Below are positions 1-64,000 of a stretch of 64,000 nt of DNA, one piece after another. Below the pieces are notes generated by a model, which was given only the letters and a program-made list of their open reading frames with translations, did not search any database and had not been told where the DNA came from. How positions within the stretch are numbered: position 1 is the first letter of the stretch; each line of letters starts with the position of its first letter. Both the position numbers and the translations under genes were made by a program. The DNA is taken from UHGV virus genome UHGV-0214148. One strand, 5' to 3'. This stretch comes from a virus.

Positions 1-171
1 GCTTTCCTCTTTTAACGTCTCTAAATGCGCCTCAACGCGTTTTACGTGGAGCTCAAGTGCTTGTGGGTCTGTTACGAAAGTATAGAATCTGTCATCACGA
101 CGTAAGCTACACAGAATCCATAAGGTGAAGGGGTCACGACAGACTTTGATAAGTTCTTTTGGCCATTCCAT
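1..171 (-). CDS. hypothetical protein, partial (N-terminal 57 codons; gene continues beyond window start)
   Basis: Open frame from ATG at 171 to window edge with no stop; in-frame stop just upstream; start abuts stop of gene 173..562. Not in ORF track because truncated. Confidence 0.35.
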   Translation of the reverse strand, partial: MEWPKELIKVCRDPFTLWILCSLRRDDRFYTFVTDPQALELHVKRVEAHLETLKEES

Positions 172-172
172 C

Positions 173-562
173 TTAGCTACCTACGCTAGAGAGTATCCAA
201 TTGCTTTTGATAGCGTTAATTTGTTTAACTGATTCCCGAATGCCTTCAAACATTTTGATGCGCTCTGGCGTAGTAAGACATTGTTTAAGGTCTTTATCGA
301 GAGAGAACAACATTGCCAGTTTTGCAAGCGAAACACTCAAGATATCAGACAATTCGTTGTTTCTACGCCACTCTGGGTTATGGACGATAGTCACTAGAGG
401 ACCGATATCTTCACAAGAACATTCTTTGTTCAGTAGTTTGTCACGTTGCTCGCACAGATAAGTTTCATCTGTAATTAATCGTTCCAGGTCATCTTGACGT
501 GTGATAGCACGAGTAGAAATCATTAATACAACAAACGGGTCTTTAAATAATTCGTTTTTCAT
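173..562 (-). CDS. hypothetical protein; paralog of 58680..59051
   Basis: 129-aa ORF; N-terminus MKNELFKDPFVVLMI is identical to that of ORF 58680..59051; strong SD (AAAGGAG) upstream. Confidence 0.7.
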   Translation of the reverse strand: MKNELFKDPFVVLMISTRAITRQDDLERLITDETYLCEQRDKLLNKECSCEDIGPLVTIVHNPEWRRNNELSDILSVSLAKLAMLFSLDKDLKQCLTTPERIKMFEGIRESVKQINAIKSNWILSSVGS

Positions 563-615
563 TCTTAATACTCCTTTAGGTTAAACAGTCGAATAGCGTG
601 TAATTCTACAACGCT

Positions 616-640
616 CACCTAAGTAAAATATATCTAAGAT
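616..640. promoter_or_regulatory. AT-rich promoter-like motif CACCTAAGTAAAATATATCTAAGAT
   Basis: Near-identical copies at 59101 and 63484; lies between a terminator hairpin and the start of gene 173..562. Orientation unresolved. Confidence 0.4.
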
Positions 641-668
641 AATTTTCAATAGGGTTAAAATAAAGGTG

Positions 669-697
669 GGCTAGTCTATTCGATGAATAGACTAGCC
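669..697 (-). terminator. stem-loop terminator (GGCTAGTCTA / TAGACTAGCC)
   Basis: 10-bp perfect stem; A-rich tract on plus side gives a U-run on the minus transcript; downstream of gene 706..1257. Confidence 0.55.
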
Positions 698-705
698 GAA
701 TGGTT

Positions 706-1257
706 TTACTGCACGCACAAAATCTGACCTGAGTATTCGAAGGGATTTTCTGCGAATGTTCTGAGTTGTCGGCAAATGGCGTCAACGTCAGGCTCATCCG
801 TCCGCGTATAGATCGCGGTCCCGTTCTTTAACACCCACTCACGGCAATTCCGGCCATAGTCATCCACTAACAATCTCCCCTTATCAGCGTAAGTCGCTTT
901 TTCTGCAGAGCTTGTGGTTACGATAACTTTGTGACCAGGCACACCAAAGTGTTTCTCGAAGAATAATTTTTTACACTCAACAACACGGTCGTGATCGAAA
1001 TGGTCTTCCGAACCCGACGTTAATATCGCCCAGCATTCCCCCAGACTTTCTACCGTTTCGAGGATTTTTGCAGCCTCGGGTATAGGGTCTAGTTTATAGA
1101 AAAGATCCGGGTCCTTTAAATACATTTCCCGGACCAGTGCACGGCGGTGCAATTCCGGCATTCCATGAAATTCTTGTATGGACATTCCTTGAAAGTGGTG
1201 GGTCAACACGTATTTACGCCAACTCGCGAACACGCCGTCACTATCTAAATTGAACAT
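706..1257 (-). CDS. HAD-superfamily 5'(3')-deoxyribonucleotidase-like protein
   Basis: 183-aa ORF; N-terminal DSDGV (HAD motif I, DxDx[TV]); size and layout resemble the NT5C-type nucleotidase family. Motif-level only. Confidence 0.5.
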   Translation of the reverse strand: MFNLDSDGVFASWRKYVLTHHFQGMSIQEFHGMPELHRRALVREMYLKDPDLFYKLDPIPEAAKILETVESLGECWAILTSGSEDHFDHDRVVECKKLFFEKHFGVPGHKVIVTTSSAEKATYADKGRLLVDDYGRNCREWVLKNGTAIYTRTDEPDVDAICRQLRTFAENPFEYSGQILCVQ

Positions 1258-1323
1258 TTTTGATTATCCTTTTTGTAGAAGTTCCTCCGACACAATAACG
1301 GTAGAAATTGTAAAATAAAAAAA

Positions 1324-1623
1324 TTAGGACTGCTTAATCGAAAGAATGAACCGAAACGGTTCAGTTAACAAGAGGTAAGTACGTGTAAAGTCGATTTCGG
1401 TACCGGCTTGACGCACATCGCAATAAAATTTCGCGATATCTTGTTGTGAAATACCTGCGACAATGTTGTTGACTTTACGTTTGGTGTCAAAACGTTCAGC
1501 GAGTATCGAAGAAAGCACTTCCTTTCCAGCATGCTCTTGAACGGCATAGATTGTTAGTGCTTTCAATTCCTCAGGCGTTAAAGTTTGCAAAGTCGGAGGT
1601 ATGGCAATGTTAACCACTTTCAT
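1324..1623 (-). CDS. hypothetical protein
   Basis: 99-aa ORF in minus-strand gene train. Confidence 0.45.
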   Translation of the reverse strand: MKVVNIAIPPTLQTLTPEELKALTIYAVQEHAGKEVLSSILAERFDTKRKVNNIVAGISQQDIAKFYCDVRQAGTEIDFTRTYLLLTEPFRFILSIKQS

Positions 1624-1672
1624 GCTTCCCTCACAATCGACAAATTCGGGTTGCAGACCATGAACTGGGCGA

Positions 1673-2311
1673 TTATGGAGTTACAGTGTATTCGTTTAAC
1701 GCAGCGTCAAAAATACCCCGAGAGATTTCTTTTGCATCAGAAATCGTAATCTGAGGTTCCCGTTCACTACACGCTACAGTAAGCTCGTAGAATGAACCAC
1801 CCTTTAATAGCTGGTTAGCATTCAAACGAACGTCTTGGTTAAGCGCTACTGCTAACGTGTGAGTGTATCCGTTGTTTGCCAGTCGAACTAAACGCAGTTC
1901 ACCGACCATACTGGGTTTAATTTCCCAGTTCGATAAGCGGTGAGGAACAATCCACACTTCATTAGCGCGGTAGGGTTCAGCCGACAGTTCTATCGAGGGC
2001 TGGACAACATCACGTTCGTCGAACCCATACAGATAAAAACGTGGCACAGCGGTTGTGGTTTCCGCAGGTGTAAAGTAGCGACGGACACCACGCAGGCAAC
2101 GTTCTAAATCGACAGAGCAGCAAATACGGGGTACCGTTTTGTCTTCGTCTCTGTAAACGCTATAAGGAATCCGAGGTGTGAAAACCGAAATCTTTCGATC
2201 GCTGATATGCAACGGGGCGCTATCTAACTTTTTCAAAGAAACTTTCTTTGCGGTGCGCGGCAGTTGTTGCTCTAACCACTTCACCAACGAAGGTTCAATA
2301 GTATCAGCCAT
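1673..2311 (-). CDS. hypothetical protein
   Basis: 212-aa ORF; stop immediately followed by start of the next downstream gene. Confidence 0.55.
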   Translation of the reverse strand: MADTIEPSLVKWLEQQLPRTAKKVSLKKLDSAPLHISDRKISVFTPRIPYSVYRDEDKTVPRICCSVDLERCLRGVRRYFTPAETTTAVPRFYLYGFDERDVVQPSIELSAEPYRANEVWIVPHRLSNWEIKPSMVGELRLVRLANNGYTHTLAVALNQDVRLNANQLLKGGSFYELTVACSEREPQITISDAKEISRGIFDAALNEYTVTP

Positions 2312-3115
2312 TTACCACTTCCCGTTACCTAAACCCATAACACGCAGGTTAGTTTTCTTATTAGCGATGGCCAGGTACTCCTGCGCTAACGCACGAACTT
2401 CACCACGACGAGATTCTGTCGCGATAGTAGACGTAGTGTTAGGATTTCGCAGAATGTCCTCCAGCGCCTGGAGGGAGACGCGACGGTCCAGCAGAACGCG
2501 TGTGGATTCTTGAGCCACCTTACTACCGCGTTGAATCGCAGAGTATTTGTTACAAATCTGCAACCCGTCTTCGATAACCCAGTCAAACGTTACCAGGCGA
2601 TCCAGGCGACGTGTTTTCACACCACCTACATAACCTTCACGTACGATTGCACGCAGAGAGAAACATACATTCTGGTGTGGGTTTTCGAGCGCTTCTGCTA
2701 AGTACGGACCACGTTCACGGTTCGGCTTAATCCAGCCCCAGATTTCCATAACTGGTAACCCGTTACAGGTTTGGTCGGTTGGAATCACTTCAACTTCACG
2801 AATGTGCATACAGACGTTTTTCGTCTCAATCCATTCGTTGCGATCGATCCATTGCGCTTCGGTCATACCGGGTTCTGGTGCCGGGTGATCTTCTTCCCCG
2901 AACAGATTCCCTGCTTTCACTTTACGCATAAAGATGTTCGAGCGTTCGAATACGTGCTTAGACTCGTTATAGGCGTAAAAAATCCCTTCCGAGTTAAAGA
3001 TATTCAAAGCACCCAATAGTACGCGGTAATAACCATCCGCGTCTTTCTCCAGTGTGGCTGGAGCGTTAACACCGGCTAACGCTACGCAGTTGTAACGCAG
3101 TGTTAAATTGTCCAT
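2312..3115 (-). CDS. hypothetical protein
   Basis: 267-aa ORF, directly abutting downstream gene (operon-like). Confidence 0.6.
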   Translation of the reverse strand: MDNLTLRYNCVALAGVNAPATLEKDADGYYRVLLGALNIFNSEGIFYAYNESKHVFERSNIFMRKVKAGNLFGEEDHPAPEPGMTEAQWIDRNEWIETKNVCMHIREVEVIPTDQTCNGLPVMEIWGWIKPNRERGPYLAEALENPHQNVCFSLRAIVREGYVGGVKTRRLDRLVTFDWVIEDGLQICNKYSAIQRGSKVAQESTRVLLDRRVSLQALEDILRNPNTTSTIATESRRGEVRALAQEYLAIANKKTNLRVMGLGNGKW

Positions 3116-3146
3116 TGTTTTCCCCGAGTAAAAGTAAAAGGTAAGA

Positions 3147-3881
3147 TTACCTCATAAACAAATCTTCGAGCGGTTCGGCACGCACCGGGTCAACCTGTAG
3201 CGCAGAACGAATACCACGTTTAAGTTCCACGTCCGCAAGCTTCGCCAGTCTCGACGTTTTGTTAAGTGAACCACTGCGCAATGGAATAAACTGCACAGGG
3301 TTGTTAAGATCGCTATCTTTCTTCAGCGTGTAACGGAAGAACGTTCTCGGATCACCCACTTTACGCTGCGTGTGCGCTGCGTAAACGTCAGCGGTAATCT
3401 GATCGGCAAATACAGTAAAACCGTTCCATTTCTTGACTTTATCAGGTGCCAAGAGTTCAGCATCATCCGCTGCAGTAAACCAGAAAGGACGATTACCAAA
3501 GTCGTAAATATACGACGCAATGTTGTAAATAGGGTGAGACAACACCTGTAAATTGCGGTTGGGGAAAACCACTGTACCGGGATCAAAACGAAATTCGTAA
3601 TAAGGAACACCAAAGACGTCGATCTCTTCAAACGCCGTTGGGGTAATCTCCATAAGCGTTGTCACGCTGGACACCCCATATGTTTTACGGTCGGTAGAAA
3701 TCGCAAAGATCCCTACAATTGTTACCGTAGAAGAAATAACCGCCAACTCTTTCGCCACAAACCCAACGGGGATGTAAATGTAACACCCCCCTTTGGTAGT
3801 GGTGACCGTGCCGTTATTTACCAAGTCCGCATGAACCTTAGTAGGGTCACGACGGGCTGTTTCAATCGCACTCACGATCAC
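3147..3881 (-). CDS. hypothetical protein
   Basis: 244-aa ORF. Confidence 0.55.
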   Translation of the reverse strand: MIVSAIETARRDPTKVHADLVNNGTVTTTKGGCYIYIPVGFVAKELAVISSTVTIVGIFAISTDRKTYGVSSVTTLMEITPTAFEEIDVFGVPYYEFRFDPGTVVFPNRNLQVLSHPIYNIASYIYDFGNRPFWFTAADDAELLAPDKVKKWNGFTVFADQITADVYAAHTQRKVGDPRTFFRYTLKKDSDLNNPVQFIPLRSGSLNKTSRLAKLADVELKRGIRSALQVDPVRAEPLEDLFMR

Positions 3882-3893
3882 CTCCTAAGCGCG

Positions 3894-5354
3894 TTAAAGT
3901 TTATCGACAAATACTGAACCTGCAATCCAGTTCAGTACATAGTCAATCATCCAACTGGTTGCGGCTTCTGCCGGGTCGGTGTTCTCAATCATCGCGGTAT
4001 GAATCGCACGCATCAGCGGATCAATTTCGTAGGCGCAGAATACGGCGTTACATGCAGTCCGGATGATAAACAACGTAATGTCTTCGTCTGCGTTGACAAA
4101 GAAATCATCACAAATCCCCATAACAACCTGTTTGACTTCTTCGCGAGTGCGCGTCAGTTCACCAACAGTCAGGTAGCCCTGGTCGAGCTGGTCGATTGCA
4201 ATCGAGAACGCAGTTTTCAGTGCCTGGCGGTTACGACTTACCCAGTCGAGTTCATTTCGTTTCTGAACGATAATTGCACGACGATTGTAAGCTTCAACGT
4301 AGGCTTTCTGGTTTTCCAGCAGAGACGCGACACGTGCGGAAACGTTATAGTCGCCTTCGTCCATCAGGTAAATGGCACCCAGCAGGGCTTCAACGATACC
4401 GCCTTTTTCCAGGTAGTCATCCATCGTTTCCTGACAGATATAGACGTTTTTCTCGTTGGTATCGTAAGAGTAAACGATGTTACCTGTGGCGACACGGTTA
4501 GCCACTGCTTTTTCAAAGCCGTATACCCAACCGATAGACGTGTAATAGGCACGACCCATTTCCGCTTTCCATTTCAGGGCGTCAACACCTGAGTCAGGCC
4601 ACGGACGTTCAATGAAGAACGAAGACAACAGCAGCACCAGAACACGTTCTTTTACCATTTCCGGTGCTTTATCTGCAACAGGTACGGTGTAGTTACCTGC
4701 CAGCAGCAGTTTTGCTGCATCGTACATGCTGAGGTTCAGGTCGTTCAGTAATTTACGCACCAGCTCATCGTACGCTTTTACACCTGTTTCCGGAATCTCG
4801 ATGTCGGTCGGTACATCGAACTTGATTGGGTCGTAAGTCGTACCGTTACCCATCGGGTTGGCGATTTCTTGAATCAGCGCCTGGACAACTGGGGAATCCA
4901 CACACGGATCGATACCTACCGGAATCAGGTTCCAGTCTTCGACCAACGGTTTGACATCTTCAATCGTGTTATTCTGGATAACCAGCTGCACAAACGGTTG
5001 AACAACGTTACGGGCAAAGTCCAGCATCCCGTTGCAACGCTGAATGGCCATGTTCTTCAGTTCGAATAACGTGGTTTCATGATCGTCAACACGCAGTGCT
5101 TCAACTTCAACAGCACCGTCACGAATAATCGAAGCTTCTGCCGTACCGTCTACAGGACGTTTAAGCTGCGTAATCGCGGGCAGTTCCTGGAAGAACTGTT
5201 CGTCGGTGATTGTGGTATCGAAAACGCGGGTAGGGTCGACCGCACGGTTGAGCAAATCAACCGGAGAGTCAACGTCTGTGCCAAGCTGAACATTATGCTG
5301 TTTGCACAGTTTCATGGCGTTAGTAACCGCATTCAGCGAGTATAAACTGATCAT
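3894..5354 (-). CDS. hypothetical protein (possibly virion-associated)
   Basis: 486-aa ORF; 4-bp overlap with upstream gene start; no recognisable catalytic motif. Structural role is a guess from position beside the RNAP block. Confidence 0.55.
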   Translation of the reverse strand: MISLYSLNAVTNAMKLCKQHNVQLGTDVDSPVDLLNRAVDPTRVFDTTITDEQFFQELPAITQLKRPVDGTAEASIIRDGAVEVEALRVDDHETTLFELKNMAIQRCNGMLDFARNVVQPFVQLVIQNNTIEDVKPLVEDWNLIPVGIDPCVDSPVVQALIQEIANPMGNGTTYDPIKFDVPTDIEIPETGVKAYDELVRKLLNDLNLSMYDAAKLLLAGNYTVPVADKAPEMVKERVLVLLLSSFFIERPWPDSGVDALKWKAEMGRAYYTSIGWVYGFEKAVANRVATGNIVYSYDTNEKNVYICQETMDDYLEKGGIVEALLGAIYLMDEGDYNVSARVASLLENQKAYVEAYNRRAIIVQKRNELDWVSRNRQALKTAFSIAIDQLDQGYLTVGELTRTREEVKQVVMGICDDFFVNADEDITLFIIRTACNAVFCAYEIDPLMRAIHTAMIENTDPAEAATSWMIDYVLNWIAGSVFVDKL

Positions 5355-5644
5355 TGTTTAACCTCTTTATTCGTGCTGATGTTCGCCTGAAGCATCGCGT
5401 ACAAACGCGCGCCCACCAGATCTGCGATATCACGTTTCAGCAGTTTCTGATCACCGATACGGTCAGACATTCCTGAGTTACCGCGAATCAGACCATGCAC
5501 AATCTCCGTTGCTAATTCGACAGTATTACCTAAAGACACGTAGTTGGTACGTTGAATGGGACTGTATCCCTCCACGTTTTGCTGGGTAATATTTTTCCCA
5601 GTCGGAATACCGTGTCGCTGTTTGATTTTATCTAGAATAGACAT
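5351..5644 (-). CDS. hypothetical protein
   Basis: 97-aa ORF, translationally coupled to 3894..5354. Confidence 0.5.
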   Translation of the reverse strand: MSILDKIKQRHGIPTGKNITQQNVEGYSPIQRTNYVSLGNTVELATEIVHGLIRGNSGMSDRIGDQKLLKRDIADLVGARLYAMLQANISTNKEVKQ

Positions 5645-5665
5645 TCTCTTCTCCGGAGTTTACAA

Positions 5666-5684
5666 GGGTGGGAGCGACCCACCC
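5666..5684 (-). terminator. stem-loop (GGGTGGG / CCCACCC) downstream of the RNAP beta-like gene
   Basis: 7-bp GC stem; weak U-run, so may be a stability or attenuating element rather than a full terminator. Confidence 0.3.
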
Positions 5685-5691
5685 CTCGAGA

Positions 5692-8600
5692 TTATTTAAG
5701 TGTCGCGGGTAAATCAGGCACAGCTTCCCCATCGAGTATACGCCCGATGAGAATCCCGGCTTGTTCACCTACAGCATTCGCGGTACCGATACGTTGGATT
5801 GAACCTACGATACGCGCATCGACGGAATCACGACCGAACAACACGTCCAGGTCATCACCATCCTCTGTTTTGTTATCCCCGTACATGACTTCTTGTACGG
5901 TGGTTTTTAGCTGGTTAGCAATAACCATCTTATCCGCAGCGGCCATCTCAACGTCGTGTGTAATAAAGAATCGAACACAAAGTGAGTTAAAGGCCAAGGG
6001 TACACCTTCGACACGGTAGTCGCCGTTTACACTACCTGAAACCGGATCACCGCGTCCGACTGCCAGTGCGGCTTTACGACGAATTCTGTCGTATTTACGC
6101 ACCAGCTCAGCAAGACTTGGCGTCATGTCTTCGGTTTCACCGTGATACACCACTTCGATTTTATCCACGATACCACGTACCCCTGCACGAGGTGCGTACG
6201 AACTTAAACTTTGCAACGTTGCGGCTGCTTCCTGACTAAAGGCACTCATATCGCCCGTCAAGTCGTCAGTAAACGTGCATAGGATTGTATCGACGTCTAC
6301 GTGGTCGCCCTCATTCACGATTTCCAAAAGCATCTGGTTGCTGTTAATCGTCACTTCTTTCAGCTTTGTTACCTGCCCCACCATTTTCTTCGCGAACCGT
6401 TCAGAAATTGCGTTGGAGTCTTCGATAACTTCTTCAGCTTCTAATAAAGCAACGGTGGCCAGCACCCCGTTTTTCCAGGAAACCTGAGTAGGATCGTAAA
6501 TATCAGGTTCAAAGTGTTGCTCGTTGTACGTAATCACTGCCCCGGCCGGGAGCTTGTCACCGGCTTTCCAGCGTGTTACCAAGGTGTGCGGATAGAAGGT
6601 ACCTTCGTGGGGGCCGAACCAGCGCCCTAGAGGAAAGGCTTCTTTACTTCCATCTTCGTACGTAATTTCAATGTGGTCTTTCGACAGACCAGTTATCTTA
6701 CCTGCTTTATCAATAACGCGTGCATGTTTCACCGAAGTACGGTGAGCGACGAATTTCTCCTGTTCAGTACGATACGGGGTTGTGGTTGCCCCATTACAAC
6801 TGGTGGCAGAACCTAACTGAATCCCAACGAAGTTCTGACGTTTTGCATCGTCCATTAACGTATCGGGTACTAACCCGTCAATAAACGAAAGAGTATCGCT
6901 TGGTTTCGGGGTTTTCTCTTCACGCTTAAACGTGGTACCGTCAACGGTGTCAAAACGTGGGTTATTGGTGACGAAAGCAGTAATCCCTACGTCGCCGTTA
7001 TCTACGGTGTTACCCGAGACTATCCCGATATCACTGGGTTGGAACTCACGTGTGTGGTAGACCATCGTTTTACGATTACGACCACCTGTACCCCCCATCG
7101 TAATAACGTCTTTTTCTTTAATTGACTGGATAGGGTTAGCGCCTGGTGCCAAAAGTACCGACGGGTCGGAGTTAATCGCACCCCAAACCATATCTTGCGT
7201 CAGTTCGAACTTACGGTTACTGCCCGGTGCGTTATTGTAGTTACGCATCGCTCTGACCATCGCAGTATAGATGTGGTAGGCAATCCTCTGATTTCCTAAG
7301 AACATCATTTCGTCGCCGTTAATCTCTGGTAAAGAGTGGTCAGTTTGTAACAGTTCGTTAGAACGTTCCAGCAAGCCAATAAAGGTTTCCGGCTCACCCA
7401 TTTTCCTGAGGATACGTGCGTGCATGTCGTCAACAAACGCGGACCGCATCTGTTTCAGCTCGTTGATGTACCGTGGCGTTAGGCCATCTGCTTCACGTAA
7501 TAAGTTCAGGTAAATGTCTTCGCGGTCTGCTTCTGATTCGGTATAAGCAACCAGGTGTTTGAGATAGCGATCCAAACCATGCAGAATCATCCTCTGCTGA
7601 TCGTTATCGCAAGTAACTAAAAGTTTACAGTCTTGTAGTCGAATAATACTGTCGTAGGCATTCTTATCAACACGTTGCCCTGCAGGAACCAACTCGTATT
7701 GGATACCGAAATGTTTCAACATTCCCTGGAGTCCAAGATAGAACGAGAAGATAAAACCAAGCGACAAAGATTTACCCATCAAAGACAGCTCGGTCATTTC
7801 GCGAGGCACTTTCTGGTTATTAAAGCCCAGTACCTCTGCGATAGTTCCCACCGGTTCAACTTTGTTTCCGTTCACACCGTAAAGCATGGATTTGTCATCC
7901 ATTGCCAGGATTGTTTCACTACGCGGACGTTTCGCCACTGGTAAAAGTTTGGCAGCATCGGCGTCTCTGAGTTGCTCGTCGTTAAAGAAGTTAACGGCTT
8001 CTTTGTAGTCGAAGTTCCACATATAGCCATTCGCATTAAAGCTGGCAATACGACGTGCAATCTCCGTATACTGACGAGGCAGATGTTGCGTAGGATCGAA
8101 CACATTTGCTAAACGTGCATCGGTGACTTCGGTGTTTGTCGGGTCAACGGCGCGTGTGATAATCGCGTTGGTTAACCAACGACCGTAATCGTTCGCGACC
8201 TTATCACTACGACGGACAAAGTTTTTACCGTAAGCGGTAGTCAGTGCGACAGTATCCGGTGCAACCTTACGAATCGGTAAGTCCACACGTTGGCGACGCA
8301 TGGTGTATTCGACACCATTAGCGACCCAAGTACCGTCCTCGGTCAAGCCTGGGATAGAGAAGCGAACGGTTGTTGGCTCACCGCCGACTGGCTGAACACG
8401 TAAAGTGTGATGCTCGATAGTTCCTGTAACAGAAACTTCTTTTTCCACCGTGTGGTTGTGAACCGCCAGACCCAAACGTTGTGAACTGGCGACCGCCGCC
8501 AGTACGTCTTTGGTCATCATGGTCTGGTTGTATTGTTTCACCATCTGGTCGGTGACGTTCTCTGCCCACCCTTCATCGGTAACAAGCCGCTGAACTTTTT

Positions 8601-9858
8601 TCGGTTCGGCTTTAACGACAATATCTTTCTCGTGAACAGTCAGTGCTTCCCCGTAGGTTTCTTTCGGGTTATACGGGTTAGGTAGCTGAACGAAACGTTT
8701 AGACGATTCTGACAGGAACTGATATGCTTTAGAACTTAAGCGGCCCGCTTCAGCTAAGCGTTGTGCTTCCTGTTTAATAATCTCGTCATGTGGAATGACT
8801 TTCTCGACGACGATGGTCGTCGGTTTGACGTCTTCCTTCGGTTCTTCAATAACAACGTCTTCTTTTTCATCGAAGGTGTTATCGGACTCCACCACAGCGT
8901 CATTAACAACATCGTCATCGTCGACAACATCAACGGTTTCTTCTTCGACGTCTTTAAGGAAAACACGCTCGTCGCCTTCAGGCGTTAGGAATTCAGCTTC
9001 GTACGCGTTAGACGGTGCTTGTGTCATTACACGCACCAGCGTACGGTAGAACATCCTGGCCATTTGGTCATCACTTAAACGACCGCCGGACGACTTACGC
9101 ATTTTCTCTACAACACCCATGTTCATGGACGTAAAGCCCGTGTTGTGGGTGAAGATAAAGTTCATTCGTGACAGCTGAGTTAAATCCATTCCCGAGAATA
9201 AGGAATCGGATTGTTTTCCATAAGCCCAAGCAAACAACTCCAATAACCACAGCAAGTTAAAGTCCTGGAACTTCTCAATCTTGCTCTTAACGCGGTCGTT
9301 ATAGGTTGTTTGAAACTTCTGGAACGAAGGTAGAGTCGAACCCAGCTCAATAACGAAATAGTTCTGACGCATGTATTCTTGCGTGTCGTATTTGAACTGG
9401 TTAATCATCAACAGTTGGATGTTACGCAGTCTATCGTACCAGGCTAACTGGGTATCAGGATAGTAGTAGTGCGACAACATCGGTGTGTAGTTCTCGACCA
9501 GGAGAACTTTTAAGTCTTTGCGAACCAGATCGTCTGAGGTAAGACGACGCATTGGTCGGTTTGCACGGTGGTAAGCAAAGATAGCACGTTCTTGACCCTG
9601 AACAGGTTTGTTGCGCGGATGACCGCTAATACCGTCTTCCGGTAATTTAAAGTGGTGACGAACCTGTGCAGGTTTTTCTAACGGTTGAATAATCTCGAGT
9701 GTTGCAGGTGGCGCTAATACCACCTGGTCGAGATCAATGACATGGAGTACAGAACCACGTGGTATCTGTAGCTTCTCGAGCGGGATAATCCTCGGATTAC
9801 CAAACTCGTCAGTTTTACGCACCGAGAAGCGTTGGTTAAACTGTTTAATGAGCAGCAT
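5692..9858 (-). CDS. multisubunit RNA polymerase beta-subunit-like protein (N-terminal/central portion)
   Basis: 1388-aa ORF. [19 protein letters not shown] resembles bacterial RpoB [34 protein letters not shown] resembles FLEHDDANRALMGANM (bacterial sequences quoted from memory). Contains an acidic insertion ([12 protein letters not shown]). Adjacent to the beta-prime-like gene. Confidence 0.6.
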   Translation of the reverse strand: [1388 protein letters not shown]

Positions 9859-9867
9859 TGCTTAGCC

Positions 9868-11487
9868 TTATGGGTTCTTTAATAACGCTTGCGTTGCACG
9901 TTTAATCACGTTGTTGATAGGATTGATTTTAAAGTTCCCATCAGAATCGAACCAGTAGTTTTTCGAGTGTATCCAATTTCGGTTTTCCTCGAGCGCTTCC
10001 TGGGACATAGGCGCGTTAAACGACCCGGTATCGCCGTCGTAGTCACCTCCTAAGCCACCTAGACGTGAGGGGTGTGGTGCCATCGACTCAACGAAGGTAG
10101 GAACCGACCGGTCAGGGTAGCTGATAGCCCCTCGGGGTTTTTCAGTTTCCCAGTCATCTTCCAGTTCTTTTAAGTATAAAGATGACGTGGTGGTCTCCAA
10201 TCTTATGGTCGATGAATACGTCGAGCCTCGGCCTGTAACGGGATAACGTGTAACGAAACCGAAATAATCGTTCCAAAGTTCGTAGCCCGACAAATAAAGC
10301 AATTCGACGAGTGTCATACCGTGGACGAATTTTCGGTCAAACGTTTTAGGAAGTTCTTCAATATCGTAGAACACCTTAAAATGTTTGGTGTCTTGGTAAA
10401 CCAACGCAATGTAGTGGGTGTCATCCAACATAATCGGCTGATGGCGAAGCTCGCGAGCTTCCATTCGGTTGATTAAGGATTCAATCCCGTCGTCGGTGGT
10501 AAAGGTGTCGTATACACGACCACCTACTTCCAAGAATTCACGTTTAAGGGTTTTGGTGTTTACGCCGTAAAGGTTGCCATCACCAGCACGGATGTTACCG
10601 AGGTAACGTTCACGTATTTGGTACTGCGCAACAGGGAGTAATGCTTTTAAACCCTGGTATAAACCAATTTTGGTGTCGGTAGGACGAATAGCGTCTTCAC
10701 GACCCATGCACTTAGACCCCGTCGAGAACGAGGACAGTACGTTACGTGTCCCGTTCATTAATTTACGAGACGTAACCTTACGACGTTGGAAACCCCCTTT
10801 ACCGTCTTGGATGTTAAAGAAATACATCCAGATATCGTTGAAGGTTTGTTGCAGCTTCCAGCGCACGGGGTTAGTTAGTTCAACACGGGTTGCTCGGTCA
10901 GGGATCGCCCTGGCGAGTGATACCAACCGACGATACATCCCGCCGATTTCTTCTTCCTGTTCTCTACCATCTTGTCGAATTACTAAATCGCGTAAACCCG
11001 CGGGTAACACGAGAACGTATCGACTAAGACTAACGGGACGGAATTTCAAAAAGAAATCCACGGTTTCGTCACGTTGTAGGGACTCGTTACGCTTAGGTTT
11101 TAAATCGTTATAGTGACTGAGGAAGAAGTTAAAACCGGTATCTGCGCCTGGGTCTCCCGGCAAGGCCGGTTCGAAATCTTTTTCTTTTTCGCTCCAGGTT
11201 GCGTAGCGTTTTCCAGAACAAATTTCTTCGTAGAGTTGTTTGAGTTGGAATAACGCCAAACACACCGTCGGCGAAATGATATCGAGTTTAATATCGATAT
11301 AAGAGAAAGTAGAGTCTCGCGCTTCACTCCCCGTGAGTCCAAATATCTCTGTAGAGTAAAGACCTTCGGGGTGAAAGTTTTTTGTTAACCCCTGGAAAGT
11401 ATCCGTGGTCGTGACGGGTCGTAATCGCGACACAAGAGACTTGTTTACATTGAGCAGATAAAAGTCAACCCAATTAAGTTTATTCAC
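9868..11487 (-). CDS. multisubunit RNA polymerase beta-prime-subunit-like protein (N-terminal portion with catalytic DxDGD)
   Basis: 539-aa ORF, GTG start with AGGAG SD. GGDYDGDTGSFNAPMSQEA resembles NADFDGDQMAVHVPLTLEA; KGGFQRRKVTSRKLMNGTRNV resembles RpoC [21 protein letters not shown] (from memory). Confidence 0.65.
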   Translation of the reverse strand: MNKLNWVDFYLLNVNKSLVSRLRPVTTTDTFQGLTKNFHPEGLYSTEIFGLTGSEARDSTFSYIDIKLDIISPTVCLALFQLKQLYEEICSGKRYATWSEKEKDFEPALPGDPGADTGFNFFLSHYNDLKPKRNESLQRDETVDFFLKFRPVSLSRYVLVLPAGLRDLVIRQDGREQEEEIGGMYRRLVSLARAIPDRATRVELTNPVRWKLQQTFNDIWMYFFNIQDGKGGFQRRKVTSRKLMNGTRNVLSSFSTGSKCMGREDAIRPTDTKIGLYQGLKALLPVAQYQIRERYLGNIRAGDGNLYGVNTKTLKREFLEVGGRVYDTFTTDDGIESLINRMEARELRHQPIMLDDTHYIALVYQDTKHFKVFYDIEELPKTFDRKFVHGMTLVELLYLSGYELWNDYFGFVTRYPVTGRGSTYSSTIRLETTTSSLYLKELEDDWETEKPRGAISYPDRSVPTFVESMAPHPSRLGGLGGDYDGDTGSFNAPMSQEALEENRNWIHSKNYWFDSDGNFKINPINNVIKRATQALLKNP

Positions 11488-11516
11488 GCTAAATCTCCTG
11501 ATACGGATTAAACGTT

Positions 11517-14500
11517 ATGGCTAAAAAAGGTAAAGATGATTTCGATGAAATCGATCTTGATAACATGGACGACTGGGACGATTTTGATGAGCCCCCTCGT
11601 CAACAAGACCAATCGCGTAACCCGGTCATGGACACATTTCGTGCTGCCCGTAAGTCGGCGTTGTCGACTATCTGGCCCGAAAACAAACGTGATCAGGTTA
11701 TTTTAAAAGGGATGCCTAAACCTGCGGCAGAAGCCTACGAAGGCTATCAAAACGTTAAAGCTGCAGGTCAAGACATTCTGGCCCATACGAAAGACGAGAT
11801 TGAAAAGACGTCTCGCGTCGTTAAGATGCAAGCGAGACAGTTAGGCCCAACACTGAAACGGTATTTACCGGAATCCGTAACACGGAAAATCGACAAGTGG
11901 GCACGTAACGATCAAATCGACTATGGGAATTACGATCCTAAACAAGCGATGATGGATCGTGAGCTGGACAGCGTGTTCTCAGGCGCACCGCAGACAGCTG
12001 ACCAGCAACGTGAGATGCAAGAGGGGATGGTTGAAGACCGCTTGCGCGACACGATTAAGGACATGAAGTCCGACGCGCTGTTCCAGACCGTAATCGGTAT
12101 TGCAAAAGACGTCAACTTAACGACTAGCTTAAGTCGTGGCGTATTGTTAAATGTTCAGCGTAAGCAGTTAGAGCTGCAATATCGGACATTGTTTGCTTTG
12201 CAGGATATTGCGAAACTCAAACAAGACGAGTTTGCACGCAACACCCCGGCATTAGAAGCCATCGTTAAGAACACAGCACTACCGGACTACGCGAAGGAAG
12301 AGTTTTCTGAAATTCGTTGGGCTAATGTAAAACGTAAAGCTGCGGAGTGGATGAACCCCTTACACTACGCAGACAATTTCGTCGATCAGATTCGTGAAAA
12401 TGCGAAGAAGAAAATCTCGAACATCTTTAGTGACGGTCGTGGGATTCTAGAACAAGTTCTAGGGATGGCTCAGGAAGATGACTTTGGCATGTCGGACAGC
12501 TCATCGTTGACTCCTGACCGCCGTAACACAAACTCGCGTAATAAAGCGGCAGGCTTTGCAGGTGGTTGGTTAGCAAAACGCCTCTTACAACCCCAGATCG
12601 AGCGTCTCCAAAACTGGACCCGTGGCGAGTTAGAGAAAAACCCAGAAGTAATGAAGCGGTTGGAAAAGCTGAATTACATCGTTAGTAATAAATCGTCACT
12701 TTCTAACTCAGCTATTGCGGGGGAGTCGAGCGGCTGGTTAGCGGACTTTTTCCGCCTGTTGAACGATGTAGGATTGGTTAACCCGCTACGTCGCGAAACC
12801 TTAGCATTAGACGATCGTTCTGCGGAATCTCTTTCTGCCGCGGCGAAATTCGATCGTAAAGCTTACCTTAGTATCACCGAAGTTATTCCGACGTTACTGT
12901 CCGAGATTAACAAATCTATTCGTCGTGGATATGGCGAACACCACGATCAGGTTTATGACCTGACCACGCGCGGTATGGTGGATCGCAAAGTTATTGGTAA
13001 TCGTGTACGTAAGGCCGTTGCTAATGACGATCAGCGCAAACGTTTACAGACGTACATCAACGACACTGTCGACTTTATCGATAAAGATAAAACGCTCGAT
13101 AGGAAAACACGTCAGGCGTTAGCGGACTACATCGAGTCTCGTGCCTCAGAAGGGAAAGCGTTCGATGTAGGGTCTTTATTGAAAGACCCGATGCACATGT
13201 ATCGGTACATGAACGCAAACGCTGTGGAAGCGATTCAGGGTGTTTTAGAAGCCCGTTCTGCGGAACTGGTTGGCGGACACCATGAACTGAGTAATGCGAT
13301 TTCAAACAAAATCGCCGCTATTCAGTCAACGATTCGTGCACGTCAAGACACGGTTGATGCTGCGTCTGTGATTTACGGCGAGAACGCACTTCGCGATTCC
13401 GGTATTTTTAAATACGATGCGAAGAACGACATTTTCGAGGTCGATAAGGACATTAACGATCCCTATACGCTATTTAACGACCTGTCGATGGGTAAGACCC
13501 GTTCTGGCCGTTCGTTAACCCGTGAGCAAGAGATTCAACGTAAGCTGCAAAATGGTTCTGCGTTGGGTGATTACTTGCGTCGGATGGGTGCAGGTGCAGA
13601 GCCGAGCTTTGAAGACAAAGAACTGTCCAACGTACGTGGTGGTGGAAAAGGTGGTCGCGGTCGTGGTTTAAGCGCCCGTCAACTCGCTGCTGTACTTTAT
13701 GGAGAGAAATCCACCAACTTTGTTGAGCTCTTAAGCAGCCGTCCAGATACGAACGCTGGGCTGGAACAACAGTTCGATCGATTGATTGATGCGGTACGTA
13801 AACAGTCCGAATCTAGCACCGTGCAAGATATCCTCAAACACGTTAAGAACATGGATGAGGAAGGTATTCTTCTGGCCAGTTTAGGCGGTAGTCGCGATGA
13901 CGGCGACGAATCTGAAAGTTCGAGTGAATCGGGCCGTAAACGTCGTCGTAAGCGCAAACGTATTGTACTAGGCGAGACAGGTTTGTTACGTCGCTGGGCT
14001 GGGGTGCTTTGGGATACCGGTTCTGGTGTAGGACGGTTTGGTAAGAATCTGTTCCTGCGCGGGAAAGATCGCCTACAAGCATTAGGTGGTTTTATTCGTG
14101 GGAAATTCTCAGGCGGTTCCTCCGAAGGTCCCGGCGTATTTAGCCGACTGAAAGGGTTAGTAACAGGTACATTATCGACGGGTTGGAATTCTGCCGTAGC
14201 TTTCGGTAAAGGTGTTTTAGGCGTTCGCGACATCTACGATGAACGTGGTAACGTCGTATTACAAGGAAGTCGTTTAGAGGCTGGGGAATATTACCAGGCT
14301 GACCCGAAAACTGAGAAGCTGATTCAACTTAAAACTCTCGACGATATTAAACTGGGACGTGACATCGTCGACGAAGCGGGTAATTTAATCTTAGCGGCTG
14401 CTGATTTGGCTGCCGCAGGTAAACTGCGCTTCTACAAAGGCGGTAAAGTTCAAGCGCTTTTCCAGTACATTTCTGGGAAAGCAGGAACGGCGGTAAACAA

Positions 14501-17500
14501 AGCTGTGACCTTACCGAAGAAACTTCTGGGTTTCATTTCGCCTAAAGCGGCTTCGTTGTTCGAGAAAGCACGCGAGTGGTTAAATGAGGTTCCAGAGGGC
14601 GCAGAGAAAACCCGTTTACAAAGCATGATTTCCCGCGTAACGGGGATGCCAGCTCGTCTGTGGAACAATGCAAAACGTGGGTTTGAGAAGCTCAAAGAGT
14701 TGGCTTCTGATAATCCGTTGACACGTTGGTGGCAGAACCGTAAGGAAGGGGGTTCTGGTGGTGGGTTTAGTGTGTTCTCGTGGTCGAATGGCCGCAAAAC
14801 TAACCACATCTTAATCCGTATCTACAAACTCCTTAACCGGAGATTGCCAGGTGAACCTGAAGATGACACCTGGACAGAACAGATGGAGCGGAATACAGGG
14901 GCCAGTTCAGTTAAAGGATTATTCCAACGTGCTAAGGACATACGCGATGGGTTCCGTGAACATTTTCAAGGGTTCCGGGATTGGCGTGGTCGGATGCGTG
15001 ACAGAATGTCCCGTTACCGCAGTGCGGTAGGTGGTCGTCTTTCTCGTTGGGGTGGTGCAGCACGTGATTGGTTTGACCGTTTCCGTGGCCGTGCAAGCGA
15101 TATGGTCGATACCTTCCGTGATCCGCGTTACGACATTGGAACACGTTATCGAATGGAGAGTCGTTTAGCAGGACGCGATGACGACGTTGCTGAGTTTTAT
15201 CGTCAACACATCTACGCAAGAGGCAAGGTGTCTAAAACACGTATCATCGATGCGGCAAAAGAAGACTTGGATACCGTAACGGATAGCGCTGGACGTGTGA
15301 TTAATAAAGGGAAACAGAAAGCCCGTAGCGTTGGGTCAGCTTTACTGGAACGCCTGAACCGAATGGTTAATCTTCAGGAAATGTCGTGGTTTAATACCAT
15401 GCGCGATTCTGCGGAAAAAGCAGGTGCTTCGGATGGTTTGTTAAGAACCATGTTCAGTAAGTTCGGTCAACGTAACAAGCCACCTGCCAGTGATGAAAAA
15501 CGCGATTACTTCCAGTTCTTCCGACGCCGTCGTCGCTCTAAGGAAGAGGAAAAGGCTAAGAAAGAGGCTGAGAAGAAAGGCGGTAAACGTGGGGTAATGG
15601 ATTTCCTTAAAGGACTGCCGTTGGTAGGGCCGATTGTGAGTATTTTAGGCACAGTGGGTTCAATCTTAGGTAAAGTCGCAAAATGGGGAATCTTCAAGCC
15701 TGTTGGGTTTGCAGGTAAAGCGTTGTGGAACGTTGGTAAATTTGCCGTAACCCGTTTGGCTGTCCCTGCGGTGAGTGCTGTCGCGACGGCAGCATCTGCA
15801 GTGGTAACTGCGGTTGGCTGGCCGATTATTGGTTTGGTCGCTGCAGGCGCTGCGCTGTCTTGGTTTGCGTATAAAACGGCAACCCGTGTGAATGCTCAGT
15901 ATCTGGATAACATGCGATTGGCACAGTACGGATTTAGAGATCACGATGAGTGGTCTTCCGACGATGGCGCAAAAGCACGTTATTTAGAAGACAACTTGAA
16001 ACCGTACATCTCTTATACAGAGAATGGTCAAGCACAGTTGCGTGGTTTGTCCGGTGACGACGTGAAGAAACTGGCCGAAGGGTTTGGTACTAACGTAGAA
16101 GACAAAGGCGAAATGCTGGCGTTTACCGCGTTTATGTTACAACGTTTTGTGCCGATCTATTTACGTTGGATTACGGCACTGAAATCCATGGATAATGATA
16201 TCGCGTTAGCAGATGTCGGTAATCCTGCGAAAGTGTCGAAAGCAGACATGCTTACCATCTTTAACAAAATGAAGATGACAAAAGATGCACCTGCTTTTAA
16301 ATCACTGACAGACCCCCGTAAAGTTAACCAAGGTTGGTTCTCTAAAGCGTGGGATTTCGTGACCTTCACACCGGCAGAATTTTTGTCAGGTGAAGAAGTT
16401 GTCGAAGCACAAGATCGTGTTTTCCGGTCTATCAACATGCGTCGCGATGATAAGCGTAAGGAAACAACTGGGGCCGGTGGTGTGCCTGAAGGACATAAAG
16501 TTGCTTCTGTGGCAGAATCTTCGCAGGTACTCGCGAAGAACGATACCGAGCGTAACGAAACTGTTGCTAAAGCTGAGGGTTGGGAAGACGGTACTGAACA
16601 GGTTCAAATTCAAGTTGACTGGAGAGCATTACCTGAGAAGAAAGATTTGGACGCGATGGAATCCGTCCGTTGGAAATCTTACGGTGTGAAATCTGTTAAT
16701 GAGACAACACGTACCCTCTTTAGGTTGCTTGAGAAAGAAGTGTTGAAAGACACGGATATCAAAAATTGCATTTATAAGGGCGATTGGAAGAAAGCAATTT
16801 CTGCGATTGCGCCTGATGCAATTGGCGGTCCAAAAGAGGAACGTTACAAGAACTGGTTCTATAATCGATTCTTACCTGTATTCATGACCTACGTTTATGG
16901 TGTAAAACGTTACGTGCCTCATGCCGATCCGTTGGATTTGAAACTCACAGGGGGGTTCCTCTATGAGCTGGCACTGATGATGCGTGGTGCTTACAACATG
17001 AAAGGGGGTATCCGACAGTCTGTGTGGGAAATCGCATTTAACCCGTTAGGAGGCGATGCGAATACCGATGCAGGTTCAGTGAGGGAAGAATTAGCAACGC
17101 TGAAAGAGTTGTCTAAAGAACCCGATCTGGCTGTAAGGAATATGCTCAAAGAAACACCGAGCACGCCTAAGCGTATGACATGGAAATCACCAGCGACAAA
17201 CTCCAGTGTCCATCAGACGAATGAAGATAGCAAAGAGCGTTATAAGGGAATTAACAGCTACGGCGAAGCTTCAAACGATGGCTACTTACCGAAAGGTGGT
17301 CAGTCCTACGGTACGCCAGGTGACTTATCACAAGTTGTCGGCGATATGGGTATAGGGAACTATGCGAAGTATTCCACTGGACAATCGGGTATCACCCTCG
17401 GTGAGTTACAAGACGGTGATTACAAGTCGTTAGTGACTAAATACCCAAGGGAAATGCTCGGTAAACCGATGCAGTCAAATACTGAAGCCATCAAGTCATT

Positions 17501-18683
17501 GATTATTGACGCGGCAAACATGGTGGGTATTCCGCCATCTGTTGCGATTGCGATGGCACAAGCAGAATCTGGCTTGCAGTATGGCAACTATCCTGGCGCA
17601 TCCTCTGGCAGACCGAGAAGTAATAAGATGACTGCCGCTGGCCTGTTCCAATTCACCAACGGTACTTGGAACGGGGTTATGAAGCAATACGCCCGAAGAT
17701 ACGGTATCCCACAAACCGATCAGTTCGACCCGTGGGCTAACGCAATCTTAGGTGTTAACTTCATTAGAGACAACATCAAGACCGCACAAAAGGATTTGGG
17801 TGGGATTGCCCCGCCACCGGCAGTAGCGTACCTGTACCACTTCTTAGGTCCAGGTGGCGGTGCTGAGTTCCTTAAAGCCTGGAAAACCAATCCTAACGGC
17901 TCGCCCGACAAAGTGAAGTATATTACACCTGCCGTTCTTAACGGTAACGAAGGTGTTTTCTACATCATGAACGGGAAGAAACGTGTTAGGATGCGTACGG
18001 TCGGCGAGGTTGTCGAGGAGCTGAACCGCCGTATGGGTGCGGTTGGAACTAACGAGATTGCAGCAAATCCTGCGTCTGCGAAAAACATGACAAAAGGGTT
18101 ATCTCCAGTTCCATCGTCTCCTGCAATTGCTGCGGGCGCTGCTAACGATCCGTCTATTGCTGGTCCGGCAGATAACCTACCAGCCGCGAACGAGGCGAAT
18201 CGTGACACCGCTTTAGCAGACAAAGGCGCGATGGGTGCTGAAGATATTAAAGCTGCAACGGGTGGTGGTCCGGCTGTGCCGAGTCCTGGCGGCGACGTTA
18301 CGCCGAGTGATGCGTCTGTCGTTGTAGAAACGGTGGGTAAAAATGCGCGTGCCGACGGCCTGGCCGAAGAGGAAGTTGCCAAAGTAAAAGAAGGTGCTAG
18401 ACAGCAAATGGAGAAATCCGCACGTCCTGCACCAACGGTAACGTCTGATGCACAGACTGCGCCAACAGTGAACAGCGGTGATCCGATTAGCGTACAACAG
18501 CTGGCGGTTGCAAAAGAGTCTGCGGGATATCTGAGGGAGATTGTTACAATTCTTCGTCAGCGGCCACAGGCTATGCAGCCATCCCCAGCGACCTCGGCAG
18601 CTTCTGCTCCGGGATCAGCATCACGTAACATCGCGGTTGAACAACCTGCCCGCCAACTCGATGTTGGTCGTAAACGGGCGTAA
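11517..18683 (+). CDS. giant virion-type protein with C-terminal lytic transglycosylase (SLT) domain
   Basis: 2388-aa ORF. SLT motifs AMAQAESGLQYG and AAGLFQFTNGTWNG near the C-terminus; acidic N-terminus; Arg/Lys-rich stretch; Gly/Ala-rich hydrophobic segment (LPLVGPIVSILGTVGSILG...); Ala/Pro-rich C-terminal tail. Confidence 0.8.
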   Translation: MAKKGKDDFDEIDLDNMDDWDDFDEPPRQQDQSRNPVMDTFRAARKSALSTIWPENKRDQVILKGMPKPAAEAYEGYQNVKAAGQDILAHTKDEIEKTSRVVKMQARQLGPTLKRYLPESVTRKIDKWARNDQIDYGNYDPKQAMMDRELDSVFSGAPQTADQQREMQEGMVEDRLRDTIKDMKSDALFQTVIGIAKDVNLTTSLSRGVLLNVQRKQLELQYRTLFALQDIAKLKQDEFARNTPALEAIVKNTALPDYAKEEFSEIRWANVKRKAAEWMNPLHYADNFVDQIRENAKKKISNIFSDGRGILEQVLGMAQEDDFGMSDSSSLTPDRRNTNSRNKAAGFAGGWLAKRLLQPQIERLQNWTRGELEKNPEVMKRLEKLNYIVSNKSSLSNSAIAGESSGWLADFFRLLNDVGLVNPLRRETLALDDRSAESLSAAAKFDRKAYLSITEVIPTLLSEINKSIRRGYGEHHDQVYDLTTRGMVDRKVIGNRVRKAVANDDQRKRLQTYINDTVDFIDKDKTLDRKTRQALADYIESRASEGKAFDVGSLLKDPMHMYRYMNANAVEAIQGVLEARSAELVGGHHELSNAISNKIAAIQSTIRARQDTVDAASVIYGENALRDSGIFKYDAKNDIFEVDKDINDPYTLFNDLSMGKTRSGRSLTREQEIQRKLQNGSALGDYLRRMGAGAEPSFEDKELSNVRGGGKGGRGRGLSARQLAAVLYGEKSTNFVELLSSRPDTNAGLEQQFDRLIDAVRKQSESSTVQDILKHVKNMDEEGILLASLGGSRDDGDESESSSESGRKRRRKRKRIVLGETGLLRRWAGVLWDTGSGVGRFGKNLFLRGKDRLQALGGFIRGKFSGGSSEGPGVFSRLKGLVTGTLSTGWNSAVAFGKGVLGVRDIYDERGNVVLQGSRLEAGEYYQADPKTEKLIQLKTLDDIKLGRDIVDEAGNLILAAADLAAAGKLRFYKGGKVQALFQYISGKAGTAVNKAVTLPKKLLGFISPKAASLFEKAREWLNEVPEGAEKTRLQSMISRVTGMPARLWNNAKRGFEKLKELASDNPLTRWWQNRKEGGSGGGFSVFSWSNGRKTNHILIRIYKLLNRRLPGEPEDDTWTEQMERNTGASSVKGLFQRAKDIRDGFREHFQGFRDWRGRMRDRMSRYRSAVGGRLSRWGGAARDWFDRFRGRASDMVDTFRDPRYDIGTRYRMESRLAGRDDDVAEFYRQHIYARGKVSKTRIIDAAKEDLDTVTDSAGRVINKGKQKARSVGSALLERLNRMVNLQEMSWFNTMRDSAEKAGASDGLLRTMFSKFGQRNKPPASDEKRDYFQFFRRRRRSKEEEKAKKEAEKKGGKRGVMDFLKGLPLVGPIVSILGTVGSILGKVAKWGIFKPVGFAGKALWNVGKFAVTRLAVPAVSAVATAASAVVTAVGWPIIGLVAAGAALSWFAYKTATRVNAQYLDNMRLAQYGFRDHDEWSSDDGAKARYLEDNLKPYISYTENGQAQLRGLSGDDVKKLAEGFGTNVEDKGEMLAFTAFMLQRFVPIYLRWITALKSMDNDIALADVGNPAKVSKADMLTIFNKMKMTKDAPAFKSLTDPRKVNQGWFSKAWDFVTFTPAEFLSGEEVVEAQDRVFRSINMRRDDKRKETTGAGGVPEGHKVASVAESSQVLAKNDTERNETVAKAEGWEDGTEQVQIQVDWRALPEKKDLDAMESVRWKSYGVKSVNETTRTLFRLLEKEVLKDTDIKNCIYKGDWKKAISAIAPDAIGGPKEERYKNWFYNRFLPVFMTYVYGVKRYVPHADPLDLKLTGGFLYELALMMRGAYNMKGGIRQSVWEIAFNPLGGDANTDAGSVREELATLKELSKEPDLAVRNMLKETPSTPKRMTWKSPATNSSVHQTNEDSKERYKGINSYGEASNDGYLPKGGQSYGTPGDLSQVVGDMGIGNYAKYSTGQSGITLGELQDGDYKSLVTKYPREMLGKPMQSNTEAIKSLIIDAANMVGIPPSVAIAMAQAESGLQYGNYPGASSGRPRSNKMTAAGLFQFTNGTWNGVMKQYARRYGIPQTDQFDPWANAILGVNFIRDNIKTAQKDLGGIAPPPAVAYLYHFLGPGGGAEFLKAWKTNPNGSPDKVKYITPAVLNGNEGVFYIMNGKKRVRMRTVGEVVEELNRRMGAVGTNEIAANPASAKNMTKGLSPVPSSPAIAAGAANDPSIAGPADNLPAANEANRDTALADKGAMGAEDIKAATGGGPAVPSPGGDVTPSDASVVVETVGKNARADGLAEEEVAKVKEGARQQMEKSARPAPTVTSDAQTAPTVNSGDPISVQQLAVAKESAGYLREIVTILRQRPQAMQPSPATSAASAPGSASRNIAVEQPARQLDVGRKRA

Positions 18684-18691
18684 CAGTAATC

Positions 18692-18720
18692 GGGGGTAGG
18701 TAACTACCCCCTACTTTTTT
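18692..18720 (+). terminator. intrinsic terminator after giant protein gene
   Basis: GGGGGTAG / CTACCCCC stem followed by TTTTTT. Confidence 0.6.
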
Positions 18721-18731
18721 AGAGGTATAAA

Positions 18732-20903
18732 GTGGACGCTAGAACAGCTAACGACTCAAGCTGGGTCAAAAGCCTCTTTAACGGCGTGTTGGATGGCCGA
18801 GATGAACGTTTCCTGGCCTTGCGACGCTACTCCAACGGTATGTTATCGTTCGAGGACACCACGTTAGGTGGCAGTAAAGCGATTAACACACCACCCCAAT
18901 TTACATGGTTTGCAGATCCGCCCTCGACTGGCGCATTTGCACAACCTGACAACCCGAGGGCCGAAACCAAAACATTCTCCAATAATCGAGAAACAGGTTC
19001 GTATAAACTCGGTACTTATTTCTACGAAAGCATTAATCAGAATTCGTTTTATGTTCACTGTCGGTTCGGTAAACCGAAATATCTGGGTATGGCCGCATTC
19101 TTTGCGAACATGTACGACTCCAACCTAGCGTACTTGGCCCGTACTGGTGACTATCCAGGTATGATGAGAACGATGGTTTCGTATTTAGGTGCAGCCGCAA
19201 TATGGGCCACTGTAGGTACCGTTGCTTTTGCGGTTATTCTCATCACGCCACGAATTCTAAAAGCGGTGTTGAACAAACAAACATCGCGTTACTATTACGT
19301 CAAGCCAACGATGCATTTGTATTTGCGTGCTGTGCAAAACATTCTAAATACGCAACTTATTTATCGTCGTTTGGTTCCCACAGGCGTGCTCGGTAATTTC
19401 AAACTACAAGAAAATACCGACGATGGCACAAATTCATACAGTAATGATAAACAAGACTGGTATGCTTCGTTGCCTACTATCTGGAAAGATAACGGGGAGT
19501 TTGACGTTTATCGAATGATAAACCGCTATCAAACGTTAGCGAATTATCAGACCAAAGCCATAGAGCAAATGCGTGTTGAAAGCGGTGGAGATGAAGAAGC
19601 ATTTGCAAGAAAACTACGTGCGTTTTATAACGAAGGGATGTACTCCAAACGTGTTATCAATGATGCGGGTAGTTTCGAAGTTTCGTTGCATGACTTAGAA
19701 ATGGTCGCTCAAAAAGACAACGCTTATAAAGCGCCTTTTGAAGATATTAACGATCAAGAGTCTATGTTGGTTGAAGGGATCACTGGCACACTAACCGCTG
19801 GCGGTACCGCAGATGAAATTGATGCGAACACAAAGAAACTTCGAGAATCAATGGCAGCAAACATGGCTGCTGCGGAAAAAGCTGAAAGCGAAATCGGCGG
19901 TGAGGAAGTCCCTGATATAGCCAAGATACAAGAATGGGCAGATGCGGGTTCTAAAGAAAATGTAGGTACCTTCTTTAAAGATTTCGTCGAAATGGGTAAA
20001 AACTATATCGACGGTATTAAGGAAAATGCGCTTTCTGAAATCCGTAATGGTTCGCAATGGGTATCGTGGCGTATCGATGCTAAAGACACGGTTTCTCGTT
20101 CGTTCTCTAACTCCACTAAAGAGCCAGAGATTTCTGGTACCGTTAACTCGTTAACCGCGAAAGCACGTTCGTTAGAAGTCAACTTATCCGGTGGTCAAAC
20201 GGGTTTCAGCGCTGTAGATGCTTTAGTTTCCGGGATTAAGTCCGCGATGCGTGGCGTTGCCGACACCTTACATTTGACAGGGATCATGTCGTTGTACAAT
20301 TCTTCGGTAATTGACTTTCCAGAAGTGTGGGACAGTTCGGATGCGTCGGGTGATGACATTACGTTAACGATACCGTTACGCTGTTGGTCTGGCAACGATT
20401 TGGATATCTTCCAAGACTTGCTCGTTCCACTGTCATTCTGGATCGCTGCGGTTTGTCCGCTGGCTACAGGTAAACAATCTTTTACTCACCCGTTCTATTT
20501 AGAGTGTTACTCACAAGGACGCTTTTCTTTCCGTAATGCGATGGTGACGTCAATGTCATTGCAATTCGGTGTGGGTGGTTTAGGTTGGCGGCCAGGTGAT
20601 TCCGTTCCGCTGTCTTGCGATATCTCTGTTACTATTCGTGATTTGACTCGCGTTATGTACATGCCCATTGTTACCGACACAGGTGTGTGGGATGACGATA
20701 ATAAATTCAGTGAATTTATGGCGTGTTTAGGTGGTGCTACGTTGTACGAGCGTACTAACGGTATTGCGCGTGCCAAGATTAATGCGAGCATCTGGGCACA
20801 AAACTGGGCATCCGCGTGGTCACAGGGTAGTTTTATTAACTCTGCACTGGATGTTATCCCAGCACGCCAGATCGCGAACATCTTCTTGCCGCAAGCACGT
20901 TAA
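18732..20903 (+). CDS. hypothetical protein (possibly virion-associated)
   Basis: 723-aa ORF directly downstream of the giant gene on the same strand; one hydrophobic segment (AIWATVGTVAFAVILI). Confidence 0.6.
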   Translation: MDARTANDSSWVKSLFNGVLDGRDERFLALRRYSNGMLSFEDTTLGGSKAINTPPQFTWFADPPSTGAFAQPDNPRAETKTFSNNRETGSYKLGTYFYESINQNSFYVHCRFGKPKYLGMAAFFANMYDSNLAYLARTGDYPGMMRTMVSYLGAAAIWATVGTVAFAVILITPRILKAVLNKQTSRYYYVKPTMHLYLRAVQNILNTQLIYRRLVPTGVLGNFKLQENTDDGTNSYSNDKQDWYASLPTIWKDNGEFDVYRMINRYQTLANYQTKAIEQMRVESGGDEEAFARKLRAFYNEGMYSKRVINDAGSFEVSLHDLEMVAQKDNAYKAPFEDINDQESMLVEGITGTLTAGGTADEIDANTKKLRESMAANMAAAEKAESEIGGEEVPDIAKIQEWADAGSKENVGTFFKDFVEMGKNYIDGIKENALSEIRNGSQWVSWRIDAKDTVSRSFSNSTKEPEISGTVNSLTAKARSLEVNLSGGQTGFSAVDALVSGIKSAMRGVADTLHLTGIMSLYNSSVIDFPEVWDSSDASGDDITLTIPLRCWSGNDLDIFQDLLVPLSFWIAAVCPLATGKQSFTHPFYLECYSQGRFSFRNAMVTSMSLQFGVGGLGWRPGDSVPLSCDISVTIRDLTRVMYMPIVTDTGVWDDDNKFSEFMACLGGATLYERTNGIARAKINASIWAQNWASAWSQGSFINSALDVIPARQIANIFLPQAR

Positions 20904-20919
20904 TGTTTGAGAGGAAATA

Positions 20920-21483
20920 ATGGCTAATACGCTATTAGGTAAATCAGGAAAACAACTGGTTTATGAGTTATTAGTAAAAAAGAATCCTGGTTTGGTAGAG
21001 AAAGGTATTACAATCGATAAGTTGAATTTTGGTACACCGTCACATATTCCTGCGGTAGAAACACCAGAAACTCAATTTACACGATTAAATACCCAACTTA
21101 GCGTCCAGGGAATTATTGAACAGAAAACGTTTGGTAAAATTGACGTTATTTATCGTCGTTTGGATTTAGAGCACCTCTTAGGTGATTTTGTAGTTTCTGT
21201 TGCGGGTGTTAATGCGGCTACGGTATCTGAGGTACTACAGCTTTTCCGCAATAAGTACAATTTACAGATTACTGACGACGAAGTTGAGAACCCAACAGCT
21301 GCACCAGACAGCAAAGATAAAACCATCATTACCATGAATGGGACGTCTTTGGCGTGGACAGGGCGGCTGGAAGTGTACTTAACAGAGCTGCCGTCCGACG
21401 GTAAGGATATTTCGAAGTTGATTAAAGTCACTGAACTTGACGGCTTGACGTATATCTCTTCTGGAATTGTTCCAGGCGCTTAA
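20920..21483 (+). CDS. hypothetical protein
   Basis: 187-aa ORF with AGGAAA-type SD; followed by a bidirectional terminator. Confidence 0.55.
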   Translation: MANTLLGKSGKQLVYELLVKKNPGLVEKGITIDKLNFGTPSHIPAVETPETQFTRLNTQLSVQGIIEQKTFGKIDVIYRRLDLEHLLGDFVVSVAGVNAATVSEVLQLFRNKYNLQITDDEVENPTAAPDSKDKTIITMNGTSLAWTGRLEVYLTELPSDGKDISKLIKVTELDGLTYISSGIVPGA

Positions 21484-21507
21484 AAAAGAAAAAAAAATAA
21501 GAAAGTC

Positions 21508-21533
21508 TACCTACCTCCTTTCGGAGGTAGGTA
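21508..21533. terminator. bidirectional terminator between convergent genes
   Basis: TACCTACCTCC / GGAGGTAGGTA stem with long A-run before and T-run after. Confidence 0.65.
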
Positions 21534-21540
21534 CTTTTAT

Positions 21541-22374
21541 TTATTTCGCCAGGTCTGCTTCTTTTACAAAGATACCGTCGGCGTTCAGATAACCTTTACG
21601 GTCTTTGATTTCGTGCCAGGCCAAAGAGAAACAATGGCGAATATCCAGTTTGTAATACAAGGCGATGCGGGCAAGATGGGCTAAACCCAGGCTAACGAAA
21701 TCGAAACCATGATCTTTGCCTTCCATAAAGGTTGTGGCAAAACTTTCAATAGCGTGAAGGTATTGTTGATGTGGGTATCCAGCGTTGTTTAAATTTTCTT
21801 CAACTTCAGCTACGTCTTCAACGTTTAAGCGTAGACCAGACTCGATGCAGTCTTCTGCCACTGTAAGGTGACCAGAATACGCATCCCCTAATTCGATGAT
21901 GTTTACCAGAACCACCAACGCATCACCAATGCCATCCATGATCAGTTCAGGTTTGTTTTTACTGATACCCGCCGCAATTTCACCTAACTCTTCAAAGAAC
22001 TTCGTGATTTGGGTTTCCAGTTTACCGTTATCGAGAATACCACGTTCTTTAGACCAACCTTTAACGAGTTTTACACATTTTGCGATCGTGCAAACTAGAA
22101 CAGATTCTGTATGCATTACCGTGCCGTTGTAAACAGCATCGGTAAGCTTAATAGGCGCTACAATCGTTTCAATATCCAGTTCTTGATTACCGGTGTGGCG
22201 TTTACCTTCTACACGAATACGGTTGGTACCAGGGTTTACACCAATTGTGTAAATGGCATCGAACTGTACTGCATTCTCATTCAGCGCGCGCAGTTGTGCG
22301 TTAACTTCTTCCAGGTGCTGACCAGGATTAACCACGATGTTGTAAATAGTGTTGATGTCAAAACGTTCGCCCAT
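21541..22374 (-). CDS. MazG-like nucleoside triphosphate pyrophosphohydrolase domain protein
   Basis: 277-aa ORF; EELGEIAAG...DGIGDALVVLVNI matches the MazG/HisE all-alpha NTP-PPase signature; extra N-terminal domain of about 120 aa. Confidence 0.5.
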   Translation of the reverse strand: MGERFDINTIYNIVVNPGQHLEEVNAQLRALNENAVQFDAIYTIGVNPGTNRIRVEGKRHTGNQELDIETIVAPIKLTDAVYNGTVMHTESVLVCTIAKCVKLVKGWSKERGILDNGKLETQITKFFEELGEIAAGISKNKPELIMDGIGDALVVLVNIIELGDAYSGHLTVAEDCIESGLRLNVEDVAEVEENLNNAGYPHQQYLHAIESFATTFMEGKDHGFDFVSLGLAHLARIALYYKLDIRHCFSLAWHEIKDRKGYLNADGIFVKEADLAK

Positions 22375-22414
22375 TTTAAAACTCCATTAGTTCAAACAAA
22401 AAGAATAAGGATTA

Positions 22415-22435
22415 GGGGTGCTACATAAGCACCCC
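22415..22435 (-). terminator. stem-loop terminator (GGGGTGCT / AGCACCCC)
   Basis: 8-bp stem preceded on plus by an A-rich tract. Confidence 0.45.
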
Positions 22436-22443
22436 AGGAACTG

Positions 22444-22587
22444 TTAAATTTTGCAAGCCCCGCCTGAGCAGTTATCGTCTTCCGTAGTTGGGTCAGCACC
22501 CTTCTCTACGGTAGCTTCCGGGTCTAACCCAGGGATTGCAAATTCATCAGTTTCTTTAACGGCTTCTACTTTAACTTCTTCAGTCAT
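22444..22587 (-). CDS. small acidic hypothetical protein (start uncertain)
   Basis: Internal ATG of track ORF 22444..22758 chosen because the longer form overlaps 22631..22813; weak SD. Confidence 0.25.
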   Translation of the reverse strand: MTEEVKVEAVKETDEFAIPGLDPEATVEKGADPTTEDDNCSGGACKI

Positions 22588-22630
22588 TTTAGTTCCCAAA
22601 TTTCTTACAAAGGGGTTAACAGTTTTGATT

Positions 22631-22813
22631 TTAAGGTTGGCGAATGTGAGACAGAAGCAGGCCCATCCGTAATGGAACTGACGCGGCCATTGCCCTTTTA
22701 TATTGCACAGTGCGTACTTTCGATTTACCAGGTCCCTTACGTACACGGTTGTAGCCAATAAAATATAGAGTACCTGTAAAGAATCTGAGGTTATGAAAAT
22801 ATGGCTTCTTCAT
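22631..22813 (-). CDS. small hypothetical protein
   Basis: 60-aa ORF; strong SD (AAGGAGGAA); ATGA overlap with stop of upstream ORF. Confidence 0.45.
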   Translation of the reverse strand: MKKPYFHNLRFFTGTLYFIGYNRVRKGPGKSKVRTVQYKRAMAASVPLRMGLLLSHIRQP

Positions 22814-22995
22814 TGTTCCTCCTTCTCGAATGGGTTAGATTCAAGGAACTTGGAATAATCAAATTGGATTACTTGGAAACGTTTACGTCCTTTACGTGGC
22901 CCTTTGCACCAGCGTGTAACAATGGTACGGAACTTCTTCGGCTCGAAATACGTTATCGTGAAATTAAGAACATCGTCTAACATATTAGCCCCCAT
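22810..22995 (-). CDS. small hypothetical protein
   Basis: 61-aa ORF with AAGGTGAA SD. Confidence 0.4.
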   Translation of the reverse strand: MGANMLDDVLNFTITYFEPKKFRTIVTRWCKGPRKGRKRFQVIQFDYSKFLESNPFEKEEQ

Positions 22996-23003
22996 AGTTC
23001 ACC

Positions 23004-23393
23004 TTAATCGGTGTGCAAAGTGAGATAATTGCTTTCAAAATCGAAAGTTTCGATTAGTTTTTGCAATTCTTCCAACGCGCGCTGTTTCCATTCATCGCGT
23101 GGAATGAGCTGATCCAATTCTTCAATATATTGTTTAAAAGCGGTGAGTTGTTCTTTATTGATTGCGAACTCACTGCTACCGCATACCGTCGTTATATTGA
23201 ATTCGGATTTAAGTTTGTTAAATGCGTTCCAACAAAACGACAGCCTTTCCGCCCACATTAATTCACCCTGATCGAATATTTCTCCGAGTATGTCGTCAAC
23301 ATGATCGACGTAATATTGGTGCTCCCAAGCCTGACGCACGGATTCTTTTACAGCGGATTTTGAGTATGAATAAACGTAGATATCGATTGACAT
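23004..23393 (-). CDS. hypothetical protein
   Basis: 129-aa ORF preceded by a 216-bp intergenic region carrying inverted repeats. Confidence 0.55.
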   Translation of the reverse strand: MSIDIYVYSYSKSAVKESVRQAWEHQYYVDHVDDILGEIFDQGELMWAERLSFCWNAFNKLKSEFNITTVCGSSEFAINKEQLTAFKQYIEELDQLIPRDEWKQRALEELQKLIETFDFESNYLTLHTD

Positions 23394-23609
23394 AACGAAT
23401 TTACTCCCTGAGTTAATTTAATCAGTAAGGTCGGATTAGAACCTTTTCGAAGTATTTATAAATAAATACCTTCTTGGTTTGATGTTTTCTTGGACCTTTC
23501 TTGATACGAGAGATCAAGATACGATCGATGTAACATTCTCTTATAACACGTCTTCTAGGAATGTAACAGGGAACCGCCTCTAATTCTTCCATACAACTAA
23601 CCCCACTGA

Positions 23610-24056
23610 TTAACCCATTAAATGTATTACGACGTCTTTAGTTACTGAGTTTGCCAGTAAGCGAAAGAACTTCATGTAACGGAAAATGCTAAAGAAAACC
23701 CCAGCGTTATCTACAATAACAAGGCTGTATTTTTCTTTTTCTGTACCCATTTGGTAACCGATGATTTGCGTGATATTCTCCGGCAAGTCTTCGAGACCCA
23801 AACGGAACAGCACATCGTCCTCTAAGAACCCTTTCGGATTAACGAATAATACCTTCCCTTTATGGTTCTTAGCTAACTCGACAGCAAAGTCTGTAAGTCC
23901 TGTCTGTCTGCCTGTACCGTAGCGGATAGTACGGAACTCAGATAAAGCTTTGGCTCCATAACGATCAGTAAACGGATTATCTTTAGAATCCAGATCAGTT
24001 AAACCTTTTGATAATTCTTCTACTACGATGTTATAGTTAACATGAGTTTTAGACAT
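23610..24056 (-). CDS. hypothetical protein
   Basis: 148-aa ORF; weak degenerate P-loop-like pattern (YGTGRQTG ... LVIVDNAG), not sufficient for a call. Confidence 0.5.
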   Translation of the reverse strand: MSKTHVNYNIVVEELSKGLTDLDSKDNPFTDRYGAKALSEFRTIRYGTGRQTGLTDFAVELAKNHKGKVLFVNPKGFLEDDVLFRLGLEDLPENITQIIGYQMGTEKEKYSLVIVDNAGVFFSIFRYMKFFRLLANSVTKDVVIHLMG

Positions 24057-24113
24057 TTTATCGTTCCTTTTAGTTTCGAGGTGGTTCAGATATAGATTGC
24101 GTGTGAAATAACT

Positions 24114-24410
24114 TTATTGAAAATCTCGTTTGGCCTTGCTGATGATTTGAGAAATTCGGCTTGGTGTCACTCCGTGTATTTCGGCCAATTTCTTGTTACT
24201 TAGGCCACCCAATTTACCAACAAGAATATTCAATACACGTAAGTCTTTTAACGTTGCCGAAATCTTCTCTAAGATTTCGATATCAGCTTGATCAAACTTA
24301 CCTTTGGCCTGCAATGCTATTCCGGCACGTTCGGTGATAGTTTTTAGTTCAGCTAATCGACTAATACCGAAAGAAGTTAACTCTGCGTACGATTTCTCAT
24401 TAATCATCAT
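24114..24410 (-). CDS. small helix-turn-helix protein (sigma region-4-like)
   Basis: 98-aa ORF; C-terminal LSNKKLAEIHGVTPSRISQIISKAKR is a typical HTH. Confidence 0.5.
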   Translation of the reverse strand: MMINEKSYAELTSFGISRLAELKTITERAGIALQAKGKFDQADIEILEKISATLKDLRVLNILVGKLGGLSNKKLAEIHGVTPSRISQIISKAKRDFQ

Positions 24411-24417
24411 GTACTCC

Positions 24418-25452
24418 TTAGACAGCTATGGGAGCTTTAATTGTGTCGTGCGATTGATATCCAATCAATTCGAAGTCTTCGTATTTGTAATCGAAGATAG
24501 AATCAGGTTTACGTTTGATAACCAGTTTAGGTAGCGGGTAAGGTTCGCGAGTAAGTTGTAGTTTTGCCTGCTCCAGATGGTTAGAATAAAGATGAACATC
24601 TACGCCACTATAAACCAACTCGTCTGGAACCATATTGAGTTGTTGAGCAATCATGTGGGTTAACAATGCGTAAGAAGCGACGTTAAACGGCGCGCCAAGT
24701 AGGTAATCGTTGCTCCGCATCATGTAAAAACACGAAAGTTTACGGCGTGGAATGCCCTCTCGATCTAAAGTTTCATGAAGTCGTTCTTCGTCATCAATAT
24801 CTTCGTGATTAATAAGTGGCGCGTTCGCAAATTTTTCCGGTTCATTTGCTTCGTACCAATCCAGTCGCTCAAGCAGTGTCATTTCCGTTGTGTAGAATTG
24901 GAAATAGTTGTGACATGGATTAAGTGCCATATCGTCCAGGTCACCTACATTCCAGGCACTAACAATAATACGACGGGAGTCAGGGTCTTCACGAAGTTGT
25001 TGGATAACTTTGCTGATCTGGTCATGTGCTTTTTCATAAACCAAATACGTTGTACCATCTTCCTTCATATTCCCAATATACTTGTAACCCCGTTGCATTA
25101 GTTGTTGTGTACGTCTTACGTCATGACACTCCACAACTTTACAGTCGCGCCATTCGCGCCATTGTTTACCATAAACTGGCCCTAAGTTCCCCTCTTCATC
25201 ACTCCATGCATTCCAAATTTTTACCCCGTTCTCTTGCAGGTACTTCACGTTAGTGTCACCGTTTAAGAACCACAACAGTTCATGAATGATACTTTTCAGG
25301 TGAACCTTTTTCGTAGTAACTAATGGAAAACCTTCTTTCAGGTCAAAACGTAGTTGACGGCCAAATACAGAAAGTGTCCCTACGCCTGTACGGTCTTTCT
25401 TGACAACACCGTTATCCAGAATGTCTTGCATTAACGCTAAATACTGTTTCAT
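24418..25452 (-). CDS. thyA: thymidylate synthase (ThyA family) with insertions
   Basis: 344-aa [27 protein letters not shown], catalytic-Cys motif [23 protein letters not shown] and C-terminal IKAPIAV closely match enterobacterial ThyA; two insertions make it about 80 aa longer. Confidence 0.9.
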
Positions 25453-25769
25453 TTGTTATTATTCCCCATTCGTTTCGTTAAAATATCTAAATTACGTTGC
25501 GCTTGTTCAGGACTAAATATAATGTTTTCCTGACTATACGTTACATGGAAATGTTTTTTGTTAACAATGTCAACCTTAAGGCCACGAACTTCGAATTGCC
25601 GTTTAGCCTCTTCAACCTTTTTTGGTGAGATTCTAAGAAGACCTGGAAATAGTTCGTCTGCAGGAACGTAATATTTGATCTCCTTAGTTTCGGGAATTAA
25701 TTCGATTCTATCTAAACTGACGCTTATAATTTCGTCAATCTTTTTCTTGATATTGTCGTTCGTAACCAT
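25449..25769 (-). CDS. hypothetical protein
   Basis: 106-aa ORF; ATGA stop/start overlap with thyA. Confidence 0.55.
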
Positions 25770-26077
25770 CAGATTTTGTCCTTTTCGAGTTCAGTTAAAA
25801 TTTCAAATAGGTCTGCGTTGGATTGCAGTACGATTTCACTGCCTTCTGCTACAACGGTAATTGTTGGCTTCTTACCACGTAGCAAGAACTCCCAACGCAT
25901 TGTTCTTACGTGGCTGTCGAGTAACTGCTTTAATTTGTGGTTAACTTCGACTTCCAATTTGCCCAGTAACTGCGGTGTAATAGCTTCGCCTGAGTTTTTG
26001 TTATAAAGTGTACGCACTAAAGAACGTAAAGAATAACCAATGCACTGCGAAATTGCCCAACCCGAATAGTTTTCCAT
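25769..26077 (-). CDS. hypothetical protein
   Basis: 102-aa ORF, coupled. Confidence 0.5.
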   Translation of the reverse strand: MENYSGWAISQCIGYSLRSLVRTLYNKNSGEAITPQLLGKLEVEVNHKLKQLLDSHVRTMRWEFLLRGKKPTITVVAEGSEIVLQSNADLFEILTELEKDKI

Positions 26078-26078
26078 G

Positions 26079-26624
26079 TTAATCCTTCAAAATGTCTTTA
26101 AGCTTTAGTTTTGTATAGAACGGAGAACTGCTTAGTTCTTCTGTCCAACTTATACGTCCGTTTTGTAGAACCCGGTCGAAGATTAGGCCGTTCATCTTTA
26201 CAATTCTAGCCAACTGATAAAAGAGCGTCGTGAGGTGTAGTCGACGCTCCATTTGTGCGCGTGCGGTACAACTGCGTACCGCTTTGATAGTAAGTACCGC
26301 TTCCGGCATCAACGTCGCCGCGATTGTCTCAGGATGTTCGTTTTTCCATTTCTTAATGGCTAGTAGTCTGTGTAACGATTTTTCAAGGGGACGTAAATCC
26401 CCGTTATTCATCACGTAAACCAAGGCAGCAAGATCCCACAAGGCAATACCTACTGCTTTAGCAACAAACAACCCATCGTGTGTTGTCGTGGATTCACAGA
26501 CTTTGCCAATACTTCCATAAACACGTGCAGTCCATGCGTCTGTCTGTTCGCCAGGTTTTATACCCGCGTTATCCAGAAAGTGTTTAAACGCATTAACGTG
26601 ATCAGTTAACTGTATTTGTTTCAT
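26079..26624 (-). CDS. hypothetical protein
   Basis: 181-aa ORF. Confidence 0.55.
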   Translation of the reverse strand: MKQIQLTDHVNAFKHFLDNAGIKPGEQTDAWTARVYGSIGKVCESTTTHDGLFVAKAVGIALWDLAALVYVMNNGDLRPLEKSLHRLLAIKKWKNEHPETIAATLMPEAVLTIKAVRSCTARAQMERRLHLTTLFYQLARIVKMNGLIFDRVLQNGRISWTEELSSSPFYTKLKLKDILKD

Positions 26625-26638
26625 TTCCGATACCCGAT

Positions 26639-27238
26639 TTAGTCACGAGACTTTATTTTAAGGTACGCAACCGCAGCTCCCATGATTGCAATACCGGCAC
26701 CCCAACCTATCTTTTCTATCACAGTCAAATCAGACCATTTCTTCTCTTCCGTAGTAGACGGGCCTGTATTCGATGTGGAGGTTTGCGTTCTCATGCGTTC
26801 TGTTTCAACACTGTTACGTTCGATTTCGTCTTCTACCTGTTTCAACAACGCTTCGCGGTCTAGGTATTTGGCGTTTATCTCCGCTGTTCTGGCATTCATT
26901 TCTGCAGCCCTTTGACGTTTCCGTTCTTCAATTTTCCTAATCAGATCTTCTAAATAGAGCCTGGTTTCTTCCACAGCTTGTTCATAGACGTCTATGCGAT
27001 CAGGAAGAATTCTCCTGTGGTTGGATTTGTTGCGAACGGAGGCAATCATGTGTAATTTCCGTTCGTATTTTGGTTCGAGAAGATGAGCTATGCTTTCGGT
27101 CTTCTCATGAAGCCCACGACCAGTACCGCCGAGTTTTTCCACAAGTTCTTCTACAGAAATTGCAAGATCGAGAATATATCCACGCATAATTGTTTCTCCG
27201 CTTAAACGCAGTCTTGGGAGACATAAGTCTGTTCCCAA
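26639..27238 (-). CDS. membrane-anchored coiled-coil protein
   Basis: 199-aa ORF; charged helical region (EERKRQRAAEMNARTAEINAKYLDREALLKQVEDE) and C-terminal hydrophobic segment (IGWGAGIAIMGAAVAYL). Confidence 0.5.
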   Translation of the reverse strand: MGTDLCLPRLRLSGETIMRGYILDLAISVEELVEKLGGTGRGLHEKTESIAHLLEPKYERKLHMIASVRNKSNHRRILPDRIDVYEQAVEETRLYLEDLIRKIEERKRQRAAEMNARTAEINAKYLDREALLKQVEDEIERNSVETERMRTQTSTSNTGPSTTEEKKWSDLTVIEKIGWGAGIAIMGAAVAYLKIKSRD

Positions 27239-27247
27239 CTGTAAAAA

Positions 27248-27616
27248 TCATTTCAACAAAACAAGATGAATTTGGTATTCGTCATCCGCAGGAGAAGAAT
27301 AATCGCCAGTTACAGGTAACGTTATATCTTCCAGTAGAGCGTGGAAGGGTAATCCACGAGCAGCCTCAACTGTTCGTACAAGCGGAAAACCTGTTCTTTT
27401 AATCCAATTGTAATCAACAAACATAACACCGCCAGGAGTTCCCGAACCTTCCCACACACGAAATTCCACAGTCTTTCCCGAAAAGTTGGCAAGTACAGTG
27501 CGCAGTCCTAATTGCACATAACGGGGGAAGGGTACTTCAATAACTTGTTTTGGTAAAACAAATTCAGGGAATTTAAAACCGAAACCTTTGGGTGTACTAA
27601 AAAACTGAGCTTGCAT
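27248..27616 (-). CDS. hypothetical protein
   Basis: 122-aa ORF with the conserved SD context CCTAAAGGAG. Confidence 0.55.
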   Translation of the reverse strand: MQAQFFSTPKGFGFKFPEFVLPKQVIEVPFPRYVQLGLRTVLANFSGKTVEFRVWEGSGTPGGVMFVDYNWIKRTGFPLVRTVEAARGLPFHALLEDITLPVTGDYSSPADDEYQIHLVLLK

Positions 27617-27648
27617 GGTAATTCTCCTTTAGGGTAAAAAATGAAAAT

Positions 27649-27674
27649 ACCCTACTCCTAGTCAGGAGTAGGGT
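27649..27674 (-). terminator. stem-loop terminator, CCCTACTCC/GGAGTAGGG stem family
   Basis: ACCCTACTCC / GGAGTAGGGT stem; same stem as hairpins at 46993 and 47611; A-rich plus-side flank. Confidence 0.55.
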
Positions 27675-27679
27675 AGGTG

Positions 27680-28339
27680 TTACATACGGGTAACTGAATC
27701 CCAGTAATCACGAAGATATTCTTGGTCTTCAGGATCTTTTGGCGTAGCCGGAATATGGCCGTCAAACTCAAACGGAATCACAGACAGAACATCCGCAATC
27801 TCGTAACGCTCGACTTCCAGTTCAACTTTCACCCAGTCACCGACGCTGGTACCGCTACGCATCTCAGTGAGGAGATCGTTAAAGTCACCCGAAACTTCAA
27901 TTGCGGGGTGTCCGGTGGTGATACTGAAAATATCAATATCCCAATGCTTAGCACCTTTATCGGCTAATTCACCCGGTTCTAAGTGAATACGTTTCACCAG
28001 GTGCGCCAAATAACCGTCCTTGTAAAAAGAGAGTGCAGAACTAATACCGATATCCGAATTCTCTTCAACCTTTCCGTCCAGGAATTTACGCTTAAGCGTT
28101 AGCTGTGCTGTACCGTCTTCTTTAATACGGATACGGCGACGCCCACCTTCTATCGGCATGAGAATGTCCATGAACATCTTAGCAGATTGTGCGTGGAGCC
28201 AATCCCATCCCGCTTGCGTAGGTTTAACCCAGACGCAATATTCCTTTTCCACTTCGCGTTTAATGGATTCGCCCGCAACGCGAATAACCTCTTCTTCCTG
28301 CGCTTTTTCCAATTGCGCAAGGGTATCGAATAATCCCAT
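27680..28339 (-). CDS. hypothetical protein
   Basis: 219-aa ORF followed by a terminator hairpin. Confidence 0.55.
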   Translation of the reverse strand: MGLFDTLAQLEKAQEEEVIRVAGESIKREVEKEYCVWVKPTQAGWDWLHAQSAKMFMDILMPIEGGRRRIRIKEDGTAQLTLKRKFLDGKVEENSDIGISSALSFYKDGYLAHLVKRIHLEPGELADKGAKHWDIDIFSITTGHPAIEVSGDFNDLLTEMRSGTSVGDWVKVELEVERYEIADVLSVIPFEFDGHIPATPKDPEDQEYLRDYWDSVTRM

Positions 28340-29181
28340 TAGATTAATCCCATACTTTCACTGACGCTCGTAATGTCGAACGTTGTGTCGTTAAAGTCGA
28401 TGTTTTCTACAATAGAAACCACCAGATTAGGAAGCCATTCTGAATGGGGTGGTGTAATAACCCGACCGTTCATAACGTAGTAATGCAAGAACGGTAATCC
28501 CATCGAATGACAGTACGATAACACATTACCTAAGCAGCTTCCGTCAAACTTCAAGAGTTGGAGTTTACGCAATAATGCGTTTTGAAATGCGCCGCTCGCG
28601 TAATTGCTAAACTCGCCAGGCCGATAATCCGTGCCCCCGTAAATACTCGCCTTTAATCGCCGACCGCGTTGTATACATTCAGCCCCAGTCAGGGTGCGTA
28701 ATAAACGGATGTCAGGATATTCAGTTTCCAAACGACCCAAAGCGTTTATTCCGTAACCCTTGTAGAACAGATAGTCTACGATCCTTAAATAATGATAGTA
28801 GCCTTCTAACGTTAAAAACTGACCGTGAATTGTGTCGAATTTCGCACCGTTAGGTTGCGCGTAGAAGTTACTGATCATTTTCCCTACGGTAGTACGACCG
28901 TTAGAATAAAGGTTAAGATGGTTGATACCATCAGTAAAAGGGAGTTTTTCGGGTAACGCACAAACGTAGCCTAAACGACGAAGGTATAGGACATAAACAA
29001 AGCGCTCATCAGGAGTAAGCACGATGTTTGACGCGTTAACGTATCCATTAGGATTATTTTGGCCAGGTTGATAACCCAACGTTAATGCCAGAGCGTGATT
29101 GTCTTCGCCCTGACTTTTGATCTTCTTTAATACGGAACGCAGTAATTGTGGTTCGGACATAACCGGCCTCTTAAATTGCAA
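28339..29181 (-). CDS. hypothetical protein
   Basis: 280-aa ORF, coupled to neighbours. Confidence 0.55.
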   Translation of the reverse strand: MQFKRPVMSEPQLLRSVLKKIKSQGEDNHALALTLGYQPGQNNPNGYVNASNIVLTPDERFVYVLYLRRLGYVCALPEKLPFTDGINHLNLYSNGRTTVGKMISNFYAQPNGAKFDTIHGQFLTLEGYYHYLRIVDYLFYKGYGINALGRLETEYPDIRLLRTLTGAECIQRGRRLKASIYGGTDYRPGEFSNYASGAFQNALLRKLQLLKFDGSCLGNVLSYCHSMGLPFLHYYVMNGRVITPPHSEWLPNLVVSIVENIDFNDTTFDITSVSESMGLI

Positions 29182-30445
29182 AATAGTCTTCCACGATTTT
29201 ATCGGTAGACTGGTAACTTACACTACCTGCAGCAATCACGTAATTACGTTTCTCGGTGGTCAGTAGCGCCTGAATCGCATTTACGCCTGCATAGGTGTAA
29301 AGTTTAAGTTCAGTCATTTCTGGCGTGATGTTTTTCGCTTTGTCCCATTTTGCATCTAATCCTTTAAATAACGTTAATAGACGAGTGCCATACGTTTTGA
29401 AACTAACACCGGGTTCAACCCGAAGGTTAGCCATAAGGTTCTGGATAACGGTGGTTGCGATCTGAGTCCCTTGCCCCGGTTGCAGTTTATCCAGATAGTA
29501 TTCCGTTGAATCCAGATTACCTGTCGCTGCTGCCTGAATCATCAGCTCGCCGTACAGTACCTCTTTCGCTTGCGCATCGGTAATCGCTTGAAGCATCGGT
29601 TCGATTTTAGCCGGTAAACCATAACTGTTCAGTTTGGTAGACAGGCCATAAATCAGCGCTGAAGAGGTATTAATGTCTAACGTGGAGAAACTGTTGCTGC
29701 CTTTAAAGCTGTTAATCAGGTTATCGATGGCTAGGAAGTCGTCCAAGTCTTTGTAGCTGTCGAAAGTATGCTGTACGTCATCAACGATCGAGGTGATTTG
29801 ATAACGCATACTGTTGACTTCGGACATAAACCCGTTGACTTCTTGGCTAACTTCCGAGGGGAGTTTAGCCAGTTGCCCAGCAATGTTCATCGTCCCTTCG
29901 AGACGTTTTTTCACCGAGTTAAAGTCAGTACCGATACCTGATAAAACAGAGTCGGTTAAGCTGCCGATGCTGTCCCACCCTTTATTTAACAGTTTCCCCA
30001 TTCCACCCGGACTTAGGTAGTCTAACGCTTTTAGGCCATCTTCATCCTTTTTCTTAAAAGGTTCAGAAACGTCACGCTTTTGTGGGTCGAGGACAGGAAG
30101 CGTTTCTTTGGTATTAGATGCAAAACCGGGAACCTTTTGTCCTGGAGATACACCGGAAGCCGAACTCCCCGCAGTCTTACTTCCCCCAACACTGGCGGTA
30201 TCGCTACCGCCAAAAAGGTTACCAATTTTGCTGGTCAGTTCGTTGCCGCCGCTAATCAGTTTGTTGAATGTTTCACCCGCACGTTCTGATAATCGGTTGA
30301 CGCTATCGACCGTGCTTTTAATACCACGCTCCGCATTCTCCACCGTCGATTGTACGCGGTTTGCGGCGTTCTTTGCCGTATTAACGGAATTATCGATTGC
30401 TGACTGACCTTTATTTATCTGACTGGTTATTTGGTCGATTTTCAT
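29171..30445 (-). CDS. hypothetical protein
   Basis: Track ORF 29171..30472 begins at a TTG; the internal ATG at 30445 has a GGAG SD and is preferred. Low-complexity Ser/Gly/Thr-rich N-terminal half. Confidence 0.5.
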   Translation of the reverse strand: MKIDQITSQINKGQSAIDNSVNTAKNAANRVQSTVENAERGIKSTVDSVNRLSERAGETFNKLISGGNELTSKIGNLFGGSDTASVGGSKTAGSSASGVSPGQKVPGFASNTKETLPVLDPQKRDVSEPFKKKDEDGLKALDYLSPGGMGKLLNKGWDSIGSLTDSVLSGIGTDFNSVKKRLEGTMNIAGQLAKLPSEVSQEVNGFMSEVNSMRYQITSIVDDVQHTFDSYKDLDDFLAIDNLINSFKGSNSFSTLDINTSSALIYGLSTKLNSYGLPAKIEPMLQAITDAQAKEVLYGELMIQAAATGNLDSTEYYLDKLQPGQGTQIATTVIQNLMANLRVEPGVSFKTYGTRLLTLFKGLDAKWDKAKNITPEMTELKLYTYAGVNAIQALLTTEKRNYVIAAGSVSYQSTDKIVEDYFAI

Positions 30446-31256
30446 TCTGGTCTCCAATTTGGTATTCGTCAAGGTTTACCGTGACCTGAACTTCGTAGAT
30501 TTTATTGTCTTTCTGACGCCTTAAGGTCAGAAGGATTTCGAAACTACGAACATCAATTGCCTTGAGTACCCTCATAAACCATTTCCAGGAAAACTTCTTT
30601 TTTAACCTTAGATTGTGCTGCATGTTGTGCCGCAAATCATTTCGTTTCGACGGCGTCTGCTCACAGTTAGCAGGATCGTTAACGAAGTTTGTGGAAAGAC
30701 GGTACCACCAGTCCGCATTCATTTTCATGTTTGCGAAGATAGTCCAAGTTAGCCGAGATAACGGATGTACCATCATCTTTGCGGTCTCACCACAGTTCTG
30801 GAAATAACGGTTCAATTGCGCAGTTGCAGACTCTTTAGGTCGTTCGTCGTTATCTTCGAACAAATCCCGAGCGAGATCTTCACGCACGCGTGTGGTAATT
30901 TCAGATACGGTTTTTGTTTTGAAGTGTCCTCGGTAAGTGGTTACACAAATCCGCAGTGTCTCCACTCCGGTAATCACCAACCCTTCTGTAAAACCTCGCC
31001 AGGTAAGATCGACAGGTAGTGCAGGGATGTTACCTGAACTCAGCTTCGTGGAGATACGTTGTATTCGATCGTCCATCGTTGCTTTTGAACGTGTTTTAAA
31101 TTCTGGAGACAGAATATGTTTGGCGACGGCGAGTTTATAATCCGAAGGCTTCCATCCGATCAATTCTTTATAATTCCAATATAGTGTTTGAAGTGGTCCG
31201 CCTGCACGTTCGTCTTCAGCGTCCACGACCACACTTACTTTTTTGCTATCCATCAC
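30411..31256 (-). CDS. hypothetical protein
   Basis: 281-aa ORF. Confidence 0.55.
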   Translation of the reverse strand: MMDSKKVSVVVDAEDERAGGPLQTLYWNYKELIGWKPSDYKLAVAKHILSPEFKTRSKATMDDRIQRISTKLSSGNIPALPVDLTWRGFTEGLVITGVETLRICVTTYRGHFKTKTVSEITTRVREDLARDLFEDNDERPKESATAQLNRYFQNCGETAKMMVHPLSRLTWTIFANMKMNADWWYRLSTNFVNDPANCEQTPSKRNDLRHNMQHNLRLKKKFSWKWFMRVLKAIDVRSFEILLTLRRQKDNKIYEVQVTVNLDEYQIGDQNENRPNNQSDK

Positions 31257-31286
31257 ATCACCTTGTTACAAGGGGTTACTGGTTTA

Positions 31287-31835
31287 TTAAATAGGACGTT
31301 CTAAAAGGTAGTGTTCAATCAACGTTTCCAACTCCCGGAATAAATGCGCAGTTTGATTTACCAGCGCTTTGTCTTCGTCGGACTCCGGTTTAAGGAACGC
31401 TGATTCATAGGGTTGAATTAGCGCGAGTAATTTACCCAGCTTATAAGCGGCAACCTCAGGACTGGACGTCCCAAAATAAGTGTCTAGCCATCGGTATTCC
31501 GCCAAGTCGTTTCGTTTATTTAAAGCGTCAGGTAATGGTAGCCATTCGATTGAACTCCTGTTAATTGCTCGTTGGTATTCATTAATGAGAAATGCCAAAC
31601 GTTGATAAACGAGGTCAATGTTATTAATACGCAATTCGAGGAAACCGCGAAGGCTGGGACGAAAAGGTTCTTCATTTATGTTTAAAGGCAACGTAAGCAA
31701 TTGTAAGCCGGTAAAGACTCTGACATAGGGGTTGTGGGTGTTCTTATGGAACTCCTGCTTCAGAGACTCTCTGAGGGCTTTTAAACGATTATTCTCTAAC
31801 CGTTGTTTAAAACGAGTTATTATTCCTGTTAACAT
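31287..31835 (-). CDS. hypothetical protein
   Basis: 182-aa ORF; AT-rich motif 26-45 bp upstream of start. Confidence 0.55.
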   Translation of the reverse strand: MLTGIITRFKQRLENNRLKALRESLKQEFHKNTHNPYVRVFTGLQLLTLPLNINEEPFRPSLRGFLELRINNIDLVYQRLAFLINEYQRAINRSSIEWLPLPDALNKRNDLAEYRWLDTYFGTSSPEVAAYKLGKLLALIQPYESAFLKPESDEDKALVNQTAHLFRELETLIEHYLLERPI

Positions 31836-31860
31836 AATTCACTCCTAAAGAATGTCTCAC

Positions 31861-31880
31861 GTAGATAATATCTGTCTGAC
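31861..31880. promoter_or_regulatory. AT-rich promoter-like motif (GATAATATCTGT variant) in divergent intergenic region
   Basis: Shares the ATAATATCT core; equidistant from divergent starts at 31835 and 31907. Confidence 0.3.
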
Positions 31881-31906
31881 TTCTTTTTGAAATTGAGGTA
31901 GTAAGA

Positions 31907-32371
31907 ATGGCTGACGAAGAAGTGAAATATCAGGCGTTTGATGGAGATGTGGACGACGAAGAATCGCTTCTCCGCCAAACGCAACAAGCCCGTGTACGGA
32001 TTGTGAATCTCATCTTAGACGATCCTCAAGCACACAAAGACTTGAAAACGGTAGACCGGCTGGGGTCTTTGCTTAACGACGTTGATAAACAAATCATTTC
32101 CAAACGTCGCGTCGCTGCTGCACAGAAAAACAGCGAAGCTAACCAAGATTTGGCGAATGCACTTAATAGCATCCTCATGCAACGTGGCAATATCAAAATA
32201 CGTCGTCACGATGAGGAAATCGAAGAAACCCAGGGCTACCAGCCCCCCGTTCCTGTTATTCCTGATGTTGAAGTAACAGAAGGGGAGCTGGCACCAGTAG
32301 GTGAACAAATCGACGTTAAGTCCATTATGACGGCGGCGTTTGCACGTCCTGAACAGGGCGAGCAAGACTAA
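31907..32371 (+). CDS. acidic hypothetical protein
   Basis: 154-aa plus-strand ORF, divergent from 31287..31835; Asp/Glu-rich. Confidence 0.5.
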   Translation: MADEEVKYQAFDGDVDDEESLLRQTQQARVRIVNLILDDPQAHKDLKTVDRLGSLLNDVDKQIISKRRVAAAQKNSEANQDLANALNSILMQRGNIKIRRHDEEIEETQGYQPPVPVIPDVEVTEGELAPVGEQIDVKSIMTAAFARPEQGEQD

Positions 32372-33047
32372 ATAAAGCGGCATCTCGTGGGTCGACACCG
32401 ACCCACTCTGCCATAAACCGGATATGTTCCTTAAACGGGTTAACGCCGTCTTGTTTGATTTGTTCAACCAACACTCCGGTCAGTTCTGGTGTGAGCATGG
32501 CAGGGTGTGTGATGGTAAAGCTCGGAATCGGTTTTTTCAAGTGTGTGGCGTTAAGCTTAATCCACTCGAACCAATCGTACATTATCCAGCAATCCCACGC
32601 CAATGACAATCTCCCCGGTGTGAGATCTTCTAACGACCAAGACACCAATTCAACTTGTACGTTATTGTAGTACATCCGAAACAGATTCAAAAAGGCTTGA
32701 AGTTCTTCGCCTGTTAAATCCGTATAAGGCCACGTATTAATGGTAAGTGTGGGTTTTTCAATTGGCGAATGCATTTCGATTTCAAGCAACATACACTCGA
32801 ATTCGTTTTTCATTGTTGCCAATAATTCAGTAGGCTGCGCATTAATCAACGCGCGCTTATCCCGCTTCCGCCACTCTTCATCCCATTTTTCAAATCCGAG
32901 TACGCCAGCCCAAGCTTCTGTATAGCGACGACGATAAACGTCGTAGTCTAGCAATGCTAAGCTTTCAGGCTTAACGGCTTTTACCCAACCTAAACGCGTA
33001 TCAAATAACGTATCAATATCGATTAAGAAACGCCGAGATAATCTCAT
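32325..33047 (-). CDS. hypothetical protein
   Basis: 240-aa ORF; 3' end overlaps the convergent gene 31907..32371 by 47 bp. Confidence 0.5.
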   Translation of the reverse strand: MRLSRRFLIDIDTLFDTRLGWVKAVKPESLALLDYDVYRRRYTEAWAGVLGFEKWDEEWRKRDKRALINAQPTELLATMKNEFECMLLEIEMHSPIEKPTLTINTWPYTDLTGEELQAFLNLFRMYYNNVQVELVSWSLEDLTPGRLSLAWDCWIMYDWFEWIKLNATHLKKPIPSFTITHPAMLTPELTGVLVEQIKQDGVNPFKEHIRFMAEWVGVDPRDAALFSLARPVQDVQTPPS

Positions 33048-33712
33048 GACGGATGGCCTATGTTGTTACCGATATGCATCGCTTTTAGGTACGCCGACCA
33101 CGTACGTGTTGCTTTAGAACTCGTTCGCTCCGCTCCAGGCAAATCAATACGCCCTTTACCGGTTTGGCGCAGTGATTGATAGAAAGCACGTTGTAGTGCG
33201 TCGTTACCACCACGCGCCCACAAGAACTCTTTCAGTGTCCAGTCGTGACCATCGGAATACATGATGTATGCTTCTGGGAAGGACACCCCGGATGCTTTGG
33301 AAGGTCCGACGACTTGACCGGAGAGTTTATCGCGAACTTTGTCGTTTTTCGCAACCGCCATTTTCTTTTCTTGCATCTGTGTCTGACGACGGACAGGCAA
33401 GCGTAAGACTAAGTGAGGGTAACGAGTACGGTGATAGACACCCGTTTTTGGTTCTGTTAACCAGAGTCGTTGCTCCAGGTTTACCCCGAGAATTTTGCAC
33501 ACCTCGATATTGCGCAGGTGGTCAATTTCGACTTTACTTCCCACCGGGTTGTAAATAGGCAAACCGTTACGAAGTCGGTTAAACTGTTCGTCGGTCATTC
33601 GCGCGAAGGCTTTCTTCGCGGCTTCGGCATTAATGCCAGAAGGGTCTACCAACTTTAAGATTTGTAAGGCGTAGGCTTCCGCCTTTTTACGCCGCGCTGG
33701 TTCGAGTTTCAT
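33044..33712 (-). CDS. hypothetical protein
   Basis: 222-aa ORF, coupled. Confidence 0.55.
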   Translation of the reverse strand: MKLEPARRKKAEAYALQILKLVDPSGINAEAAKKAFARMTDEQFNRLRNGLPIYNPVGSKVEIDHLRNIEVCKILGVNLEQRLWLTEPKTGVYHRTRYPHLVLRLPVRRQTQMQEKKMAVAKNDKVRDKLSGQVVGPSKASGVSFPEAYIMYSDGHDWTLKEFLWARGGNDALQRAFYQSLRQTGKGRIDLPGAERTSSKATRTWSAYLKAMHIGNNIGHPS

Positions 33713-33986
33713 TGTCTACCGCCTTACGTAAATTGGATAACGTTTCTGCTTCAAGCAGGTCAATCCAGTAGCTGATAGCTTCCGTGTTTTCAGGAAGTTC
33801 GGAACGTACTGGCGCATACCCGTAACGTACTAATAGATTCGAGTAATACTCAGCGACCTTTAAACAAAAGGATTCCAGATCGGGAAACGGGTGAGTGAAG
33901 GCTTCACGAAATTCGGCCGCTGTTTCTAAATTAACACTTGCCAATCCTTCACTTAAGCGTTCCACAATCTCCGTTTGATAACGCAT
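33687..33986 (-). CDS. hypothetical protein
   Basis: 99-aa ORF with AAGGAGT SD right after a hairpin. Confidence 0.5.
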   Translation of the reverse strand: MRYQTEIVERLSEGLASVNLETAAEFREAFTHPFPDLESFCLKVAEYYSNLLVRYGYAPVRSELPENTEAISYWIDLLEAETLSNLRKAVDNETRTSAA

Positions 33987-34000
33987 GATGACTCCTTAGG

Positions 34001-34024
34001 TCGGGTAGGGTAAACCCTACCCGA
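34001..34024. terminator. stem-loop (TCGGGTAGGG / CCCTACCCGA) with T-run
   Basis: 10-bp perfect stem followed on plus by TTTATTTCTTTTT; sits just upstream of the SD of gene 33687..33986. Confidence 0.4.
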
Positions 34025-34030
34025 GCCTAT

Positions 34031-35527
34031 TTATTTCTTTTTCGTCAGGAACTTCGGTTCTAGTCCATCGACAGCCATACCCAGAATAGTACGTGCAGTC
34101 AGTGTACGTTTACCACCTTTAGTTTCCTGGTCTTTAAACATCCAGTATTCTACCGTGTTGTCCAGAATTTCATTCCAGTCCCACTTCTCGTCAATCAGTT
34201 TGTAAATCTCACCCATGCTGAGATGATACTTCATTTCAAGACGATGGTAGTTGTTTTGCATATACGCAATTGCCGCAGTGATTTCTAAAGCGCGACGTAA
34301 GCGTGCGTTATCAGAAATCATGTCGCGGATTGTCGTGCGTTGGAATTTCACACCAGGTAGAATGTCCAGTTCTTTGATGGAGCCGCCACTACCGCTTGAT
34401 GTGAAACCAAAGTCTGACTTCTTCAGCGTGTCACTTAAATAGTGCCACAGGCTCAGGTGATATAACAGACCCATTTCCTGAGAGAAGATCATCTGAAATT
34501 TCACACCGGTGTGACCACCCTTCGCACGATACTGGGTAAAGGTGATAATCTTCAAGTCGTTTACCGACGCATTCATCGCTTTAGAACGTGACGTCGGATA
34601 AAGTTCTTCGTTAACACCGGTCTGTGCGTTATAGCTCTGGTCTTTCTTCAGTTCCCCTGATTTCGTCGCGACAATAAAAGAGTTTGTTAAGAAGCTAAGC
34701 TGACGGCGAGGAATACCTGCGAATTTTAGATCGTCGTTGGCGTCGTCGAGAATTTTCGCATTTGCTTTTTGTGCCTGTCGACCACCCGCCATCGCTTTCC
34801 CAGAGTCATCGGCCATCTGTGCCACGAAGCCCATGTAAAAACCGCCGCGTGCAAACGCAGACGGCCAGCGGCTCATCATATTCGATTTTTGCAGCGCATC
34901 GTGGGCGTTCAGGATGTTCTGATCAGAATCCCCGATATCCGTTTTTGCGTGCTTGTCTTCCAGCGAACTGGAATGCCATTCTGACAGGGAGTCGATAGAA
35001 TAAAGCCAGGGGTCCAGGATTTCTTTTAACTTGCGACGAACCGGATCGGGGAACGGTGTTACACGGGTTTTACCAGACATATACTGTTTGAAGCGTTTTT
35101 CAACTTCATCACGAATATAATCACTGTAATACTGTTCCCCAGGCATTACGTCAGAACCGACCAGGTTATAACGACCTTCGTGGATAAGCTCCAGTACAGA
35201 TGTTCCGTCGTCGATACCGTTGGCGTTCATGGCAGAGATGTACCCAGTTTCTAAACGATCGAGGGCAGCGGACACTTCTGTATCGTACTTAGAACCCCAC
35301 TCTGCTTTATAACGTTGCAGGATTTGGAAGATACAGAAATCTAACAAGGTGGATTTAAAAGTGTTACCGCGACCTGCGAAACCCATGATGTGGGCAAAAC
35401 CACCGTTAAGGTAGTACAAACCATCTTCACCTTTTTCGTAGTTACCTAAGGCATGATCCATGATGGTGTAAACGTTAAAACGTGGACGAATTACTTCACC
35501 GATAACTTGCTTAGTTGGGCCTGCCAT
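34031..35527 (-). CDS. P-loop protein, possible RecA/UvsX-like recombinase
   Basis: 498-aa ORF; GGFAHIMGFAGRGNTFKSTLLDF...RYKAEWGSKYDTE resembles the Walker A region of phage UvsX (GG..LAGPSKSFKS...RQY...YDSE, from memory). Single-motif evidence. Confidence 0.4.
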   Translation of the reverse strand: MAGPTKQVIGEVIRPRFNVYTIMDHALGNYEKGEDGLYYLNGGFAHIMGFAGRGNTFKSTLLDFCIFQILQRYKAEWGSKYDTEVSAALDRLETGYISAMNANGIDDGTSVLELIHEGRYNLVGSDVMPGEQYYSDYIRDEVEKRFKQYMSGKTRVTPFPDPVRRKLKEILDPWLYSIDSLSEWHSSSLEDKHAKTDIGDSDQNILNAHDALQKSNMMSRWPSAFARGGFYMGFVAQMADDSGKAMAGGRQAQKANAKILDDANDDLKFAGIPRRQLSFLTNSFIVATKSGELKKDQSYNAQTGVNEELYPTSRSKAMNASVNDLKIITFTQYRAKGGHTGVKFQMIFSQEMGLLYHLSLWHYLSDTLKKSDFGFTSSGSGGSIKELDILPGVKFQRTTIRDMISDNARLRRALEITAAIAYMQNNYHRLEMKYHLSMGEIYKLIDEKWDWNEILDNTVEYWMFKDQETKGGKRTLTARTILGMAVDGLEPKFLTKKK

Positions 35528-35542
35528 TTAGCGCTCCGATAA

Positions 35543-35842
35543 TTAACGATTCTTGGTCGGAAGAAGAAGACGGCGGTTGTGCCAGAATTCAAAGTAGGTC
35601 TCTACCCACTCAGTAACTTCTTCCGCATTTTCAGGATAAGGGTTTTCAATAGACTCGAAACGGCGTTTATTACGCTCGTCAATTTCCAGTTCCATAACAC
35701 GTTTACCGCTCGGGCACGACGTTACGCTCAAGACTTTTCCAACTTGAATAGGTTTACCGTTCTGACCTTTTTTAACAGGCGTCAGATAAATTTCCGGTTC
35801 TAAACGCGGTGTGGTGTTTCGAGTCAGTAATTTGATTTTCAT
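35543..35842 (-). CDS. hypothetical protein
   Basis: 99-aa ORF. Confidence 0.5.
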   Translation of the reverse strand: MKIKLLTRNTTPRLEPEIYLTPVKKGQNGKPIQVGKVLSVTSCPSGKRVMELEIDERNKRRFESIENPYPENAEEVTEWVETYFEFWHNRRLLLPTKNR

Positions 35843-35940
35843 CGAGCTTTACCTTTATGGAAGAGTCTCGGTCATAAGGTTTGGGTGAACTGTAAAAAGA
35901 CTTTACTATGTAACCCTGACTTATAATCCGAGGTTTTAGA

Positions 35941-36696
35941 ATGAATGTAAATCCACTTGCAGCGTTATCTAGCTTCGCCGCTAAAGCGTCTGCAATCTTA
36001 CCGAAAGGGTTTAGCGGCCCTCAACAAGAGATTGCATTAACCACTTATGACGAGATGTCGGACGTTTCCAAGTGGATGCAACAAGAAAAATTCCTACACT
36101 TTGCGGGAATGTTGGTTATCGTTCCACCTGGGTTTAATACCTACGTGATGGATCATTTGAACCGCTTAGAATCCGTATGGAGTTCACTACAAAACATCTA
36201 TACGGGTATTCTGCTGCCGGTCGATAAACAACTTTCGGCCCTTACACATGATGTGGGGGTACTGTCATTACCGATTGGTTTCCGTTACAAAAACGTTAAT
36301 TTGCCGTTACGTAATGTTAACCCGAAAGACCTGGTTAACTTATTAGCGAAATCGTACACTAATAACGTTATTGACCAGCGACCAATTGAGAAGACGTACC
36401 ACAGCGCGTCTGAGATTGACGTTGCGTTCAATCGTGCTAAAGCCCTGAACGTTGAAATTACGAAACGTTTACGGACGAACATCGACAAGTCAATCGAGTC
36501 CATTCGCACTACGTCGGAAATCTTGTCTGAACAAAACATTCATCCGAATGTAGCAAAAGAACTGACGATGATGTTAGATTTTGCGTCCGATTGGGTGGAG
36601 CTGTTTGGTCTGTTCATGAAACAGGTTAACGAGTTAATCGAATGCCTGAACGTTACTGCCGAACGCTTAAAAGCGCTTAAGGCAAACAAAAAATAA
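35941..36696 (+). CDS. hypothetical protein
   Basis: 251-aa plus-strand ORF bounded by divergent intergenic region and bidirectional terminator. Confidence 0.55.
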   Translation: MNVNPLAALSSFAAKASAILPKGFSGPQQEIALTTYDEMSDVSKWMQQEKFLHFAGMLVIVPPGFNTYVMDHLNRLESVWSSLQNIYTGILLPVDKQLSALTHDVGVLSLPIGFRYKNVNLPLRNVNPKDLVNLLAKSYTNNVIDQRPIEKTYHSASEIDVAFNRAKALNVEITKRLRTNIDKSIESIRTTSEILSEQNIHPNVAKELTMMLDFASDWVELFGLFMKQVNELIECLNVTAERLKALKANKK

Positions 36697-36706
36697 AAAA
36701 GTAAAG

Positions 36707-36736
36707 TTACCCCTAGACCACACGGTCTAGGGGTAA
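36707..36736. terminator. bidirectional terminator between convergent genes
   Basis: 13-bp stem TTACCCCTAGACC / GGTCTAGGGGTAA with A-run before and T-run after. Confidence 0.65.
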
Positions 36737-36741
36737 ACTAT

Positions 36742-37641
36742 TTATTTCCCACGATAAAATCCAGAGATGTAACTCGGCGCTATCCATCGCCATTCGCGCC
36801 AGCGCATTTCTGACATTTTACCACACCATACACGCTTCCAATGCGCACGACGGATATGTGCGGCGCAATAAATCGCCAAACAAACCTCGTGTCCTTCCTT
36901 GCGTTGCTGCTCTATATCTTCCCATTGTACCGGACTTACATCTAAAACGACTGCTTCACTACGTGGGCGAATTTCTGTATCAGGAACATAACGAATGGAC
37001 CTTCCGCGAAATTCTTTCTTCTCGCGCTCAGTTCGTTTAATTCGTGACGAAAGATATAGCCCGATGTAGACCGCGTCGAGTAGTCGCTGATTCTCCTTAA
37101 CCGAAGTAAGGAGCGGCTTTAACTCCACGAAATCATCATTACTTTTATCGATCGTGTAAATCTCAAACTCCATGTATACCGACTCGCCATGTTCTTCGCA
37201 TGACATCACAAAGAGAACTTCTTCACCTTCGTAAAGACGTCTTCCGATAAATAACGTGATTGGACTTTCGTCGAGATTTACATTAACCGAGAAAGTAAAT
37301 GAAGGGATGGTTTCTATCCAGAAGTACGGGATATTTTTTAGTCTCTCAGTTTTTGCTAAGAGCGCCATCAGTTCTTCATCCGAGATGATTTCAACAGCAG
37401 CGTATTGCCATCCTAGTCCCAGAGACTGCTTAATCAGTCTGGGAATCTGTTCGGTAACACCATACTCACGATAGGTCGGATCTTTAACTGGCATAAACGT
37501 TACGGGTATTTGACGTTTATGCTCGTTAATGAACCGAATAAAACGACACTGATCTAATCCGTGAATTGTTTGGTGTGCCTTTTCTATTTGTTCACTCATG
37601 CGTCTTAGCGCTTTCCCGTAAAGTCTATTATTCGTTGTCAT
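36742..37641 (-). CDS. hypothetical protein, paralog of 37667..38593 (Trp/Arg-rich C-terminus)
   Basis: Start moved to internal ATG at 37641 (AGGAG SD; avoids 131-bp overlap). C-terminus AAHIRRAHWKRVW... parallels AAHIRRAHWRRYW... in the neighbour. Confidence 0.6.
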   Translation of the reverse strand: MTTNNRLYGKALRRMSEQIEKAHQTIHGLDQCRFIRFINEHKRQIPVTFMPVKDPTYREYGVTEQIPRLIKQSLGLGWQYAAVEIISDEELMALLAKTERLKNIPYFWIETIPSFTFSVNVNLDESPITLFIGRRLYEGEEVLFVMSCEEHGESVYMEFEIYTIDKSNDDFVELKPLLTSVKENQRLLDAVYIGLYLSSRIKRTEREKKEFRGRSIRYVPDTEIRPRSEAVVLDVSPVQWEDIEQQRKEGHEVCLAIYCAAHIRRAHWKRVWCGKMSEMRWREWRWIAPSYISGFYRGK

Positions 37642-37666
37642 TTTAATACTCCTAAACACTTTTAGC

Positions 37667-38593
37667 TTAATTGTGGGGTACGTAGCCACGGACAAATGTA
37701 GGTGGAATCCAACAAAGTTTTCTCTTTCTTTCACCATTTCTAGGGCCGACCCAATATCTGCGCCAGTGTGCGCGACGGATGTGGGCAGCCTTAGCATGTT
37801 TGATACCTTGCATGGTTTTCAAGTCAGTGTTAAACCCTTTTAGATAATTCACTTGTCCTGGCGTGATATCTATCTTAACATCGCGTTCACGAGGTTTAAC
37901 GTCGTAACTAATACTACCGTTCTTTTTGATTTCCTTGAACTTAATATCATTAAAAGACTCCCTGTAATTGGGCGGGATTAGCGTACACAGAAATATCATC
38001 GAAGTAGCGGCTTTGGCCAGAGATAACCATAGCATCTTTTCTTGTTCGGTCCGTACGCCAGTTGTATAATCGATTTCAACAAGCCCGTTTCCAACACTAC
38101 ATATCTCTAACGAGCAGGTGGCGATTGTGGTAACGCCTTCTGTTAACCCGTAATCAGTATTTGTAGCGATTATAATAAACCTTCTTTTCCCATTTTTTCG
38201 ATAGCCGAGAAAGAAAGTCTCATCCTCTTTACCTACGTCGATTGCTACAGTCCATGTGGGTATAAAGTCCAACCATTCTTCAGGGAATTTACTGGGCATC
38301 TCAGTCTCGAAAACAAGTTCTCTAAGTGCTTGGTTGGATATTAAGGAAGCACCACCGTATAGCCATCCAATTGCCAATGTTTGAGCGTGAAGGGAACGGG
38401 GATCTTTGAGACCTAACTCAGCGTCGTAAGGTATAAAGGCATTGGTTAAATGGTTACGATTCTTTTTTATCCATTTCGAGACAGGATTTTCCTTTATTCG
38501 GTTTTCTTCCATGACATTTTCAAGATGCTGAGACCCCATTTGTCTAAGGCAGTCTTTAATACCTTTTACTTTTTTACTTTTGTACAAATACAT
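37667..38593 (-). CDS. hypothetical protein, paralog of 36742..37641
   Basis: 308-aa ORF; shared internal blocks (LGLGWQYAA / LAIGWLYGG) and C-terminal AAHIRRAHW motif. Confidence 0.6.
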   Translation of the reverse strand: MYLYKSKKVKGIKDCLRQMGSQHLENVMEENRIKENPVSKWIKKNRNHLTNAFIPYDAELGLKDPRSLHAQTLAIGWLYGGASLISNQALRELVFETEMPSKFPEEWLDFIPTWTVAIDVGKEDETFFLGYRKNGKRRFIIIATNTDYGLTEGVTTIATCSLEICSVGNGLVEIDYTTGVRTEQEKMLWLSLAKAATSMIFLCTLIPPNYRESFNDIKFKEIKKNGSISYDVKPRERDVKIDITPGQVNYLKGFNTDLKTMQGIKHAKAAHIRRAHWRRYWVGPRNGERKRKLCWIPPTFVRGYVPHN

Positions 38594-38627
38594 GGTTTAT
38601 TCTCCTAAAATGGTTAAAAACAAAGTA

Positions 38628-38647
38628 ACCCTAGCCGAAGCTAGGGT
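38628..38647 (-). terminator. stem-loop terminator (ACCCTAGC / GCTAGGGT)
   Basis: 8-bp stem, CGAA loop, A-rich plus-side flank. Confidence 0.5.
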
Positions 38648-38652
38648 GTCTA

Positions 38653-39141
38653 TTAGTCGATTTTGACGTAATCAGGATAATTAGCTTTTAGCCACTCCCA
38701 TAGTTGCAGAGCAAGTTGGTTTTCGTTACGCTTGATGATTTCTACGATTTCGTTCAAGAGAGAGTCTTCAACCCAAATCCGGGTATAAAATTTTTCCCAT
38801 TCCGGTTCTGTATAAGGGACTAGCGGAGTAGGGAATCGACCCATGTGGTACGCATCAGAAACTTTCTTTAAGAACTCGTTGCGACCATGGCGTAGACGTT
38901 GCCGAACGTCTGTTTCTGTCATGCGCTTGCTTGATGGATCGAAGAAGTCAAGTATGATAAATATGTATCCAAATAAGCTCTGAGAAGAAAAGTAGGACGC
39001 GGCGTAGTCCGCCATCCAGGGAGTGTCTACAACCAACGGAGTCAACTTTTCTTCAATTTCTTTTCTTACACGTGTTCCGTTATTGAGAAATTCATGTACG
39101 AAATCGGTGTCACGAATATCGAAGTTATGATTTAAGTTCAT
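38653..39141 (-). CDS. hypothetical protein
   Basis: 162-aa ORF. Confidence 0.55.
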   Translation of the reverse strand: MNLNHNFDIRDTDFVHEFLNNGTRVRKEIEEKLTPLVVDTPWMADYAASYFSSQSLFGYIFIILDFFDPSSKRMTETDVRQRLRHGRNEFLKKVSDAYHMGRFPTPLVPYTEPEWEKFYTRIWVEDSLLNEIVEIIKRNENQLALQLWEWLKANYPDYVKID

Positions 39142-39142
39142 T

Positions 39143-39667
39143 TTATTGTCCTAAAATTGGGGAGAGTTTGTCTGCGGTGTTTAACAACGCTTTTGTAATT
39201 TCGTGGTTGGTCTCTTTTAGGATGACGCAGCAGAGAGTGGTATAAACCTCGATTGCTAACGTGATTTCTTGTTCAGTCAGACACGGTTCGGTACCGCCAA
39301 CCCCATAACGTTGCGCCGCATACTCAATTTCAAGTTTCAAACGTTTTCGTAGTGCCTCGTCATCAGTTAAACGCGTACACGCCCGATCGAAACGTCTATT
39401 GTAAGCCTCGATCTTGTGGACAATTTCGCGTCGCAGTTGGTCGACATTTACGTTATCATCAAGAGTGATGGTGACGTTGTCAACTAAACAGTAATGCACT
39501 GTGTGTCGTAAGTTGTGCAATGTGGCGACAGTAACGACCCGCTCCTGATGGTCGCTAAAGCCGTGAGCACCACAGAGCTTGCGTGCAACTGCGCCGGAGA
39601 TTTTCTCCTCTAGCGCTATCGGTGTGGCAATGGTTGTTTTCTTACGAAGCTGAATTAAAATATCCAC
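39143..39667 (-). CDS. hypothetical protein
   Basis: 174-aa ORF, coupled. Confidence 0.55.
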   Translation of the reverse strand: MDILIQLRKKTTIATPIALEEKISGAVARKLCGAHGFSDHQERVVTVATLHNLRHTVHYCLVDNVTITLDDNVNVDQLRREIVHKIEAYNRRFDRACTRLTDDEALRKRLKLEIEYAAQRYGVGGTEPCLTEQEITLAIEVYTTLCCVILKETNHEITKALLNTADKLSPILGQ

Positions 39668-39669
39668 GA

Positions 39670-40212
39670 TTATACTCCTTTAGGTTGACCGTATTTTGAT
39701 GACAGGTAGATGAGCTCAGCATGGCAGATTTTCTCAACTAACCCGAGTGTCTCAAGGAAAATATCCCGGATACGGGACATTGTTTCGTTGGTAAGAATAT
39801 CGCTCCAACACGTTGTGTCTATTATATCCGTCGTTGAAGATTGTCGCTGCAGTATGGCGACATACACTTCGTCGAGGGTATCTGGAGCATTATTCTGTAA
39901 GTAATGCGCGGCATGTAGAAAGGCTTTCTCAAGAATCAGGTGAATATCCGTATCGGGATCAGTTACCCGCACCAAATGTGGGTATGTCATGGCCGAATGG
40001 ATTTTTCGCTCTAACTGTTCAATGAGATTATTCACCATCGCTTCTGAATCCAGGATAGTAATTTCGACCCCACTGTGTTCTTCAGAAATCTTGTTCTCAT
40101 GTACTGCTATCGCGTCGTGCAGTTCAAACGCAACGCGGCTACGCATCCCACTTAACAGTTTGTTTAATTTGCCCCGTGACTCGCTGAGTGAGAAATCGAT
40201 AAGTATTTTCAT
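39670..40212 (-). CDS. hypothetical protein
   Basis: 180-aa ORF, coupled. Confidence 0.55.
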   Translation of the reverse strand: MKILIDFSLSESRGKLNKLLSGMRSRVAFELHDAIAVHENKISEEHSGVEITILDSEAMVNNLIEQLERKIHSAMTYPHLVRVTDPDTDIHLILEKAFLHAAHYLQNNAPDTLDEVYVAILQRQSSTTDIIDTTCWSDILTNETMSRIRDIFLETLGLVEKICHAELIYLSSKYGQPKGV

Positions 40213-40213
40213 G

Positions 40214-40951
40214 TTAATAGCCCTGATAAATGATGTCGTCGCGGTCTTTACGTAACTGGCAGTATGTTACGTCAGCACCGTTAGGGATTTGTACGCCAGC
40301 GTCTTCAAGATAAATAACACCAGTCTGATTACAGAAATAAAAAGACCACAAGTACGGATTGCCTTGACAACTGTTTTCACGATGATCGAAGGGCCAATAG
40401 CCTCGATACAATTCGTCGTAATCACCGCGCTCGATACCAAAAGCAATCATTTCTTTTTCCCACAATCTGCTTTCGGCGTCGTAAATCGAAAACCAGAAAC
40501 CGACGAGGTTCTTTGTCCGTTTAACGTTCATTAAGTCGTTATAAATGGGGTAGAGTGCTTTATTGAAACTTTCTAACAACTCTGGAGAGAGTAGAAAGTT
40601 CACGTAGTATTCTAGCCATTGATAAACGGCTTCCCAGACATCTTCAGAAGAGAAATGCTCGAATACGGCGTCATCACAATCGTAGTTATCGAAGACCCCT
40701 GAGAGATCTATTATGACGTCGCGAAGGTCAAAGTTTCGGTTGGTATTGACAGCCTCAATAACTTCGGAGATAAGGCGAGTAAAGACGTTTGTGCAGGCAG
40801 TCTGTGCGGTATAAAAGAATTCTCCTTGTACGGTTGACCACTTCGGGTCCTTCAAATGTTCATTGAAGTATTGTGGCCAAATTTTATAAAAGATTCCCTC
40901 GAACAACGAGGGGTTGATACGTTGTAATTGAGGGACATAAACTTTTAGCAT
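40214..40951 (-). CDS. hypothetical protein
   Basis: 245-aa ORF; GGAG SD; AT-rich motif just upstream. Confidence 0.55.
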   Translation of the reverse strand: MLKVYVPQLQRINPSLFEGIFYKIWPQYFNEHLKDPKWSTVQGEFFYTAQTACTNVFTRLISEVIEAVNTNRNFDLRDVIIDLSGVFDNYDCDDAVFEHFSSEDVWEAVYQWLEYYVNFLLSPELLESFNKALYPIYNDLMNVKRTKNLVGFWFSIYDAESRLWEKEMIAFGIERGDYDELYRGYWPFDHRENSCQGNPYLWSFYFCNQTGVIYLEDAGVQIPNGADVTYCQLRKDRDDIIYQGY

Positions 40952-40973
40952 TTTAATAACTCCAATGGTGTTA

Positions 40974-40999
40974 CACCTGGATAATATCTATCTAAGAAT
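40974..40999. promoter_or_regulatory. AT-rich promoter-like motif CACCTGGATAATATCTATCTAAGAAT
   Basis: Related to the 616/59101/63484 copies; upstream of gene 40214..40951, overlapping the stop of 40988..41656. Confidence 0.35.
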
Positions 41000-41656
41000 A
41001 TTTTTAGCGAAAAAAGGATCGACTATAAACTCCTTCACCTGTGAGTCATAACCCGAATGTATTTGATCGCTACTGAGCAAATACCCGTCTAAATCGTGTG
41101 GAAGAATCCAAGAATCCCCCTGTTTAAAAATACCATAATCTGTTGTTCCAGAGGAAAAAACGATTTCCTCTGGAGAGGAATAGATGTGGCGTAAGGCAAG
41201 ATCGGACGGCTTTAACACGATTAATCGAACGGGATGTTGACTGACTGCCTCTTTAATAAACTGTTCACGATTAAAGCAAATTATTTTTTCGGGGTAAGTT
41301 TCGAATTCAGCCCATGTCCGCCTGATAACTAATTTGGAAATCTTTCTCAATTCTTCAGAATGCTCTGCGTAGCCGATACACTCCTTGCGTACTTCATGAT
41401 TTTCTACCGATGCTGCGAATTTTTGGAATAGGTGTTGTTGGAAAAAGCCGTTCTCCGGGATATCACAACCTGCGTTGTATAGTGCAATGATCTCCCACAA
41501 CAACGAAAGAGAAAACACAAATGCTAACTTTTCCACCACTTCCCAATCTTCGGAGTAAGGGGCTTTAAAGCCCCAATACTGCCGTGCGTTATACATAAAG
41601 TGAGTTTGTAAAAACCGAGGGGCTTTTGACAAGACCTCACTATAAACGATCAGCAT
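40988..41656 (-). CDS. hypothetical protein
   Basis: 222-aa ORF. Confidence 0.55.
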   Translation of the reverse strand: MLIVYSEVLSKAPRFLQTHFMYNARQYWGFKAPYSEDWEVVEKLAFVFSLSLLWEIIALYNAGCDIPENGFFQQHLFQKFAASVENHEVRKECIGYAEHSEELRKISKLVIRRTWAEFETYPEKIICFNREQFIKEAVSQHPVRLIVLKPSDLALRHIYSSPEEIVFSSGTTDYGIFKQGDSWILPHDLDGYLLSSDQIHSGYDSQVKEFIVDPFFAKNILR

Positions 41657-43170
41657 TCAAGCTCCTTATCCGTCAATATTCGTTTGTTTGAATAATAGCC
41701 GCACCACAACCCATGATATTTTTCCCCGATATAAACCAACGCATATTCGATATACTGCCGTTCTGGACGCCGTACCGCCACGTAGAATCGTCCTTCTGGT
41801 TCTTTCATACGGTTGATTTCCGTACGCGTCGGTATGTCGATACCTCGAGTAAGGATAGTTTTAACCTTGTTTTTGCTACCAGGGATATGGATGGTTACGT
41901 CAAAACCTTTATCTACGTTACGATAAAAGTCTTTCTTCGGCTTACCTTTCTCATCGTAAAGCAGGTCAGTAATGTCGTTCATTACGACTGAGTTTTTCCC
42001 CTCCATGGCATCGCGTAACCAACCTGCAAGCTCATCACGAATCGTAATGCAGCGATAAGACAATAACGCGGGACGAAGAATTCGTGTAATCGAAAGATCT
42101 TCAAACATCCACAGGTTTTTGTCTTCGCTAAAATGCATCCGATCGATAGGAATACCGTTAGCTGCGGCTTCTGCGAACTTTTTACGCTTTACGAATAAGT
42201 TAAATACAACGGCGATGGGATCAAATTGACGTAAACGGGGCACCCCTTCCCACGCTTTCGCAGAGTGGGTATTTACTAACTCGTATACGTTATCCCACGG
42301 TTCTTTGGTAAACATTACGCAGAATTGTGCGTCTGGAATGTACTTACCAACGAAGACGATATCGTCCTTCTGTTTTGCATGGTTCCCACCGAACATGTAA
42401 TAAAGTTTATTACCGTTAACCGTAACCGTGGGATGGGGTTCGTTCACCATCGGGTAACAGAACTTCGTAACACAGATATCGGGAAAGGCAGACAAATTGA
42501 CACCTTCACCAACAACTTCTGGTTGCTGATCTTCCTCAGGCATCTCGTCTTTTGACCAATACGGTGTATAGTCTAGCCCATCGCCTCGTGCCGAGATACT
42601 TGAACCCTTCCGTGCTAACTCGTCGGCACGTTCGTTTCCATAGCGTCCTGAGTGCCCTTTAATTTTAAGGACACGAACACCTTTCCCTTCTTTCTTTAAC
42701 CGCTGTTTAACCTCCCACATCCGTTGGATTAATTCCAAGTTCGCAATAGGCGTACCGTCAGCACGACGCCAACCGCGTGCAGCCCAACCATCAATCCAAT
42801 CGTTATACGTGTTGACAACGTAAGATGCGTCGATATAGATAACATAGTTTTTGGCAACGAAAGGTGCGTGTTCGAAAACGGTCAGGAGAGCCACGAGTTC
42901 TGCAACGTCGGAGTGTGACATTTTTGGTACAGGCACAACACCGTCAATAAACTCCACGGTTTCAGGTAAAGGTGGAAGTTTTTCATCCTTGTTTATCTGG
43001 CGGTATCCTGACGTCGTAATCCCCTCGGGAATAGAGGGATGGCGATAAACCCGACCATCCTCAATCGCTTCACGATTAAATAAGTATCCATGAATCCCCG
43101 CTCCTGTACCGAGCGGGGAGGTCAAATGGCTACCATCCGTGTAAATTACTGCAACATCAACGTTCTTCAT
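41650..43170 (-). CDS. RNase H (RNase HI-type) domain protein with about 300-aa C-terminal extension
   Basis: 506-aa ORF; VAVIYTDGS ... YVIYIDASYVVN ... KGHSGRYGNERADELARKG match RNase HI catalytic motifs. Confidence 0.8.
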   Translation of the reverse strand: MKNVDVAVIYTDGSHLTSPLGTGAGIHGYLFNREAIEDGRVYRHPSIPEGITTSGYRQINKDEKLPPLPETVEFIDGVVPVPKMSHSDVAELVALLTVFEHAPFVAKNYVIYIDASYVVNTYNDWIDGWAARGWRRADGTPIANLELIQRMWEVKQRLKKEGKGVRVLKIKGHSGRYGNERADELARKGSSISARGDGLDYTPYWSKDEMPEEDQQPEVVGEGVNLSAFPDICVTKFCYPMVNEPHPTVTVNGNKLYYMFGGNHAKQKDDIVFVGKYIPDAQFCVMFTKEPWDNVYELVNTHSAKAWEGVPRLRQFDPIAVVFNLFVKRKKFAEAAANGIPIDRMHFSEDKNLWMFEDLSITRILRPALLSYRCITIRDELAGWLRDAMEGKNSVVMNDITDLLYDEKGKPKKDFYRNVDKGFDVTIHIPGSKNKVKTILTRGIDIPTRTEINRMKEPEGRFYVAVRRPERQYIEYALVYIGEKYHGLWCGYYSNKRILTDKELEC

Positions 43171-43172
43171 TC

Positions 43173-43907
43173 TTAATCCCTGGTTAATTGATCACGAATC
43201 TGCGGCGCAACATACTCGCCCGTTTTCAGTTCTTCGTGACAGGCTTTGGCGCGTTCAAACCCGTATTGGCGAGTGACCAAAGCGAGGTGGTAAATACGTG
43301 CCGTGGTGTAGGCTTCTTTTGCTGCATCCCACATTGCATGGTGCTCAAAAGCGGGCTTACCGCGTGTCCAGTAAATTTGCTCTACGGTTAGGTCAGGCTC
43401 GAACCCAAATGCAAAGGCTAAACGTTCTGCGGTACGATCGCTATCCAGTGCACTGAATTTACGGAACTTCCCTGGCGGAATATCACATTGTGCGAATGCG
43501 TTCATGAAAATCGGCGCATCGAAGTCAGGACCACGCATGGTAATAACAAACTCGTGTTTTGCGGTGATCTCCCCGAGCCATTTTTGCATCGCCCACAGCG
43601 CGTCTGGCAATGCTGTTGTCCCACCCCATGCCTCCGCATAAGCTTCACGAGACGGTGCGTATTCGGGTTCGCCTTTACCTTCCCACCAACCGACGGTTTG
43701 TGGGTCTTCGTGGAAAATGGCTTTTGCTTTAGGATCGTTAGGATCGATCCTGATGTATGAGGAACCGACCATTTTCAATGTAGGGACGTCAAAAGCCACT
43801 AAACCCGCACTTAACAGATAAGCATCGGGACGTAATGATTTGGTTTCAGCATCAGCGCCAATAACCAGCGTCGGAGTGTACGGGGTGACAATTTTTGGGT
43901 AGGTCAT
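43173..43907 (-). CDS. DEDDh-type 3'-5' exonuclease
   Basis: 244-aa ORF; LVIGADAETKS (Exo I D-x-E) and FEHHAMWDAAKEAY (Exo III H-x4-D). Confidence 0.65.
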   Translation of the reverse strand: MTYPKIVTPYTPTLVIGADAETKSLRPDAYLLSAGLVAFDVPTLKMVGSSYIRIDPNDPKAKAIFHEDPQTVGWWEGKGEPEYAPSREAYAEAWGGTTALPDALWAMQKWLGEITAKHEFVITMRGPDFDAPIFMNAFAQCDIPPGKFRKFSALDSDRTAERLAFAFGFEPDLTVEQIYWTRGKPAFEHHAMWDAAKEAYTTARIYHLALVTRQYGFERAKACHEELKTGEYVAPQIRDQLTRD

Positions 43908-43962
43908 GTTGAATTCTCCTGTTAGTCTACATTAAAATAGTTACAAACGTTAAAAAGAAAGA

Positions 43963-43993
43963 CCCTCCTGTACCACGAATGGGTACAGGAGGG
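43963..43993 (-). terminator. stem-loop terminator (CCCTCCTGTACC / GGTACAGGAGGG)
   Basis: 12-bp stem; A-rich plus-side flank; immediately downstream of gene 43998..44456. Confidence 0.55.
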
Positions 43994-43997
43994 GGTG

Positions 43998-44456
43998 TCA
44001 GTACAAACACGATGTCAAGTATTGGTTGTACGAATCGAGTAGTGTCTGACGGTCGGAACGGTAATTCCACAACAAATTATTGAGTTTACGCGATAGGTCA
44101 CGGCTAATCTCCTGGGGCGTTAAAGAGCTTTCGTCAAGAGATAAGCGTTCAGGTACAACATGTAACTTCGGTAACTCATAACGCTCACAAAGTGGAGCCA
44201 GCATTGGTGGGCTCCAGCCACGTTTAACGGCTTGTTGGTTTAAATTTCGGGTGTAGACATAAACGTAGTAAGCATAGGTGTTGACATCCGCAACATACTC
44301 ACGCATTGCATTATTGTCAATTTTCCAATTCACCATTATCGGTGGTGTAGGAGGAAGTTCCAGTGGCCTATAAGCTGGACGTTTAACTTCGTCGCCGTAG
44401 CTATTACTCACCAACCCCATGAACACCATCATGATGAATAACAGCATTTTCATCAA
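43998..44456 (-). CDS. secreted Pro-rich protein (candidate outer spanin-like)
   Basis: 152-aa ORF; N-terminal signal-like peptide MMKMLLFIMMVFMGLVSNSYG then RPAYRPLELPPTPP; no lipobox Cys. Confidence 0.5.
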   Translation of the reverse strand: MMKMLLFIMMVFMGLVSNSYGDEVKRPAYRPLELPPTPPIMVNWKIDNNAMREYVADVNTYAYYVYVYTRNLNQQAVKRGWSPPMLAPLCERYELPKLHVVPERLSLDESSLTPQEISRDLSRKLNNLLWNYRSDRQTLLDSYNQYLTSCLY

Positions 44457-44960
44457 TCACTCCTTAGAAGACGTTAGCGTCTTTATGATCTCCTGTCGAA
44501 AGCTGTTCGCATTTAAATTGCCAACAGGTCTCGCCGAAGCCTCTTTACGTTGTTCTGGTGTTGAAGCTGGATTAACAGGAGTTTCTGGTTTTGTCGAAGA
44601 CAGATCCTTCGCCGTACCGCTCGCTTTCGATGAATTAAACGTGCTTTCATATGGCGGTTTCTGGCCGAGGCAAACGAAGAGCCTGTCGTATAACTTCCCA
44701 TTATCTTCTTTTAGTTTATCTCGATCTTGTTTCATCTCTTGGTAAGACTGCGACATATAAGTGTCATGAGACTGCACTGCAACGAGCGCGTGAAACTGTT
44801 GTACATAGGCGTAGGAGACGAAGCCAGAATACGACAACAAGATCGTGATGATTAAAGTCATTATCTTGCTTGCTCTTGATACGTTTTCTCCTTCTCCTGG
44901 TTTAAATGCTTCCATTAACATCTGAAGGAAGAACGGAAGCACTTTAAAAAATGAACCCAT
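44457..44960 (-). CDS. membrane protein with periplasmic coiled-coil (candidate inner spanin-like)
   Basis: 167-aa ORF; TM segment IMTLIITILLSYSGFVSYAYV then charged helix (EMKQDRDKLKEDNGKLYDRL); stop abuts the next start. Confidence 0.5.
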   Translation of the reverse strand: MGSFFKVLPFFLQMLMEAFKPGEGENVSRASKIMTLIITILLSYSGFVSYAYVQQFHALVAVQSHDTYMSQSYQEMKQDRDKLKEDNGKLYDRLFVCLGQKPPYESTFNSSKASGTAKDLSSTKPETPVNPASTPEQRKEASARPVGNLNANSFRQEIIKTLTSSKE

Positions 44961-44985
44961 TGCTCACCTCGGAGTATTTTTAATT

Positions 44986-46359
44986 ATGTTAGACTTACAA
45001 GGTTTTATTCAGATACCGGCACTGTTTGACAATCAGGACGGCGTCACCGCTCCGGTGGGCGAGCTGTCGGATTTGACACTCTCGTACGCGAAGAGTAAAC
45101 AGACGTTTACTAAAACCAATTTGCAAGTTCAATTGGTGACTTTTACGTCTAAACGAGAAAAACAGACGGTTGTTGTACCAGCCGAATTTTCTGATCATAT
45201 TCTAACCGTTTCTCAATGGATTTACCAGCAAGCCATCTTGGGGAATCTGAGAAATGACGAACTCGAATTCCAGCGCCTGTTATTAGGCCAATTCCAATCA
45301 ACCATTTCTGGTGTTCAGTCTGGTGCGATGATACAGACGAACAGTAACTGGTTCCCACGTTGGGTGAGCTGGAAATATGAAGTAACGGCAGATCAAGTAC
45401 AAGATGACACTGATGTAGATAATCAGATCATTGTTTGGTTCTCGGATGAAGACTTCGATCAAGATTACACAGGGTTCGAAATCGAAGTACAGATGCCGAT
45501 TTCACCAATCGACACATTTTTGTCGACCAAGTCAGTCGTTGAAAAGGCGATGGAAGGGTTTAACCTTACCGAACACCATAAGAAAATCAATGAGTTAATG
45601 GCAGGGTTTCCTTACACCGCTATCCAAACCAACTACTATACTTGGCACGATCAAGAAAACTACGAGTCTACCTTAGTTGTCCCCATGTCGGTTATTATCT
45701 ACGGACGTGCGGGAAAAAACCCAACGAAAATAAAGCAAGCGTTGCGTGAACATATTCTCGCTAATTCCAGCTTTACTGTCCCTATCGGGGTAAAAGTATT
45801 TCCCGAAATTTTCACTACCACGAAATTTACAATTGTCCCTGGATGGAAAATTCGTGGGATACCCAATGAGGAAGATGTGGCGGCGCTTTATTCCCCCATC
45901 CTTCCATATGATTTCTGGGTCAAAGCTATCAGTCGGTTTGGAGAATGGGCAGACCAGACGGTAGCAGAAAGAAATACTAAAACGATCAGTAAACCTACAA
46001 CAGACGTAACTGACTTACCAACAGTTTATAAATCATTAAACTGTGTTGTAATCAGTGGGCCGGAAAACGATACGCGGAAAGCGACCTTACACGAAACTAT
46101 CCCGGATTATGCGTTAATTGCGACGACTAACCCTGATATTGCGCGTATGTCGAAAACAACGACCGAATGGTTGGCGTTATTTTTCCAGGCACTTATTGCT
46201 GCGGAAGAATACCACCCGTATCAAACCAGCTTGGATATTGTAAAACTGGTCGATGAGGCTGACCCTGATAACTACTTCTGGGTGTTTGAATACGACAACG
46301 TAGAATATCGTATCCTGTCTCGGAAAGCGAAATGGTACACCGAGTTAGACGAGGAGTAA
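44986..46359 (+). CDS. hypothetical protein
   Basis: 457-aa plus-strand ORF, divergent from 44457..44960 across 25 bp. Confidence 0.6.
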   Translation: MLDLQGFIQIPALFDNQDGVTAPVGELSDLTLSYAKSKQTFTKTNLQVQLVTFTSKREKQTVVVPAEFSDHILTVSQWIYQQAILGNLRNDELEFQRLLLGQFQSTISGVQSGAMIQTNSNWFPRWVSWKYEVTADQVQDDTDVDNQIIVWFSDEDFDQDYTGFEIEVQMPISPIDTFLSTKSVVEKAMEGFNLTEHHKKINELMAGFPYTAIQTNYYTWHDQENYESTLVVPMSVIIYGRAGKNPTKIKQALREHILANSSFTVPIGVKVFPEIFTTTKFTIVPGWKIRGIPNEEDVAALYSPILPYDFWVKAISRFGEWADQTVAERNTKTISKPTTDVTDLPTVYKSLNCVVISGPENDTRKATLHETIPDYALIATTNPDIARMSKTTTEWLALFFQALIAAEEYHPYQTSLDIVKLVDEADPDNYFWVFEYDNVEYRILSRKAKWYTELDEE

Positions 46360-46362
46360 TGA

Positions 46363-46986
46363 ATGGCTACGCGTTTACCACTCCAGGTACCAGTCAACAC
46401 CACGGGACTGTTCAAAGTAAAAACACCATTTACTTTAGCCGAGACGGTCATTTATACGGTAGAAGCGTCACGTACCTTCCCAGATTTAGTACGTCAGAAT
46501 ATTGACGTTTATAACTCGTATTACCAGCCAGTAGGGCTAGGACGTGAAGAATATTTAGCAGATGCGAATGTTAGTGCGTCGATCCTGACATTTAAATCTC
46601 GGGACGGTCAAGTTGTATACATACCTGACACCTACCTGGAATCATACCCAGGTTTATCCGGGATCACGTATCAACGAAATGTGTTAGTGGTAGATTTGGC
46701 ACTGGTACCGGATTACGTGAAAGTGTCGTCTATAACAAAAGACGTTTCAGATATTCTCACGCATACACTAGGGATTGAGCCGAAAGTTGAAATCACAACG
46801 CTCGAGTATGAAGGGAAGGTAACGGAGGAACAACACTTGCAGATGGAAGCGGCACGAAAAAATAAAATTCGTGAATCTATTCCATTAGGTGAGAAAGTTG
46901 CTGCGTTGACAGAAGAGAACAAAAAATTAAAAGAGTTAAACAACCAAATGTTAGAGATTCTTAAAGCTAACGGGTTAGTTAACTAA
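46363..46986 (+). CDS. hypothetical protein
   Basis: 207-aa ORF, coupled to 44986..46359; followed by bidirectional terminator. Confidence 0.55.
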   Translation: MATRLPLQVPVNTTGLFKVKTPFTLAETVIYTVEASRTFPDLVRQNIDVYNSYYQPVGLGREEYLADANVSASILTFKSRDGQVVYIPDTYLESYPGLSGITYQRNVLVVDLALVPDYVKVSSITKDVSDILTHTLGIEPKVEITTLEYEGKVTEEQHLQMEAARKNKIRESIPLGEKVAALTEENKKLKELNNQMLEILKANGLVN

Positions 46987-46992
46987 AAAGAT

Positions 46993-47018
46993 TACCCTAC
47001 TCCTTCGGGAGTAGGGTA
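46993..47018. terminator. bidirectional terminator, CCCTACTCC/GGAGTAGGG stem family
   Basis: TACCCTACTCC / GGAGTAGGGTA stem, TTCG loop, A-run before and T-run after; between convergent genes. Confidence 0.65.
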
Positions 47019-47027
47019 GCTTTTATT

Positions 47028-47579
47028 TTAAATGTCGACTTCTAGTTTACGGTAATCGATGACGCCTTGAGCAATCATAGCAGCAACATCGTTCCAGGTA
47101 CGAAAAATGAAGTAAACTGTGTCTCCGTTTAAAAAGATGTTAGATTCTTTATCCGGGAAATCATCTTCACTGAGGTAGTAGTAGGGTTTGTCGAATGGGA
47201 AGTCGCGCTCATCAGAGGAACCAAGTACCGCATAACGATTGCCACAATCAAACAGAATCTTCCAACCAGACATTTCACTATTAGCGTCAATACGATCGTC
47301 GATTTCAACGGTAATAGGAGAACGATCAAGAAAGCTGATTGTAACCTCCCCGTTATGCTGTCGTTTAAATCGACGAATATCTGTAGGCACAATTTCAGAT
47401 GCTGCTATAAGGGAATAAAGTTGTGTTACGGTGATCTTTTTGTAAACACTATCGCCATCCCACAAACGATCAAATAAGAAATTAGCCAGGAAATTTATAT
47501 CCTTTAAACGTGTGCGGAAAACAGAACCACGGCGAATACCGTAAGCCAGATGAGTTAAATATTCAGACGATGGAAACAT
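47028..47579 (-). CDS. hypothetical protein, paralog of 47641..48573
   Basis: 183-aa ORF; N-terminus MFPSSEYLTHLAYGIRR parallels MTFPSEVIYELANTLRRR; conserved SD context. Confidence 0.55.
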   Translation of the reverse strand: MFPSSEYLTHLAYGIRRGSVFRTRLKDINFLANFLFDRLWDGDSVYKKITVTQLYSLIAASEIVPTDIRRFKRQHNGEVTISFLDRSPITVEIDDRIDANSEMSGWKILFDCGNRYAVLGSSDERDFPFDKPYYYLSEDDFPDKESNIFLNGDTVYFIFRTWNDVAAMIAQGVIDYRKLEVDI

Positions 47580-47610
47580 TTTAATACTCCTAAGGTGGAA
47601 AAAGAATTAA

Positions 47611-47632
47611 CCCTACTCCCGGAGGAGTAGGG
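47611..47632 (-). terminator. stem-loop terminator, CCCTACTCC/GGAGTAGGG stem family
   Basis: Same 9-bp stem as 27649 and 46993; between the paralogs 47641..48573 and 47028..47579. Confidence 0.55.
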
Positions 47633-47640
47633 GATTTAAA

Positions 47641-48573
47641 TTACTTTTTGGTTTGACCAAGGTTTTCAAGAACCAGTTCACGAATGTACTTCTGAGTACG
47701 TTTTTTCGGCGGTAGAGCCATAAGAGTGTCAACGATTCCCTGGCCGCCGATAACCTTGCTGACGAGTTGTTGAACTTGGAAGAGTTCTGCTTCTTCGTCA
47801 CTGATCTCATTAGCTTGGTCTTTCTGACACAACGCTTCTACCAGGTCAGCTACGGATATTTCATTTTCGTCACCGGGGAAATCCAGGTTTAACGATTCGA
47901 AAACATCACGCTTAACGAGTACAGATTTCAGATCATCGTAGTTTTCACAAACGGCGACTTCTGTGCCAGGTACCGTTTCTTCTTCGTCTTGATCTTCATT
48001 CTCAGAGGCGAAGTAACTTACTTCTGTTGCGTGGAACGTTGCGTCAGCTTTTCTCAGTACGTAGCTCACATGCGACCAATTGCTCAGGATGAAGTAGACA
48101 ACACCCCCAATTAATCCGATGTTGCCCTGGCGAAGTTCGAGAGCAATTTCCAGGCGGCGTGAAATCTCACCCAAACCAAAGAAAGTCTCGTCGCAGGCCG
48201 CAACAACTTCGTACTGATTCACTCCTTGTTCTACAACAACGTACCAGTTATCCGGGAGAGGATACGGGTTGTGCATGAAAGAAAGTTCGTTCCCTGCGCC
48301 TGGGTCAACAGTAACGGATGTATGGCGCATTCCCATGGAGAAGTTGAACGTATCCCCGTTTTGAACCGCAATTGCACCGTCAATCGGAAGAATTTTGGTG
48401 GCACGATCAATAGAGAAAATCGCTTCCTGTGTAATTGAAGACTGATTACTGCCTAGGAAGTGATTACGCAGAAAAGCAGCGGTTTCACCTACAGTGGTTT
48501 GTAGCATATGGTAGTTATAACGACGACGCAGCGTGTTAGCCAGTTCGTAAATTACTTCAGATGGAAAAGTCAT
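47641..48573 (-). CDS. hypothetical protein, paralog of 47028..47579
   Basis: 310-aa ORF; acidic insertion (ENEDQDEEE); followed by a hairpin with the same stem as the one after its paralog. Confidence 0.55.
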   Translation of the reverse strand: MTFPSEVIYELANTLRRRYNYHMLQTTVGETAAFLRNHFLGSNQSSITQEAIFSIDRATKILPIDGAIAVQNGDTFNFSMGMRHTSVTVDPGAGNELSFMHNPYPLPDNWYVVVEQGVNQYEVVAACDETFFGLGEISRRLEIALELRQGNIGLIGGVVYFILSNWSHVSYVLRKADATFHATEVSYFASENEDQDEEETVPGTEVAVCENYDDLKSVLVKRDVFESLNLDFPGDENEISVADLVEALCQKDQANEISDEEAELFQVQQLVSKVIGGQGIVDTLMALPPKKRTQKYIRELVLENLGQTKK

Positions 48574-48626
48574 TTTAATAGTCCTCTTTTAGGTTTGTTC
48601 AAATCAACTAAGGGTTATGTAAAAAG

Positions 48627-49106
48627 TTAAAATAAAGGCAAGTTACGCCATTGTCCTACCGAGTAAAAAGCTTTTGGATGTTTACGGATATACGCTTTCG
48701 CTTCTTCTGGCAACCAACGATCGCCTGCCAGTTTTTGTTGTGCAACAATTACCGCCATCAACAAATAAGGGTTTTTCGCACCGGGGAACTTTGCATTGGT
48801 TTCTAGTGCAATATCCAACATTGACGACCAGCCCAGTAATTTATGTTGCGCCGGTAAACGTTCTTCAATATACATCAGCCATTTCATGATTTGTTTAGGC
48901 TTGTACGGACAGGTATAATTCGCCCAACACACCATGACGAACTTAATAACCTTCGCAATCACCCATACAGGGACAGTCACGAAAAGGCAGAAAATGGCCA
49001 ACTGTGAGGCGGGCGCTTCGACAAAAGTAACCGCTACAAGAACCATACACAGTTCAAGTACCACAAACCAAAAACGCGTTGGATAACGCCAAATGAATTT
49101 TATCAT
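48627..49106 (-). CDS. integral membrane protein
   Basis: 159-aa ORF; several hydrophobic segments (FWFVVLELCMVLVAVTFV, LAIFCLFVTVPVWVIAKVIKFVMV). Confidence 0.55.
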   Translation of the reverse strand: MIKFIWRYPTRFWFVVLELCMVLVAVTFVEAPASQLAIFCLFVTVPVWVIAKVIKFVMVCWANYTCPYKPKQIMKWLMYIEERLPAQHKLLGWSSMLDIALETNAKFPGAKNPYLLMAVIVAQQKLAGDRWLPEEAKAYIRKHPKAFYSVGQWRNLPLF

Positions 49107-49139
49107 AACTCTGTTCCTTTAGGGAATGAAAATAAAAGT

Positions 49140-49167
49140 ACCCCTTACTCCGTATAGGGTAAGGGGT
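49140..49167 (-). terminator. stem-loop terminator (ACCCCTTAC / GTAAGGGGT)
   Basis: 9-bp stem with A-rich plus-side flank; downstream of gene 49173..49682. Confidence 0.45.
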
Positions 49168-49172
49168 AGAAG

Positions 49173-49682
49173 TTAGAAGAACGGCTGATTTGGAATGACA
49201 GCGTACTCTAAAATGAACATATGTTCCGGGGCGTCTTCTTTACGCCAGACTTTGTGTGTCGACACAAGTTTTTCCAGAATCGTTAAGAAACTACGTTGGC
49301 AGTATGTGTTTTCACCAAGCAGTAGATTTTGAAGTTCTACAGTAGCGTCCATATACGCCTGTTTAAAGACTAAACTACGGTTATACTGCCCGGTAAAATT
49401 CCAAAGCAAGACCTTCCCTTCTTCGGTTTCTTTTACCGTTGGCCGTAAACCACAAATCCACAGTAAGGCAAGGTTGACGTTCCAGTCAAACTCTAAACCT
49501 TCTTCTTCGTCAACACCGAATGCTGTGGGTAAAGCATCGTAAAATTCGTGTTTCTCTGCGAATTCTTCATCCGACTTAATCTCGTCTTCGATACTGCTTC
49601 GGACGATACTGTAAACGTCTTTCGCGGTCAATTGTGCGGCTTTTGTAATGCCTTTATACCAATCGGTTACTACGATGCTCAA
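49173..49682 (-). CDS. hypothetical protein
   Basis: 169-aa ORF; 4-bp overlap with upstream gene. Confidence 0.55.
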   Translation of the reverse strand: MSIVVTDWYKGITKAAQLTAKDVYSIVRSSIEDEIKSDEEFAEKHEFYDALPTAFGVDEEEGLEFDWNVNLALLWICGLRPTVKETEEGKVLLWNFTGQYNRSLVFKQAYMDATVELQNLLLGENTYCQRSFLTILEKLVSTHKVWRKEDAPEHMFILEYAVIPNQPFF

Positions 49683-50404
49683 AGGGTAACTCCTCTATTG
49701 ATTGGAAAACTCGTGTTTATCGTATCCCAAATTCTACTAACTTCCGCCAGTTGAATCTGACGTGGTGTTTTCTTCGCAAACGCAAGCTGACGTGGGGCCG
49801 AGCCCACAACAACAGGCACATCGATTTTCGCGCTATAGAACGCGGCGTCTTTCATAAAGCCTGCCATTTCTCGTTGTGCTGCTCGAGATTTGCTTTTGAT
49901 TCGCGTGTGAGCGCCACTTTCACCCCAGTGGTAAGCTAACGCAACTTCAGCCATGGTGGGCTTGCGTTTGAGTCGTTTGGTTAACCCCTTCTCAAGATGT
50001 TTAACATACGCAGTAGCCAGCAAAACAGCGTTACGCGGATTATACAAATCGGCATTCTGACTAAGACCTAATTCTTTTCCATAAAGCTTTAGCAGATTAC
50101 GCTTGGTACTTGGAAGCATCTGTACCAGGCTGTGTGCTCGTGAGCTTTTGTTGTAAGCCTTGGGATCAAAACGCGATTCACGATAAATCAGTGTAATCAT
50201 CAGCTTGGGATCAACGCCCTGCTTTCGTGAGATTTCCACAATTAACGGGCTGACTTTTTCGAACCGATGTTGGATTTGTGCAAACTCTCGCTGATGCTTA
50301 GAATGTGGCGTTGACGTTGACGCCTGTGCGTTAAACGCGAAAAGTGTTACCAGTAAAAGAAAGAAGATACGAAACATTTTGTTTCTCCAGTTGGATTTAT
50401 ACAT
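49679..50404 (-). CDS. secreted lytic transglycosylase (SLT domain)
   Basis: 241-aa ORF; signal peptide MFRIFFLLLVTLFAFNAQAS; LIYRESRFDPKAYN...SLVQMLPST matches family-1 lytic transglycosylase motifs. Start may be the internal Met (MFRIF). Confidence 0.7.
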   Translation of the reverse strand: MYKSNWRNKMFRIFFLLLVTLFAFNAQASTSTPHSKHQREFAQIQHRFEKVSPLIVEISRKQGVDPKLMITLIYRESRFDPKAYNKSSRAHSLVQMLPSTKRNLLKLYGKELGLSQNADLYNPRNAVLLATAYVKHLEKGLTKRLKRKPTMAEVALAYHWGESGAHTRIKSKSRAAQREMAGFMKDAAFYSAKIDVPVVVGSAPRQLAFAKKTPRQIQLAEVSRIWDTINTSFPINRGVTL

Positions 50405-50462
50405 TTCCGTATTCCGTAAGACGAAATGACGGCGCGGACAGCTAATACTCCTTTGTTGTGTG

Positions 50463-50488
50463 CCCTAATGATAATATCTATTTAAAAG
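50463..50488. promoter_or_regulatory. AT-rich promoter-like motif CCCTAATGATAATATCTATTTAAAAG
   Basis: Same core; upstream of the secreted transglycosylase gene, overlapping the stop of the macro-domain gene. Confidence 0.35.
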
Positions 50489-51038
50489 AGTTTGGAATTA
50501 ATGACTCTGCTTCTTGGTACAGCTTATCAGGTAAGTATAACGTGTAGCGCTGCCTCCTCGGTTCAAGTTTTTTGTAAAGCCACAAAAAGATTTCTTGTCT
50601 TTCCCAGGAATCTAACCACCCATTTGCCATTCCCAACGGAGGGATAGCAACGCTGGTATCCAGATCCTCAACACAGTCTGCTAATGCGGTAATGCCCGCA
50701 GTAACATAAGAAACCTGGGATTTTAAACGCCAATGTGTTTTCGTGGGGAGCAAGATACACTTTTCGTCAGAGTAAACGTAAACGCTTCCAATCTTAATTT
50801 CGTCTTCACGACACCGCTTACGATAATCCTGATAAAGGTTGGGGTAGCGTTCACGACACGCGAGTGCAATACCGCGACCCATTGCTCCTACGCAGTTAAT
50901 GGTAACGACTTTATAGTCTTCGGGCGCATTAAAAAGATCGTTACCAATTTCAGATTCTTTACGTACCGTTAACATAACGAAACGCCCGGAGTTGATGTGT
51001 AGTATTAAAACGTGTACCGCCGATTGATAGCTCGACAA
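50478..51038 (-). CDS. macro-domain (ADP-ribose hydrolase-like) protein
   Basis: 186-aa ORF; VVTINCVGAMGRGIALACRERYP ... LLPTKTHW ... VAIPPLGMANGWLDSW follows the pattern remembered for TARG1/DarG-type macro domains. Confidence 0.55.
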   Translation of the reverse strand: MSSYQSAVHVLILHINSGRFVMLTVRKESEIGNDLFNAPEDYKVVTINCVGAMGRGIALACRERYPNLYQDYRKRCREDEIKIGSVYVYSDEKCILLPTKTHWRLKSQVSYVTAGITALADCVEDLDTSVAIPPLGMANGWLDSWERQEIFLWLYKKLEPRRQRYTLYLPDKLYQEAESLIPNSFK

Positions 51039-51062
51039 GTATAGCGATATATGTTTTACCCA

Positions 51063-51431
51063 TTATCGATTTTTCGTAATCCATTGCTTGACCGCCGCTT
51101 CTAAACCTTCGTGTTGTAAGCCCAGGCGCTGCATAGTCAGTGACAAGTTAAGCGTGTGGACGACCTGCTCACGGAACTGATGATCGTTCATACGGTCCCA
51201 GACATTCTCTACTGAAATATTGTGTTTCCAGAGCAAATAAGCTTCACGACACGATGCGCGACGAACTAAACTGGGTTTAACAAAAGGCAACTCGATTTCA
51301 GGCAAGTAACCTAAAAGCTTAACTAACGGCGTTACCTGCGTCTTACCGAAGTCACCACATTGATAACAAATTTGCAGAATATCAATTTCATTCAACGGTA
51401 TGCCGTAAATTGATGGGTTCTCTGTGAACAT
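51063..51431 (-). CDS. hypothetical protein
   Basis: 122-aa ORF; GAGGAGAA SD. Confidence 0.5.
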   Translation of the reverse strand: MFTENPSIYGIPLNEIDILQICYQCGDFGKTQVTPLVKLLGYLPEIELPFVKPSLVRRASCREAYLLWKHNISVENVWDRMNDHQFREQVVHTLNLSLTMQRLGLQHEGLEAAVKQWITKNR

Positions 51432-51633
51432 TCATATTCTCCTCAGGCTCGAAATGTGATTCGGGTGGCAACGTCCCTAAAGCCCCTTGGATACAAGCCG
51501 TCAGTGAAGGTTTGCCGAAACAGACCTTACCTATCGTCCCCACATTGGGATGCTGTAAGAACGCTTTCGCACGTTCGTATTCTTTCCAACAAATACTCGT
51601 ATCCAAACCACCCACTCCGTACGATTTTAACAT
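51388..51633 (-). CDS. hypothetical protein
   Basis: 81-aa ORF with AGGAGAG SD; 3' end overlaps downstream gene by 44 bp. Confidence 0.4.
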   Translation of the reverse strand: MLKSYGVGGLDTSICWKEYERAKAFLQHPNVGTIGKVCFGKPSLTACIQGALGTLPPESHFEPEENMNVHREPINLRHTVE

Positions 51634-51699
51634 AATTAGCTCTCCTGACGTAAATTTCTCACACTCATAGTGAGGTACGCCAAGAGAGCTTTATTGTTT

Positions 51700-52143
51700 T
51701 TAGAATGTTTTGCTAAAATCGACCCACTCACGATCGTGTGAGTAAACCGCTTGATAGCCGCGTCGGATGAAATACTCTTTTGCTTCTTTACATTTCGCAT
51801 ACATGCCAGTAACAATCTCGCCGAAAACTTCATCAGCTGCAATTGCTTTGAAAATCTCTTTCATTACACCCCGTTGACGATAGTCTGGGAGCACGTATAC
51901 CGAACGTATCTTAAGTGAACCGTTACGATTCCGATAACTACAGTATCCTACCGCGACATCATCCTGATACACCAGAACTATGCAGTTACCTTCGATCAGC
52001 TGTCGCGCATTTAACTTCGGCACCGACGTTTTGATTTTCAGTAACGTGGCCTGGTGGTCTAAGTAACGGTAGTGTAGTTTGAGTAAATCGGCAGCTTGAC
52101 GCTCACCGACTTTAGAAGATGCGTTCAACAAATAAATTTCCAT
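51700..52143 (-). CDS. GNAT-family N-acetyltransferase
   Basis: YVLPDYRQRGVMKEIFKAI matches the acetyl-CoA-binding motif. Start set to ATG at 52143 (track ORF begins at a TTG two codons upstream). Confidence 0.6.
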   Translation of the reverse strand: MEIYLLNASSKVGERQAADLLKLHYRYLDHQATLLKIKTSVPKLNARQLIEGNCIVLVYQDDVAVGYCSYRNRNGSLKIRSVYVLPDYRQRGVMKEIFKAIAADEVFGEIVTGMYAKCKEAKEYFIRRGYQAVYSHDREWVDFSKTF

Positions 52144-52174
52144 TTGCAAACCTTAGAGACGCAAAAAAGTAAAA

Positions 52175-52303
52175 TTAAAACCAACGCACGATGACGAATG
52201 CCGCAGCGGCTAATATGGCCGTGGTGATTATCAATCCACCCCATGAAAGTTCCGCGTCGTATAGTGCGGATATCGCTACATTCGTAGTGTTTATCGAGGT
52301 CAT
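52175..52303 (-). CDS. small hydrophobic protein (42 aa)
   Basis: Hand-translated: MTSINTTNVAISALYDAELSWGGLIITTAILAAAAFVIVRWF; AGGAGCAGAAA SD; below ORF-track size cutoff. Confidence 0.35.
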   Translation of the reverse strand: MTSINTTNVAISALYDAELSWGGLIITTAILAAAAFVIVRWF

Positions 52304-52317
52304 TTTCTGCTCCTAGT

Positions 52318-52341
52318 AATACCCTCACGTCGGAGGGTATT
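52318..52341. terminator. stem-loop (AATACCCTC / GAGGGTATT) between small membrane protein genes
   Basis: 9-bp stem followed on plus by TTTT; a second hairpin (GGGCGTTT/AAACGCCC) lies about 15 bp further on. Confidence 0.35.
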
Positions 52342-52360
52342 TTCCGGATTATTTGGGCGT

Positions 52361-52459
52361 TTAATCTTCAAACGCCCATCTGTGTTGTTTAACCAGCAAG
52401 TTTAAACCTTTACCGATTAACCACATCGCACCAAGTGTTAACAGAACCCCTTCAACCAT
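52361..52459 (-). CDS. small hydrophobic protein (32 aa)
   Basis: Hand-translated: MVEGVLLTLGAMWLIGKGLNLLVKQHRWAFED; AGGAGAAGGGAAT SD. Confidence 0.35.
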   Translation of the reverse strand: MVEGVLLTLGAMWLIGKGLNLLVKQHRWAFED

Positions 52460-52470
52460 ATTCCCTTCTC

Positions 52471-52656
52471 CTAATTCCGCCATTCGCATTCGCGTTGACG
52501 CCAAATTGAACCCCACGATAGTTTAATCAGATAAGATGAAACTACCCATAAAATCATCACCACACAAAACATGACATAAAGAACCGCTAGAATGGACATG
52601 AAGCCAAACCCTGCCGCATCCACAATACGACGGAACCAATCAGTTTGCATAAACAA
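52471..52656 (-). CDS. small membrane protein (61 aa)
   Basis: Track ORF; long hydrophobic core FGFMSILAVLYVMFCVVMILWVVSSYLI; GAAGGAG SD. Confidence 0.45.
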   Translation of the reverse strand: MFMQTDWFRRIVDAAGFGFMSILAVLYVMFCVVMILWVVSSYLIKLSWGSIWRQRECEWRN

Positions 52657-55144
52657 TTTTTACTCCTTCGTTATACACCGCAGGCAATGTCACCCCTTCC
52701 GGTTCGATGACACAGTACGATGCTTCATTAAGTTTAGAATGAACCTCGGCTTCGTGGGAGACTACCAACAGTTGGGAAAATTCTCCCGAGTTTGCTAACG
52801 TTTTAATAAAGCCGACCAGGTTGTTACGGTGCTCCTCATCCATGCCTTCCGAAGGCTCATCCAAAAGCAACGGAAACTGATGCAACTTCAGCGCTTTGTA
52901 CGCAGTCAGCCTGAACATCAGATTAAATATCGCACGCTGCGCCTTAGATCCTTTACGCACGTCAGGAACAGGCTCAGGATGCGTTTTTAGCTGGACAGGA
53001 AAAGTATAATCCAAATCGCCGTCAGTGAGGTCACAAGGCATAACGCGCATGGGGTACGTCCAGACTTGTTCGATATAACGCGTCATTAACTCTGTGATTC
53101 TAACGATAGCGTTGTAAAAATACTTTCTAAGTACACCCTTTTCTGGCGAGAAGGCTTGAATCATCAGTTTGTTATTGAACTGCTGGGCTTGTAAGTCAGC
53201 AAGTTCGCGTTCCAAACTGTTGAGCTGATTCAATTCATTTTCCATCTGACGATAACGTTCGCGTGCGGTTGTAAAAGCATCCAGCTTCCCTTCTCGAGCA
53301 CGTAAGAGTTCCTCGACGACTGTATTTGTCAACGTAACCTTAACATCACTCTCTAGCCGTTCGAATAACGCACTGAAATCATCTACAGCACGTTTAACAT
53401 TCACCAGATAGGTAAGTGTCGTGTTAGCCAGTTCGTGCTCTCTACGACGCATTGAGAGCATTTCTGTGGCTTTACCTAATCGCGACTGTTGGAAGGCGAT
53501 TTTCTGTTGTAAAGCGCCATCGACGTTACCAACGGCCGCTACGGCATCCTGCCATTCTTTTTCCGCCTTCACTAACCGTTGTCGGGTTTCATGATACTCA
53601 ATAGCAGAGTACAACTCGCTGTCAAACGCTGCGCATAGACTCCCGAACTGTTCACGTGATTCAGTGAAGACGTTACGTTCTTGCAAACGCTTAAAGAACA
53701 TGCTCAATACCGGGTCCTTTGAATACGTCAGTACAATCTCACGAACCTGCCGCATATAAGTTACATCAGATTCTAATTCAACACGATAGCGTAATAGGGC
53801 CTCTAACTGTGTTTGCAGTTCCGTGCGCTGCTGTTGTTGTCCGCGAATCGAAGACTCAAGTTCAGGTAAAGAACGCGTAACACCGGGCCGAAACTTAAAC
53901 CGACACTGCGGGCAATCCACTTCCGCTGTTTCTAAGTAGTGATTACGCTCGTGATTTAAATTCTGTAAAACGTTCTCCACTCGCTGGAGTCTATCCCGCA
54001 ACCCTGCGGTTTTTTGATCCATCACCAGAAGCCGTTCTTCCAAAACATTGAGTTTTTCGGTTGAATGAATTGCGTCCAGCGTTGTTCCTAACCGTTGCCC
54101 CCAGACACGCGCGTCGGTAGCCGCACGAAGTTGGTCTAAATTGACGTTGTCGTTAAATAGACCCGGAAAGAGATGCTCGGTGTCCCATTTGGTAAGTAAC
54201 TCACGTAAACGCGCCAATGTATTCTTGAGACCTTCGTGATTCCGCATCAGGTAGTCTTGTCGTGTTGACTCATCCATCAATAACGACAAGTCTTTATTCA
54301 ACATCGATACCTCTGTTTCAGTAGACACGACAGCTTCGCGGGCCGTCGCTTCGTTTTGTCGCGCGACCAGTATCTGTTCATCGGTAGGCAGGCCACCACG
54401 ATGTTGTAATATTGCGTCGATGGTTGGGCCCAAGCTGTTTAATAACGCTTGGATTGTTTCGATGGTGACGGCACGATTTAATCCTGGCAACTGTTCGATT
54501 TCTCGGTTCAATTCACGTAAATCCGATTCCAAACCTTTTAATCTCGTCGCTAACTGCTGCCGTTCTTCCTCGTTCTCAATAACACGCGTCCGTAATTCGG
54601 CGATCTTGCGGCTGGTGATTTCAATACCCCCATTTAAGGCAGTAAGGTTTTTACGTAAACGTTGATAAAACCCTAACGCGTAAGTGAGGTCAGAGGTACT
54701 TAAACGGTAAAACCATTTGCGGCGTAATTCGGTTCCCGCATCGGTTAACAACACCTCACCATTTAATAGTTCTTTAATCTCTTTCGTAATACCCGTGATT
54801 TCTTCAACACGGGAGTTGTAGACTTTCGCATTACCTTGCTCGACGATCTTTGTCCCCGTGGTCAGGTTCTCAATATCGCAAACCAAAGAGTTGCCTTTAC
54901 GGGCAACTTTGAATCGATAGCGTTGATCGCCAACTAAACAGTAGTTCGTGTAAGAACCGCCGTCCCTGAATTCAGTTTTAGCTGGTGCTAAGGGTAAGAA
55001 CACAGACAGTAGACTGGTTTTCCCGCAGCCGTTCCCACCCAGGATAATTGTTGTCGGAGACTGGATAGTGAAATCGAAGGTTTCAATTTCATGTAACCCC
55101 ATCCCCGTAAAACCTTTGAGTATAATGCGTTCAACTTTTAGCAT
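52640..55144 (-). CDS. Rad50/SbcC-like SMC-family ATPase
   Basis: Walker A GGNGCGKTS at N-terminus; long coiled-coil centre with CPQC zinc-hook-like motif; C-terminal LLLDEPSEGMDEEH (Walker B) and VVSHEAE. Start set to ATG at 55144 (GGAGGTG SD). Confidence 0.75.
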   Translation of the reverse strand: MLKVERIILKGFTGMGLHEIETFDFTIQSPTTIILGGNGCGKTSLLSVFLPLAPAKTEFRDGGSYTNYCLVGDQRYRFKVARKGNSLVCDIENLTTGTKIVEQGNAKVYNSRVEEITGITKEIKELLNGEVLLTDAGTELRRKWFYRLSTSDLTYALGFYQRLRKNLTALNGGIEITSRKIAELRTRVIENEEERQQLATRLKGLESDLRELNREIEQLPGLNRAVTIETIQALLNSLGPTIDAILQHRGGLPTDEQILVARQNEATAREAVVSTETEVSMLNKDLSLLMDESTRQDYLMRNHEGLKNTLARLRELLTKWDTEHLFPGLFNDNVNLDQLRAATDARVWGQRLGTTLDAIHSTEKLNVLEERLLVMDQKTAGLRDRLQRVENVLQNLNHERNHYLETAEVDCPQCRFKFRPGVTRSLPELESSIRGQQQQRTELQTQLEALLRYRVELESDVTYMRQVREIVLTYSKDPVLSMFFKRLQERNVFTESREQFGSLCAAFDSELYSAIEYHETRQRLVKAEKEWQDAVAAVGNVDGALQQKIAFQQSRLGKATEMLSMRRREHELANTTLTYLVNVKRAVDDFSALFERLESDVKVTLTNTVVEELLRAREGKLDAFTTARERYRQMENELNQLNSLERELADLQAQQFNNKLMIQAFSPEKGVLRKYFYNAIVRITELMTRYIEQVWTYPMRVMPCDLTDGDLDYTFPVQLKTHPEPVPDVRKGSKAQRAIFNLMFRLTAYKALKLHQFPLLLDEPSEGMDEEHRNNLVGFIKTLANSGEFSQLLVVSHEAEVHSKLNEASYCVIEPEGVTLPAVYNEGVKIVYAN

Positions 55145-55194
55145 ACCCACCTCCATAAAGACGGAGTGTGGTGTAAAAAGAAAAAAATAAAGAA

Positions 55195-55218
55195 AGGGAG
55201 AACCCGAAGGTTCTCCCT
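55195..55218 (-). terminator. stem-loop terminator (AGGGAGAACC / GGTTCTCCCT)
   Basis: 10-bp stem, CGAA loop, long A-run on plus side; between gene 55223..55831 and the ATPase gene. Confidence 0.6.
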
Positions 55219-55222
55219 AACG

Positions 55223-55831
55223 TTATTTGGTATACAGCTGATAACCCATTGAAGCCCAATAATCAATGTTCTTCGCGTTTTCTACCCAAACCTGTCCCGC
55301 CTTTGTGGCTAAGACTTCCATTGTCAATGTACAGATCAGATTTGTTACCTGGATACAATTTCCAGGTGTAACATCATCCAGATAAACCGGATATAAAAAC
55401 GGCGATTTAATGGATTGGTACGGGTAAGAATAGTGGCTACCGACTTTCCACCCTTCTTCTACAGGGCAGAGATTATAAGTGCGTGTTTCAGGAACTGCGT
55501 TTTCAGAGATCCAGTTAACAACATCGGCTTTGATTCGATCGTGGTCGATATAGTAGAACACAACACGTTGTGGGATACTTGTGGTACCAGCCGGGTCTAA
55601 AGCCTCCAACGCCTTAAAAGGCGACGTTAACAATGTTGTACTGTTCTCAAGTGCGTAAACCAACTTTTCGTAAGCGGTTGGCGTTTTGCGTTTAAAATAT
55701 TCCCGTAAGCGAGGGTACGCCAGGAAGCCCTCTACTTCTTCTTCCATTAAGTCAATGAATAAAGGCGTATGCGAAAATCGCTCTGCATTTTGCATCGCTT
55801 CAAGAAAACGAACTAATGTAATTTCGTTCAT
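55223..55831 (-). CDS. hypothetical protein
   Basis: 202-aa ORF upstream of the ATPase; no Mre11/SbcD phosphoesterase motifs seen. Confidence 0.55.
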   Translation of the reverse strand: MNEITLVRFLEAMQNAERFSHTPLFIDLMEEEVEGFLAYPRLREYFKRKTPTAYEKLVYALENSTTLLTSPFKALEALDPAGTTSIPQRVVFYYIDHDRIKADVVNWISENAVPETRTYNLCPVEEGWKVGSHYSYPYQSIKSPFLYPVYLDDVTPGNCIQVTNLICTLTMEVLATKAGQVWVENAKNIDYWASMGYQLYTK

Positions 55832-55861
55832 CTGGTCTTTCCTTTTAGATCAAAAAAAGAA

Positions 55862-55879
55862 GCCCCGAGTAAACGGGGC
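55862..55879 (-). terminator. stem-loop terminator (GCCCCG / CGGGGC)
   Basis: GC stem preceded on plus by AAAAAAAGAA. Confidence 0.5.
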
Positions 55880-55887
55880 CGGGCTAA

Positions 55888-56364
55888 TTACAGCCCTAAG
55901 TGCGTGAGTGATAAAATAGGTTGTGTTTCACCTTTAATCGTCGCGAAGGAACGATACATTTCTGCGTTACTTGAAAAAACTTCGTTAGCAACGATACATT
56001 CACCCGTCTCTAAAGAAAGGAGATAAATGTAGTCGCTCCATACGCTTTGTACCAACACCCACTCAAGTGCGGTATCATTTTCGCGTGTTGTTCGCAGGTG
56101 GTGAAAGTAAGGACGGATCGCATCAACTGCCGCATTAAAACGACGGTGATAAATTCGGGTTAAATCAAAGGTCCAGATTGTTTCCAGGTCGACTGGATGT
56201 AATGTGCGCACCGTTTCGATAATCGTCGACTGATCGTTAAGGCGCGAGGCTTCGGCGATACGTAGCAGTTTCCAGGCTACCGTTAAGTTGTGGCGAATTT
56301 GTTCAGGTTTAGCCGACAGGTCATGATGAAATTGCGCAGCTTGGTAAACGTTAGATAATTGCAT
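55888..56364 (-). CDS. hypothetical protein
   Basis: 158-aa ORF with conserved SD context; flanked by terminators. Confidence 0.55.
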   Translation of the reverse strand: MQLSNVYQAAQFHHDLSAKPEQIRHNLTVAWKLLRIAEASRLNDQSTIIETVRTLHPVDLETIWTFDLTRIYHRRFNAAVDAIRPYFHHLRTTRENDTALEWVLVQSVWSDYIYLLSLETGECIVANEVFSSNAEMYRSFATIKGETQPILSLTHLGL

Positions 56365-56401
56365 TTTAATACTCCTTTAGGTAAATATGTCGTAAAAAGG
56401 A

Positions 56402-56418
56402 CCCCGGACGTACCGGGG
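56402..56418 (-). terminator. stem-loop terminator (CCCCGG / CCGGGG)
   Basis: GC stem preceded on plus by an A-rich tract; downstream of the secreted-protein gene block. Confidence 0.5.
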
Positions 56419-56430
56419 CCAAGACTACAC

Positions 56431-56820
56431 TCAAAGATCTAATTCGATAGCACCAGCCATCTTGCCCCGTTCTTCTATAACGATCAGATAACGGTCGCGA
56501 GATTTGCTTTTAGCGAGAGTTAAGACAACGGTAGGGTCGCACGTTTTCGTGGTGATAGGAAGAACCTCTCTTGCGACGGAATCGAGCAGAAAGTAATAAC
56601 CTGCGGGACACATTGTGCCGCCATCAGCTTTTACCAGAATATAGCGCCCGTCTGCGCCGACTTCTTGGCAGATTGTTTCACCGACTTCGCAAACTTCAAA
56701 CCCCGGAGGATTGTACTGGTAATCGGTATTGTTGTTTGGGGTTAGCAGTAAATCGTTAACTTGAGTAGATGCTGCTACACTCAGGGAGAAGAAGAATGCT
56801 AAAACGCAGACGAGACGCAT
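56431..56820 (-). CDS. small secreted Cys-containing protein (paralog of 56831..57241)
   Basis: 129-aa ORF; signal peptide MRLVCVLAFFFSLSVAAS; mature part has CQ...G.RY...GG..C pattern shared with neighbour. Confidence 0.55.
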   Translation of the reverse strand: MRLVCVLAFFFSLSVAASTQVNDLLLTPNNNTDYQYNPPGFEVCEVGETICQEVGADGRYILVKADGGTMCPAGYYFLLDSVAREVLPITTKTCDPTVVLTLAKSKSRDRYLIVIEERGKMAGAIELDL

Positions 56821-56830
56821 GAGTTACTCC

Positions 56831-57241
56831 TTAAATTTTAAGTTTATCCATAGCTACAACGATAGGTTTTTCCGAAGTGTCTAATATCCCTACCATTGGC
56901 ACACCATCTACGACTTCGAAGAATGGTTTGTTATTACCAGAGCATAGACGTTTGTCGTTGTATTCGAGACGCTGAGCCTTCCACGTTTCGAGGTTGAGTA
57001 CGGACATTGGGCTGTCGTAGCACCAGGCACCACCTTGCTCAACGATGAATACGTATCTGCTACCTTTGTATTTAAACAGGCTCTTTGCCTGGCAGTACAA
57101 CCCGTCTATTTCCGTACAATAGAAATCATCGGTGCTATTGACGTACTTAATATTGTCTGGCAACTGTATTGTCTTTGCTGTAGCGTTGACAGAGAACAGA
57201 ACAGCCATTGCAATGAGAAGAGTATTAATGATAGTTTTCAT
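56831..57241 (-). CDS. small secreted Cys-containing protein
   Basis: 136-aa ORF; signal peptide MKTIINTLLIAMAVLFSVNATA; shares Cys pattern with 56431..56820. Confidence 0.55.
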   Translation of the reverse strand: MKTIINTLLIAMAVLFSVNATAKTIQLPDNIKYVNSTDDFYCTEIDGLYCQAKSLFKYKGSRYVFIVEQGGAWCYDSPMSVLNLETWKAQRLEYNDKRLCSGNNKPFFEVVDGVPMVGILDTSEKPIVVAMDKLKI

Positions 57242-57252
57242 GATAAAAGTCC

Positions 57253-57738
57253 TTAGTATTTAGATTGTTCTACGTACTTCTTAACCAGGTAAGCGAATTC
57301 GGCAACACCGATATCACCGAACCAAATCAGGTAACCGGGGTCGATGTTGTAGTAATAACCGACGAGTTTCTTGGTGTGTGGGTTGTATAGCGTTACGATG
57401 TATTCCCAACCACAAGCGTTAGCTTTACAACCGCCACTTTCAATCCAGATTTTGTTGTTGATGTTTACCGGATACATGTTACCGCCAGGGCCATCCATGT
57501 AACCTTTAGAGCCGAACATACCATCCAGTCCCACAGGGTCTAGTGTTTTATCAACAACGGCTTTAAACGACTTATCGGTATCGTACAAGTCGTTGATGTT
57601 TGGGCACGCATTTGGCTGGCCTTCCCAAGCGTTTCCATCACAGGTAAGCAATTCGTCTACGGAGGCCGCATCTACAGTTGGCGTGGCACCGATAAACAAG
57701 AAAACCAGAAAGAACATCAGTGTATGTAAACGTTTCAT
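57253..57738 (-). CDS. small secreted Cys-containing protein
   Basis: 161-aa ORF; signal peptide MKRLHTLMFFLVFLFIGATPTVDA. Confidence 0.55.
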   Translation of the reverse strand: MKRLHTLMFFLVFLFIGATPTVDAASVDELLTCDGNAWEGQPNACPNINDLYDTDKSFKAVVDKTLDPVGLDGMFGSKGYMDGPGGNMYPVNINNKIWIESGGCKANACGWEYIVTLYNPHTKKLVGYYYNIDPGYLIWFGDIGVAEFAYLVKKYVEQSKY

Positions 57739-57756
57739 TGTAACTACTCCTTTAGA

Positions 57757-58149
57757 TTATTCGGCAGGACGATTTAAGGTAACGCGTCCGATTAATTCAG
57801 CGTTGTGAAAGAAGTCCACAGCGGTATAGTTACCAACTGATAGCGGATGGATACTAACTGACATTACTTTTGGTTGTTCGCAGGCGATATCCGTCAGGCG
57901 TTGGTAGACTTGTGCACGAGTGTCAGCAATGAGTAATCCCGTACACGTTTCACCACGCACTAAACGATAAACTTGCAGTTTACCGAAACTGCGCATTAAC
58001 GTAGGCGTCTCATCCGGGTTGATAATCGGTGACTCAGGAGCCGGTTCGTAATAGCGGACATCCGAATCACCGAAAGCATAAGTGCCAGTAATTCCGACCG
58101 CACAGAAAACAATGATAGTATAAAGTATAGTTCTGATATTCATTTTCAC
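57757..58149 (-). CDS. small secreted protein
   Basis: 130-aa ORF; signal peptide MKMNIRTILYTIIVFCAVGITGTYA. Confidence 0.55.
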   Translation of the reverse strand: MKMNIRTILYTIIVFCAVGITGTYAFGDSDVRYYEPAPESPIINPDETPTLMRSFGKLQVYRLVRGETCTGLLIADTRAQVYQRLTDIACEQPKVMSVSIHPLSVGNYTAVDFFHNAELIGRVTLNRPAE

Positions 58150-58171
58150 GCACTCTAAAAAAGATTAATAC

Positions 58172-58633
58172 TTATTTGTTAGGACGGGTGTGTCCACAGT
58201 TCTGGAAGAAAGTTTCAGATAAACGATCGCCTTCTACGGTAAAGTTAGCGGCATCGTTACCATTGATACTCACACTGAAAGTTTTGGCATTACCGATAGC
58301 AATAACGAAAGCAACCCAAGCGTGTTCTGCCTTGTCGCTACCGTCCACGGTAGGGATGTTATAGGTTTTGCCGTTTACGACAATATCCATCGTGTTATCT
58401 TCAGCGTTAGTTGCACCTACGGGTTCCCCGTAATACCAAACCATGCGACCGTAAAATTTGCGATTCACAGTTTCTGTGTCACAGTTGATAGACAGTCCGT
58501 TTCCGGCGGTGTCTTCGATTTCGTAAACTGCCTGGCCAGGGTTTTGTATTTGTTCCCAACTATTGATTGCAGCGTATGCGCTATTGAGGCCGAAAGTTAA
58601 AATGGTTATTAAGAATGTGATAAAGGTTTTCAT
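58172..58633 (-). CDS. small secreted protein
   Basis: 153-aa ORF; signal peptide MKTFITFLITILTFGLNSAYA. Confidence 0.55.
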   Translation of the reverse strand: MKTFITFLITILTFGLNSAYAAINSWEQIQNPGQAVYEIEDTAGNGLSINCDTETVNRKFYGRMVWYYGEPVGATNAEDNTMDIVVNGKTYNIPTVDGSDKAEHAWVAFVIAIGNAKTFSVSINGNDAANFTVEGDRLSETFFQNCGHTRPNK

Positions 58634-58679
58634 TGAAATGCTCCTTCGAGTTATGGGGAAGCTCCCACAAATTATGAAA

Positions 58680-59051
58680 TTAAATAACTGTGTTGGGTAA
58701 TGCTTTAATCTGTGTATAACTATCTCCGATACCTCTTATCATTTCCAGACGCTCTTCTGTAGAAAGGCTTTGGTTAATGTCTTTGTCAAGATTGAACAGT
58801 GTCAAGAGTTTTGCAATTGCAACCGTCAAGTTGTCGGACAGCTCGTTGTTTTTACGCCATTCTTCGTTACGGAAAATAGAGATAAGGTCTTTCGCCTGGC
58901 CTTCAGCGTGCGGTTTGGCTAACTGCGCGTCACGCTGTTCGATAAGGTATGCTTCGTTAGTAAGTAAACGTTTCAGGTTTTCTGGGTTAGTGGCAGCGCG
59001 AGTAACGATCATTAATACAACAAACGGGTCTTTAAATAATTCGTTTTTCAT
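58680..59051 (-). CDS. hypothetical protein; paralog of 173..562
   Basis: 123-aa ORF; N-terminal 15 residues identical to ORF 173..562; homologous upstream region. Confidence 0.7.
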   Translation of the reverse strand: MKNELFKDPFVVLMIVTRAATNPENLKRLLTNEAYLIEQRDAQLAKPHAEGQAKDLISIFRNEEWRKNNELSDNLTVAIAKLLTLFNLDKDINQSLSTEERLEMIRGIGDSYTQIKALPNTVI

Positions 59052-59100
59052 CTTTAGTTCTCCTAAAATGGTTTTCGTTAAGTGAGAGCTTTTGTACTCT

Positions 59101-59125
59101 CACCTAAGTAATATATATCTGAAAT
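59101..59125. promoter_or_regulatory. AT-rich promoter-like motif CACCTAAGTAATATATATCTGAAAT
   Basis: Between terminator hairpin 59158..59177 and the start of gene 58680..59051; preceded by imperfect inverted repeat AGTGAGAG/CTCTCACC. Confidence 0.4.
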
Positions 59126-59157
59126 TATTTTTAATATTAACGAACAAAAAAATAAAA

Positions 59158-59177
59158 GGTGGGGGTAAACCCCCACC
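59158..59177 (-). terminator. stem-loop terminator (GGTGGGGG / CCCCCACC)
   Basis: 8-bp GC stem, TAAA loop, preceded on plus by AAAAAAATAAAA; directly upstream (minus sense) of motif 59101..59125. Confidence 0.6.
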
Positions 59178-59181
59178 GATG

Positions 59182-59760
59182 TTATACATCGAACCGATAC
59201 TGCCGGGAGTTAATGAGGAATTCGGTATTCAGCTCAATCCATTCGAGTAAATCACCCAACGGTAATCGGTTTGGGTTTTCTAACTCAATAGACGCTACCG
59301 GATAAGAGTTTACTAATTCCGTAATTGTATCAATACCCTCTTGCGTTCCATCGTCTTCTAAGGTGATTGTAAACGGCATATCGGTACGATCCGCATTAGG
59401 ATTGTACAAACTGACTTTTGTTGCTTGGACAAACGCAGACAGGTCGTCACGTATAATGCGTGTATCAGGCGATAGAACTACCCAGAGATGCTGCCCTGGC
59501 TGGAGTTTACGTTTTGCGTAGTTTAAGAAAGGACTTGCCATCAAGTTTTCCAAACCACAACAGATGCTACGTAACTGTATTCCGCGCGGATCTCGGTAAT
59601 CCACATCGAAAATTCCCACAGGTTCATTCGCTGCCTGTTTTATCAGAAAGGCCAATACCGTGTCCGCTCTTTCTGGTAAGGAAAGCTCTATTCCCTCAAG
59701 CTCCCCATCGACGAGATTTTCTAACCAAACGTCTTTTCGCATTTCTATTAATCGGTACAC
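59182..59760 (-). CDS. hypothetical protein
   Basis: 192-aa ORF. Confidence 0.55.
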   Translation of the reverse strand: MYRLIEMRKDVWLENLVDGELEGIELSLPERADTVLAFLIKQAANEPVGIFDVDYRDPRGIQLRSICCGLENLMASPFLNYAKRKLQPGQHLWVVLSPDTRIIRDDLSAFVQATKVSLYNPNADRTDMPFTITLEDDGTQEGIDTITELVNSYPVASIELENPNRLPLGDLLEWIELNTEFLINSRQYRFDV

Positions 59761-59772
59761 GGTTCCACCTCA

Positions 59773-60546
59773 CTAATAATTAAGTTTTACATCGGCAATA
59801 AACAGCAATTGTTTACCATGTTGCTGCACTTCTTTCCAACCTAGTTTCATAGCAGCGTCAACAACATCTAACATGCTGTAACGGGACATCAAAGATTCTG
59901 ATTTTGTTCCTGACATTAAGTAAAGTGGCTCATTAGGGCTACGGTCACGTGCGTCAGGAAGTTCCCGAGAGACTGCTGATCCTTCGGGTACGGTAACAAC
60001 ATGAATCACGGTAAATGGTCTCTTGTGCGTCAGATAGATACGAAACCCAACGTGTTCAGATTCATGAAAGACTTTCTTCACAACCACATCTTTTAGTGTC
60101 GTCTGAACATCAGCCCCAGGTAATATCGTGGTTTCACGTGAAACGAAACAACGGCTATTTTCAATCGTGGAGAAATAATTACGTATCGGCAAACTAGCGT
60201 TATGATCGCGCAGTTTTTTGCTCAGTAGATCGAAGTTCAGTTCTTTAACCTTTTCTAGCCATTCTTTGGCTTGTTGAATGTAATAACTACCAACAGCGCG
60301 ATAAGTTAATACCTTACCTGTGCTCACTTGCCAGAGCTTGATGCTTAGTGAATTTGGCTTATAGCGACGATACTCACCACGCGTATAGTTGATGCGCTCG
60401 TAACGCTCTACACCGTCAACGGGTGCAGTTTCGACCGATTGTAATTGCAGCGTACGATCTAATCTATCGGCAAATAGTAGTGATGTTAGCGGGCCTTCGA
60501 TCATATACGGTTCGGTTTTAAAGATATCGTCTAAATGGACTTTCAT
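59773..60546 (-). CDS. hypothetical protein, GW/QLLF C-terminal motif family (member 1)
   Basis: 257-aa ORF ending ...AAMKLGWKEVQQHGKQLLFIADVKLNY. Confidence 0.6.
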   Translation of the reverse strand: MKVHLDDIFKTEPYMIEGPLTSLLFADRLDRTLQLQSVETAPVDGVERYERINYTRGEYRRYKPNSLSIKLWQVSTGKVLTYRAVGSYYIQQAKEWLEKVKELNFDLLSKKLRDHNASLPIRNYFSTIENSRCFVSRETTILPGADVQTTLKDVVVKKVFHESEHVGFRIYLTHKRPFTVIHVVTVPEGSAVSRELPDARDRSPNEPLYLMSGTKSESLMSRYSMLDVVDAAMKLGWKEVQQHGKQLLFIADVKLNY

Positions 60547-60568
60547 TTCTATTTCCTTCTTAACAAAA

Positions 60569-60587
60569 GCCGCGACTAAAGCGCGGC
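60569..60587 (-). terminator. stem-loop (GCCGCG / CGCGGC) between paralog family members
   Basis: 6-bp GC stem with A-rich plus-side flank. Confidence 0.4.
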
Positions 60588-60613
60588 AGTTAGAGAAAGT
60601 GTATTTTCACTTA

Positions 60614-61765
60614 TTAGAGGTCAGCAACAAACAACAGCTGACTGCCGTATTTTTGCACGTCAGCCCAACCGTAGTCTTTCCCGATTATAGGTAGATGTAA
60701 AATATCCAGCTTCTCGTCTTTCGCTTTTAGTTTCGCCATTAACGCATTGGACTCCTCAGCACTGAGGAGTAATGCTGGCTCTTTTTCAGTACGTCCTTCT
60801 GCGGTTGGGAAGAAATTGTAATAGCTGCGAGTAGGTAAATCGACAGAAAAACTACGATTGCCTATTCTGGCGATGAACGCAACTCCTTCACAGTTAGCAT
60901 CTACACTGCACGACCATCCCGCCTCCGTTAAAAGACCTTTTAACAGACACCACACTTTAAGTTGGTTCTTAGAAACTGTACGGTAAATAGCAAGATGTTC
61001 AGGAAGTAAATGTACGCCCATAACCACGTTTTCAGATTTCTCGTCAAGCAACTCTGGATGCTGTATCGGGAACAATAATTCAGTGATACCCACGTTATCA
61101 ATTTTGTTAACAAAATCAGTTAATTCATCTTTTAAGGTAGACACTTGATTTTCTCCTTTGTCTTCAATAATCAGGTGGGGTTCGCCGCTAATTAAAATGT
61201 GGTAAACGAGATCGTCAGTAGAACGGTAAGTGAGCTTGATTGCTTTATCACTTAATATTTCGTAGCGGAAGAAACTTTCGTACCAACTTGAGCCGAAATC
61301 GTTTTGTGTAAGCTCCTGCTCAACTTTGATGGTTTTTGCTTCAAAGCCGATTAACTCGCTTAATAACGCGAGTTCTTGTTTAGTTAAAATAGCTACACCG
61401 TGAAAGGGCACTTGTTCAAGCTGAAAACATAACTTAGTGACTTCACCATTTGGGAAGACCTTAAACATAATCTTCCGGTTGCTACTCTTTTCCCTAACAA
61501 CGAGTTTACGGTAATTTAGTCCACAATTTGTGTAAGCCGCGAACTGGTAACCTTCAATTTCTTCATCGGAAGTACAGACATCGACAGGCGCGATAATCTC
61601 ATCGTATTCACTAAGTACACAGCAGCCCAATTTATAACCAAACAACGTATGTTGTAAAAAATAGTCGAGGGTTAAGCTTGGTAGTGGCCAAGCCCGATTA
61701 TAGCATCTGTCCATCAGTTCTTTTAGGTACTTGGCATGTCTTGGTTTAGAAATAATATTTCGCAT
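60614..61765 (-). CDS. hypothetical protein, GW/QLLF C-terminal motif family (member 2)
   Basis: 383-aa ORF ending ...GKDYGWADVQKYGSQLLFVADL; FFPTAEGRTEKEPALLLSAEESNALMAKLKA parallels member 3. Confidence 0.6.
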   Translation of the reverse strand: MRNIISKPRHAKYLKELMDRCYNRAWPLPSLTLDYFLQHTLFGYKLGCCVLSEYDEIIAPVDVCTSDEEIEGYQFAAYTNCGLNYRKLVVREKSSNRKIMFKVFPNGEVTKLCFQLEQVPFHGVAILTKQELALLSELIGFEAKTIKVEQELTQNDFGSSWYESFFRYEILSDKAIKLTYRSTDDLVYHILISGEPHLIIEDKGENQVSTLKDELTDFVNKIDNVGITELLFPIQHPELLDEKSENVVMGVHLLPEHLAIYRTVSKNQLKVWCLLKGLLTEAGWSCSVDANCEGVAFIARIGNRSFSVDLPTRSYYNFFPTAEGRTEKEPALLLSAEESNALMAKLKAKDEKLDILHLPIIGKDYGWADVQKYGSQLLFVADL

Positions 61766-61796
61766 TTTTACTCTCCTTTAGGGGTTTTTTCGTTAC

Positions 61797-62351
61797 TTAA
61801 GCAGGGCAAGCTAAGAACAACAACTGCTGACCGATTTTACGTACGGTATACCAACCGTGGGCTTTAGCGACCGCGATCAACGTTTCCCAGTCATCAACAT
61901 CACATTGCTCGTTCCGAAGTTTTGTAAAGAGTGCTTCGGCTTCGTCTTGGTTTAATAACTTACCTGGATTATCAGGGGTGGTGCCAGAAGGGGTTGGAAA
62001 GAAATCGTATTGACACGCTAAGAGAAAATCAACCAGATACTTGGTGTTCTCTTTATAAACCAGCGTGGAAGTCTTCCCTTCGTGGAAGAAGCTGCCTGTT
62101 TTCCAAACGCTATCTTTCAGTAAGCTCTGAAGGTAATCTGTAAAGCCCGTTCTAAATGGGATATGCGTTTTACGCGTGATGTTGCGACGCAGCGGGGTTT
62201 CCTCTACAGCTTGTACACTTACCCCTACTATCATCGCACCTGGCTGGATAATGGTATTGGTCAGTACGGTATAAGGACGGACAAAGAAATGTTCGCCTAC
62301 GCCTTTTTCAAGGGTTTGGATAATTTCATTTTTCAGTTCAGTTTGAAACAT
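61797..62351 (-). CDS. hypothetical protein, GW/QLLF C-terminal motif family (member 3)
   Basis: 184-aa ORF ending ...AKAHGWYTVRKIGQQLLFLACPA; FFPTPSGTTPDNPGKLLNQDEAEALFTKLRN block. Confidence 0.6.
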   Translation of the reverse strand: MFQTELKNEIIQTLEKGVGEHFFVRPYTVLTNTIIQPGAMIVGVSVQAVEETPLRRNITRKTHIPFRTGFTDYLQSLLKDSVWKTGSFFHEGKTSTLVYKENTKYLVDFLLACQYDFFPTPSGTTPDNPGKLLNQDEAEALFTKLRNEQCDVDDWETLIAVAKAHGWYTVRKIGQQLLFLACPA

Positions 62352-62377
62352 GGTATATTCTCCTTTTAGGTTTTTAC

Positions 62378-63112
62378 TTACGCGGTTTTAATTAGCAGCA
62401 GATAGCCCTTCGTAATCTCAGCACAACTCCACCCTTTTACGGCAGCGACACCACGAAGGTAATTTTCTGTGTGATACTGTAAAAACGGATCGTCTGGATT
62501 AATCTCAACTAGGTGAGTGGCTTTAGAAATCGTTTCCGCCTCTGGGATTTGTTTTGTTAAGCCTGATGCAATCAGTTCAATAACGCGGTATCCCTCTAAC
62601 CAAGAAACATAGATACGTAAACCGTATAACTTACCGTTATCTTTTAAGGGATAAAGACTGATGCCCCGGCCGAGCAACGTTAATTCTACATCAGTGGGAA
62701 GGTTTTCTACATGCTTGATTAACCCTACCCCATGTCTAAACAGTGGGAAGTAAGAGTATAGCGTCAGCATACTGCTTCCTCCAATAAACGTAACATCGGA
62801 AACGGTAGGCGTGCTGGCAATGAGGCGAACATGTTCCGCTACGACTTCAAGTTCGGCGTCACTGATCAATTTATAGAATAAAATGACGCTGGTTTCGGTA
62901 TTAAGAACAAAGAAGAACCGGTTGGCGTGACTGCTTATCGTGTATTCGTCAACCATGCTGTCGATAACGTCACTGTCTGGATAATCTTCGGGTTTAATTG
63001 TTTCAGCAGAGACTAACTTAGCAGGTTGGGATTGCCCTATTAGTTCATTAACCACCGTAGAAGAAAGTTCTAAACTGGTGTTAGTAAAGATATCGTCTAA
63101 TAATTCACTCAT
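62378..63112 (-). CDS. hypothetical protein, probable divergent member of the GW/QLLF family
   Basis: 244-aa ORF ending ...AAVKGWSCAEITKGYLLLIKTA (weaker match). Confidence 0.5.
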   Translation of the reverse strand: MSELLDDIFTNTSLELSSTVVNELIGQSQPAKLVSAETIKPEDYPDSDVIDSMVDEYTISSHANRFFFVLNTETSVILFYKLISDAELEVVAEHVRLIASTPTVSDVTFIGGSSMLTLYSYFPLFRHGVGLIKHVENLPTDVELTLLGRGISLYPLKDNGKLYGLRIYVSWLEGYRVIELIASGLTKQIPEAETISKATHLVEINPDDPFLQYHTENYLRGVAAVKGWSCAEITKGYLLLIKTA

Positions 63113-63453
63113 GATTTACTCGCTAATCTCAATAAAGGGGAGTCTATTATTATGGATTGTAAAAGAGGTATAAGGAAGTCACTACGTTCCTCTGGGAAGA
63201 GTATGTCGGTATACTACGTATACCTCCGCTATTTATATCCGTATACATAATGCCCCCTACCCCCTACCGGTATCCCGAGTAGCAGAATAAAGGGGCAGAC
63301 TGTAAAATTTTAGTACCTGTTATCGGAAGGTACTAAATGGAGTGTAGTCTTTAAGCCGTTTGAGCAGCTCATTGAGACTTTCTTTCTTTTTAGTAGACAT
63401 GATCTGTCTCCCCAAATGGTTTAATCAATCCGTTTCGAATGAAACGTGTCCGT

Positions 63454-63480
63454 AGGGGCTGAACTGGCACTTCAGCCCCT
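63454..63480. terminator. stem-loop (AGGGGCTGAA / TTCAGCCCCT) adjacent to promoter-like motif
   Basis: 10-bp perfect stem; flanks are not strongly U-rich in either direction, so function is uncertain. Confidence 0.35.
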
Positions 63481-63483
63481 ATT

Positions 63484-63508
63484 CACTTAAGTAATATATA
63501 TCTGAAAT
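63484..63508. promoter_or_regulatory. AT-rich promoter-like motif CACTTAAGTAATATATATCTGAAAT
   Basis: 24/25 identical to the 59101 copy; directly after hairpin 63454..63480 and about 25 bp upstream of the plus-strand start at 63534. Confidence 0.4.
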
Positions 63509-63533
63509 CAATTCCGATCTAAGGAACGTCCCG

Positions 63534-64000
63534 ATGGAGAAATCCAGTGTTGATTTTTTCTCAATTGGTATCGTCGCGGAAGACAAACCCCGTGGTACAG
63601 ATCGGGTAAAAGTGATACCAATTGAAACCAACTTTGCTAACCCTACCGTGGTGCAATCTGTTTCTTCAGCAACTGAAAAGACGCATGAAACGTCTGGCGC
63701 AACAGATAACCTAACCATTAAGACGGGTAACACGATAACAGCAAAGTGGTGGAAGTTTAACTCCAACCGAATTAATTCCCCTGACGTTAAACGAGAAGAC
63801 TACGTTATCTTGTTACGTTTGGGGAAAACCGATATTTATTTTTGGATTGATCTGAACTTCGCTAACGTTAAGCGATTAGAAGATGCGGTTTATGCGTGGT
63901 CGGCTGACCCTGAAAACCAAATGGCGGATGACTTGTCCAATGCGTATGTGTTGAACGTTTCGACGATTGACAAACATATCACGCTAAGAACAAGTATGGT
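63534..64000 (+). CDS. hypothetical protein, partial (continues beyond window end)
   Basis: ATG at 63534 with AAGGA SD 8 nt upstream; open to window edge (155 codons, hand-translated). Preferred over the antisense track ORF 63479..63766. Confidence 0.5.
   Translation, partial: MEKSSVDFFSIGIVAEDKPRGTDRVKVIPIETNFANPTVVQSVSSATEKTHETSGATDNLTIKTGNTITAKWWKFNSNRINSPDVKREDYVILLRLGKTDIYFWIDLNFANVKRLEDAVYAWSADPENQMADDLSNAYVLNVSTIDKHITLRTSM

Follow-up and report, generated by a model that had tools for sequence, protein, structure and literature searches.

A recurrent stem of probable terminators in a giant phage related to phiEaH2 and SPN3US

Three hairpins with the same stem

The window considered here is a 64,000-nt stretch of the virus genome UHGV-0214148. 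The phage it comes from is related to two giant phages with their own RNA polymerases, phiEaH2 of Erwinia and SPN3US of Salmonella, and its virion protein is 84% and 78% identical to theirs, respectively. RNA polymerase beta-like subunits are encoded at 5692-9858 and 9868-11487, and other genes of the phage specify a UvsX-like recombinase and an SbcC-like nuclease subunit. Three perfect hairpins of the form CCCTACTCC-loop-GGAGTAGGG can be read directly in the window, at 27650-27673, 46995-47016 and 47611-47632. The original prediction, that three hairpins share a stem and differ in their loops (TAGTCA, TTCG and CGGA), is borne out, with start coordinates that were right to within 0-2 nt. The exact 9-mer CCCTACTCC occurs seven times on the two strands of the window, against 0.19 expected, and none of 100 shuffles attains seven. 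Six of the seven matches pair up to form the three hairpins. The seventh, a lone GGAGTAGGG at 38825-38833, lies inside the open reading frame 38653-39141 and has no partner arm.

Copy 1 lies between two co-directional genes, 27680-28339 (minus strand, phrog_7768) and 27248-27616, and begins 7 nt past the stop codon of the former. On the minus strand it reads TACCCTACTCCT-GACT-AGGAGTAGGGTA (27648-27675), with the core CCCTACTCC/GGAGTAGGG at 27650-27673. The core loop is TAGTCA; counting the flanking pairs as well gives a 12-bp stem with AGTC as its loop. A U-rich tail, TTTTCATTTTTT (27636-27647, minus strand), follows, and then the ribosome-binding site and start codon of 27248-27616. The RNA folds at -20.6 kcal/mol (z = -4.5).

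Copy 2 occupies the convergent junction of 46363-46986 (plus strand, a DUF7194 / phrog_3241 gene whose 3' end adjoins the hairpin) and 47028-47579 (minus strand). It reads TACCCTACTCC-TTCG-GGAGTAGGGTA at 46993-47018, where TA pairs flanking the core at 46995-47016 extend the stem to 11 bp. There is a T-rich tail on either side, GCTTTTATTTTA on the plus strand (47019-47030) and ATCTTTTTAGTT on the minus strand (46981-46992). The terminator scan is positive on both strands, and the RNAs fold at -24.4 kcal/mol (plus) and -21.2 kcal/mol (minus). Copy 3, with its 9-bp stem, reads CCCTACTCC-TCCG-GGAGTAGGG on the minus strand at 47611-47632 (the loop is CGGA on the plus strand). It lies between 47641-48573 and 47028-47579, begins 9 nt past the stop codon of 47641-48573, and folds at -18.3 kcal/mol (z = -3.8). 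Its tail, TTAATTCTTTTTCC (47597-47610, minus strand), is the weakest of the three (TTAATTCTTTTT), UUAAUUCUUUUU being poorer than a canonical U-tract.

The three copies thus have much the same anatomy. Their G+C-rich perfect stems run from 9 to 12 bp and stand close behind stop codons (gaps of 7 nt, 9-12 nt and 9 nt for copies 1 to 3), their 4-nt loops include the stable UUCG/UCCG type, and a consensus scan flags all of them as terminator-like, with T-rich tails on the transcribed strand or strands. Folding energies lie between -18.3 and -24.4 kcal/mol (z between -3.8 and -6.3), and none of 200 shuffles folds as stably as the hairpins. The likeness ends with the stem. When all copies are aligned in both orientations, the invariant positions are the 18 of the stem and five scattered single positions. 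The alignment contains no contiguous homology beyond the stem, such as the original prediction proposed to look for in the flanks, which are A/T-rich and not homologous.

Nor is the stem quite so isolated in the window as was claimed, all other terminators having been called unrelated. A near variant, TACCTACCTCC-TTTC-GGAGGTAGGTA, terminator-like on both strands, lies at 21508-21533 in the convergent junction of 20920-21483 (plus) and 21541-22374 (minus), and its stem recurs at a different junction in two relatives (L016 and L026). Stems of the CCCTA/TAGGG type are found also at 18692, 34001, 36707 and 38628. The tally for the window is three exact copies and one near copy among about 14 strong terminators. 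An early-promoter-like box sits after other hairpins (at 611-651, 59096-59136 and 63479-63519), and composite modules of terminator and box, with stems different from those discussed here, are found around 563-697 and 59052-59177.

The genes beside the hairpins

Copies 2 and 3 flank gene B (47028-47579, minus strand, 183 aa), distantly paralogous to the N-terminal half of gene A (47641-48573, minus strand, 310 aa, phrog_11818), which is fast-evolving and of unknown function. That the two genes are paralogs, each followed by a hairpin, had been proposed and is correct, though the relationship is remote: 25% identity over 191 aa (E = 4e-8), with B aligning solely to residues 3-185 of the 310 in A. 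The order on the minus strand is A, copy 3, B, copy 2, and each gene stops 9-12 nt ahead of its hairpin. Gene B has no tblastn match among 50,697 GenBank phage records and is present in all four close relatives (L020, L028, L044 and L051); it is specific to the window lineage. The corresponding locus of phiEaH2 has a single gene and a single terminator; copy 3 is lacking, and the homolog of A is a 408-aa gene that directly adjoins the convergent terminator. The terminator at 46993 is older than the A/B pair, for phiEaH2 carries it at this junction with one gene in place of the window's two. The genes flanking copy 1 are unrelated to either A or B.

Distribution of the stem

A scan of IMG/VR finds the exact hairpin at 81 loci, compared with 8 for a control with reversed arms and 19 for a compensatory variant, CCCTGCTCC/GGAGCAGGG, which was not found on contigs of 218-253 kb in that scan. 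Fifty of 87 hairpins fall on 25 contigs of this size, and at 60 of the 81 loci the encoded proteins include some homologous to those of phiEaH2 or the window. Part of the raw counts for C-rich stems is background, since the stem CCCCACTCC/GGAGTGGGG is frequent also in unrelated viral contigs (52 loci). The same stem, or one differing by a single base pair, is found in phiEaH2, SPN3US, ChrisDB, RisingSun, RSL2 and Pseudomonas phage EL; of the one-base-pair variant TACCCACTCC there are four copies in phiEaH2, three in ChrisDB, and two each in SPN3US and EL. No match to the stem turned up in the literature searched.

It had been suggested that the stem is tied to duplicated genes. The three contigs close to the window, with 6, 6 and 5 copies, tell against this, for their copies lie mostly at convergent junctions beside unrelated genes, and the stem is found in other genera as well. 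This is the outcome that the original prediction had itself named as refuting it. The nearest relative, of 225 kb, has four of its six copies at convergent junctions without paralogs. The neighbours of the stem in relatives include genes as unrelated as those encoding the 984-aa virion protein, the replicative helicase and the DUF7194 protein.

The family can be written as the consensus (C)TACC(C)(T)ACTCC / GGAGT(A)(G)GGTA(G). Across the complete genome of phiEaH2, ...ACTC(C) stands beside the loop in 15 of 57 T-tailed perfect hairpins, and convergent junctions hold 9 of 14 family members compared with 5 of 32 other hairpins (Fisher p = 0.002). Family variants make up 5 of 62 unascertained hairpins in the loci retrieved with the exact stem, so the family is a prominent subset and not the rule.

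Conservation and change at orthologous junctions

Then there is the evidence from orthologous junctions. Behind the DUF7194 gene, the family hairpin keeps its place in relatives whose protein has as little as about 30% amino acid identity (L036, 29-31%). It follows the gene for the 984-aa virion protein in L050, L054 and L031 (24-26%) and in phage EL (24.5%), the helicase gene in RSL2 and L061 (25-26%), and E_208081 in RisingSun (27%), although these cases, having been found through a search for the exact stem, speak to its recurrence and not to how often it has been lost.

Where the stem has changed on both arms, its pairing is kept. The ortholog of copy 2 in phiEaH2 is CTACCTACTCC-cgaa-GGAGTAGGTAG. 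A double change at 101485 in phiEaH2 exchanges C-G for A-T, and paired deletions convert CCCTACTCC/GGAGTAGGG into CCCACTCC/GGAGTGGG. The ortholog of copy 1 in phiEaH2, CCCTCTCC-ttcg-GGGGAGGG, has one G.U pair on the sense strand, which supports action at the level of RNA.

The loops behave quite differently, their sequence, length (3-8 nt) and orientation varying freely between copies. Relatives of 80-95% nucleotide identity have unchanged stems around inverted loops: TTCG/CGAA, TTTTCG/CGAAAA, CGGA/TCCG, TCTCG/CGAGA and TAGACA/TGTCTG. There have been at least seven such inversions, at five family sites and one site outside the family.

Stem alleles go with lineage. The window lineage has CCCTACTCC at four junctions (E_59535, E_101524, E_208081 and E_213974) where phiEaH2, SPN3US, ChrisDB and contig 3300011862 have CCCACTCC or CCTACTCC, a pattern that suggests concerted evolution. 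At the site of copy 1, the window lineage has CCCTACTCC, phiEaH2 has CCCTCTCC, and L065 and L070 have TTCCCCTAC. Two or three alleles coexist within one genome, and some junctions have had their terminators exchanged. At the junction of window 36707, the window carries CCCCTAGACC, phiEaH2 carries CCCACTCC and SPN3US-like contigs carry CCCTACTCC; at that of window 59158, the window carries GGTGGGGG and phiEaH2 ACCCTACTCC.

Similar systems

The closest known system is the conserved intrinsic-terminator motif of phages phiKZ and 201phi2-1, 5'-BCCYCCCCHWWDGGGRRGGBYTTATKYYGT-3' (Putzeys et al. 2024, PMC10914365; 201phi2-1 transcriptome, PMC11512511), with 59 terminators of similar motif in 201phi2-1 (PMC11512511). 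Here too a terminator hairpin is present in many copies with conserved sequence, not just conserved shape, in a phiKZ-related giant phage using its own RNA polymerases. The two have in common a C- or pyrimidine-rich 5' arm, a G-rich 3' arm, a short loop and a T-rich tail with TTAT or TTTAT (in the window, GCTTTTATTTT at 46993 and CTTTTATTT at 21508). The stems themselves differ (TACCCTACTCC in the window, CCYCCCC in phiKZ), and the consensus BCCYCCCCHWWDGGGRRGGBYTTAT does not match the window anywhere, even if 3 mismatches are allowed. The phiKZ sites have mapped 3' ends, whereas the window terminators are predicted from sequence. A preference for convergent junctions, exact stems at orthologous junctions, alleles correlated with lineage and loop inversions are features of the present family that the available text does not report for phiKZ.

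PeSLs (promoter-early stem-loops), cassettes in T4-like phages that combine a terminator with a promoter (Arbiol et al. 2010, PMC2839356; Comeau et al. 2014, PMC4122927), are likewise short conserved intergenic stem-loops repeated many times in the genome of a large lytic phage. They have been proposed as points of homologous exchange, which finds a parallel in the lineage-specific gene B between two copies. However, a PeSL couples its stem-loop to an early promoter and clusters in hyperplastic regions, whereas the three window hairpins have no promoter and most family copies are at conserved convergent junctions between core genes. Bacterial bidirectional Rho-independent terminators have the same architecture, a perfect palindrome with an A-tract and a T-tract between convergent stop codons, which gives each of the two transcripts its hairpin and U-tail, but are individually unrelated in sequence, while the phage family reuses one stem at many junctions and across genera. 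As to the loops, minute inversions of hairpin loops in chloroplast non-coding DNA were reportedly described by Kelchner and Wendel in 1996, and template-switch correction of quasi-palindromes is said to go back to Ripley in 1982. Those loops too flip between close relatives with identical arms, although the settings, organelle spacers and E. coli mutagenesis assays, are different.

Alternative explanations

C-rich/G-rich stems are common in terminators, but it is too much to ask of chance that it produce seven arm matches where 0.19 are expected, a number reached in none of 100 shuffles, and then 5-6 copies in the genome of each of three relatives. That a 9-bp stem recurs here by chance is refuted. 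A local event has more to recommend it. If A and its terminator were doubled in tandem and the second gene lost its C-terminal half to become B, then copies 2 and 3 would descend from one terminator. The paralogy of A and B, their order on the minus strand, the single gene and terminator of phiEaH2 and the somewhat similar minus-strand tails of copies 2 and 3 (TAATCTTTTT and TTAATTCTTTTT) are all as expected. The difficulty is that the gene ends next to the hairpins are not homologous: B matches only residues 3-185 of A, so a second precise deletion would be needed. Outside the stem there is no similarity beyond A/T-richness, and the spacers TTTAAATC and AATAAAAGC are not homologous. Moreover, neutral DNA as old as two proteins of 25% identity would by now be randomised, so the identity of the stems must be upheld by another force, and that force already accounts for four or more unlinked identical copies in the lineage. 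The scenario is also silent on copy 1, whose neighbours are unrelated to A and B. The identical stems are for these reasons no evidence of a duplicated unit of gene and terminator, as the original prediction had taken them to be. Tandem duplication is unlikely as the account of the three hairpins, though it may be how copy 3 arose, without explaining the stem it shares.

Alternatively, the palindrome might be a short dispersed repeat, PeSL-like or REP/MITE-like, that spreads by recombination and mediates gain, loss or swapping of adjacent genes such as B, with termination secondary. A lineage-specific gene between two identical palindromes is what one would look for, and PeSLs provide the precedent (PMC4122927). 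One allele at several junctions per lineage, the wholesale replacement of terminators between genera (the window 36707 and 59158 junctions) and the phage's recombinase and nuclease subunit fit as well. The conserved unit, however, is a stem with low-complexity A/T flanks and nothing more, and the hairpin copies show none of the traits of REP or MITE elements (a unit beyond the stem, terminal repeats, target-site duplications) and carry no promoter. Single-gene indels relative to close relatives, e.g. 25449-25769, which L012 and L053 lack, have no family hairpins at their borders; in about 25 kb of close-relative sequence compared for gene content, B, with its two flanking copies, is in all four. 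Most copies are at the same junctions across genera, which is conservation, not mobility. A mobile palindrome is thus improbable. To the earlier suggestion of a recombination-prone element or a protein-binding site, the alleles shared within a lineage and the loop inversions lend some indirect support, but nothing points to a mobile element, there being neither conserved flanks nor terminal repeats beyond the stem. Finally, a phage protein might read the stem, besides or instead of termination, in stabilising or processing mRNA 3' ends, in export from the phage nucleus, or as a DNA signal at convergent junctions. The histone mRNA stem-loop, read by SLBP, is an analogy. Phages that infect Erwinia, Salmonella, Ralstonia and Pseudomonas retain the exact stem at 24-31% protein identity, the contigs of 218-253 kb lack the compensatory variant, and the authors of the phiKZ study likewise invoke a shared mode of action. 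Yet the freedom of the loops in sequence, length and orientation argues against both a loop-reading protein and a dimer on a spaced DNA palindrome. A single genome, moreover, has two or three stem alleles side by side, and no candidate factor is known. A dedicated binding site is unlikely, if slightly less so than a mobile palindrome.

A proposed family of phage terminators

I propose, with some confidence, that the hairpins are intrinsic terminators belonging to a multi-copy palindromic family common to phiKZ-related giant phages, and that their identity is a property of the family. Many such phages have stems of this family, so the identity of the three does not derive from the neighbouring duplication. 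Copy 2 would terminate transcription in both directions at its convergent junction. Copies 1 and 3 would terminate minus-strand transcription between co-directional genes, most likely only in part, since the next start is some 35 nt on, with no recognisable promoter downstream of either copy, only a T-tract, a ribosome-binding site and ATG. A fully efficient terminator there would silence the downstream gene, and this counts against the explanation.

Two processes would probably keep the stems alike. One is purifying selection on the stem sequence. As phages with different hosts have retained the stem, the selecting agent is probably intrinsic to the phage, e.g. its RNA polymerase or another phage factor acting on nascent RNA. 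How a particular sequence would be read in a double-stranded RNA stem is mechanistically hard to see, and no factor is known to do it, which also weighs against the explanation; for ChmC, the known RNA-binding protein of chimalliviruses, no motif is evident, and its binding is close to start codons (PMC11077065). The other process is probably homogenisation of DNA, in which template switching or recombination from arm to arm would keep the palindrome perfect and flip the loop, and gene conversion would pass a stem allele from copy to copy, making the copies in one genome alike. The comparison shows how the hairpins are built, the family and where it occurs, its preference among junctions, the inverted loops and the alleles that go with lineage; that transcription stops there, and which of selection and conversion prevails, are inferences.

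The giant phages that share the family, a broad set, transcribe their genomes with multisubunit RNA polymerases of their own. A more specific idea can be offered only tentatively: that the stem is a signal by its sequence and not only by its stability, a word, TACC(C)(T)ACTCC, read on nascent RNA by the phage machinery for transcription or mRNA handling. Such a word may have been kept at its convergent junctions since before the split of the EL, RSL2, RisingSun, SPN3US and Erskinevirus lineages, its copies evolving in concert within each genome by gene conversion while template switching from arm to arm often flips their loops.

The hairpins and the phage that carries them

The virion protein that the window encodes at 44986-46359 has 84% identity to its counterpart in Erwinia phage phiEaH2 (Erskinevirus) and 78% to the one in Salmonella phage SPN3US, and RNA polymerase beta-like subunits are encoded at 5692-9858 and 9868-11487. 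To judge by these genes, therefore, the window is part of a phiKZ-related giant phage with its own multisubunit RNA polymerases. Also encoded are a 2388-aa tail-fiber-like protein, a UvsX-like recombinase (34031-35527) and the SbcC-like subunit of a palindrome-specific nuclease (52640-55156). Megablast of window positions 46000-49000 against GenBank phages gave no match and so no close DNA relative there. Across the fragments available, the window is matched at 81-99% identity by three IMG/VR contigs (221-225 kb). For the census of hairpin copies the phage's own genome was replaced by its nearest contigs in IMG/VR and by phiEaH2, whose genome is complete.

The 9-mer CCCTACTCC matches the window seven times, counting both strands, where 0.19 matches are expected; none of 100 dinucleotide-preserving shuffles contained seven. 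Read directly from the sequence, six of the seven pair up as three perfect hairpins, CCCTACTCC with GGAGTAGGG. Copy 1 lies at 27650-27673 with loop TAGTCA (counting flanking pairs, the stem is 12 bp, 27648-27675, and the loop 4 nt), copy 2 at 46995-47016 with loop TTCG (flanking TA pairs give an 11-bp stem, 46993-47018), and copy 3 at 47611-47632 with loop CGGA. The seventh match, a single GGAGTAGGG arm at 38825-38833 within the ORF at 38653-39141, has no complementary partner nearby and is probably due to chance.

All three copies were flagged by a terminator scan, which with the direct reading and the 9-mer count bears out the original observation of three hairpins with one stem. Their RNA folding energies (-18.3 to -24.4 kcal/mol) were equalled by no shuffle, and each begins 7-12 nt past a stop codon. 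Scans of the window with Rfam (gathering thresholds) and for tRNAs gave no matches. The hairpins thus far look like ordinary terminators, and termination at them is a prediction from sequence. Copy 2 would stop convergent transcripts, those of the virion-protein/DUF7194 operon on one side and of gene B (47028-47579, minus strand) on the other. Copies 1 and 3 would act on the minus strand. Transcription into the next gene is probably weakened by them and not cut off altogether, since they leave only some 35 nt, which hold a ribosome-binding site and no recognisable promoter.

Is the shared stem the product of a duplication?

Copy 3 lies between gene B and its paralog, gene A (47641-48573, minus strand), and copy 2 lies past B. 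It had been proposed that a gene-plus-terminator unit was duplicated here. The terminator-like hairpins survive scrutiny; duplication as the source of their identical stems does not. The paralogy itself is real though distant (25% identity, E = 4e-8), the alignment of B (183 aa) being confined to residues 3-185 of A (310 aa). At the same locus phiEaH2 has one 408-aa gene in place of A and B, and since the hairpin orthologous to copy 2 stands beside it, copy 2 is older than the paralog pair. Tandem duplication might still have produced copy 3, situated as it is between the paralogs, but this is an unlikely origin: it requires an additional deletion and leaves the identity of the stems unexplained. 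The genes adjoining copy 1 bear no relation to A or B. Nor is there an extended repeat element, which is ruled out because alignment of the flanks of the three copies finds only A/T-richness in common beyond the stem. Searched with Pfam, A, B and the neighbours of copy 1 show no domain, PHROGs placed them solely in families of unknown function, and tblastn of gene B against GenBank phages found no match.

Six copies of the stem are found in the closest relative (225 kb), three orthologous to copies 1-3 and three at convergent junctions beside unrelated genes. This result had been set beforehand as one that would refute the duplicated unit. It was also not quite right that all other terminators in the window are unrelated: the one at 21508-21533 has the stem TACCTACCTCC/GGAGGTAGGTA, and CCCTA/TAGGG occurs in several further stems.

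A family of terminators that favours convergent junctions

In IMG/VR, CCCTACTCC-N3-8-GGAGTAGGG is found at 81 loci and a reversed-arm control at 8; a compensatory variant, CCCTGCTCC/GGAGCAGGG, is found at 19, none on contigs of 218-253 kb. On the 80 loci that were tabulated there are 87 hairpins, of which 50 lie on contigs of that size, 25 in number, and homologs of phiEaH2 or window proteins are encoded on 60 of the 81. Two further close relatives have 6 and 5 copies, and the exact stem is carried, among others, by Erwinia phage RisingSun and Ralstonia phage RSL2. The TACCCACTCC allele is found at 24 loci (18 on contigs of at least 200 kb), with three copies in ChrisDB, two in SPN3US and two in Pseudomonas phage EL. 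Variants of this family of palindromic terminators make up 5 of the 62 hairpins in the same loci that the stem search did not pick. The family is a prominent subset of terminators, not the rule.

In the complete genome of phiEaH2, ...ACTC(C) adjoins the loop in 15 of 57 perfect T-tailed hairpins. Its family stems are ACCCTACTCC (three copies), TACCTACTCC (two) and (C)TACCCACTCC (four), with single-copy variants that include CTCCTACTCCC, CCTCACTCC and CCCCTACTC; the three main alleles are one base pair apart, the other arm always compensating. Family members favour convergent gene junctions: 9 of 14 stand at such junctions in phiEaH2, as against 5 of 32 other terminators (Fisher p = 0.002). Exact copies in IMG/VR, together with the three in the window, are at 40 convergent, 32 co-directional and 2 divergent junctions, with 3 inside ORFs. 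Inversion of gene blocks by way of palindromic terminators predicts as many divergent as convergent copies and was set aside, only 2 of 77 classified copies being divergent. The GTAGGG/CCCTAC words of the family also occur in "inside-out" hairpins, with the G-rich arm first, at 18692-18711 (GGGGGTAG...CTACCCCC) and 34001-34024 (TCGGGTAGGG...CCCTACCCGA) in the window and at 127119-127141 in phiEaH2 (CGAGTAGCCC...GGGCTACTCG).

Conservation at orthologous junctions

If a junction is anchored by the protein whose 3' end adjoins the hairpin, the exact CCCTACTCC stem (or, in the case of phage EL, its one-base-pair variant CCCACTCC) stands after one and the same gene even in very remote relatives. 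These cases, which were ascertained by stem search and measure recurrence rather than frequency of retention, are the DUF7194 gene (46363-46986) in IMG/VR locus L036 (29-31% aa identity), the 984-aa virion protein in loci L050, L054 and L031 (24-26%) and in phage EL (24.5%), the replicative helicase in RSL2 and locus L061 (25-26%), and the phiEaH2 anchor E_208081 in RisingSun (27%). The phages infect different hosts (Erwinia, Salmonella, Ralstonia, Pseudomonas), from which I infer a constraint on the stem that is intrinsic to the phage.

In phiEaH2 the ortholog of copy 2 is CTACCTACTCC-cgaa-GGAGTAGGTAG, with one compensated pair change and a flipped loop, and copy 1 corresponds there to CCCTCTCC-ttcg-GGGGAGGG, whose single G.U pair on the sense strand fits action at the level of RNA. 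Among hairpins with one mismatch and a one-sided T-tail, G.U falls on the tail strand in 8 and on the opposite strand in 3, with another mismatch in 8, a result suggestive of function at the RNA level in a sample too small to decide it.

Loop inversions and allele switching

Among relatives at 80-95% DNA identity, stems are constant and loops are found reverse-complemented, orientation being judged by the flanking genes. Copy 1 shows TAGACA/TGTCTG, copy 2 both TTCG/CGAA and TTTTCG/CGAAAA, and copy 3 CGGA/TCCG; the junction E_213974 shows CGGA/TCCG and TTTTCG/CGAAAA, and E_208081 shows TCTCG/CGAGA. With AATC/GATT at a non-family hairpin, at least seven inversions were counted. Between loci L028 and L044 the loops flip at three separate hairpins. 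Loop inversion is not confined to the CCCTACTCC family, for that non-family hairpin, CCCCTAATCC, located at about 9456 in L028 and about 4358 in L044 (orthologous to the region just left of window position 49173), differs between these two relatives in having AATC or GATT as its loop. As an explanation of the inversions, template switching or recombination from one arm to the other fits best. Exchange from arm to arm would also preserve perfect complementarity and could convert an indel in a single arm to a paired one.

Stem alleles track the genome, not the junction. The lineage of the window has CCCTACTCC at four junctions (E_59535, E_101524, E_208081, E_213974), where phiEaH2, SPN3US, ChrisDB and contig 3300011862 have CCCACTCC or CCTACTCC; at the site of copy 1 it has CCCTACTCC and other genera have different stems. 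That four or five identical double changes fall in one lineage points to an allele passed between copies, that is, to gene conversion. Alternatively, an optimum may have shifted across the whole lineage. Whole stems have been swapped as well: at 36707 the window has CCCCTAGACC, phiEaH2 CCCACTCC and SPN3US-like contigs CCCTACTCC, and at 59158 the window has GGTGGGGG as against ACCCTACTCC in phiEaH2. The SbcC-like subunit and UvsX-like recombinase could be relevant to such palindrome dynamics.

Other features of the window

Three composite modules lie on the minus strand, at 563-697, 59052-59177 and about 63420-63519. In the first two, a terminator hairpin and T-run are followed by an AT-rich box (...TTTCAGATATATATTACTTAGGTGAG...), then by a 5'-UTR stem-loop, and last by a ribosome-binding site and ATG; in the third, the hairpin (63453-63481) comes after the box. 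The box, 80-96% conserved in phiEaH2 (about 38260-38300, right after a ACCCTACTCC hairpin) and other distant relatives, resembles the early promoter, likewise AT-rich, that the virion RNA polymerase of phiKZ-type phages reads; the core of that promoter, from Ceyssens's work of 2014, is reportedly TATATTAC. The genes that follow the first two modules (173-562 and 58680-59051, minus strand) are paralogs (55% aa identity, E = 1e-46) that share the start MKNELFKDPFVVLMI.

Two close relatives, L012 and L053, lack gene 25449-25769 (minus strand, 106 aa). This clean indel of a single gene has no family hairpin at its bounds, and the gene is not a duplicate of its neighbour at 25769-26077. The region 22985-24447 is a variable gene block, because its roughly 1.5 kb is swapped for about 0.5 kb of unalignable sequence (4677-5200) in L053, elsewhere 91-93% identical.

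Relation to known terminators and significance

For the non-canonical RNA polymerases of nucleus-forming giant phages, no experimental account of termination is known, and mapped conserved terminator motifs are known so far only from phiKZ and 201phi2-1. The nearest precedent is the conserved intrinsic-terminator motif of phiKZ (PMC10914365), which has a counterpart in 201phi2-1 (PMC11512511). The phiKZ motif is like the window hairpins in architecture but differs in stem word, and its literal consensus has no match in the window. The window hairpins belong with the conserved-sequence terminators of phiKZ-related giant phages. The closest analogue in recombination is the PeSL cassette of T4-like phages, which carries a promoter (PMC4122927) whereas the window hairpins have none; the hairpin and AT-rich box of the composite modules together resemble such a terminator/promoter cassette. 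The literature offers no known factor that reads hairpins of this kind, and ChmC was set aside as a candidate, its published binding being near start codons and without a motif (PMC11077065). A full-text search for both arm sequences returned unrelated primers only, and no transcriptome of an SPN3US-type phage was found in the literature. The preference for convergent junctions, the exact stems at orthologous junctions across genera, the flip-flop of loops and the lineage-wide allele switches seem not to have been described.

No major view is altered by these results. They add a second stem word, distinct from that of phiKZ, common to phages of Erwinia, Salmonella, Ralstonia and Pseudomonas and kept at orthologous junctions. 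Wild-type templates and compensatory mutants built on this word form a concrete set for asking if phage polymerases read sequence or only shape. The family is also a source of strong bidirectional terminators and a ready marker for annotating the ends of transcription units in SPN3US/phiEaH2-type genomes, and through its loop inversions and lineage-wide allele switches it illustrates cleanly, in a natural setting, how palindromes change and evolve in concert in a lytic phage.

What the first reader, a model, noticed from the sequence alone, without database searches (positions are those of the whole stretch)
36742..38593. Paralog pair ending in a basic Trp/Arg-rich tail (AAHIRRAHW[KR]R.W)
Two adjacent proteins (about 299 and 308 aa) share internal blocks and end in AAHIRRAHWKRVWCGKMSEMRWREWRWIAPSYISGFYRGK and AAHIRRAHWRRYWVGPRNGERKRKLCWIPPTFVRGYVPHN. 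The very basic, Trp-rich C-terminus looks like a nucleic-acid or membrane interaction module, and I do not recognise it. The start of the first gene required correction to avoid a 131-bp overlap.
Basis: seen in the sequence. Interest (0 to 1): 0.45.

Follow-up and report, generated by a model that had tools for sequence, protein, structure and literature searches.

The report
Tandem AcrVA2/FinQ-like genes in jumbo phage
The two adjacent genes are real paralogs, and their basic Trp/Arg-rich ending is the conserved signature of the known AcrVA2/FinQ protein family, which mobile elements use to switch off a chosen target gene by destroying its messenger RNA, so this is a divergent new member pair and not a new kind of module.

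Summary
Two minus-strand genes, B (37667-38593, 308 aa) and A (36742-37641, 299 aa after start correction), are paralogs (BLASTP E=6e-23) and share a C-terminal HIRRAHW...W.G...W tail.

The tail is not unknown. It is the hallmark of the AcrVA2-like family (Pfam PF26125), which includes the plasmid fertility inhibitor FinQ.
- A family profile built from relatives of A and B hits the AcrVA2 crystal structure 7ci1 at E=9.7e-39 over its full length.
- The three residues essential for AcrVA2 activity (H286, R288, H291) are invariant in all 46 family sequences aligned and are present in both A and B.

The genes lie in a phiKZ-like jumbo phage related to Chimalliviridae, probably infecting Enterobacter. 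They sit in a conserved slot between the RNase H and UvsX genes. Erwinia phage Asesino has one copy there; this clade has a tandem pair.

The N-terminal two thirds of B are exchanged by recombination between near-identical phages, while the C-terminal third stays constant.

Most likely function: target-specific, translation-coupled mRNA silencing of two unknown targets that are probably not Cas12a. This is a new member of a known kind, of modest interest.

The parts
37667..38593 (-). Gene B, 308 aa, AcrVA2-like/FinQ-family protein. Helical N-terminal domain, beta-sheet middle domain (aa ~115-205, the variable part), and a four-stranded C-terminal module carrying H271-x-R273-x-x-H276-W277, W281, G283 and W295.
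36742..37641 (-). Gene A, 299 aa (corrected start), the second AcrVA2-like/FinQ-family paralog, with H262-x-R264-x-x-H267-W and W78/D88 equivalents of AcrVA2 W79/D89.
37642..37797 (-). Upstream extension of the maximal ORF of A. It is not coding for A and overlaps the 3' end of B by 131 bp.
38628..38647 (-). Terminator-like hairpin (ACCCTAGC-TTCG-GCTAGGGT followed by a T-rich run) between the upstream 162-aa gene and B. It marks the 5' boundary of the B-A unit.
   Evidence: Conserved in relatives, with a fully compensated different stem in L008.
36707..36736 (.). Bidirectional terminator-like hairpin (13-bp stem) between the stop of A and the convergent 251-aa gene.
   Evidence: Conserved in relatives, with a compensated different stem in Erwinia phage Asesino.

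Best explanation
Genes A and B encode two very divergent members of the AcrVA2-like/FinQ family (Pfam PF26125), carried as a tandem duplicate in a phiKZ-like jumbo phage of Enterobacterales. Family membership, the shared three-domain fold, conservation of the functionally essential His-x-Arg-x-x-His motif, and the tandem duplication are shown here. The mechanism is inferred by analogy with AcrVA2 and FinQ. In that model the N-terminal and middle domains of each protein recognise a specific target polypeptide, probably as it emerges from the ribosome, and the constant C-terminal beta module with the His/Arg/His residues then causes loss of that target's mRNA. The two paralogs share only about 25% identity outside the tail. 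The N-terminal two thirds of B are swapped by recombination between otherwise near-identical phages. I therefore infer that the two proteins silence two different targets, and that the variable part sets specificity. The targets are most likely host defence or other host or rival-element proteins and not Cas12a, which this family's hosts usually lack.
For: - **Family assignment by Pfam.** The precomputed Pfam hit PF26125 'AcrVA2-like' (unmarked, so E<=1e-5) lies on both genes of the orthologous pair in seven related contigs and on P0001-P0005.
- **Sequence links to AcrVA2.** phmmer of B against PDB hits AcrVA2 7ci1_A at E=3.6e-4. BLASTP of B against AcrVA2 residues 7-318 gives E=1e-8 over almost the full length. 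A profile of 46 diverse relatives of A and B, gathered at E 1e-39 to 5e-6 against 1.84 billion proteins, hits 7ci1_A at E=9.7e-39, positions 10-301 against 7-318.
- **Motif.** H271, R273, H276, W281, G283 and W295 (B numbering) are invariant in 46 of 46 sequences. They correspond to AcrVA2 H286, R288 and H291, whose alanine mutants keep Cas12a binding but lose mRNA downregulation. The W79 equivalent is kept in both proteins.
- **FinQ link.** AcrVA2 tblastn finds annotated finQ in hundreds of conjugative plasmids. B against FinQ gives E=9e-9 at the C-terminus.
- **Bridging by jumbo phages.** AcrVA2 hits Erwinia jumbo phages directly, including Y3, RisingSun and several pEa_SNUABM phages. B hits related ~260-kb Erwinia pEa_SNUABM and Dickeya AD1 jumbo phages, though no accession appears in both printed lists.
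- **Both copies look functional.** dN/dS is below 1 throughout, and all invariant residues are retained.
- **Modular exchange.** L007 and L001 have a near-identical backbone (dS 0.03-0.17). Yet the 162-aa gene plus B aa 1-205 show dS of about 1.3-1.4, while B aa 206-311 show dS 0.23. The highest dN/dS, 0.33-0.41, falls in aa 121-205.
Against: - No function has been measured for any jumbo-phage member of the family.
- The biochemical mechanism of the family itself is unresolved. It is not known whether the tail is an RNase, a ribosome binder or a recruiter.
- The direct sequence link is weak. The narrow-clade profile hits AcrVA2 only at E=0.039 and only at the C-terminus. A alone gives E=1e-3 against AcrVA2 and FinQ. 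Structural identity is only 10-11%.
- Foldseek did not retrieve 7ci1.
- The gene occupies a conserved slot in the replication/recombination module of several jumbo-phage genera. That placement is more typical of a housekeeping gene than of an accessory anti-defence gene.
- B has Asn at the position of AcrVA2 D89, whose mutation caused a moderate defect.
- The variable block in B shows high dS with dN/dS below 1. This indicates allele import by recombination and not demonstrable positive selection.
Confidence: 0.6

Rival explanations
1. The proteins are AcrVA2-family members that serve the phage's own programme and not counter-defence. Examples would be translation-coupled decay of particular phage early mRNAs for temporal control, or of abundant host mRNAs for host shut-off.
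For: The gene sits in a fixed syntenic slot (RNase H ... gene ... convergent 251-aa gene, 99-aa gene, UvsX) in the window, in seven related contigs and in Erwinia phage Asesino. Homologs occur in 21 or more Enterobacterales jumbo phages. The A alleles are 98-99% identical across seven relatives, which argues for strong purifying selection and against an arms race.
Against: The experimentally studied members, AcrVA2 and FinQ, act on foreign or rival targets. B and the neighbouring 162-aa gene are recombination-swapped hypervariable loci in otherwise near-identical phages, a pattern typical of host-interaction genes. The window's A allele is only 62-63% identical to all the others.
Confidence: 0.2
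2. They are bona fide anti-CRISPRs that silence Cas12a, like AcrVA2 itself.
For: They share the family, fold and essential motif with AcrVA2. Huge-phage proteins clustering with AcrVA2 have been proposed as Acrs (bioRxiv 10.1101/572362).
Against: Identity to AcrVA2 is only 10-23%, and the recognition domains are barely alignable. Marino et al. report that family members are typically found where Cas12a is absent and that FinQ acts on F-plasmid transfer genes. The likely hosts are Enterobacterales, in which type V-A systems are not a usual feature; that last point is from my own knowledge and was not tested here.
Confidence: 0.07
3. One reading: a previously unknown protein pair whose basic Trp/Arg-rich tail is a generic nucleic-acid-binding or membrane-binding appendage.
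For: The tail is very basic (pI 11.3-11.8, 10 K+R in 40 residues) and Trp-rich. The local Pfam, NCBIfam and PADLOC scans gave no significant hit.
Against: The conservation is of exact residues (H, R, H, W, G, W invariant in 46 of 46) and not of composition. The tail is predicted to be a folded four-stranded module, as in the AcrVA2 crystal structure. Family membership is shown by profile and fold. The local Pfam copy simply lacks PF26125, since 0 of 46 family members hit anything. There is no hydrophobic or amphipathic membrane segment.
Confidence: 0.03

Closest known systems
AcrVA2 (Moraxella bovoculi prophage anti-CRISPR; PDB 7ci1/7ci2; Pfam PF26125 AcrVA2-like)
   Different: Only 10-23% identity. 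The recognition domains are barely alignable. The genes are in a lytic jumbo phage of Enterobacterales and not a Moraxella prophage. There is no adjacent acrVA1. They are present as a tandem paralog pair. The target is almost certainly not Cas12a, and no function has been tested.
FinQ (fertility inhibitor of IncI-type conjugative plasmids; lowers F-plasmid transfer-gene mRNA)
   Same: Same family: AcrVA2 tblastn hits annotated finQ at E=3e-11 with 88% coverage. The C-terminal motif KRPHIRRGHWHTYWTG...LIWLPP is shared (B against FinQ E=9e-9). It is found in Enterobacterales mobile elements and acts against a non-CRISPR target.
   Different: FinQ is plasmid-borne, single copy and longer (363-aa ORF). 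Pairwise similarity to A and B is confined to the tail and a short W...D...P segment.
Erwinia phage vB_EamM_Asesino gp235 and homologs in Salmonella SaP7/JN03, E. coli EC001/Lh1B and Erwinia ChrisDB/pEa_SNUABM phages (PHROG 6160, all annotated 'hypothetical protein')
   Same: These are the closest cultured-phage relatives: 24-30% identity over more than 80% of the length at E down to 1e-22. Asesino gp235 occupies the same syntenic slot, with the same tail.
   Different: tblastn found one matching place in each of these records. The window's clade carries a tandem duplicate.

Membership tests
AcrVA2-like / FinQ family (Pfam PF26125) | Significant match to the family sequence profile | tested here: met
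   Precomputed PF26125 hits (unmarked, so E<=1e-5) lie on the orthologs of both A and B. The profile of A, B and 44 relatives hits AcrVA2 7ci1_A at E=9.7e-39 over its full length. BLASTP of B against AcrVA2 gives E=1e-8. Caveats: the local Pfam copy lacks the model, and the narrow-clade profile gives only E=0.039.
AcrVA2-like / FinQ family (Pfam PF26125) | AcrVA2 fold: helical N-terminal domain, beta-sheet middle domain, four-stranded C-terminal domain | tested here: met
   [not shown]
AcrVA2-like / FinQ family (Pfam PF26125) | Conserved C-terminal H-x-R-x-x-H motif (AcrVA2 H286/R288/H291, essential for mRNA downregulation) | tested here: met
   B has H271/R273/H276 and A has H262/R264/H267. 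These residues are invariant in 46 of 46 and 50 of 50 aligned family sequences. Functional data are from bioRxiv 10.1101/2022.11.29.518452.
AcrVA2-like / FinQ family (Pfam PF26125) | Conserved N-terminal-domain W79 and D89 (moderate-effect residues in AcrVA2) | tested here: inconclusive
   The Trp is kept in both (B W77, A W78; nearly invariant). The Asp is kept in A and in B orthologs P0002 and P0003, but it is Asn87 in the window's B and in P0001.
AcrVA2-like / FinQ family (Pfam PF26125) | Carried on a mobile genetic element | tested here: met
   The window is a phiKZ-like jumbo phage, with split RNAP beta subunits, UvsX and RNase H, and is syntenic with Erskinevirus, family Chimalliviridae.
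AcrVA2-like / FinQ family (Pfam PF26125) | Translation-dependent loss of a specific target mRNA after binding the target polypeptide | not testable with these tools
   This requires expression, RNA-seq and pull-down experiments. It has been shown only for AcrVA2 and suggested for FinQ.
Anti-CRISPR type V-A (functional class) | Inhibits Cas12a, with Cas12a present in the host | not tested
   No host genome is available. The likely hosts are Enterobacterales. The family is usually found without Cas12a. I do not file the pair as an Acr.

The most novel reading that the evidence does not exclude
Chimalliviridae-related (presumably nucleus-forming) jumbo phages carry a two-gene cassette of nascent-peptide-guided mRNA silencers. 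A constant C-terminal effector module (His-x-Arg-x-x-His) is combined with exchangeable N-terminal and middle recognition modules that recombination shuffles between phages. This would let the phage re-aim translation-coupled mRNA destruction at different cytoplasmic host defence proteins, a counter-defence layer suited to phages whose DNA is already shielded.
Probability: 0.25. Interest if true: 0.6.

Novelty: new member of a known kind. Interest (0 to 1): 0.3.

Why it matters
AcrVA2 is so far the only prokaryotic protein reported to destroy a specific mRNA after recognising the protein being translated from it. Its family is large: 610 clusters at 50% identity in my search, about 1,800 orthologs in Marino et al., and finQ on hundreds of plasmids. 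Its targets outside Cas12a and F-plasmid transfer genes are unknown.

This locus adds a natural pair of highly divergent paralogs with an identical effector motif. It also adds natural chimeras, in the form of B alleles that differ only in the first ~205 residues. Together these make a convenient system for asking which part sets specificity and what such proteins target in Enterobacterales.

It also gives a name to about 40 'hypothetical protein' genes in cultured Erwinia, Salmonella, Escherichia and Dickeya jumbo phages. The finding does not reveal a new kind of module.

Tried and rejected
- Local Pfam-A scan of A, B, P0001-3 and all 46 family members gave no hit. The local copy evidently lacks PF26125, so these negatives say nothing.
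- NCBIfam gave no hit.
- PADLOC gave only chance-level Csm5 hits at E of about 0.02 for A. I rejected these.
- Megablast of the locus against the phage collection gave no match, so there is no close cultured relative.
- The search for homologous proteins gave only 3-8 hits even with profiles. The exhaustive profile search was needed.
- The listing of cluster members yielded no informative names beyond 'hypothetical protein ASESINO_235'.
- A literature search for 'AcrVA2-like' found no papers.
- I tested for in-situ positive selection in B. dN/dS is below 1 in every region, and the divergent block has saturated-range dS, so the variability reflects recombinational allele import and not demonstrable positive selection.
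- I looked for further paralogs among the neighbouring genes and in the whole window and found none.
- The membrane-interaction idea was rejected, because the tail has no hydrophobic segment and is predicted to be a folded beta module.

Full report
**1. Observation**

The window holds two adjacent minus-strand ORFs.
- B runs 37667..38593 and is 308 aa.
- The maximal ORF of A runs 36742..37797, is 351 aa, and overlaps B by 131 bp.
- The internal ATG of A at 37641 lies 7 nt downstream of an AGGAG Shine-Dalgarno sequence and 25 nt after the stop of B. It gives a 299-aa protein.
- Orthologs called independently in other assemblies start at the same position: P0004 is 299 aa and starts MITNNRLY, and P0005 is 294 aa. 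B also has an AGGAG sequence before its ATG.

The quoted C-termini are exact. The two proteins are clear paralogs. BLASTP gives E=6e-23 with 25% identity across 286 columns, and both match PHROG 6160, a family of unknown function. The last 40 residues are very basic, with pI 11.3 and 11.8 and 10 K+R each, and carry 5 and 3 Trp. A family-profile scan of the six-frame translation of the whole window finds only these two copies.

**2. What the tail is**

*First clue and literature.* A phmmer search of B against PDB sequences gave one meaningful hit, the anti-CRISPR AcrVA2 (7ci1_A), at E=3.6e-4. B residues 259-302 aligned to chain residues 275-317, and HIRRAHWRRYWVG aligned to HIRRGHWHGYWQG. Marino et al. 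(bioRxiv 10.1101/2022.11.29.518452) report the following about AcrVA2.
- H286A, R288A and H291A mutants still bind Cas12a but no longer lower its mRNA.
- H286 and R288 are conserved across about 1,800 orthologs on plasmids and megaphages, usually in hosts without Cas12a.
- The plasmid fertility inhibitor FinQ is a homolog.

After allowing for a one-residue offset in the PDB chain numbering, these three residues are B H271/R273/H276 and A H262/R264/H267.

*Membership tests.*
- **Pfam.** The database's precomputed annotation gives PF26125 'AcrVA2-like', unmarked and therefore at E<=1e-5. It lies on P0001-P0005 and on both genes of the orthologous pair in seven related contigs. The local Pfam copy returns nothing for any of 46 family members. 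It therefore lacks this model, and my early negatives carry no information.
- **Exhaustive profile search.** A search with the seven clade sequences against 1.84 billion representatives found 610 clusters at E<=1e-3. Most are 300-380 aa, and many of the top hits align over most of their length.
- **Family alignment.** An alignment of 46 of these, with A and B included, has M1, H271, R273, H276, W281, G283 and W295 as its only invariant columns. Its profile hits 7ci1_A at E=9.7e-39, profile positions 10-301 against chain residues 7-318.
- **Direct pairwise comparison.** BLASTP of B against AcrVA2 residues 7-318 gives E=1e-8 and 23% identity over about 300 residues.
- **Architecture.** Both models show a helical N-terminal domain, a beta-sheet middle domain followed by a long helix, and four short C-terminal strands. 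This matches the published description of the AcrVA2 architecture.
- **Tail motif across the family.** H-x-R-[RKC]-[AGS]-H-[WFY]-x-x-x-W-x-G...W is present in 46 of 46 family sequences. The family tail averages 7.2 K+R and 3.0 Trp.

*Caveats.*
- These are extreme members of the family.
- The narrow-clade profile alone reaches AcrVA2 only at E=0.039, and only at the C-terminus.
- A alone gives E=1e-3 against AcrVA2 and FinQ.
- Foldseek failed to find 7ci1.

The convergence of independent lines (Pfam, transitive profile, pairwise BLASTP, fold, invariant functional residues) still makes membership secure.

**3. Context and distribution**

The window is part of a phiKZ-like jumbo phage. It carries the following.
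- Split RNA polymerase beta-subunit genes at 5692-9858 and 9868-11487
- A UvsX-like recombinase at 34031-35527
- RNase H at 41650-43170
- An exonuclease at 43173-43907
- An SbcC-like gene at 52640-55156

There is no close cultured relative. The nearest sequences are metagenomic contigs of 200-224 kb. Another is a 222-kb circular 'plasmid' of Enterobacter ludwigii, NZ_CP134650.1, which is collinear with the phage locus. That record is probably a jumbo phage genome, and it points to an Enterobacter host.

In all seven related contigs the tandem pair (310/311 aa plus 294 aa) is present in the same slot. The gene order is RNase H, five small unknown genes, B, A, a convergent 251-aa gene, a 99-aa gene, then UvsX. 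Erwinia phage Asesino (Erskinevirus, Chimalliviridae) has one copy, gp235, in the same slot. tblastn with A and with B finds a single place in each of 21 Erwinia, Salmonella, Escherichia and Dickeya jumbo-phage records, nearly all annotated 'hypothetical protein' (one record has no annotation at the site).

AcrVA2 itself hits 20 Erwinia jumbo phages directly, and also Moraxella, Shewanella, Leptospira, Pasteurella and Lactobacillus phages. It hits 594 plasmid records, mostly annotated finQ on conjugative plasmids. The duplication is therefore specific to this clade and predates its diversification, since A-type and B-type orthologs form separate groups.

The B-A pair is bracketed by terminator-like hairpins: 38628-38647 upstream of B, and a bidirectional 13-bp stem at 36707-36736 after A. 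Both are conserved in relatives. L008 and Asesino have fully compensated alternative stems.

**4. Variation**

*Gene B.* Contigs L007, L010 and L001 share an almost identical backbone, with 98-100% protein identity and dS 0.03-0.17 in flanking genes. Their B proteins are only 70-73% identical.
- The divergent block covers the upstream 162-aa gene and B residues 1-205, with dS of about 1.3-1.4.
- B residues 206-311 have dS 0.23 and are 96-100% identical across all eight orthologs.
- dN/dS is below 1 everywhere and peaks at 0.33-0.41 in residues 121-205.

This pattern indicates allele replacement by recombination, with a breakpoint between the variable recognition part and the constant C-terminal third. 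It is not demonstrable in-situ positive selection.

*Mapping of the variable block.* Residues 121-205 form the middle-domain beta-sheet and the start of the long helix. By my sequence mapping, two of the three AcrVA2 residues reported to contact a Cas12a peptide (D129 and D195) fall in or at the edge of this block. This mapping is approximate and is an inference.

*Gene A.* The window's B is 92-95% identical to one allele type, although its backbone is more distant (84-97%). The window's A is only 62-63% identical to all other A alleles, which are 98-99% identical to one another.

**5. Mechanism**

*Shown here.*
- Family membership
- The fold
- The invariant effector motif in both copies
- Purifying selection on both copies
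- Modular variation

*Inferred by analogy with AcrVA2 and FinQ.* Each protein binds a specific target polypeptide through its N-terminal and middle domains, probably co-translationally. Its C-terminal His/Arg/His beta module then causes loss of the target mRNA. Two divergent recognition parts imply two targets.

*Targets.* Cas12a is unlikely to be the target. The hosts are Enterobacterales, the family is usually found without Cas12a, and the recognition domains are barely alignable with those of AcrVA2.

*Open question.* How the tail works is unknown even for AcrVA2. No other PDB fold resembles these models, so no nuclease fold can be invoked.

*Main rival.* The gene could have a housekeeping or host-takeover role, given its fixed position in the replication/recombination module and the near-identity of most A alleles.

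**6. Verdict**

I rate this as a new member of a known kind. It is a very divergent, tandemly duplicated AcrVA2/FinQ-like pair in a jumbo phage. The modestly interesting twist is that the recognition part is exchanged by recombination while the effector part stays fixed. Interest is 0.3.

Noticed in passing
L004 (NZ_CP134650.1, 25517-42434); compare window 34000-43900: The 222,441-bp circular, non-mobilizable 'plasmid unnamed1' of Enterobacter ludwigii 51A:C is collinear gene for gene with this jumbo-phage locus (RNase H, small genes, the AcrVA2-like pair, UvsX-like 498-aa gene).
   Followed up: partly
window 38653-39141 (-); L008 1941-2426 and 2456-2941: The 162-aa gene of unknown function directly upstream of B is the most variable gene of the locus. 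It is 43% identical between the window and L007, and 71% between L007 and L001, whose backbones are about 100% identical. It is co-swapped with the first 205 codons of B and is tandemly duplicated in L008. It has no PHROG, Pfam or PADLOC match.
   Followed up: partly
L011 (NZ_CP049180.1) 418-1509: The RefSeq finQ CDS is annotated as 259 aa (L011 730-1509). The ORF is 363 aa from an ATG at 418, and homology to AcrVA2 already begins at 601. The annotated start of FinQ is therefore probably too far downstream in this record, and possibly in others.
   Followed up: partly
Erwinia phage vB_EamM_RisingSun MF459646.1 128488-129120: The AcrVA2-like hit (E=2e-7) in this jumbo phage is annotated 'putative mycothiosynthase', which is probably a misannotation.
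   Followed up: no
window 38628-38647 and 36707-36736; L008 ~2945-2970; L005 ~6812-6836: The hairpins flanking the B-A unit are conserved across relatives. Where the sequence differs (L008 upstream hairpin, Asesino downstream hairpin) both arms change together and keep the stem, which supports real terminators. The stretch TTAACCATTTTAGGAG between the upstream hairpin and the start of B is invariant in all six sequences compared.
   Followed up: partly
[not shown]
   Followed up: yes
window 5692-9858 (-), 9868-11487 (-), 11517-18683 (+): Split multisubunit RNA polymerase beta-subunit genes (PHROG 3148 and 2986), typical of phiKZ-like jumbo phages, lie next to a 2388-aa ORF that I did not examine.
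   Followed up: no

What the first reader, a model, noticed from the sequence alone, without database searches (positions are those of the whole stretch)
50478..51038. Phage-encoded macro-domain protein (candidate ADP-ribose hydrolase)
The 186-aa protein has INCVGAMGRGIALAC...LLPTKTHW...VAIPPLGMANGWLDSW, which I recognise from memory as the pattern of TARG1/DarG-type macro domains that remove ADP-ribose from macromolecules. If active, the phage could reverse ADP-ribosylation imposed by host defence toxins of the DarT type or by other ADP-ribosyltransferases. It sits beside a GNAT acetyltransferase and small membrane proteins.
Basis: partly seen in the sequence, partly recalled or inferred. Interest (0 to 1): 0.6.

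Follow-up and report, generated by a model that had tools for sequence, protein, structure and literature searches.

The report
Jumbo-phage anti-DarT macrodomain (AdfM orthologue)
This gene encodes a small stand-alone enzyme copied from a bacterial antitoxin. It most likely lets a giant phage strip ADP-ribose marks that the host DarTG2 defence puts on its DNA, and because that protein family (AdfM) was described experimentally in 2026, this is an ordinary new member rather than a discovery.

Summary
A minus-strand ORF at 50478..51038 carries the quoted motifs. The true protein is 165 aa (ATG at 50975), not 186 aa.

It is a DarG2-type macrodomain:
- Pfam Macro scores above its gathering threshold.
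- NCBIfam and PADLOC DarG profiles hit at about 1e-36, over the macro half only.
- DarG macrodomain crystal structures match at 7.5e-26 (M. tuberculosis) and 9.3e-21 (T. aquaticus).
- The AlphaFold2 model (pLDDT 93.6) is closest to DarG macrodomains (TM 0.83–0.85 normalised to the target).
- The catalytic Lys (K79) and Asn (N27) are conserved, as are both ADP-ribose loops.

The window is colinear with Salmonella jumbo phage SPN3US (Chimalliviridae). The protein is 61% identical to Erwinia phage Asesino gp217 and lies in the same gene order. Asesino gp217 is one of the proteins named AdfM (anti-DarT factor macro) in Cell Rep 2026. In that study PhiKZ AdfM removed DarT2 ADP-ribose from ssDNA, rescued DarT2 toxicity, entered the phage nucleus and protected against DarTG2.

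It is not a DarG antitoxin proper: there is no C-terminal DarT-binding domain and no adjacent darT. Activity, substrate and nuclear import are inferred for this protein, not shown.

Verdict: new member of a known kind, low interest.

The parts
50478..50975 (-). CDS of the 165-aa stand-alone DarG2-type macrodomain protein (AdfM orthologue), stop codon included
   Evidence: ORF. Start fixed by homologue lengths and by in-frame stops upstream in SPN3US and L005. Pfam Macro, NCBIfam/PADLOC DarG and PDB DarG macrodomain hits. AF2 pLDDT 93.6. Foldseek top hits are DarG macrodomains.
50976..51038 (-). In-frame upstream extension of the mechanical ORF (21 codons from TTG); probably not translated
   Evidence: No similarity to the upstream regions of SPN3US or Asesino. 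The TTG reads TCG in the closest relative, and an in-frame TGA interrupts this stretch there.
50895..50897 (-). Codon of Asn27, equivalent to T. aquaticus DarG N22 and PhiKZ AdfM N23 (active-site Asn)
   Evidence: Invariant in alignment A1; 35 of 36 sequences in A2. N22A impairs T. aquaticus DarG and N23A impairs PhiKZ AdfM. Codon read directly.
50739..50741 (-). Codon of Lys79, equivalent to T. aquaticus DarG K80, PhiKZ K78 and EPEC DarG K54 (catalytic lysine), within PTKTHW
   Evidence: Invariant in A1 and in 36 of 36 sequences of A2. K80A and K54A abolish glycohydrolase activity. Codon read directly.
50871..50891 (-). Loop 1 VGAMGRG (residues 29-35), the glycine-rich ADP-ribose-binding loop
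   Evidence: G30, M32, G33 and G35 are invariant across phage and bacterial homologues. It corresponds to the T. aquaticus DarG segment that contains K29 and V31.
50613..50642 (-). Loop 2 PPLGMANGWL (residues 112-121), the diphosphate-clasping loop; W120 is clade-specific (Gly in DarG and PhiKZ)
   Evidence: P112, P113, L114, G115 and G119 are invariant. It corresponds to T. aquaticus G117-G121, the ADPr contacts. W120 is present in 33 of 36 sequences of A2.
50976..51062 (-). 87-nt intergenic region upstream of the gene; no canonical Shine-Dalgarno sequence
   Evidence: Conserved with the closest relative L005. No GGAG/GAGG/AGGA within 20 nt of the ATG, whereas 41 of 63 ORF starts in the window have one. 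Its ACATATATCG motif is unique in the window.
51063..51431 (-). Upstream neighbour: conserved 122-aa protein of unknown function (context, no shown link)
   Evidence: phrog_11720, unknown function. No Pfam, NCBIfam or PADLOC hit. About 41% identical to the region of SPN3US gp072 by tblastx. AF2 model is poor, pLDDT 59.
49679..50404 (-). Downstream neighbour: SLT lytic transglycosylase with N-terminal signal-like hydrophobic segment (likely start at 50377, 232 aa)
   Evidence: Pfam SLT 4.9e-15 and phrog_4067. The 232-aa gene call in L005/L006. Syntenic with SPN3US gp068 and Asesino gp218.
51700..52149 (-). GNAT acetyltransferase about 0.7 kb upstream (context)
   Evidence: Pfam Acetyltransf_1/7/10 above their cut-offs and phrog_3810. 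Syntenic with the SPN3US gp075 acetyltransferase.
52175..52656 (-). Cluster of three small ORFs with hydrophobic segments between the GNAT and SMC genes (context)
   Evidence: ORFs 52175..52303, 52361..52516 and 52471..52656. Equivalent small gene calls in L006, SPN3US and Asesino. The hydrophobic stretches were read from the sequence only.
52640..55156 (-). SMC/Rad50-like ATPase that opens the co-directional gene block (context)
   Evidence: 60% aa identity to the SPN3US gp080 'SMC domain-containing protein'. PF02463 SMC_N on the L006 orthologue.

Best explanation
The gene encodes an orthologue of AdfM (anti-DarT factor macro). It is a 165-aa protein consisting of a DarG2-type macrodomain alone, carried by an undeposited SPN3US-like nucleus-forming jumbo phage (Chimalliviridae) of enterobacteria. 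The proposed mechanism is as follows. When a host DarTG2 system is triggered, the DarT2 toxin ADP-ribosylates thymidines in single-stranded phage DNA at TNTC or TTT/TCT motifs, which are abundant in this genome. The phage protein binds the ADP-ribose moiety in the cleft formed by the VGAMGRG and PPLGMANGWL loops. Lys79, positioned with help from Asn27, then cleaves the thymine-ribose bond and restores unmodified DNA, so that replication and packaging can proceed. Unlike bacterial DarG2 it has no toxin-sequestering domain, so it would act purely enzymatically (a type-IV-like orphan antitoxin). By analogy with Asesino, PhiKZ and PhiPA3 AdfM, it is probably imported into the phage nucleus. Shown here: the fold, the family assignment, the catalytic residues, and orthology and synteny with Asesino gp217. 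Inferred: enzymatic activity, DNA-thymidine specificity, nuclear import and anti-DarTG2 protection for this particular protein.
For: Family assignment:
- Pfam Macro is above its gathering threshold.
- The only NCBIfam hit at E<=1 is antitoxin DarG, 3e-36. PADLOC DarG hits at 3e-37.
- PDB sequence hits to the M. tuberculosis and T. aquaticus DarG macrodomains are 7.5e-26 and 9.3e-21.
- The AF2 model has pLDDT 93.6 and pTM 0.90.
- Foldseek ranks the DarG macrodomains 5m3e, 5m3i and 5m31 first (target-normalised TM 0.83-0.85, rmsd 2.0-2.3 A), then the Thermosipho DarTG fusion, SCO6735 and TARG1.

Catalytic residues:
- N27, K79 and both glycine loops are invariant against T. aquaticus and M. tuberculosis DarG, PhiKZ gp104, Asesino gp217 and SPN3US gp070. 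Among 36 homologues, K79 is present in all 36 and N27 in 35.
- K80A and N22A are the most damaging T. aquaticus DarG mutations, and the macrodomain alone is a sufficient antitoxin.

Orthology and context:
- 61% identity to Asesino gp217 with the same order SMC, small ORFs, acetyltransferase-position gene, AdfM, transglycosylase. Asesino gp217 is named as AdfM and shown to localise to the nucleus.
- The window is colinear with SPN3US at 161-223 kb. Seoulvirus and Erskinevirus are classified in Chimalliviridae.
- PhiKZ AdfM de-ADP-ribosylates DarT2-modified DNA, rescues DarT2 toxicity, and its loss costs 3-6 logs of titre on DarTG2 hosts.
- DarTG2 exists in enterobacterial hosts such as EPEC.
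- TNTC sites are not depleted: 2309 in 64 kb, ratio 1.05 against shuffles.
Against: - No experiment exists on this protein or on its SPN3US-clade orthologues beyond the localisation of Asesino gp217.
- It is only 35% identical to the biochemically characterised PhiKZ AdfM. In a crude NJ tree without bootstraps, PhiKZ gp104 does not group with the SPN3US clade, so transfer of function rests on the shared DarG2-type active site rather than on close orthology.
- There are clade-specific differences in the ligand loops. W120 replaces Gly. A39 replaces T. aquaticus Q34. Asesino itself has His at the N118 position.
- The gene has no recognisable Shine-Dalgarno sequence.
- Chimallin and PicA were not looked for in the window, so the nucleus-forming lifestyle is inferred from synteny and taxonomy.
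Confidence: 0.8

Rival explanations
1. It is a TARG1-like eraser acting on substrates other than DarT2-modified DNA. Candidates are ADP-ribosylated proteins (host or phage ART targets), ADP-ribosylated RNA, or DNA modified on another base. It would then counter a different ART-based defence or tune a phage-encoded ART.
For: TARG1 shares the fold and the catalytic lysine. The ligand loops carry clade-specific substitutions (W120, A39) that could shift specificity. Macrodomains and ARTs are both common in jumbo phages.
Against: Sequence and structure are much closer to DarG2 than to TARG1: 39-42% against about 19% identity, and Foldseek E of 1e-13 against 1e-7. W82, the residue proposed to stack on the modified thymine (T. 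aquaticus W83; Ala in TARG1), is retained. No ART domain was found in the 26 window proteins scanned against Pfam. [quoted passage not shown]
Confidence: 0.12
2. It is a housekeeping ADP-ribose-metabolite enzyme, either an ADP-ribose-1''-phosphate phosphatase or an O-acetyl-ADP-ribose deacetylase of the YmdB/MacroD type. Many database annotations of its homologues imply this ('phosphatase', 'Appr-1-p processing protein').
For: PHROG 335 is labelled 'phosphatase'. Homologues are annotated as 'Appr-1-p processing' or 'phosphatase'. Weak PDB hits to ADP-ribose 1''-phosphate phosphatase appear at E about 0.02-0.05.
Against: Those labels are generic legacy names for any macrodomain. No NCBIfam family other than DarG hit at E<=1. 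The MacroD-type signature Nx6GG[VLI]D (from my own knowledge of that class) is absent, and the protein contains no GG dipeptide at all (read directly from the sequence). The TARG1/DarG-class catalytic Lys is present instead.
Confidence: 0.04
3. It is a non-catalytic ADP-ribose binder or a decayed gene, either a reader domain or a remnant with no anti-defence role in this phage.
For: The gene has no Shine-Dalgarno sequence. The representative of the closest homologue cluster (P0001, 96% identity) carries N27Y at the active-site Asn, which shows that inactivating-looking variants circulate.
Against: In the window protein all catalytic and ligand-contact residues are intact. The ORF is full length and confidently folded. 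It is conserved with the same synteny across Seoulvirus, Erskinevirus and uncultured relatives at 50-96% identity, which argues for purifying selection.
Confidence: 0.04

Closest known systems
AdfM (anti-DarT factor macro) of chimalliviruses: PhiKZ gp104, PhiPA3 gp108, Goslar gp83, Asesino gp217 (Morgan et al., Cell Rep 2026, PMC13309987)
   Same: It is a stand-alone DarG2-type macrodomain of about 160 aa in a chimallivirus-type jumbo phage. The active-site Asn and Lys are conserved. It is 61% identical to Asesino gp217 and sits at the same genomic position.
   Different: It is only 35% identical to the biochemically tested PhiKZ protein. It lacks PhiKZ's insertion before the PPLG loop. It has a clade-specific Trp (W120) in the diphosphate loop and a longer C-terminal helix segment. 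It comes from an undeposited lineage: about 75% nt identity to known phages in its most conserved gene, and 87% to a contig in a Salmonella assembly. Activity and localisation are untested.
Bacterial DarG2 antitoxin of DarTG2 toxin-antitoxin systems (T. aquaticus, M. tuberculosis, EPEC; PDB 5m31/5m3e/5m3i)
   Same: The macrodomain is 39-42% identical with the same fold (target-normalised TM about 0.85). The catalytic K80 and N22 equivalents and W83 are retained, and most ADP-ribose contact residues are retained too.
   Different: There is no C-terminal DarT-binding or sequestering domain: the DarG profiles are covered only over positions 7-155 of 338, and the score of 125 bits is below the equivalog cut-off of 250. 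There is no adjacent darT gene. The gene is encoded by a lytic phage rather than a bacterial TA locus.
AdfN (phage orphan NADAR antitoxin against DarTG1; Johannesman et al., Nat Commun 2025, PMC11825919)
   Same: The strategy is the same: the phage carries an orphan copy of the antitoxin's hydrolase domain and enzymatically erases DNA ADP-ribosylation.
   Different: The fold is unrelated (NADAR against macro). The target is a different base (guanine, DarT1) and a different system. AdfN does not counter DarTG2.
TARG1/OARD1 (human terminal ADP-ribose glycohydrolase; PDB 4j5q/4j5s)
   Same: It belongs to the same macrodomain subclass and shares the catalytic-lysine mechanism.
   Different: It is about 19% identical. 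TARG1 has Ala where DarG and this protein have the thymine-stacking Trp. It is a eukaryotic protein, and its described activity in the source read here is protein de-ADP-ribosylation.

Membership tests
AdfM (anti-DarT factor macro, chimallivirus) | Stand-alone protein consisting of a DarG2-like macrodomain | tested here: met
   The protein is 165 aa. DarG profiles and DarG macrodomain structures cover residues 12-156, and no other domain is present.
AdfM (anti-DarT factor macro, chimallivirus) | Conserved active-site Asn (PhiKZ N23) and Lys (PhiKZ K78) | tested here: met
   N27 and K79 align with them and are invariant in A1. In A2, N27 is present in 35 of 36 sequences and K79 in all 36.
AdfM (anti-DarT factor macro, chimallivirus) | Encoded by a chimallivirus (nucleus-forming jumbo phage) | tested here: inconclusive
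   The window is colinear with SPN3US and includes the split virion RNAP beta genes. Seoulvirus and Erskinevirus are classified in Chimalliviridae. Chimallin and PicA themselves were not looked for in this 64-kb window.
AdfM (anti-DarT factor macro, chimallivirus) | Orthology with a protein named AdfM in the defining paper | tested here: met
   61% identity to Asesino gp217 over the full length, with conserved flanking gene order.
AdfM (anti-DarT factor macro, chimallivirus) | Removes DarT2-made ADP-ribose from ssDNA and neutralises DarT2/DarTG2 | not testable with these tools
   This needs biochemistry and genetics. It has been shown only for PhiKZ, and genetically for PhiPA3.
AdfM (anti-DarT factor macro, chimallivirus) | Imported into the phage nucleus (PicA pathway) | not testable with these tools
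   No import signal is defined at sequence level. Import has been shown for Asesino, PhiKZ and PhiPA3 proteins.
DarG2 antitoxin (NCBIfam NF048014 equivalog) | N-terminal macrodomain with the catalytic lysine | tested here: met
DarG2 antitoxin (NCBIfam NF048014 equivalog) | C-terminal DarT-binding domain; full-length score above the equivalog cut-off | tested here: not met
   Only profile positions 7-155 of 338 are matched, and the score is 125 bits against a cut-off of 250. PADLOC covers 7-152 of 329. The upstream 122-aa neighbour gives no DarG hit either.
DarG2 antitoxin (NCBIfam NF048014 equivalog) | Paired with an adjacent darT toxin gene | tested here: not met
   The neighbours are an unknown 122-aa protein and an SLT transglycosylase. 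None of the 26 window proteins scanned against Pfam gave a DarT or ART hit.
MacroD/YmdB-type macrodomain ('Appr-1-p phosphatase' annotation) | Catalytic signature Nx6GG[VLI]D and G[VIA][YF]G (from my own knowledge of the class) | tested here: not met
   The sequence contains no GG dipeptide. The corresponding segments read NCVGAMGRGIA and PPLGMANGWL. No NCBIfam MacroD/YmdB hit at E<=1.
TARG1/OARD1 subclass | Catalytic Lys (K84) plus Asp (D125) dyad | tested here: inconclusive
   The Lys equivalent is present. The Asp position was not aligned here. Structural similarity is clear but lower than to DarG.

The most novel reading that the evidence does not exclude
The SPN3US-clade stand-alone macrodomains may be a capture of a bacterial DarG2 macrodomain independent of the PhiKZ AdfM lineage. 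Their clade-specific ligand-loop changes (W120 in place of Gly, A39 in place of Gln, and His at N118 in Asesino) may give a different substrate range. Examples would be other DarT variants or motifs, RNA, or protein ADP-ribose. In that case 'AdfM' would be a convergent functional class rather than one orthologous family.
Probability: 0.1. Interest if true: 0.4.

Novelty: new member of a known kind. Interest (0 to 1): 0.2.

Why it matters
It adds one more, fairly divergent, enterobacterial-phage member to the recently defined AdfM anti-DarTG2 counter-defence family, and it corrects the generic 'phosphatase' or 'hypothetical' labels that its homologues carry. On the practical side, it predicts that SPN3US-like Salmonella, Escherichia and Erwinia jumbo phages resist DarTG2, which bears on choosing therapeutic phages. 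It does not open a new question, because the mechanism and biology were published for homologues in 2026.

Tried and rejected
1. Upstream TTG start (186 aa). Rejected on homologue lengths and on in-frame stops in relatives.

2. The conserved 122-aa upstream gene as a split-off DarG C-terminal (DarT-binding) domain. There is no NCBIfam or PADLOC DarG hit. Only 5 homologues were found. The AF2 model is too poor to search with (pLDDT 59, all-helical). The idea is unsupported, and the structural test was inconclusive.

3. A functional link to the GNAT gene. The GNAT is two genes away and only 34% identical to its SPN3US counterpart. Nothing ties it to ADP-ribose chemistry, so I treat it as conserved synteny only.

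4. A phage-encoded ART partner in the window. Pfam scans of 26 window proteins found none. The rest of the genome was not seen.

5. Depletion of DarT2 motifs as an alternative escape route. TNTC is not depleted (ratio 1.05). TTT is slightly depleted and TCT enriched, with no consistent signal.

6. A recurring promoter motif in the conserved upstream intergenic region. The motif is unique in the window, and k-mer enrichment recovered only Shine-Dalgarno-like AAAGGAGTA.

7. Near-identical deposited phage. Megablast found none.

8. tRNA and Rfam scans of the window. Nothing was found.

9. The supplements of the AdfM paper, to check whether the SPN3US group is listed. They are not held.

10. The LeRoux 2022 DarTG defence paper. 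It is not held.

Full report
**Observation.** The window has an ORF on the minus strand at 50478..51038. The 186-aa length comes from the first possible start, a TTG. Three lines of evidence place the real start at the ATG at 50975, which gives 165 aa and a CDS of 50478..50975.
- Every close homologue in a 5.8-billion-protein collection is 161-166 aa, including nine clusters at 90-96% identity that are exactly 165 aa.
- SPN3US has a stop codon immediately before its equivalent ATG, and sequence similarity begins at that Met.
- The closest relative found is a 226-kb contig in a Salmonella enterica assembly, 87.4% DNA identity over window 42500-56832. It has an in-frame TGA 9 nt upstream of the same ATG and reads TCG where the window has the TTG.

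**What the protein is.** All sequence and structure tests point to a DarG-type macrodomain.
- Pfam Macro (PF01661) scores 25.5 bits against a gathering threshold of 22.
- The only NCBIfam family hit at E<=1 is the DarG antitoxin equivalog (3e-36, 125 bits). It covers only profile positions 7-155 of 338 and falls below the full-length cut-off of 250.
- The PADLOC DarG model behaves the same way (3e-37, positions 7-152 of 329).
- Against PDB sequences the best hits are the DarG macrodomains of M. tuberculosis (5m3i, 7.5e-26) and T. aquaticus (5m31/5m3e, 9.3e-21), then the Thermosipho DarTG fusion (7omu).
- An AlphaFold2 model built on 36 homologues is confident (mean pLDDT 93.6, pTM 0.90) and has the mixed beta-sheet and helix order of a macrodomain.
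- Foldseek against the PDB ranks 5m3e, 5m3i and 5m31 first (target-normalised TM 0.83-0.85, rmsd 2.0-2.3 A). The Thermosipho DarTG fusion, SCO6735 and TARG1 follow, and viral nsP3 macrodomains rank at a similar level to TARG1 with higher rmsd.

**Active site.** I aligned the protein with T. aquaticus and M. tuberculosis DarG, PhiKZ gp104, Asesino gp217 and SPN3US gp070.
- Asn27 (T. aquaticus N22, PhiKZ N23) and Lys79 (T. aquaticus K80, PhiKZ K78) are invariant. So are the glycine-rich loop VGxMGxG and the PPLGxxNGxL loop.
- Among 36 homologues, K79 is present in all 36 and N27 in 35.
- In T. aquaticus DarG, K80A inactivates the enzyme and N22A is the next most damaging mutation. W83 is proposed to stack on the modified thymine, and the window protein keeps this residue as W82.
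- In EPEC DarG the equivalent K54A abolishes activity, and the macrodomain alone is a sufficient antitoxin.
- The differences from DarG are W120 (Gly in DarG and PhiKZ; Trp in 33 of 36 clade members), A39 for T. aquaticus Q34, and A117 for T. aquaticus G119. PhiKZ, which is active, also has Ala at that last position.

**Genome context.**
- tblastx shows the window is colinear, in reverse orientation, with Salmonella phage SPN3US at 161-223 kb, at roughly 55-85% aa identity. The shared genes include the split virion RNA polymerase beta subunits, head protease, tail fibre, thymidylate synthase and an SMC-like ATPase.
- The most conserved gene is only about 75% nt identical to any deposited phage, and megablast of the locus finds nothing. 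The window therefore comes from an undeposited lineage of the SPN3US-like group.
- Seoulvirus (SPN3US) and Erskinevirus (Asesino) are classified in Chimalliviridae.
- Around the gene the order is SMC-like ATPase, three small hydrophobic ORFs, GNAT acetyltransferase, unknown 122-aa protein, macrodomain, SLT transglycosylase. All are co-directional, and the order is the same in SPN3US, Asesino and the Salmonella-assembly contig. In Asesino the gene at the GNAT position (gp212) is annotated only as hypothetical.

**Comparison with the literature.** A 2026 Cell Reports paper (PMC13309987) describes this family as AdfM, anti-DarT factor macro.
- PhiKZ gp104 removes DarT2-made ADP-ribose from a TNTC oligonucleotide, and N23A reduces the activity. 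It fully rescues DarT2 toxicity in E. coli and is imported into the phage nucleus.
- Its deletion costs three to six logs of titre on DarTG2-expressing hosts.
- Asesino gp217 and PhiPA3 gp108 also localise to the nucleus, and about half of chimalliviruses carry a homologue.
- The window protein is 61% identical to Asesino gp217 and 64% to SPN3US gp070, but only 35% to PhiKZ gp104. It is 39-42% identical to bacterial DarG macrodomains.
- An exhaustive HMMER scan of 1.84 billion cluster representatives finds 5097 related clusters at E<=1e-3 and only two at E<=1e-30. Many of the rest have the DarG2 architecture, with the macrodomain at the N-terminus of proteins of 335-390 aa.
- A crude NJ tree without support values puts the window protein with SPN3US, Asesino and Caitlin inside a group of stand-alone proteins of about 160 aa, and puts PhiKZ gp104 on a separate long branch. 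Monophyly of AdfM is therefore not established by my data.
- The strategy parallels AdfN, the orphan NADAR antitoxin that phages use against DarTG1.

**Mechanism proposed.** The host DarT2 ADP-ribosylates thymidines in phage ssDNA. The phage macrodomain binds the ADP-ribose and, through Lys79 with Asn27, hydrolyses the base-ribose bond. It acts only enzymatically, because the DarT-sequestering domain of DarG2 is absent. DarT2 motifs are plentiful in the window, with 2309 TNTC sites and a ratio of 1.05 against dinucleotide shuffles, so the phage does not escape by avoiding the motif. DarTG2 occurs in enterobacteria such as EPEC. The fold, the residues and the orthology are shown here. Catalysis, thymidine specificity, nuclear import and protection are inferred.

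**Rivals.**
- A TARG1-like protein or RNA eraser. This is less likely given the much closer DarG2 similarity and the retained thymine-stacking Trp.
- A MacroD/YmdB-type metabolite phosphatase, as legacy annotations suggest. The class signature is absent and the protein has no GG dipeptide.
- A non-catalytic or decaying gene. Intact residues and broad conservation argue against it, although the gene lacks a Shine-Dalgarno sequence and the nearest cluster representative carries N27Y.

**Side tests that led nowhere.**
- The 122-aa upstream protein shows no DarG C-terminal similarity, and its model is unusable.
- No ART domain was found among the 26 window proteins scanned.
- No recurrent promoter-like motif was found upstream.
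- No tRNA or Rfam hits were found.

**Verdict.** The protein is a new, moderately divergent member of the already characterised AdfM family, and it is not a DarG antitoxin proper. Interest is low (0.2).

Noticed in passing
P0001 versus window 50895-50897: The representative of the closest homologue cluster (P0001: 96% identical, 157 member sequences, 1.4-kb ENA contig) has Tyr instead of the active-site Asn27. The equivalent N-to-A change impairs T. aquaticus DarG and PhiKZ AdfM. It may be a natural inactive variant or a sequencing error.
   Followed up: partly
window 50976-51062: The gene has no GGAG/GAGG/AGGA within 20 nt of its ATG, whereas 41 of 63 ORF starts in the window do (typical motif AAAGGAGTA). 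The 87-nt upstream spacer is nevertheless well conserved with the 87%-identical Salmonella-assembly contig. Its ACATATATCG element occurs only once in the window.
   Followed up: partly
whole window; L005 (GCA_014613015.1 contig AAWEAX010000007.1): The window belongs to an undeposited SPN3US-like jumbo-phage lineage. It is at most about 75% nt identical to deposited phages in the vRNAP beta gene, but 87% identical to a 226-kb contig inside a Salmonella enterica genome assembly. This suggests the phage travels with Salmonella cultures, as a carrier state or as contamination.
   Followed up: partly
window 47028-47579 and 47641-48573 (minus strand): Two adjacent genes encode weakly similar proteins (25% identity, E 4e-8), so they are tandem paralogues. 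They have no Pfam hit and no tblastx counterpart in the SPN3US region compared.
   Followed up: partly
window 49679-50404 and 52175-52656 (minus strand): An SLT lytic transglycosylase with a signal-peptide-like N-terminus lies directly downstream of the macrodomain gene; Asesino annotates its orthologue as a putative endolysin. Three tiny ORFs with hydrophobic segments lie about 1.2-1.7 kb upstream of the macrodomain gene. A role in lysis was not examined.
   Followed up: no
window about 36700-41650, 22400-24400, 25500-27650, 58200-63500: These blocks have little or no tblastx match to the syntenic SPN3US region, and the proteins scanned from them have no Pfam hits above threshold. They look like lineage-specific accessory regions and could hold other anti-defence genes.
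   Followed up: partly
phage records H41-H47, H57, H61, H68, H66: DarG-type macrodomains related to PhiKZ AdfM also occur in phages that are not chimalliviruses. Examples are E. coli phages of about 76 kb annotated as podoviruses, Morganella and Proteus phages of about 160 kb, a Vibrio phage and Streptomyces phages. Macrodomain anti-DarT factors may therefore not be tied to the phage nucleus.
   Followed up: no
whole window: Relative to dinucleotide-preserving shuffles, TCT is enriched (z +7.7) and TTT depleted (z -5.9), while TNTC is near expectation. This is probably a codon-usage effect rather than avoidance of DarT motifs.
   Followed up: no
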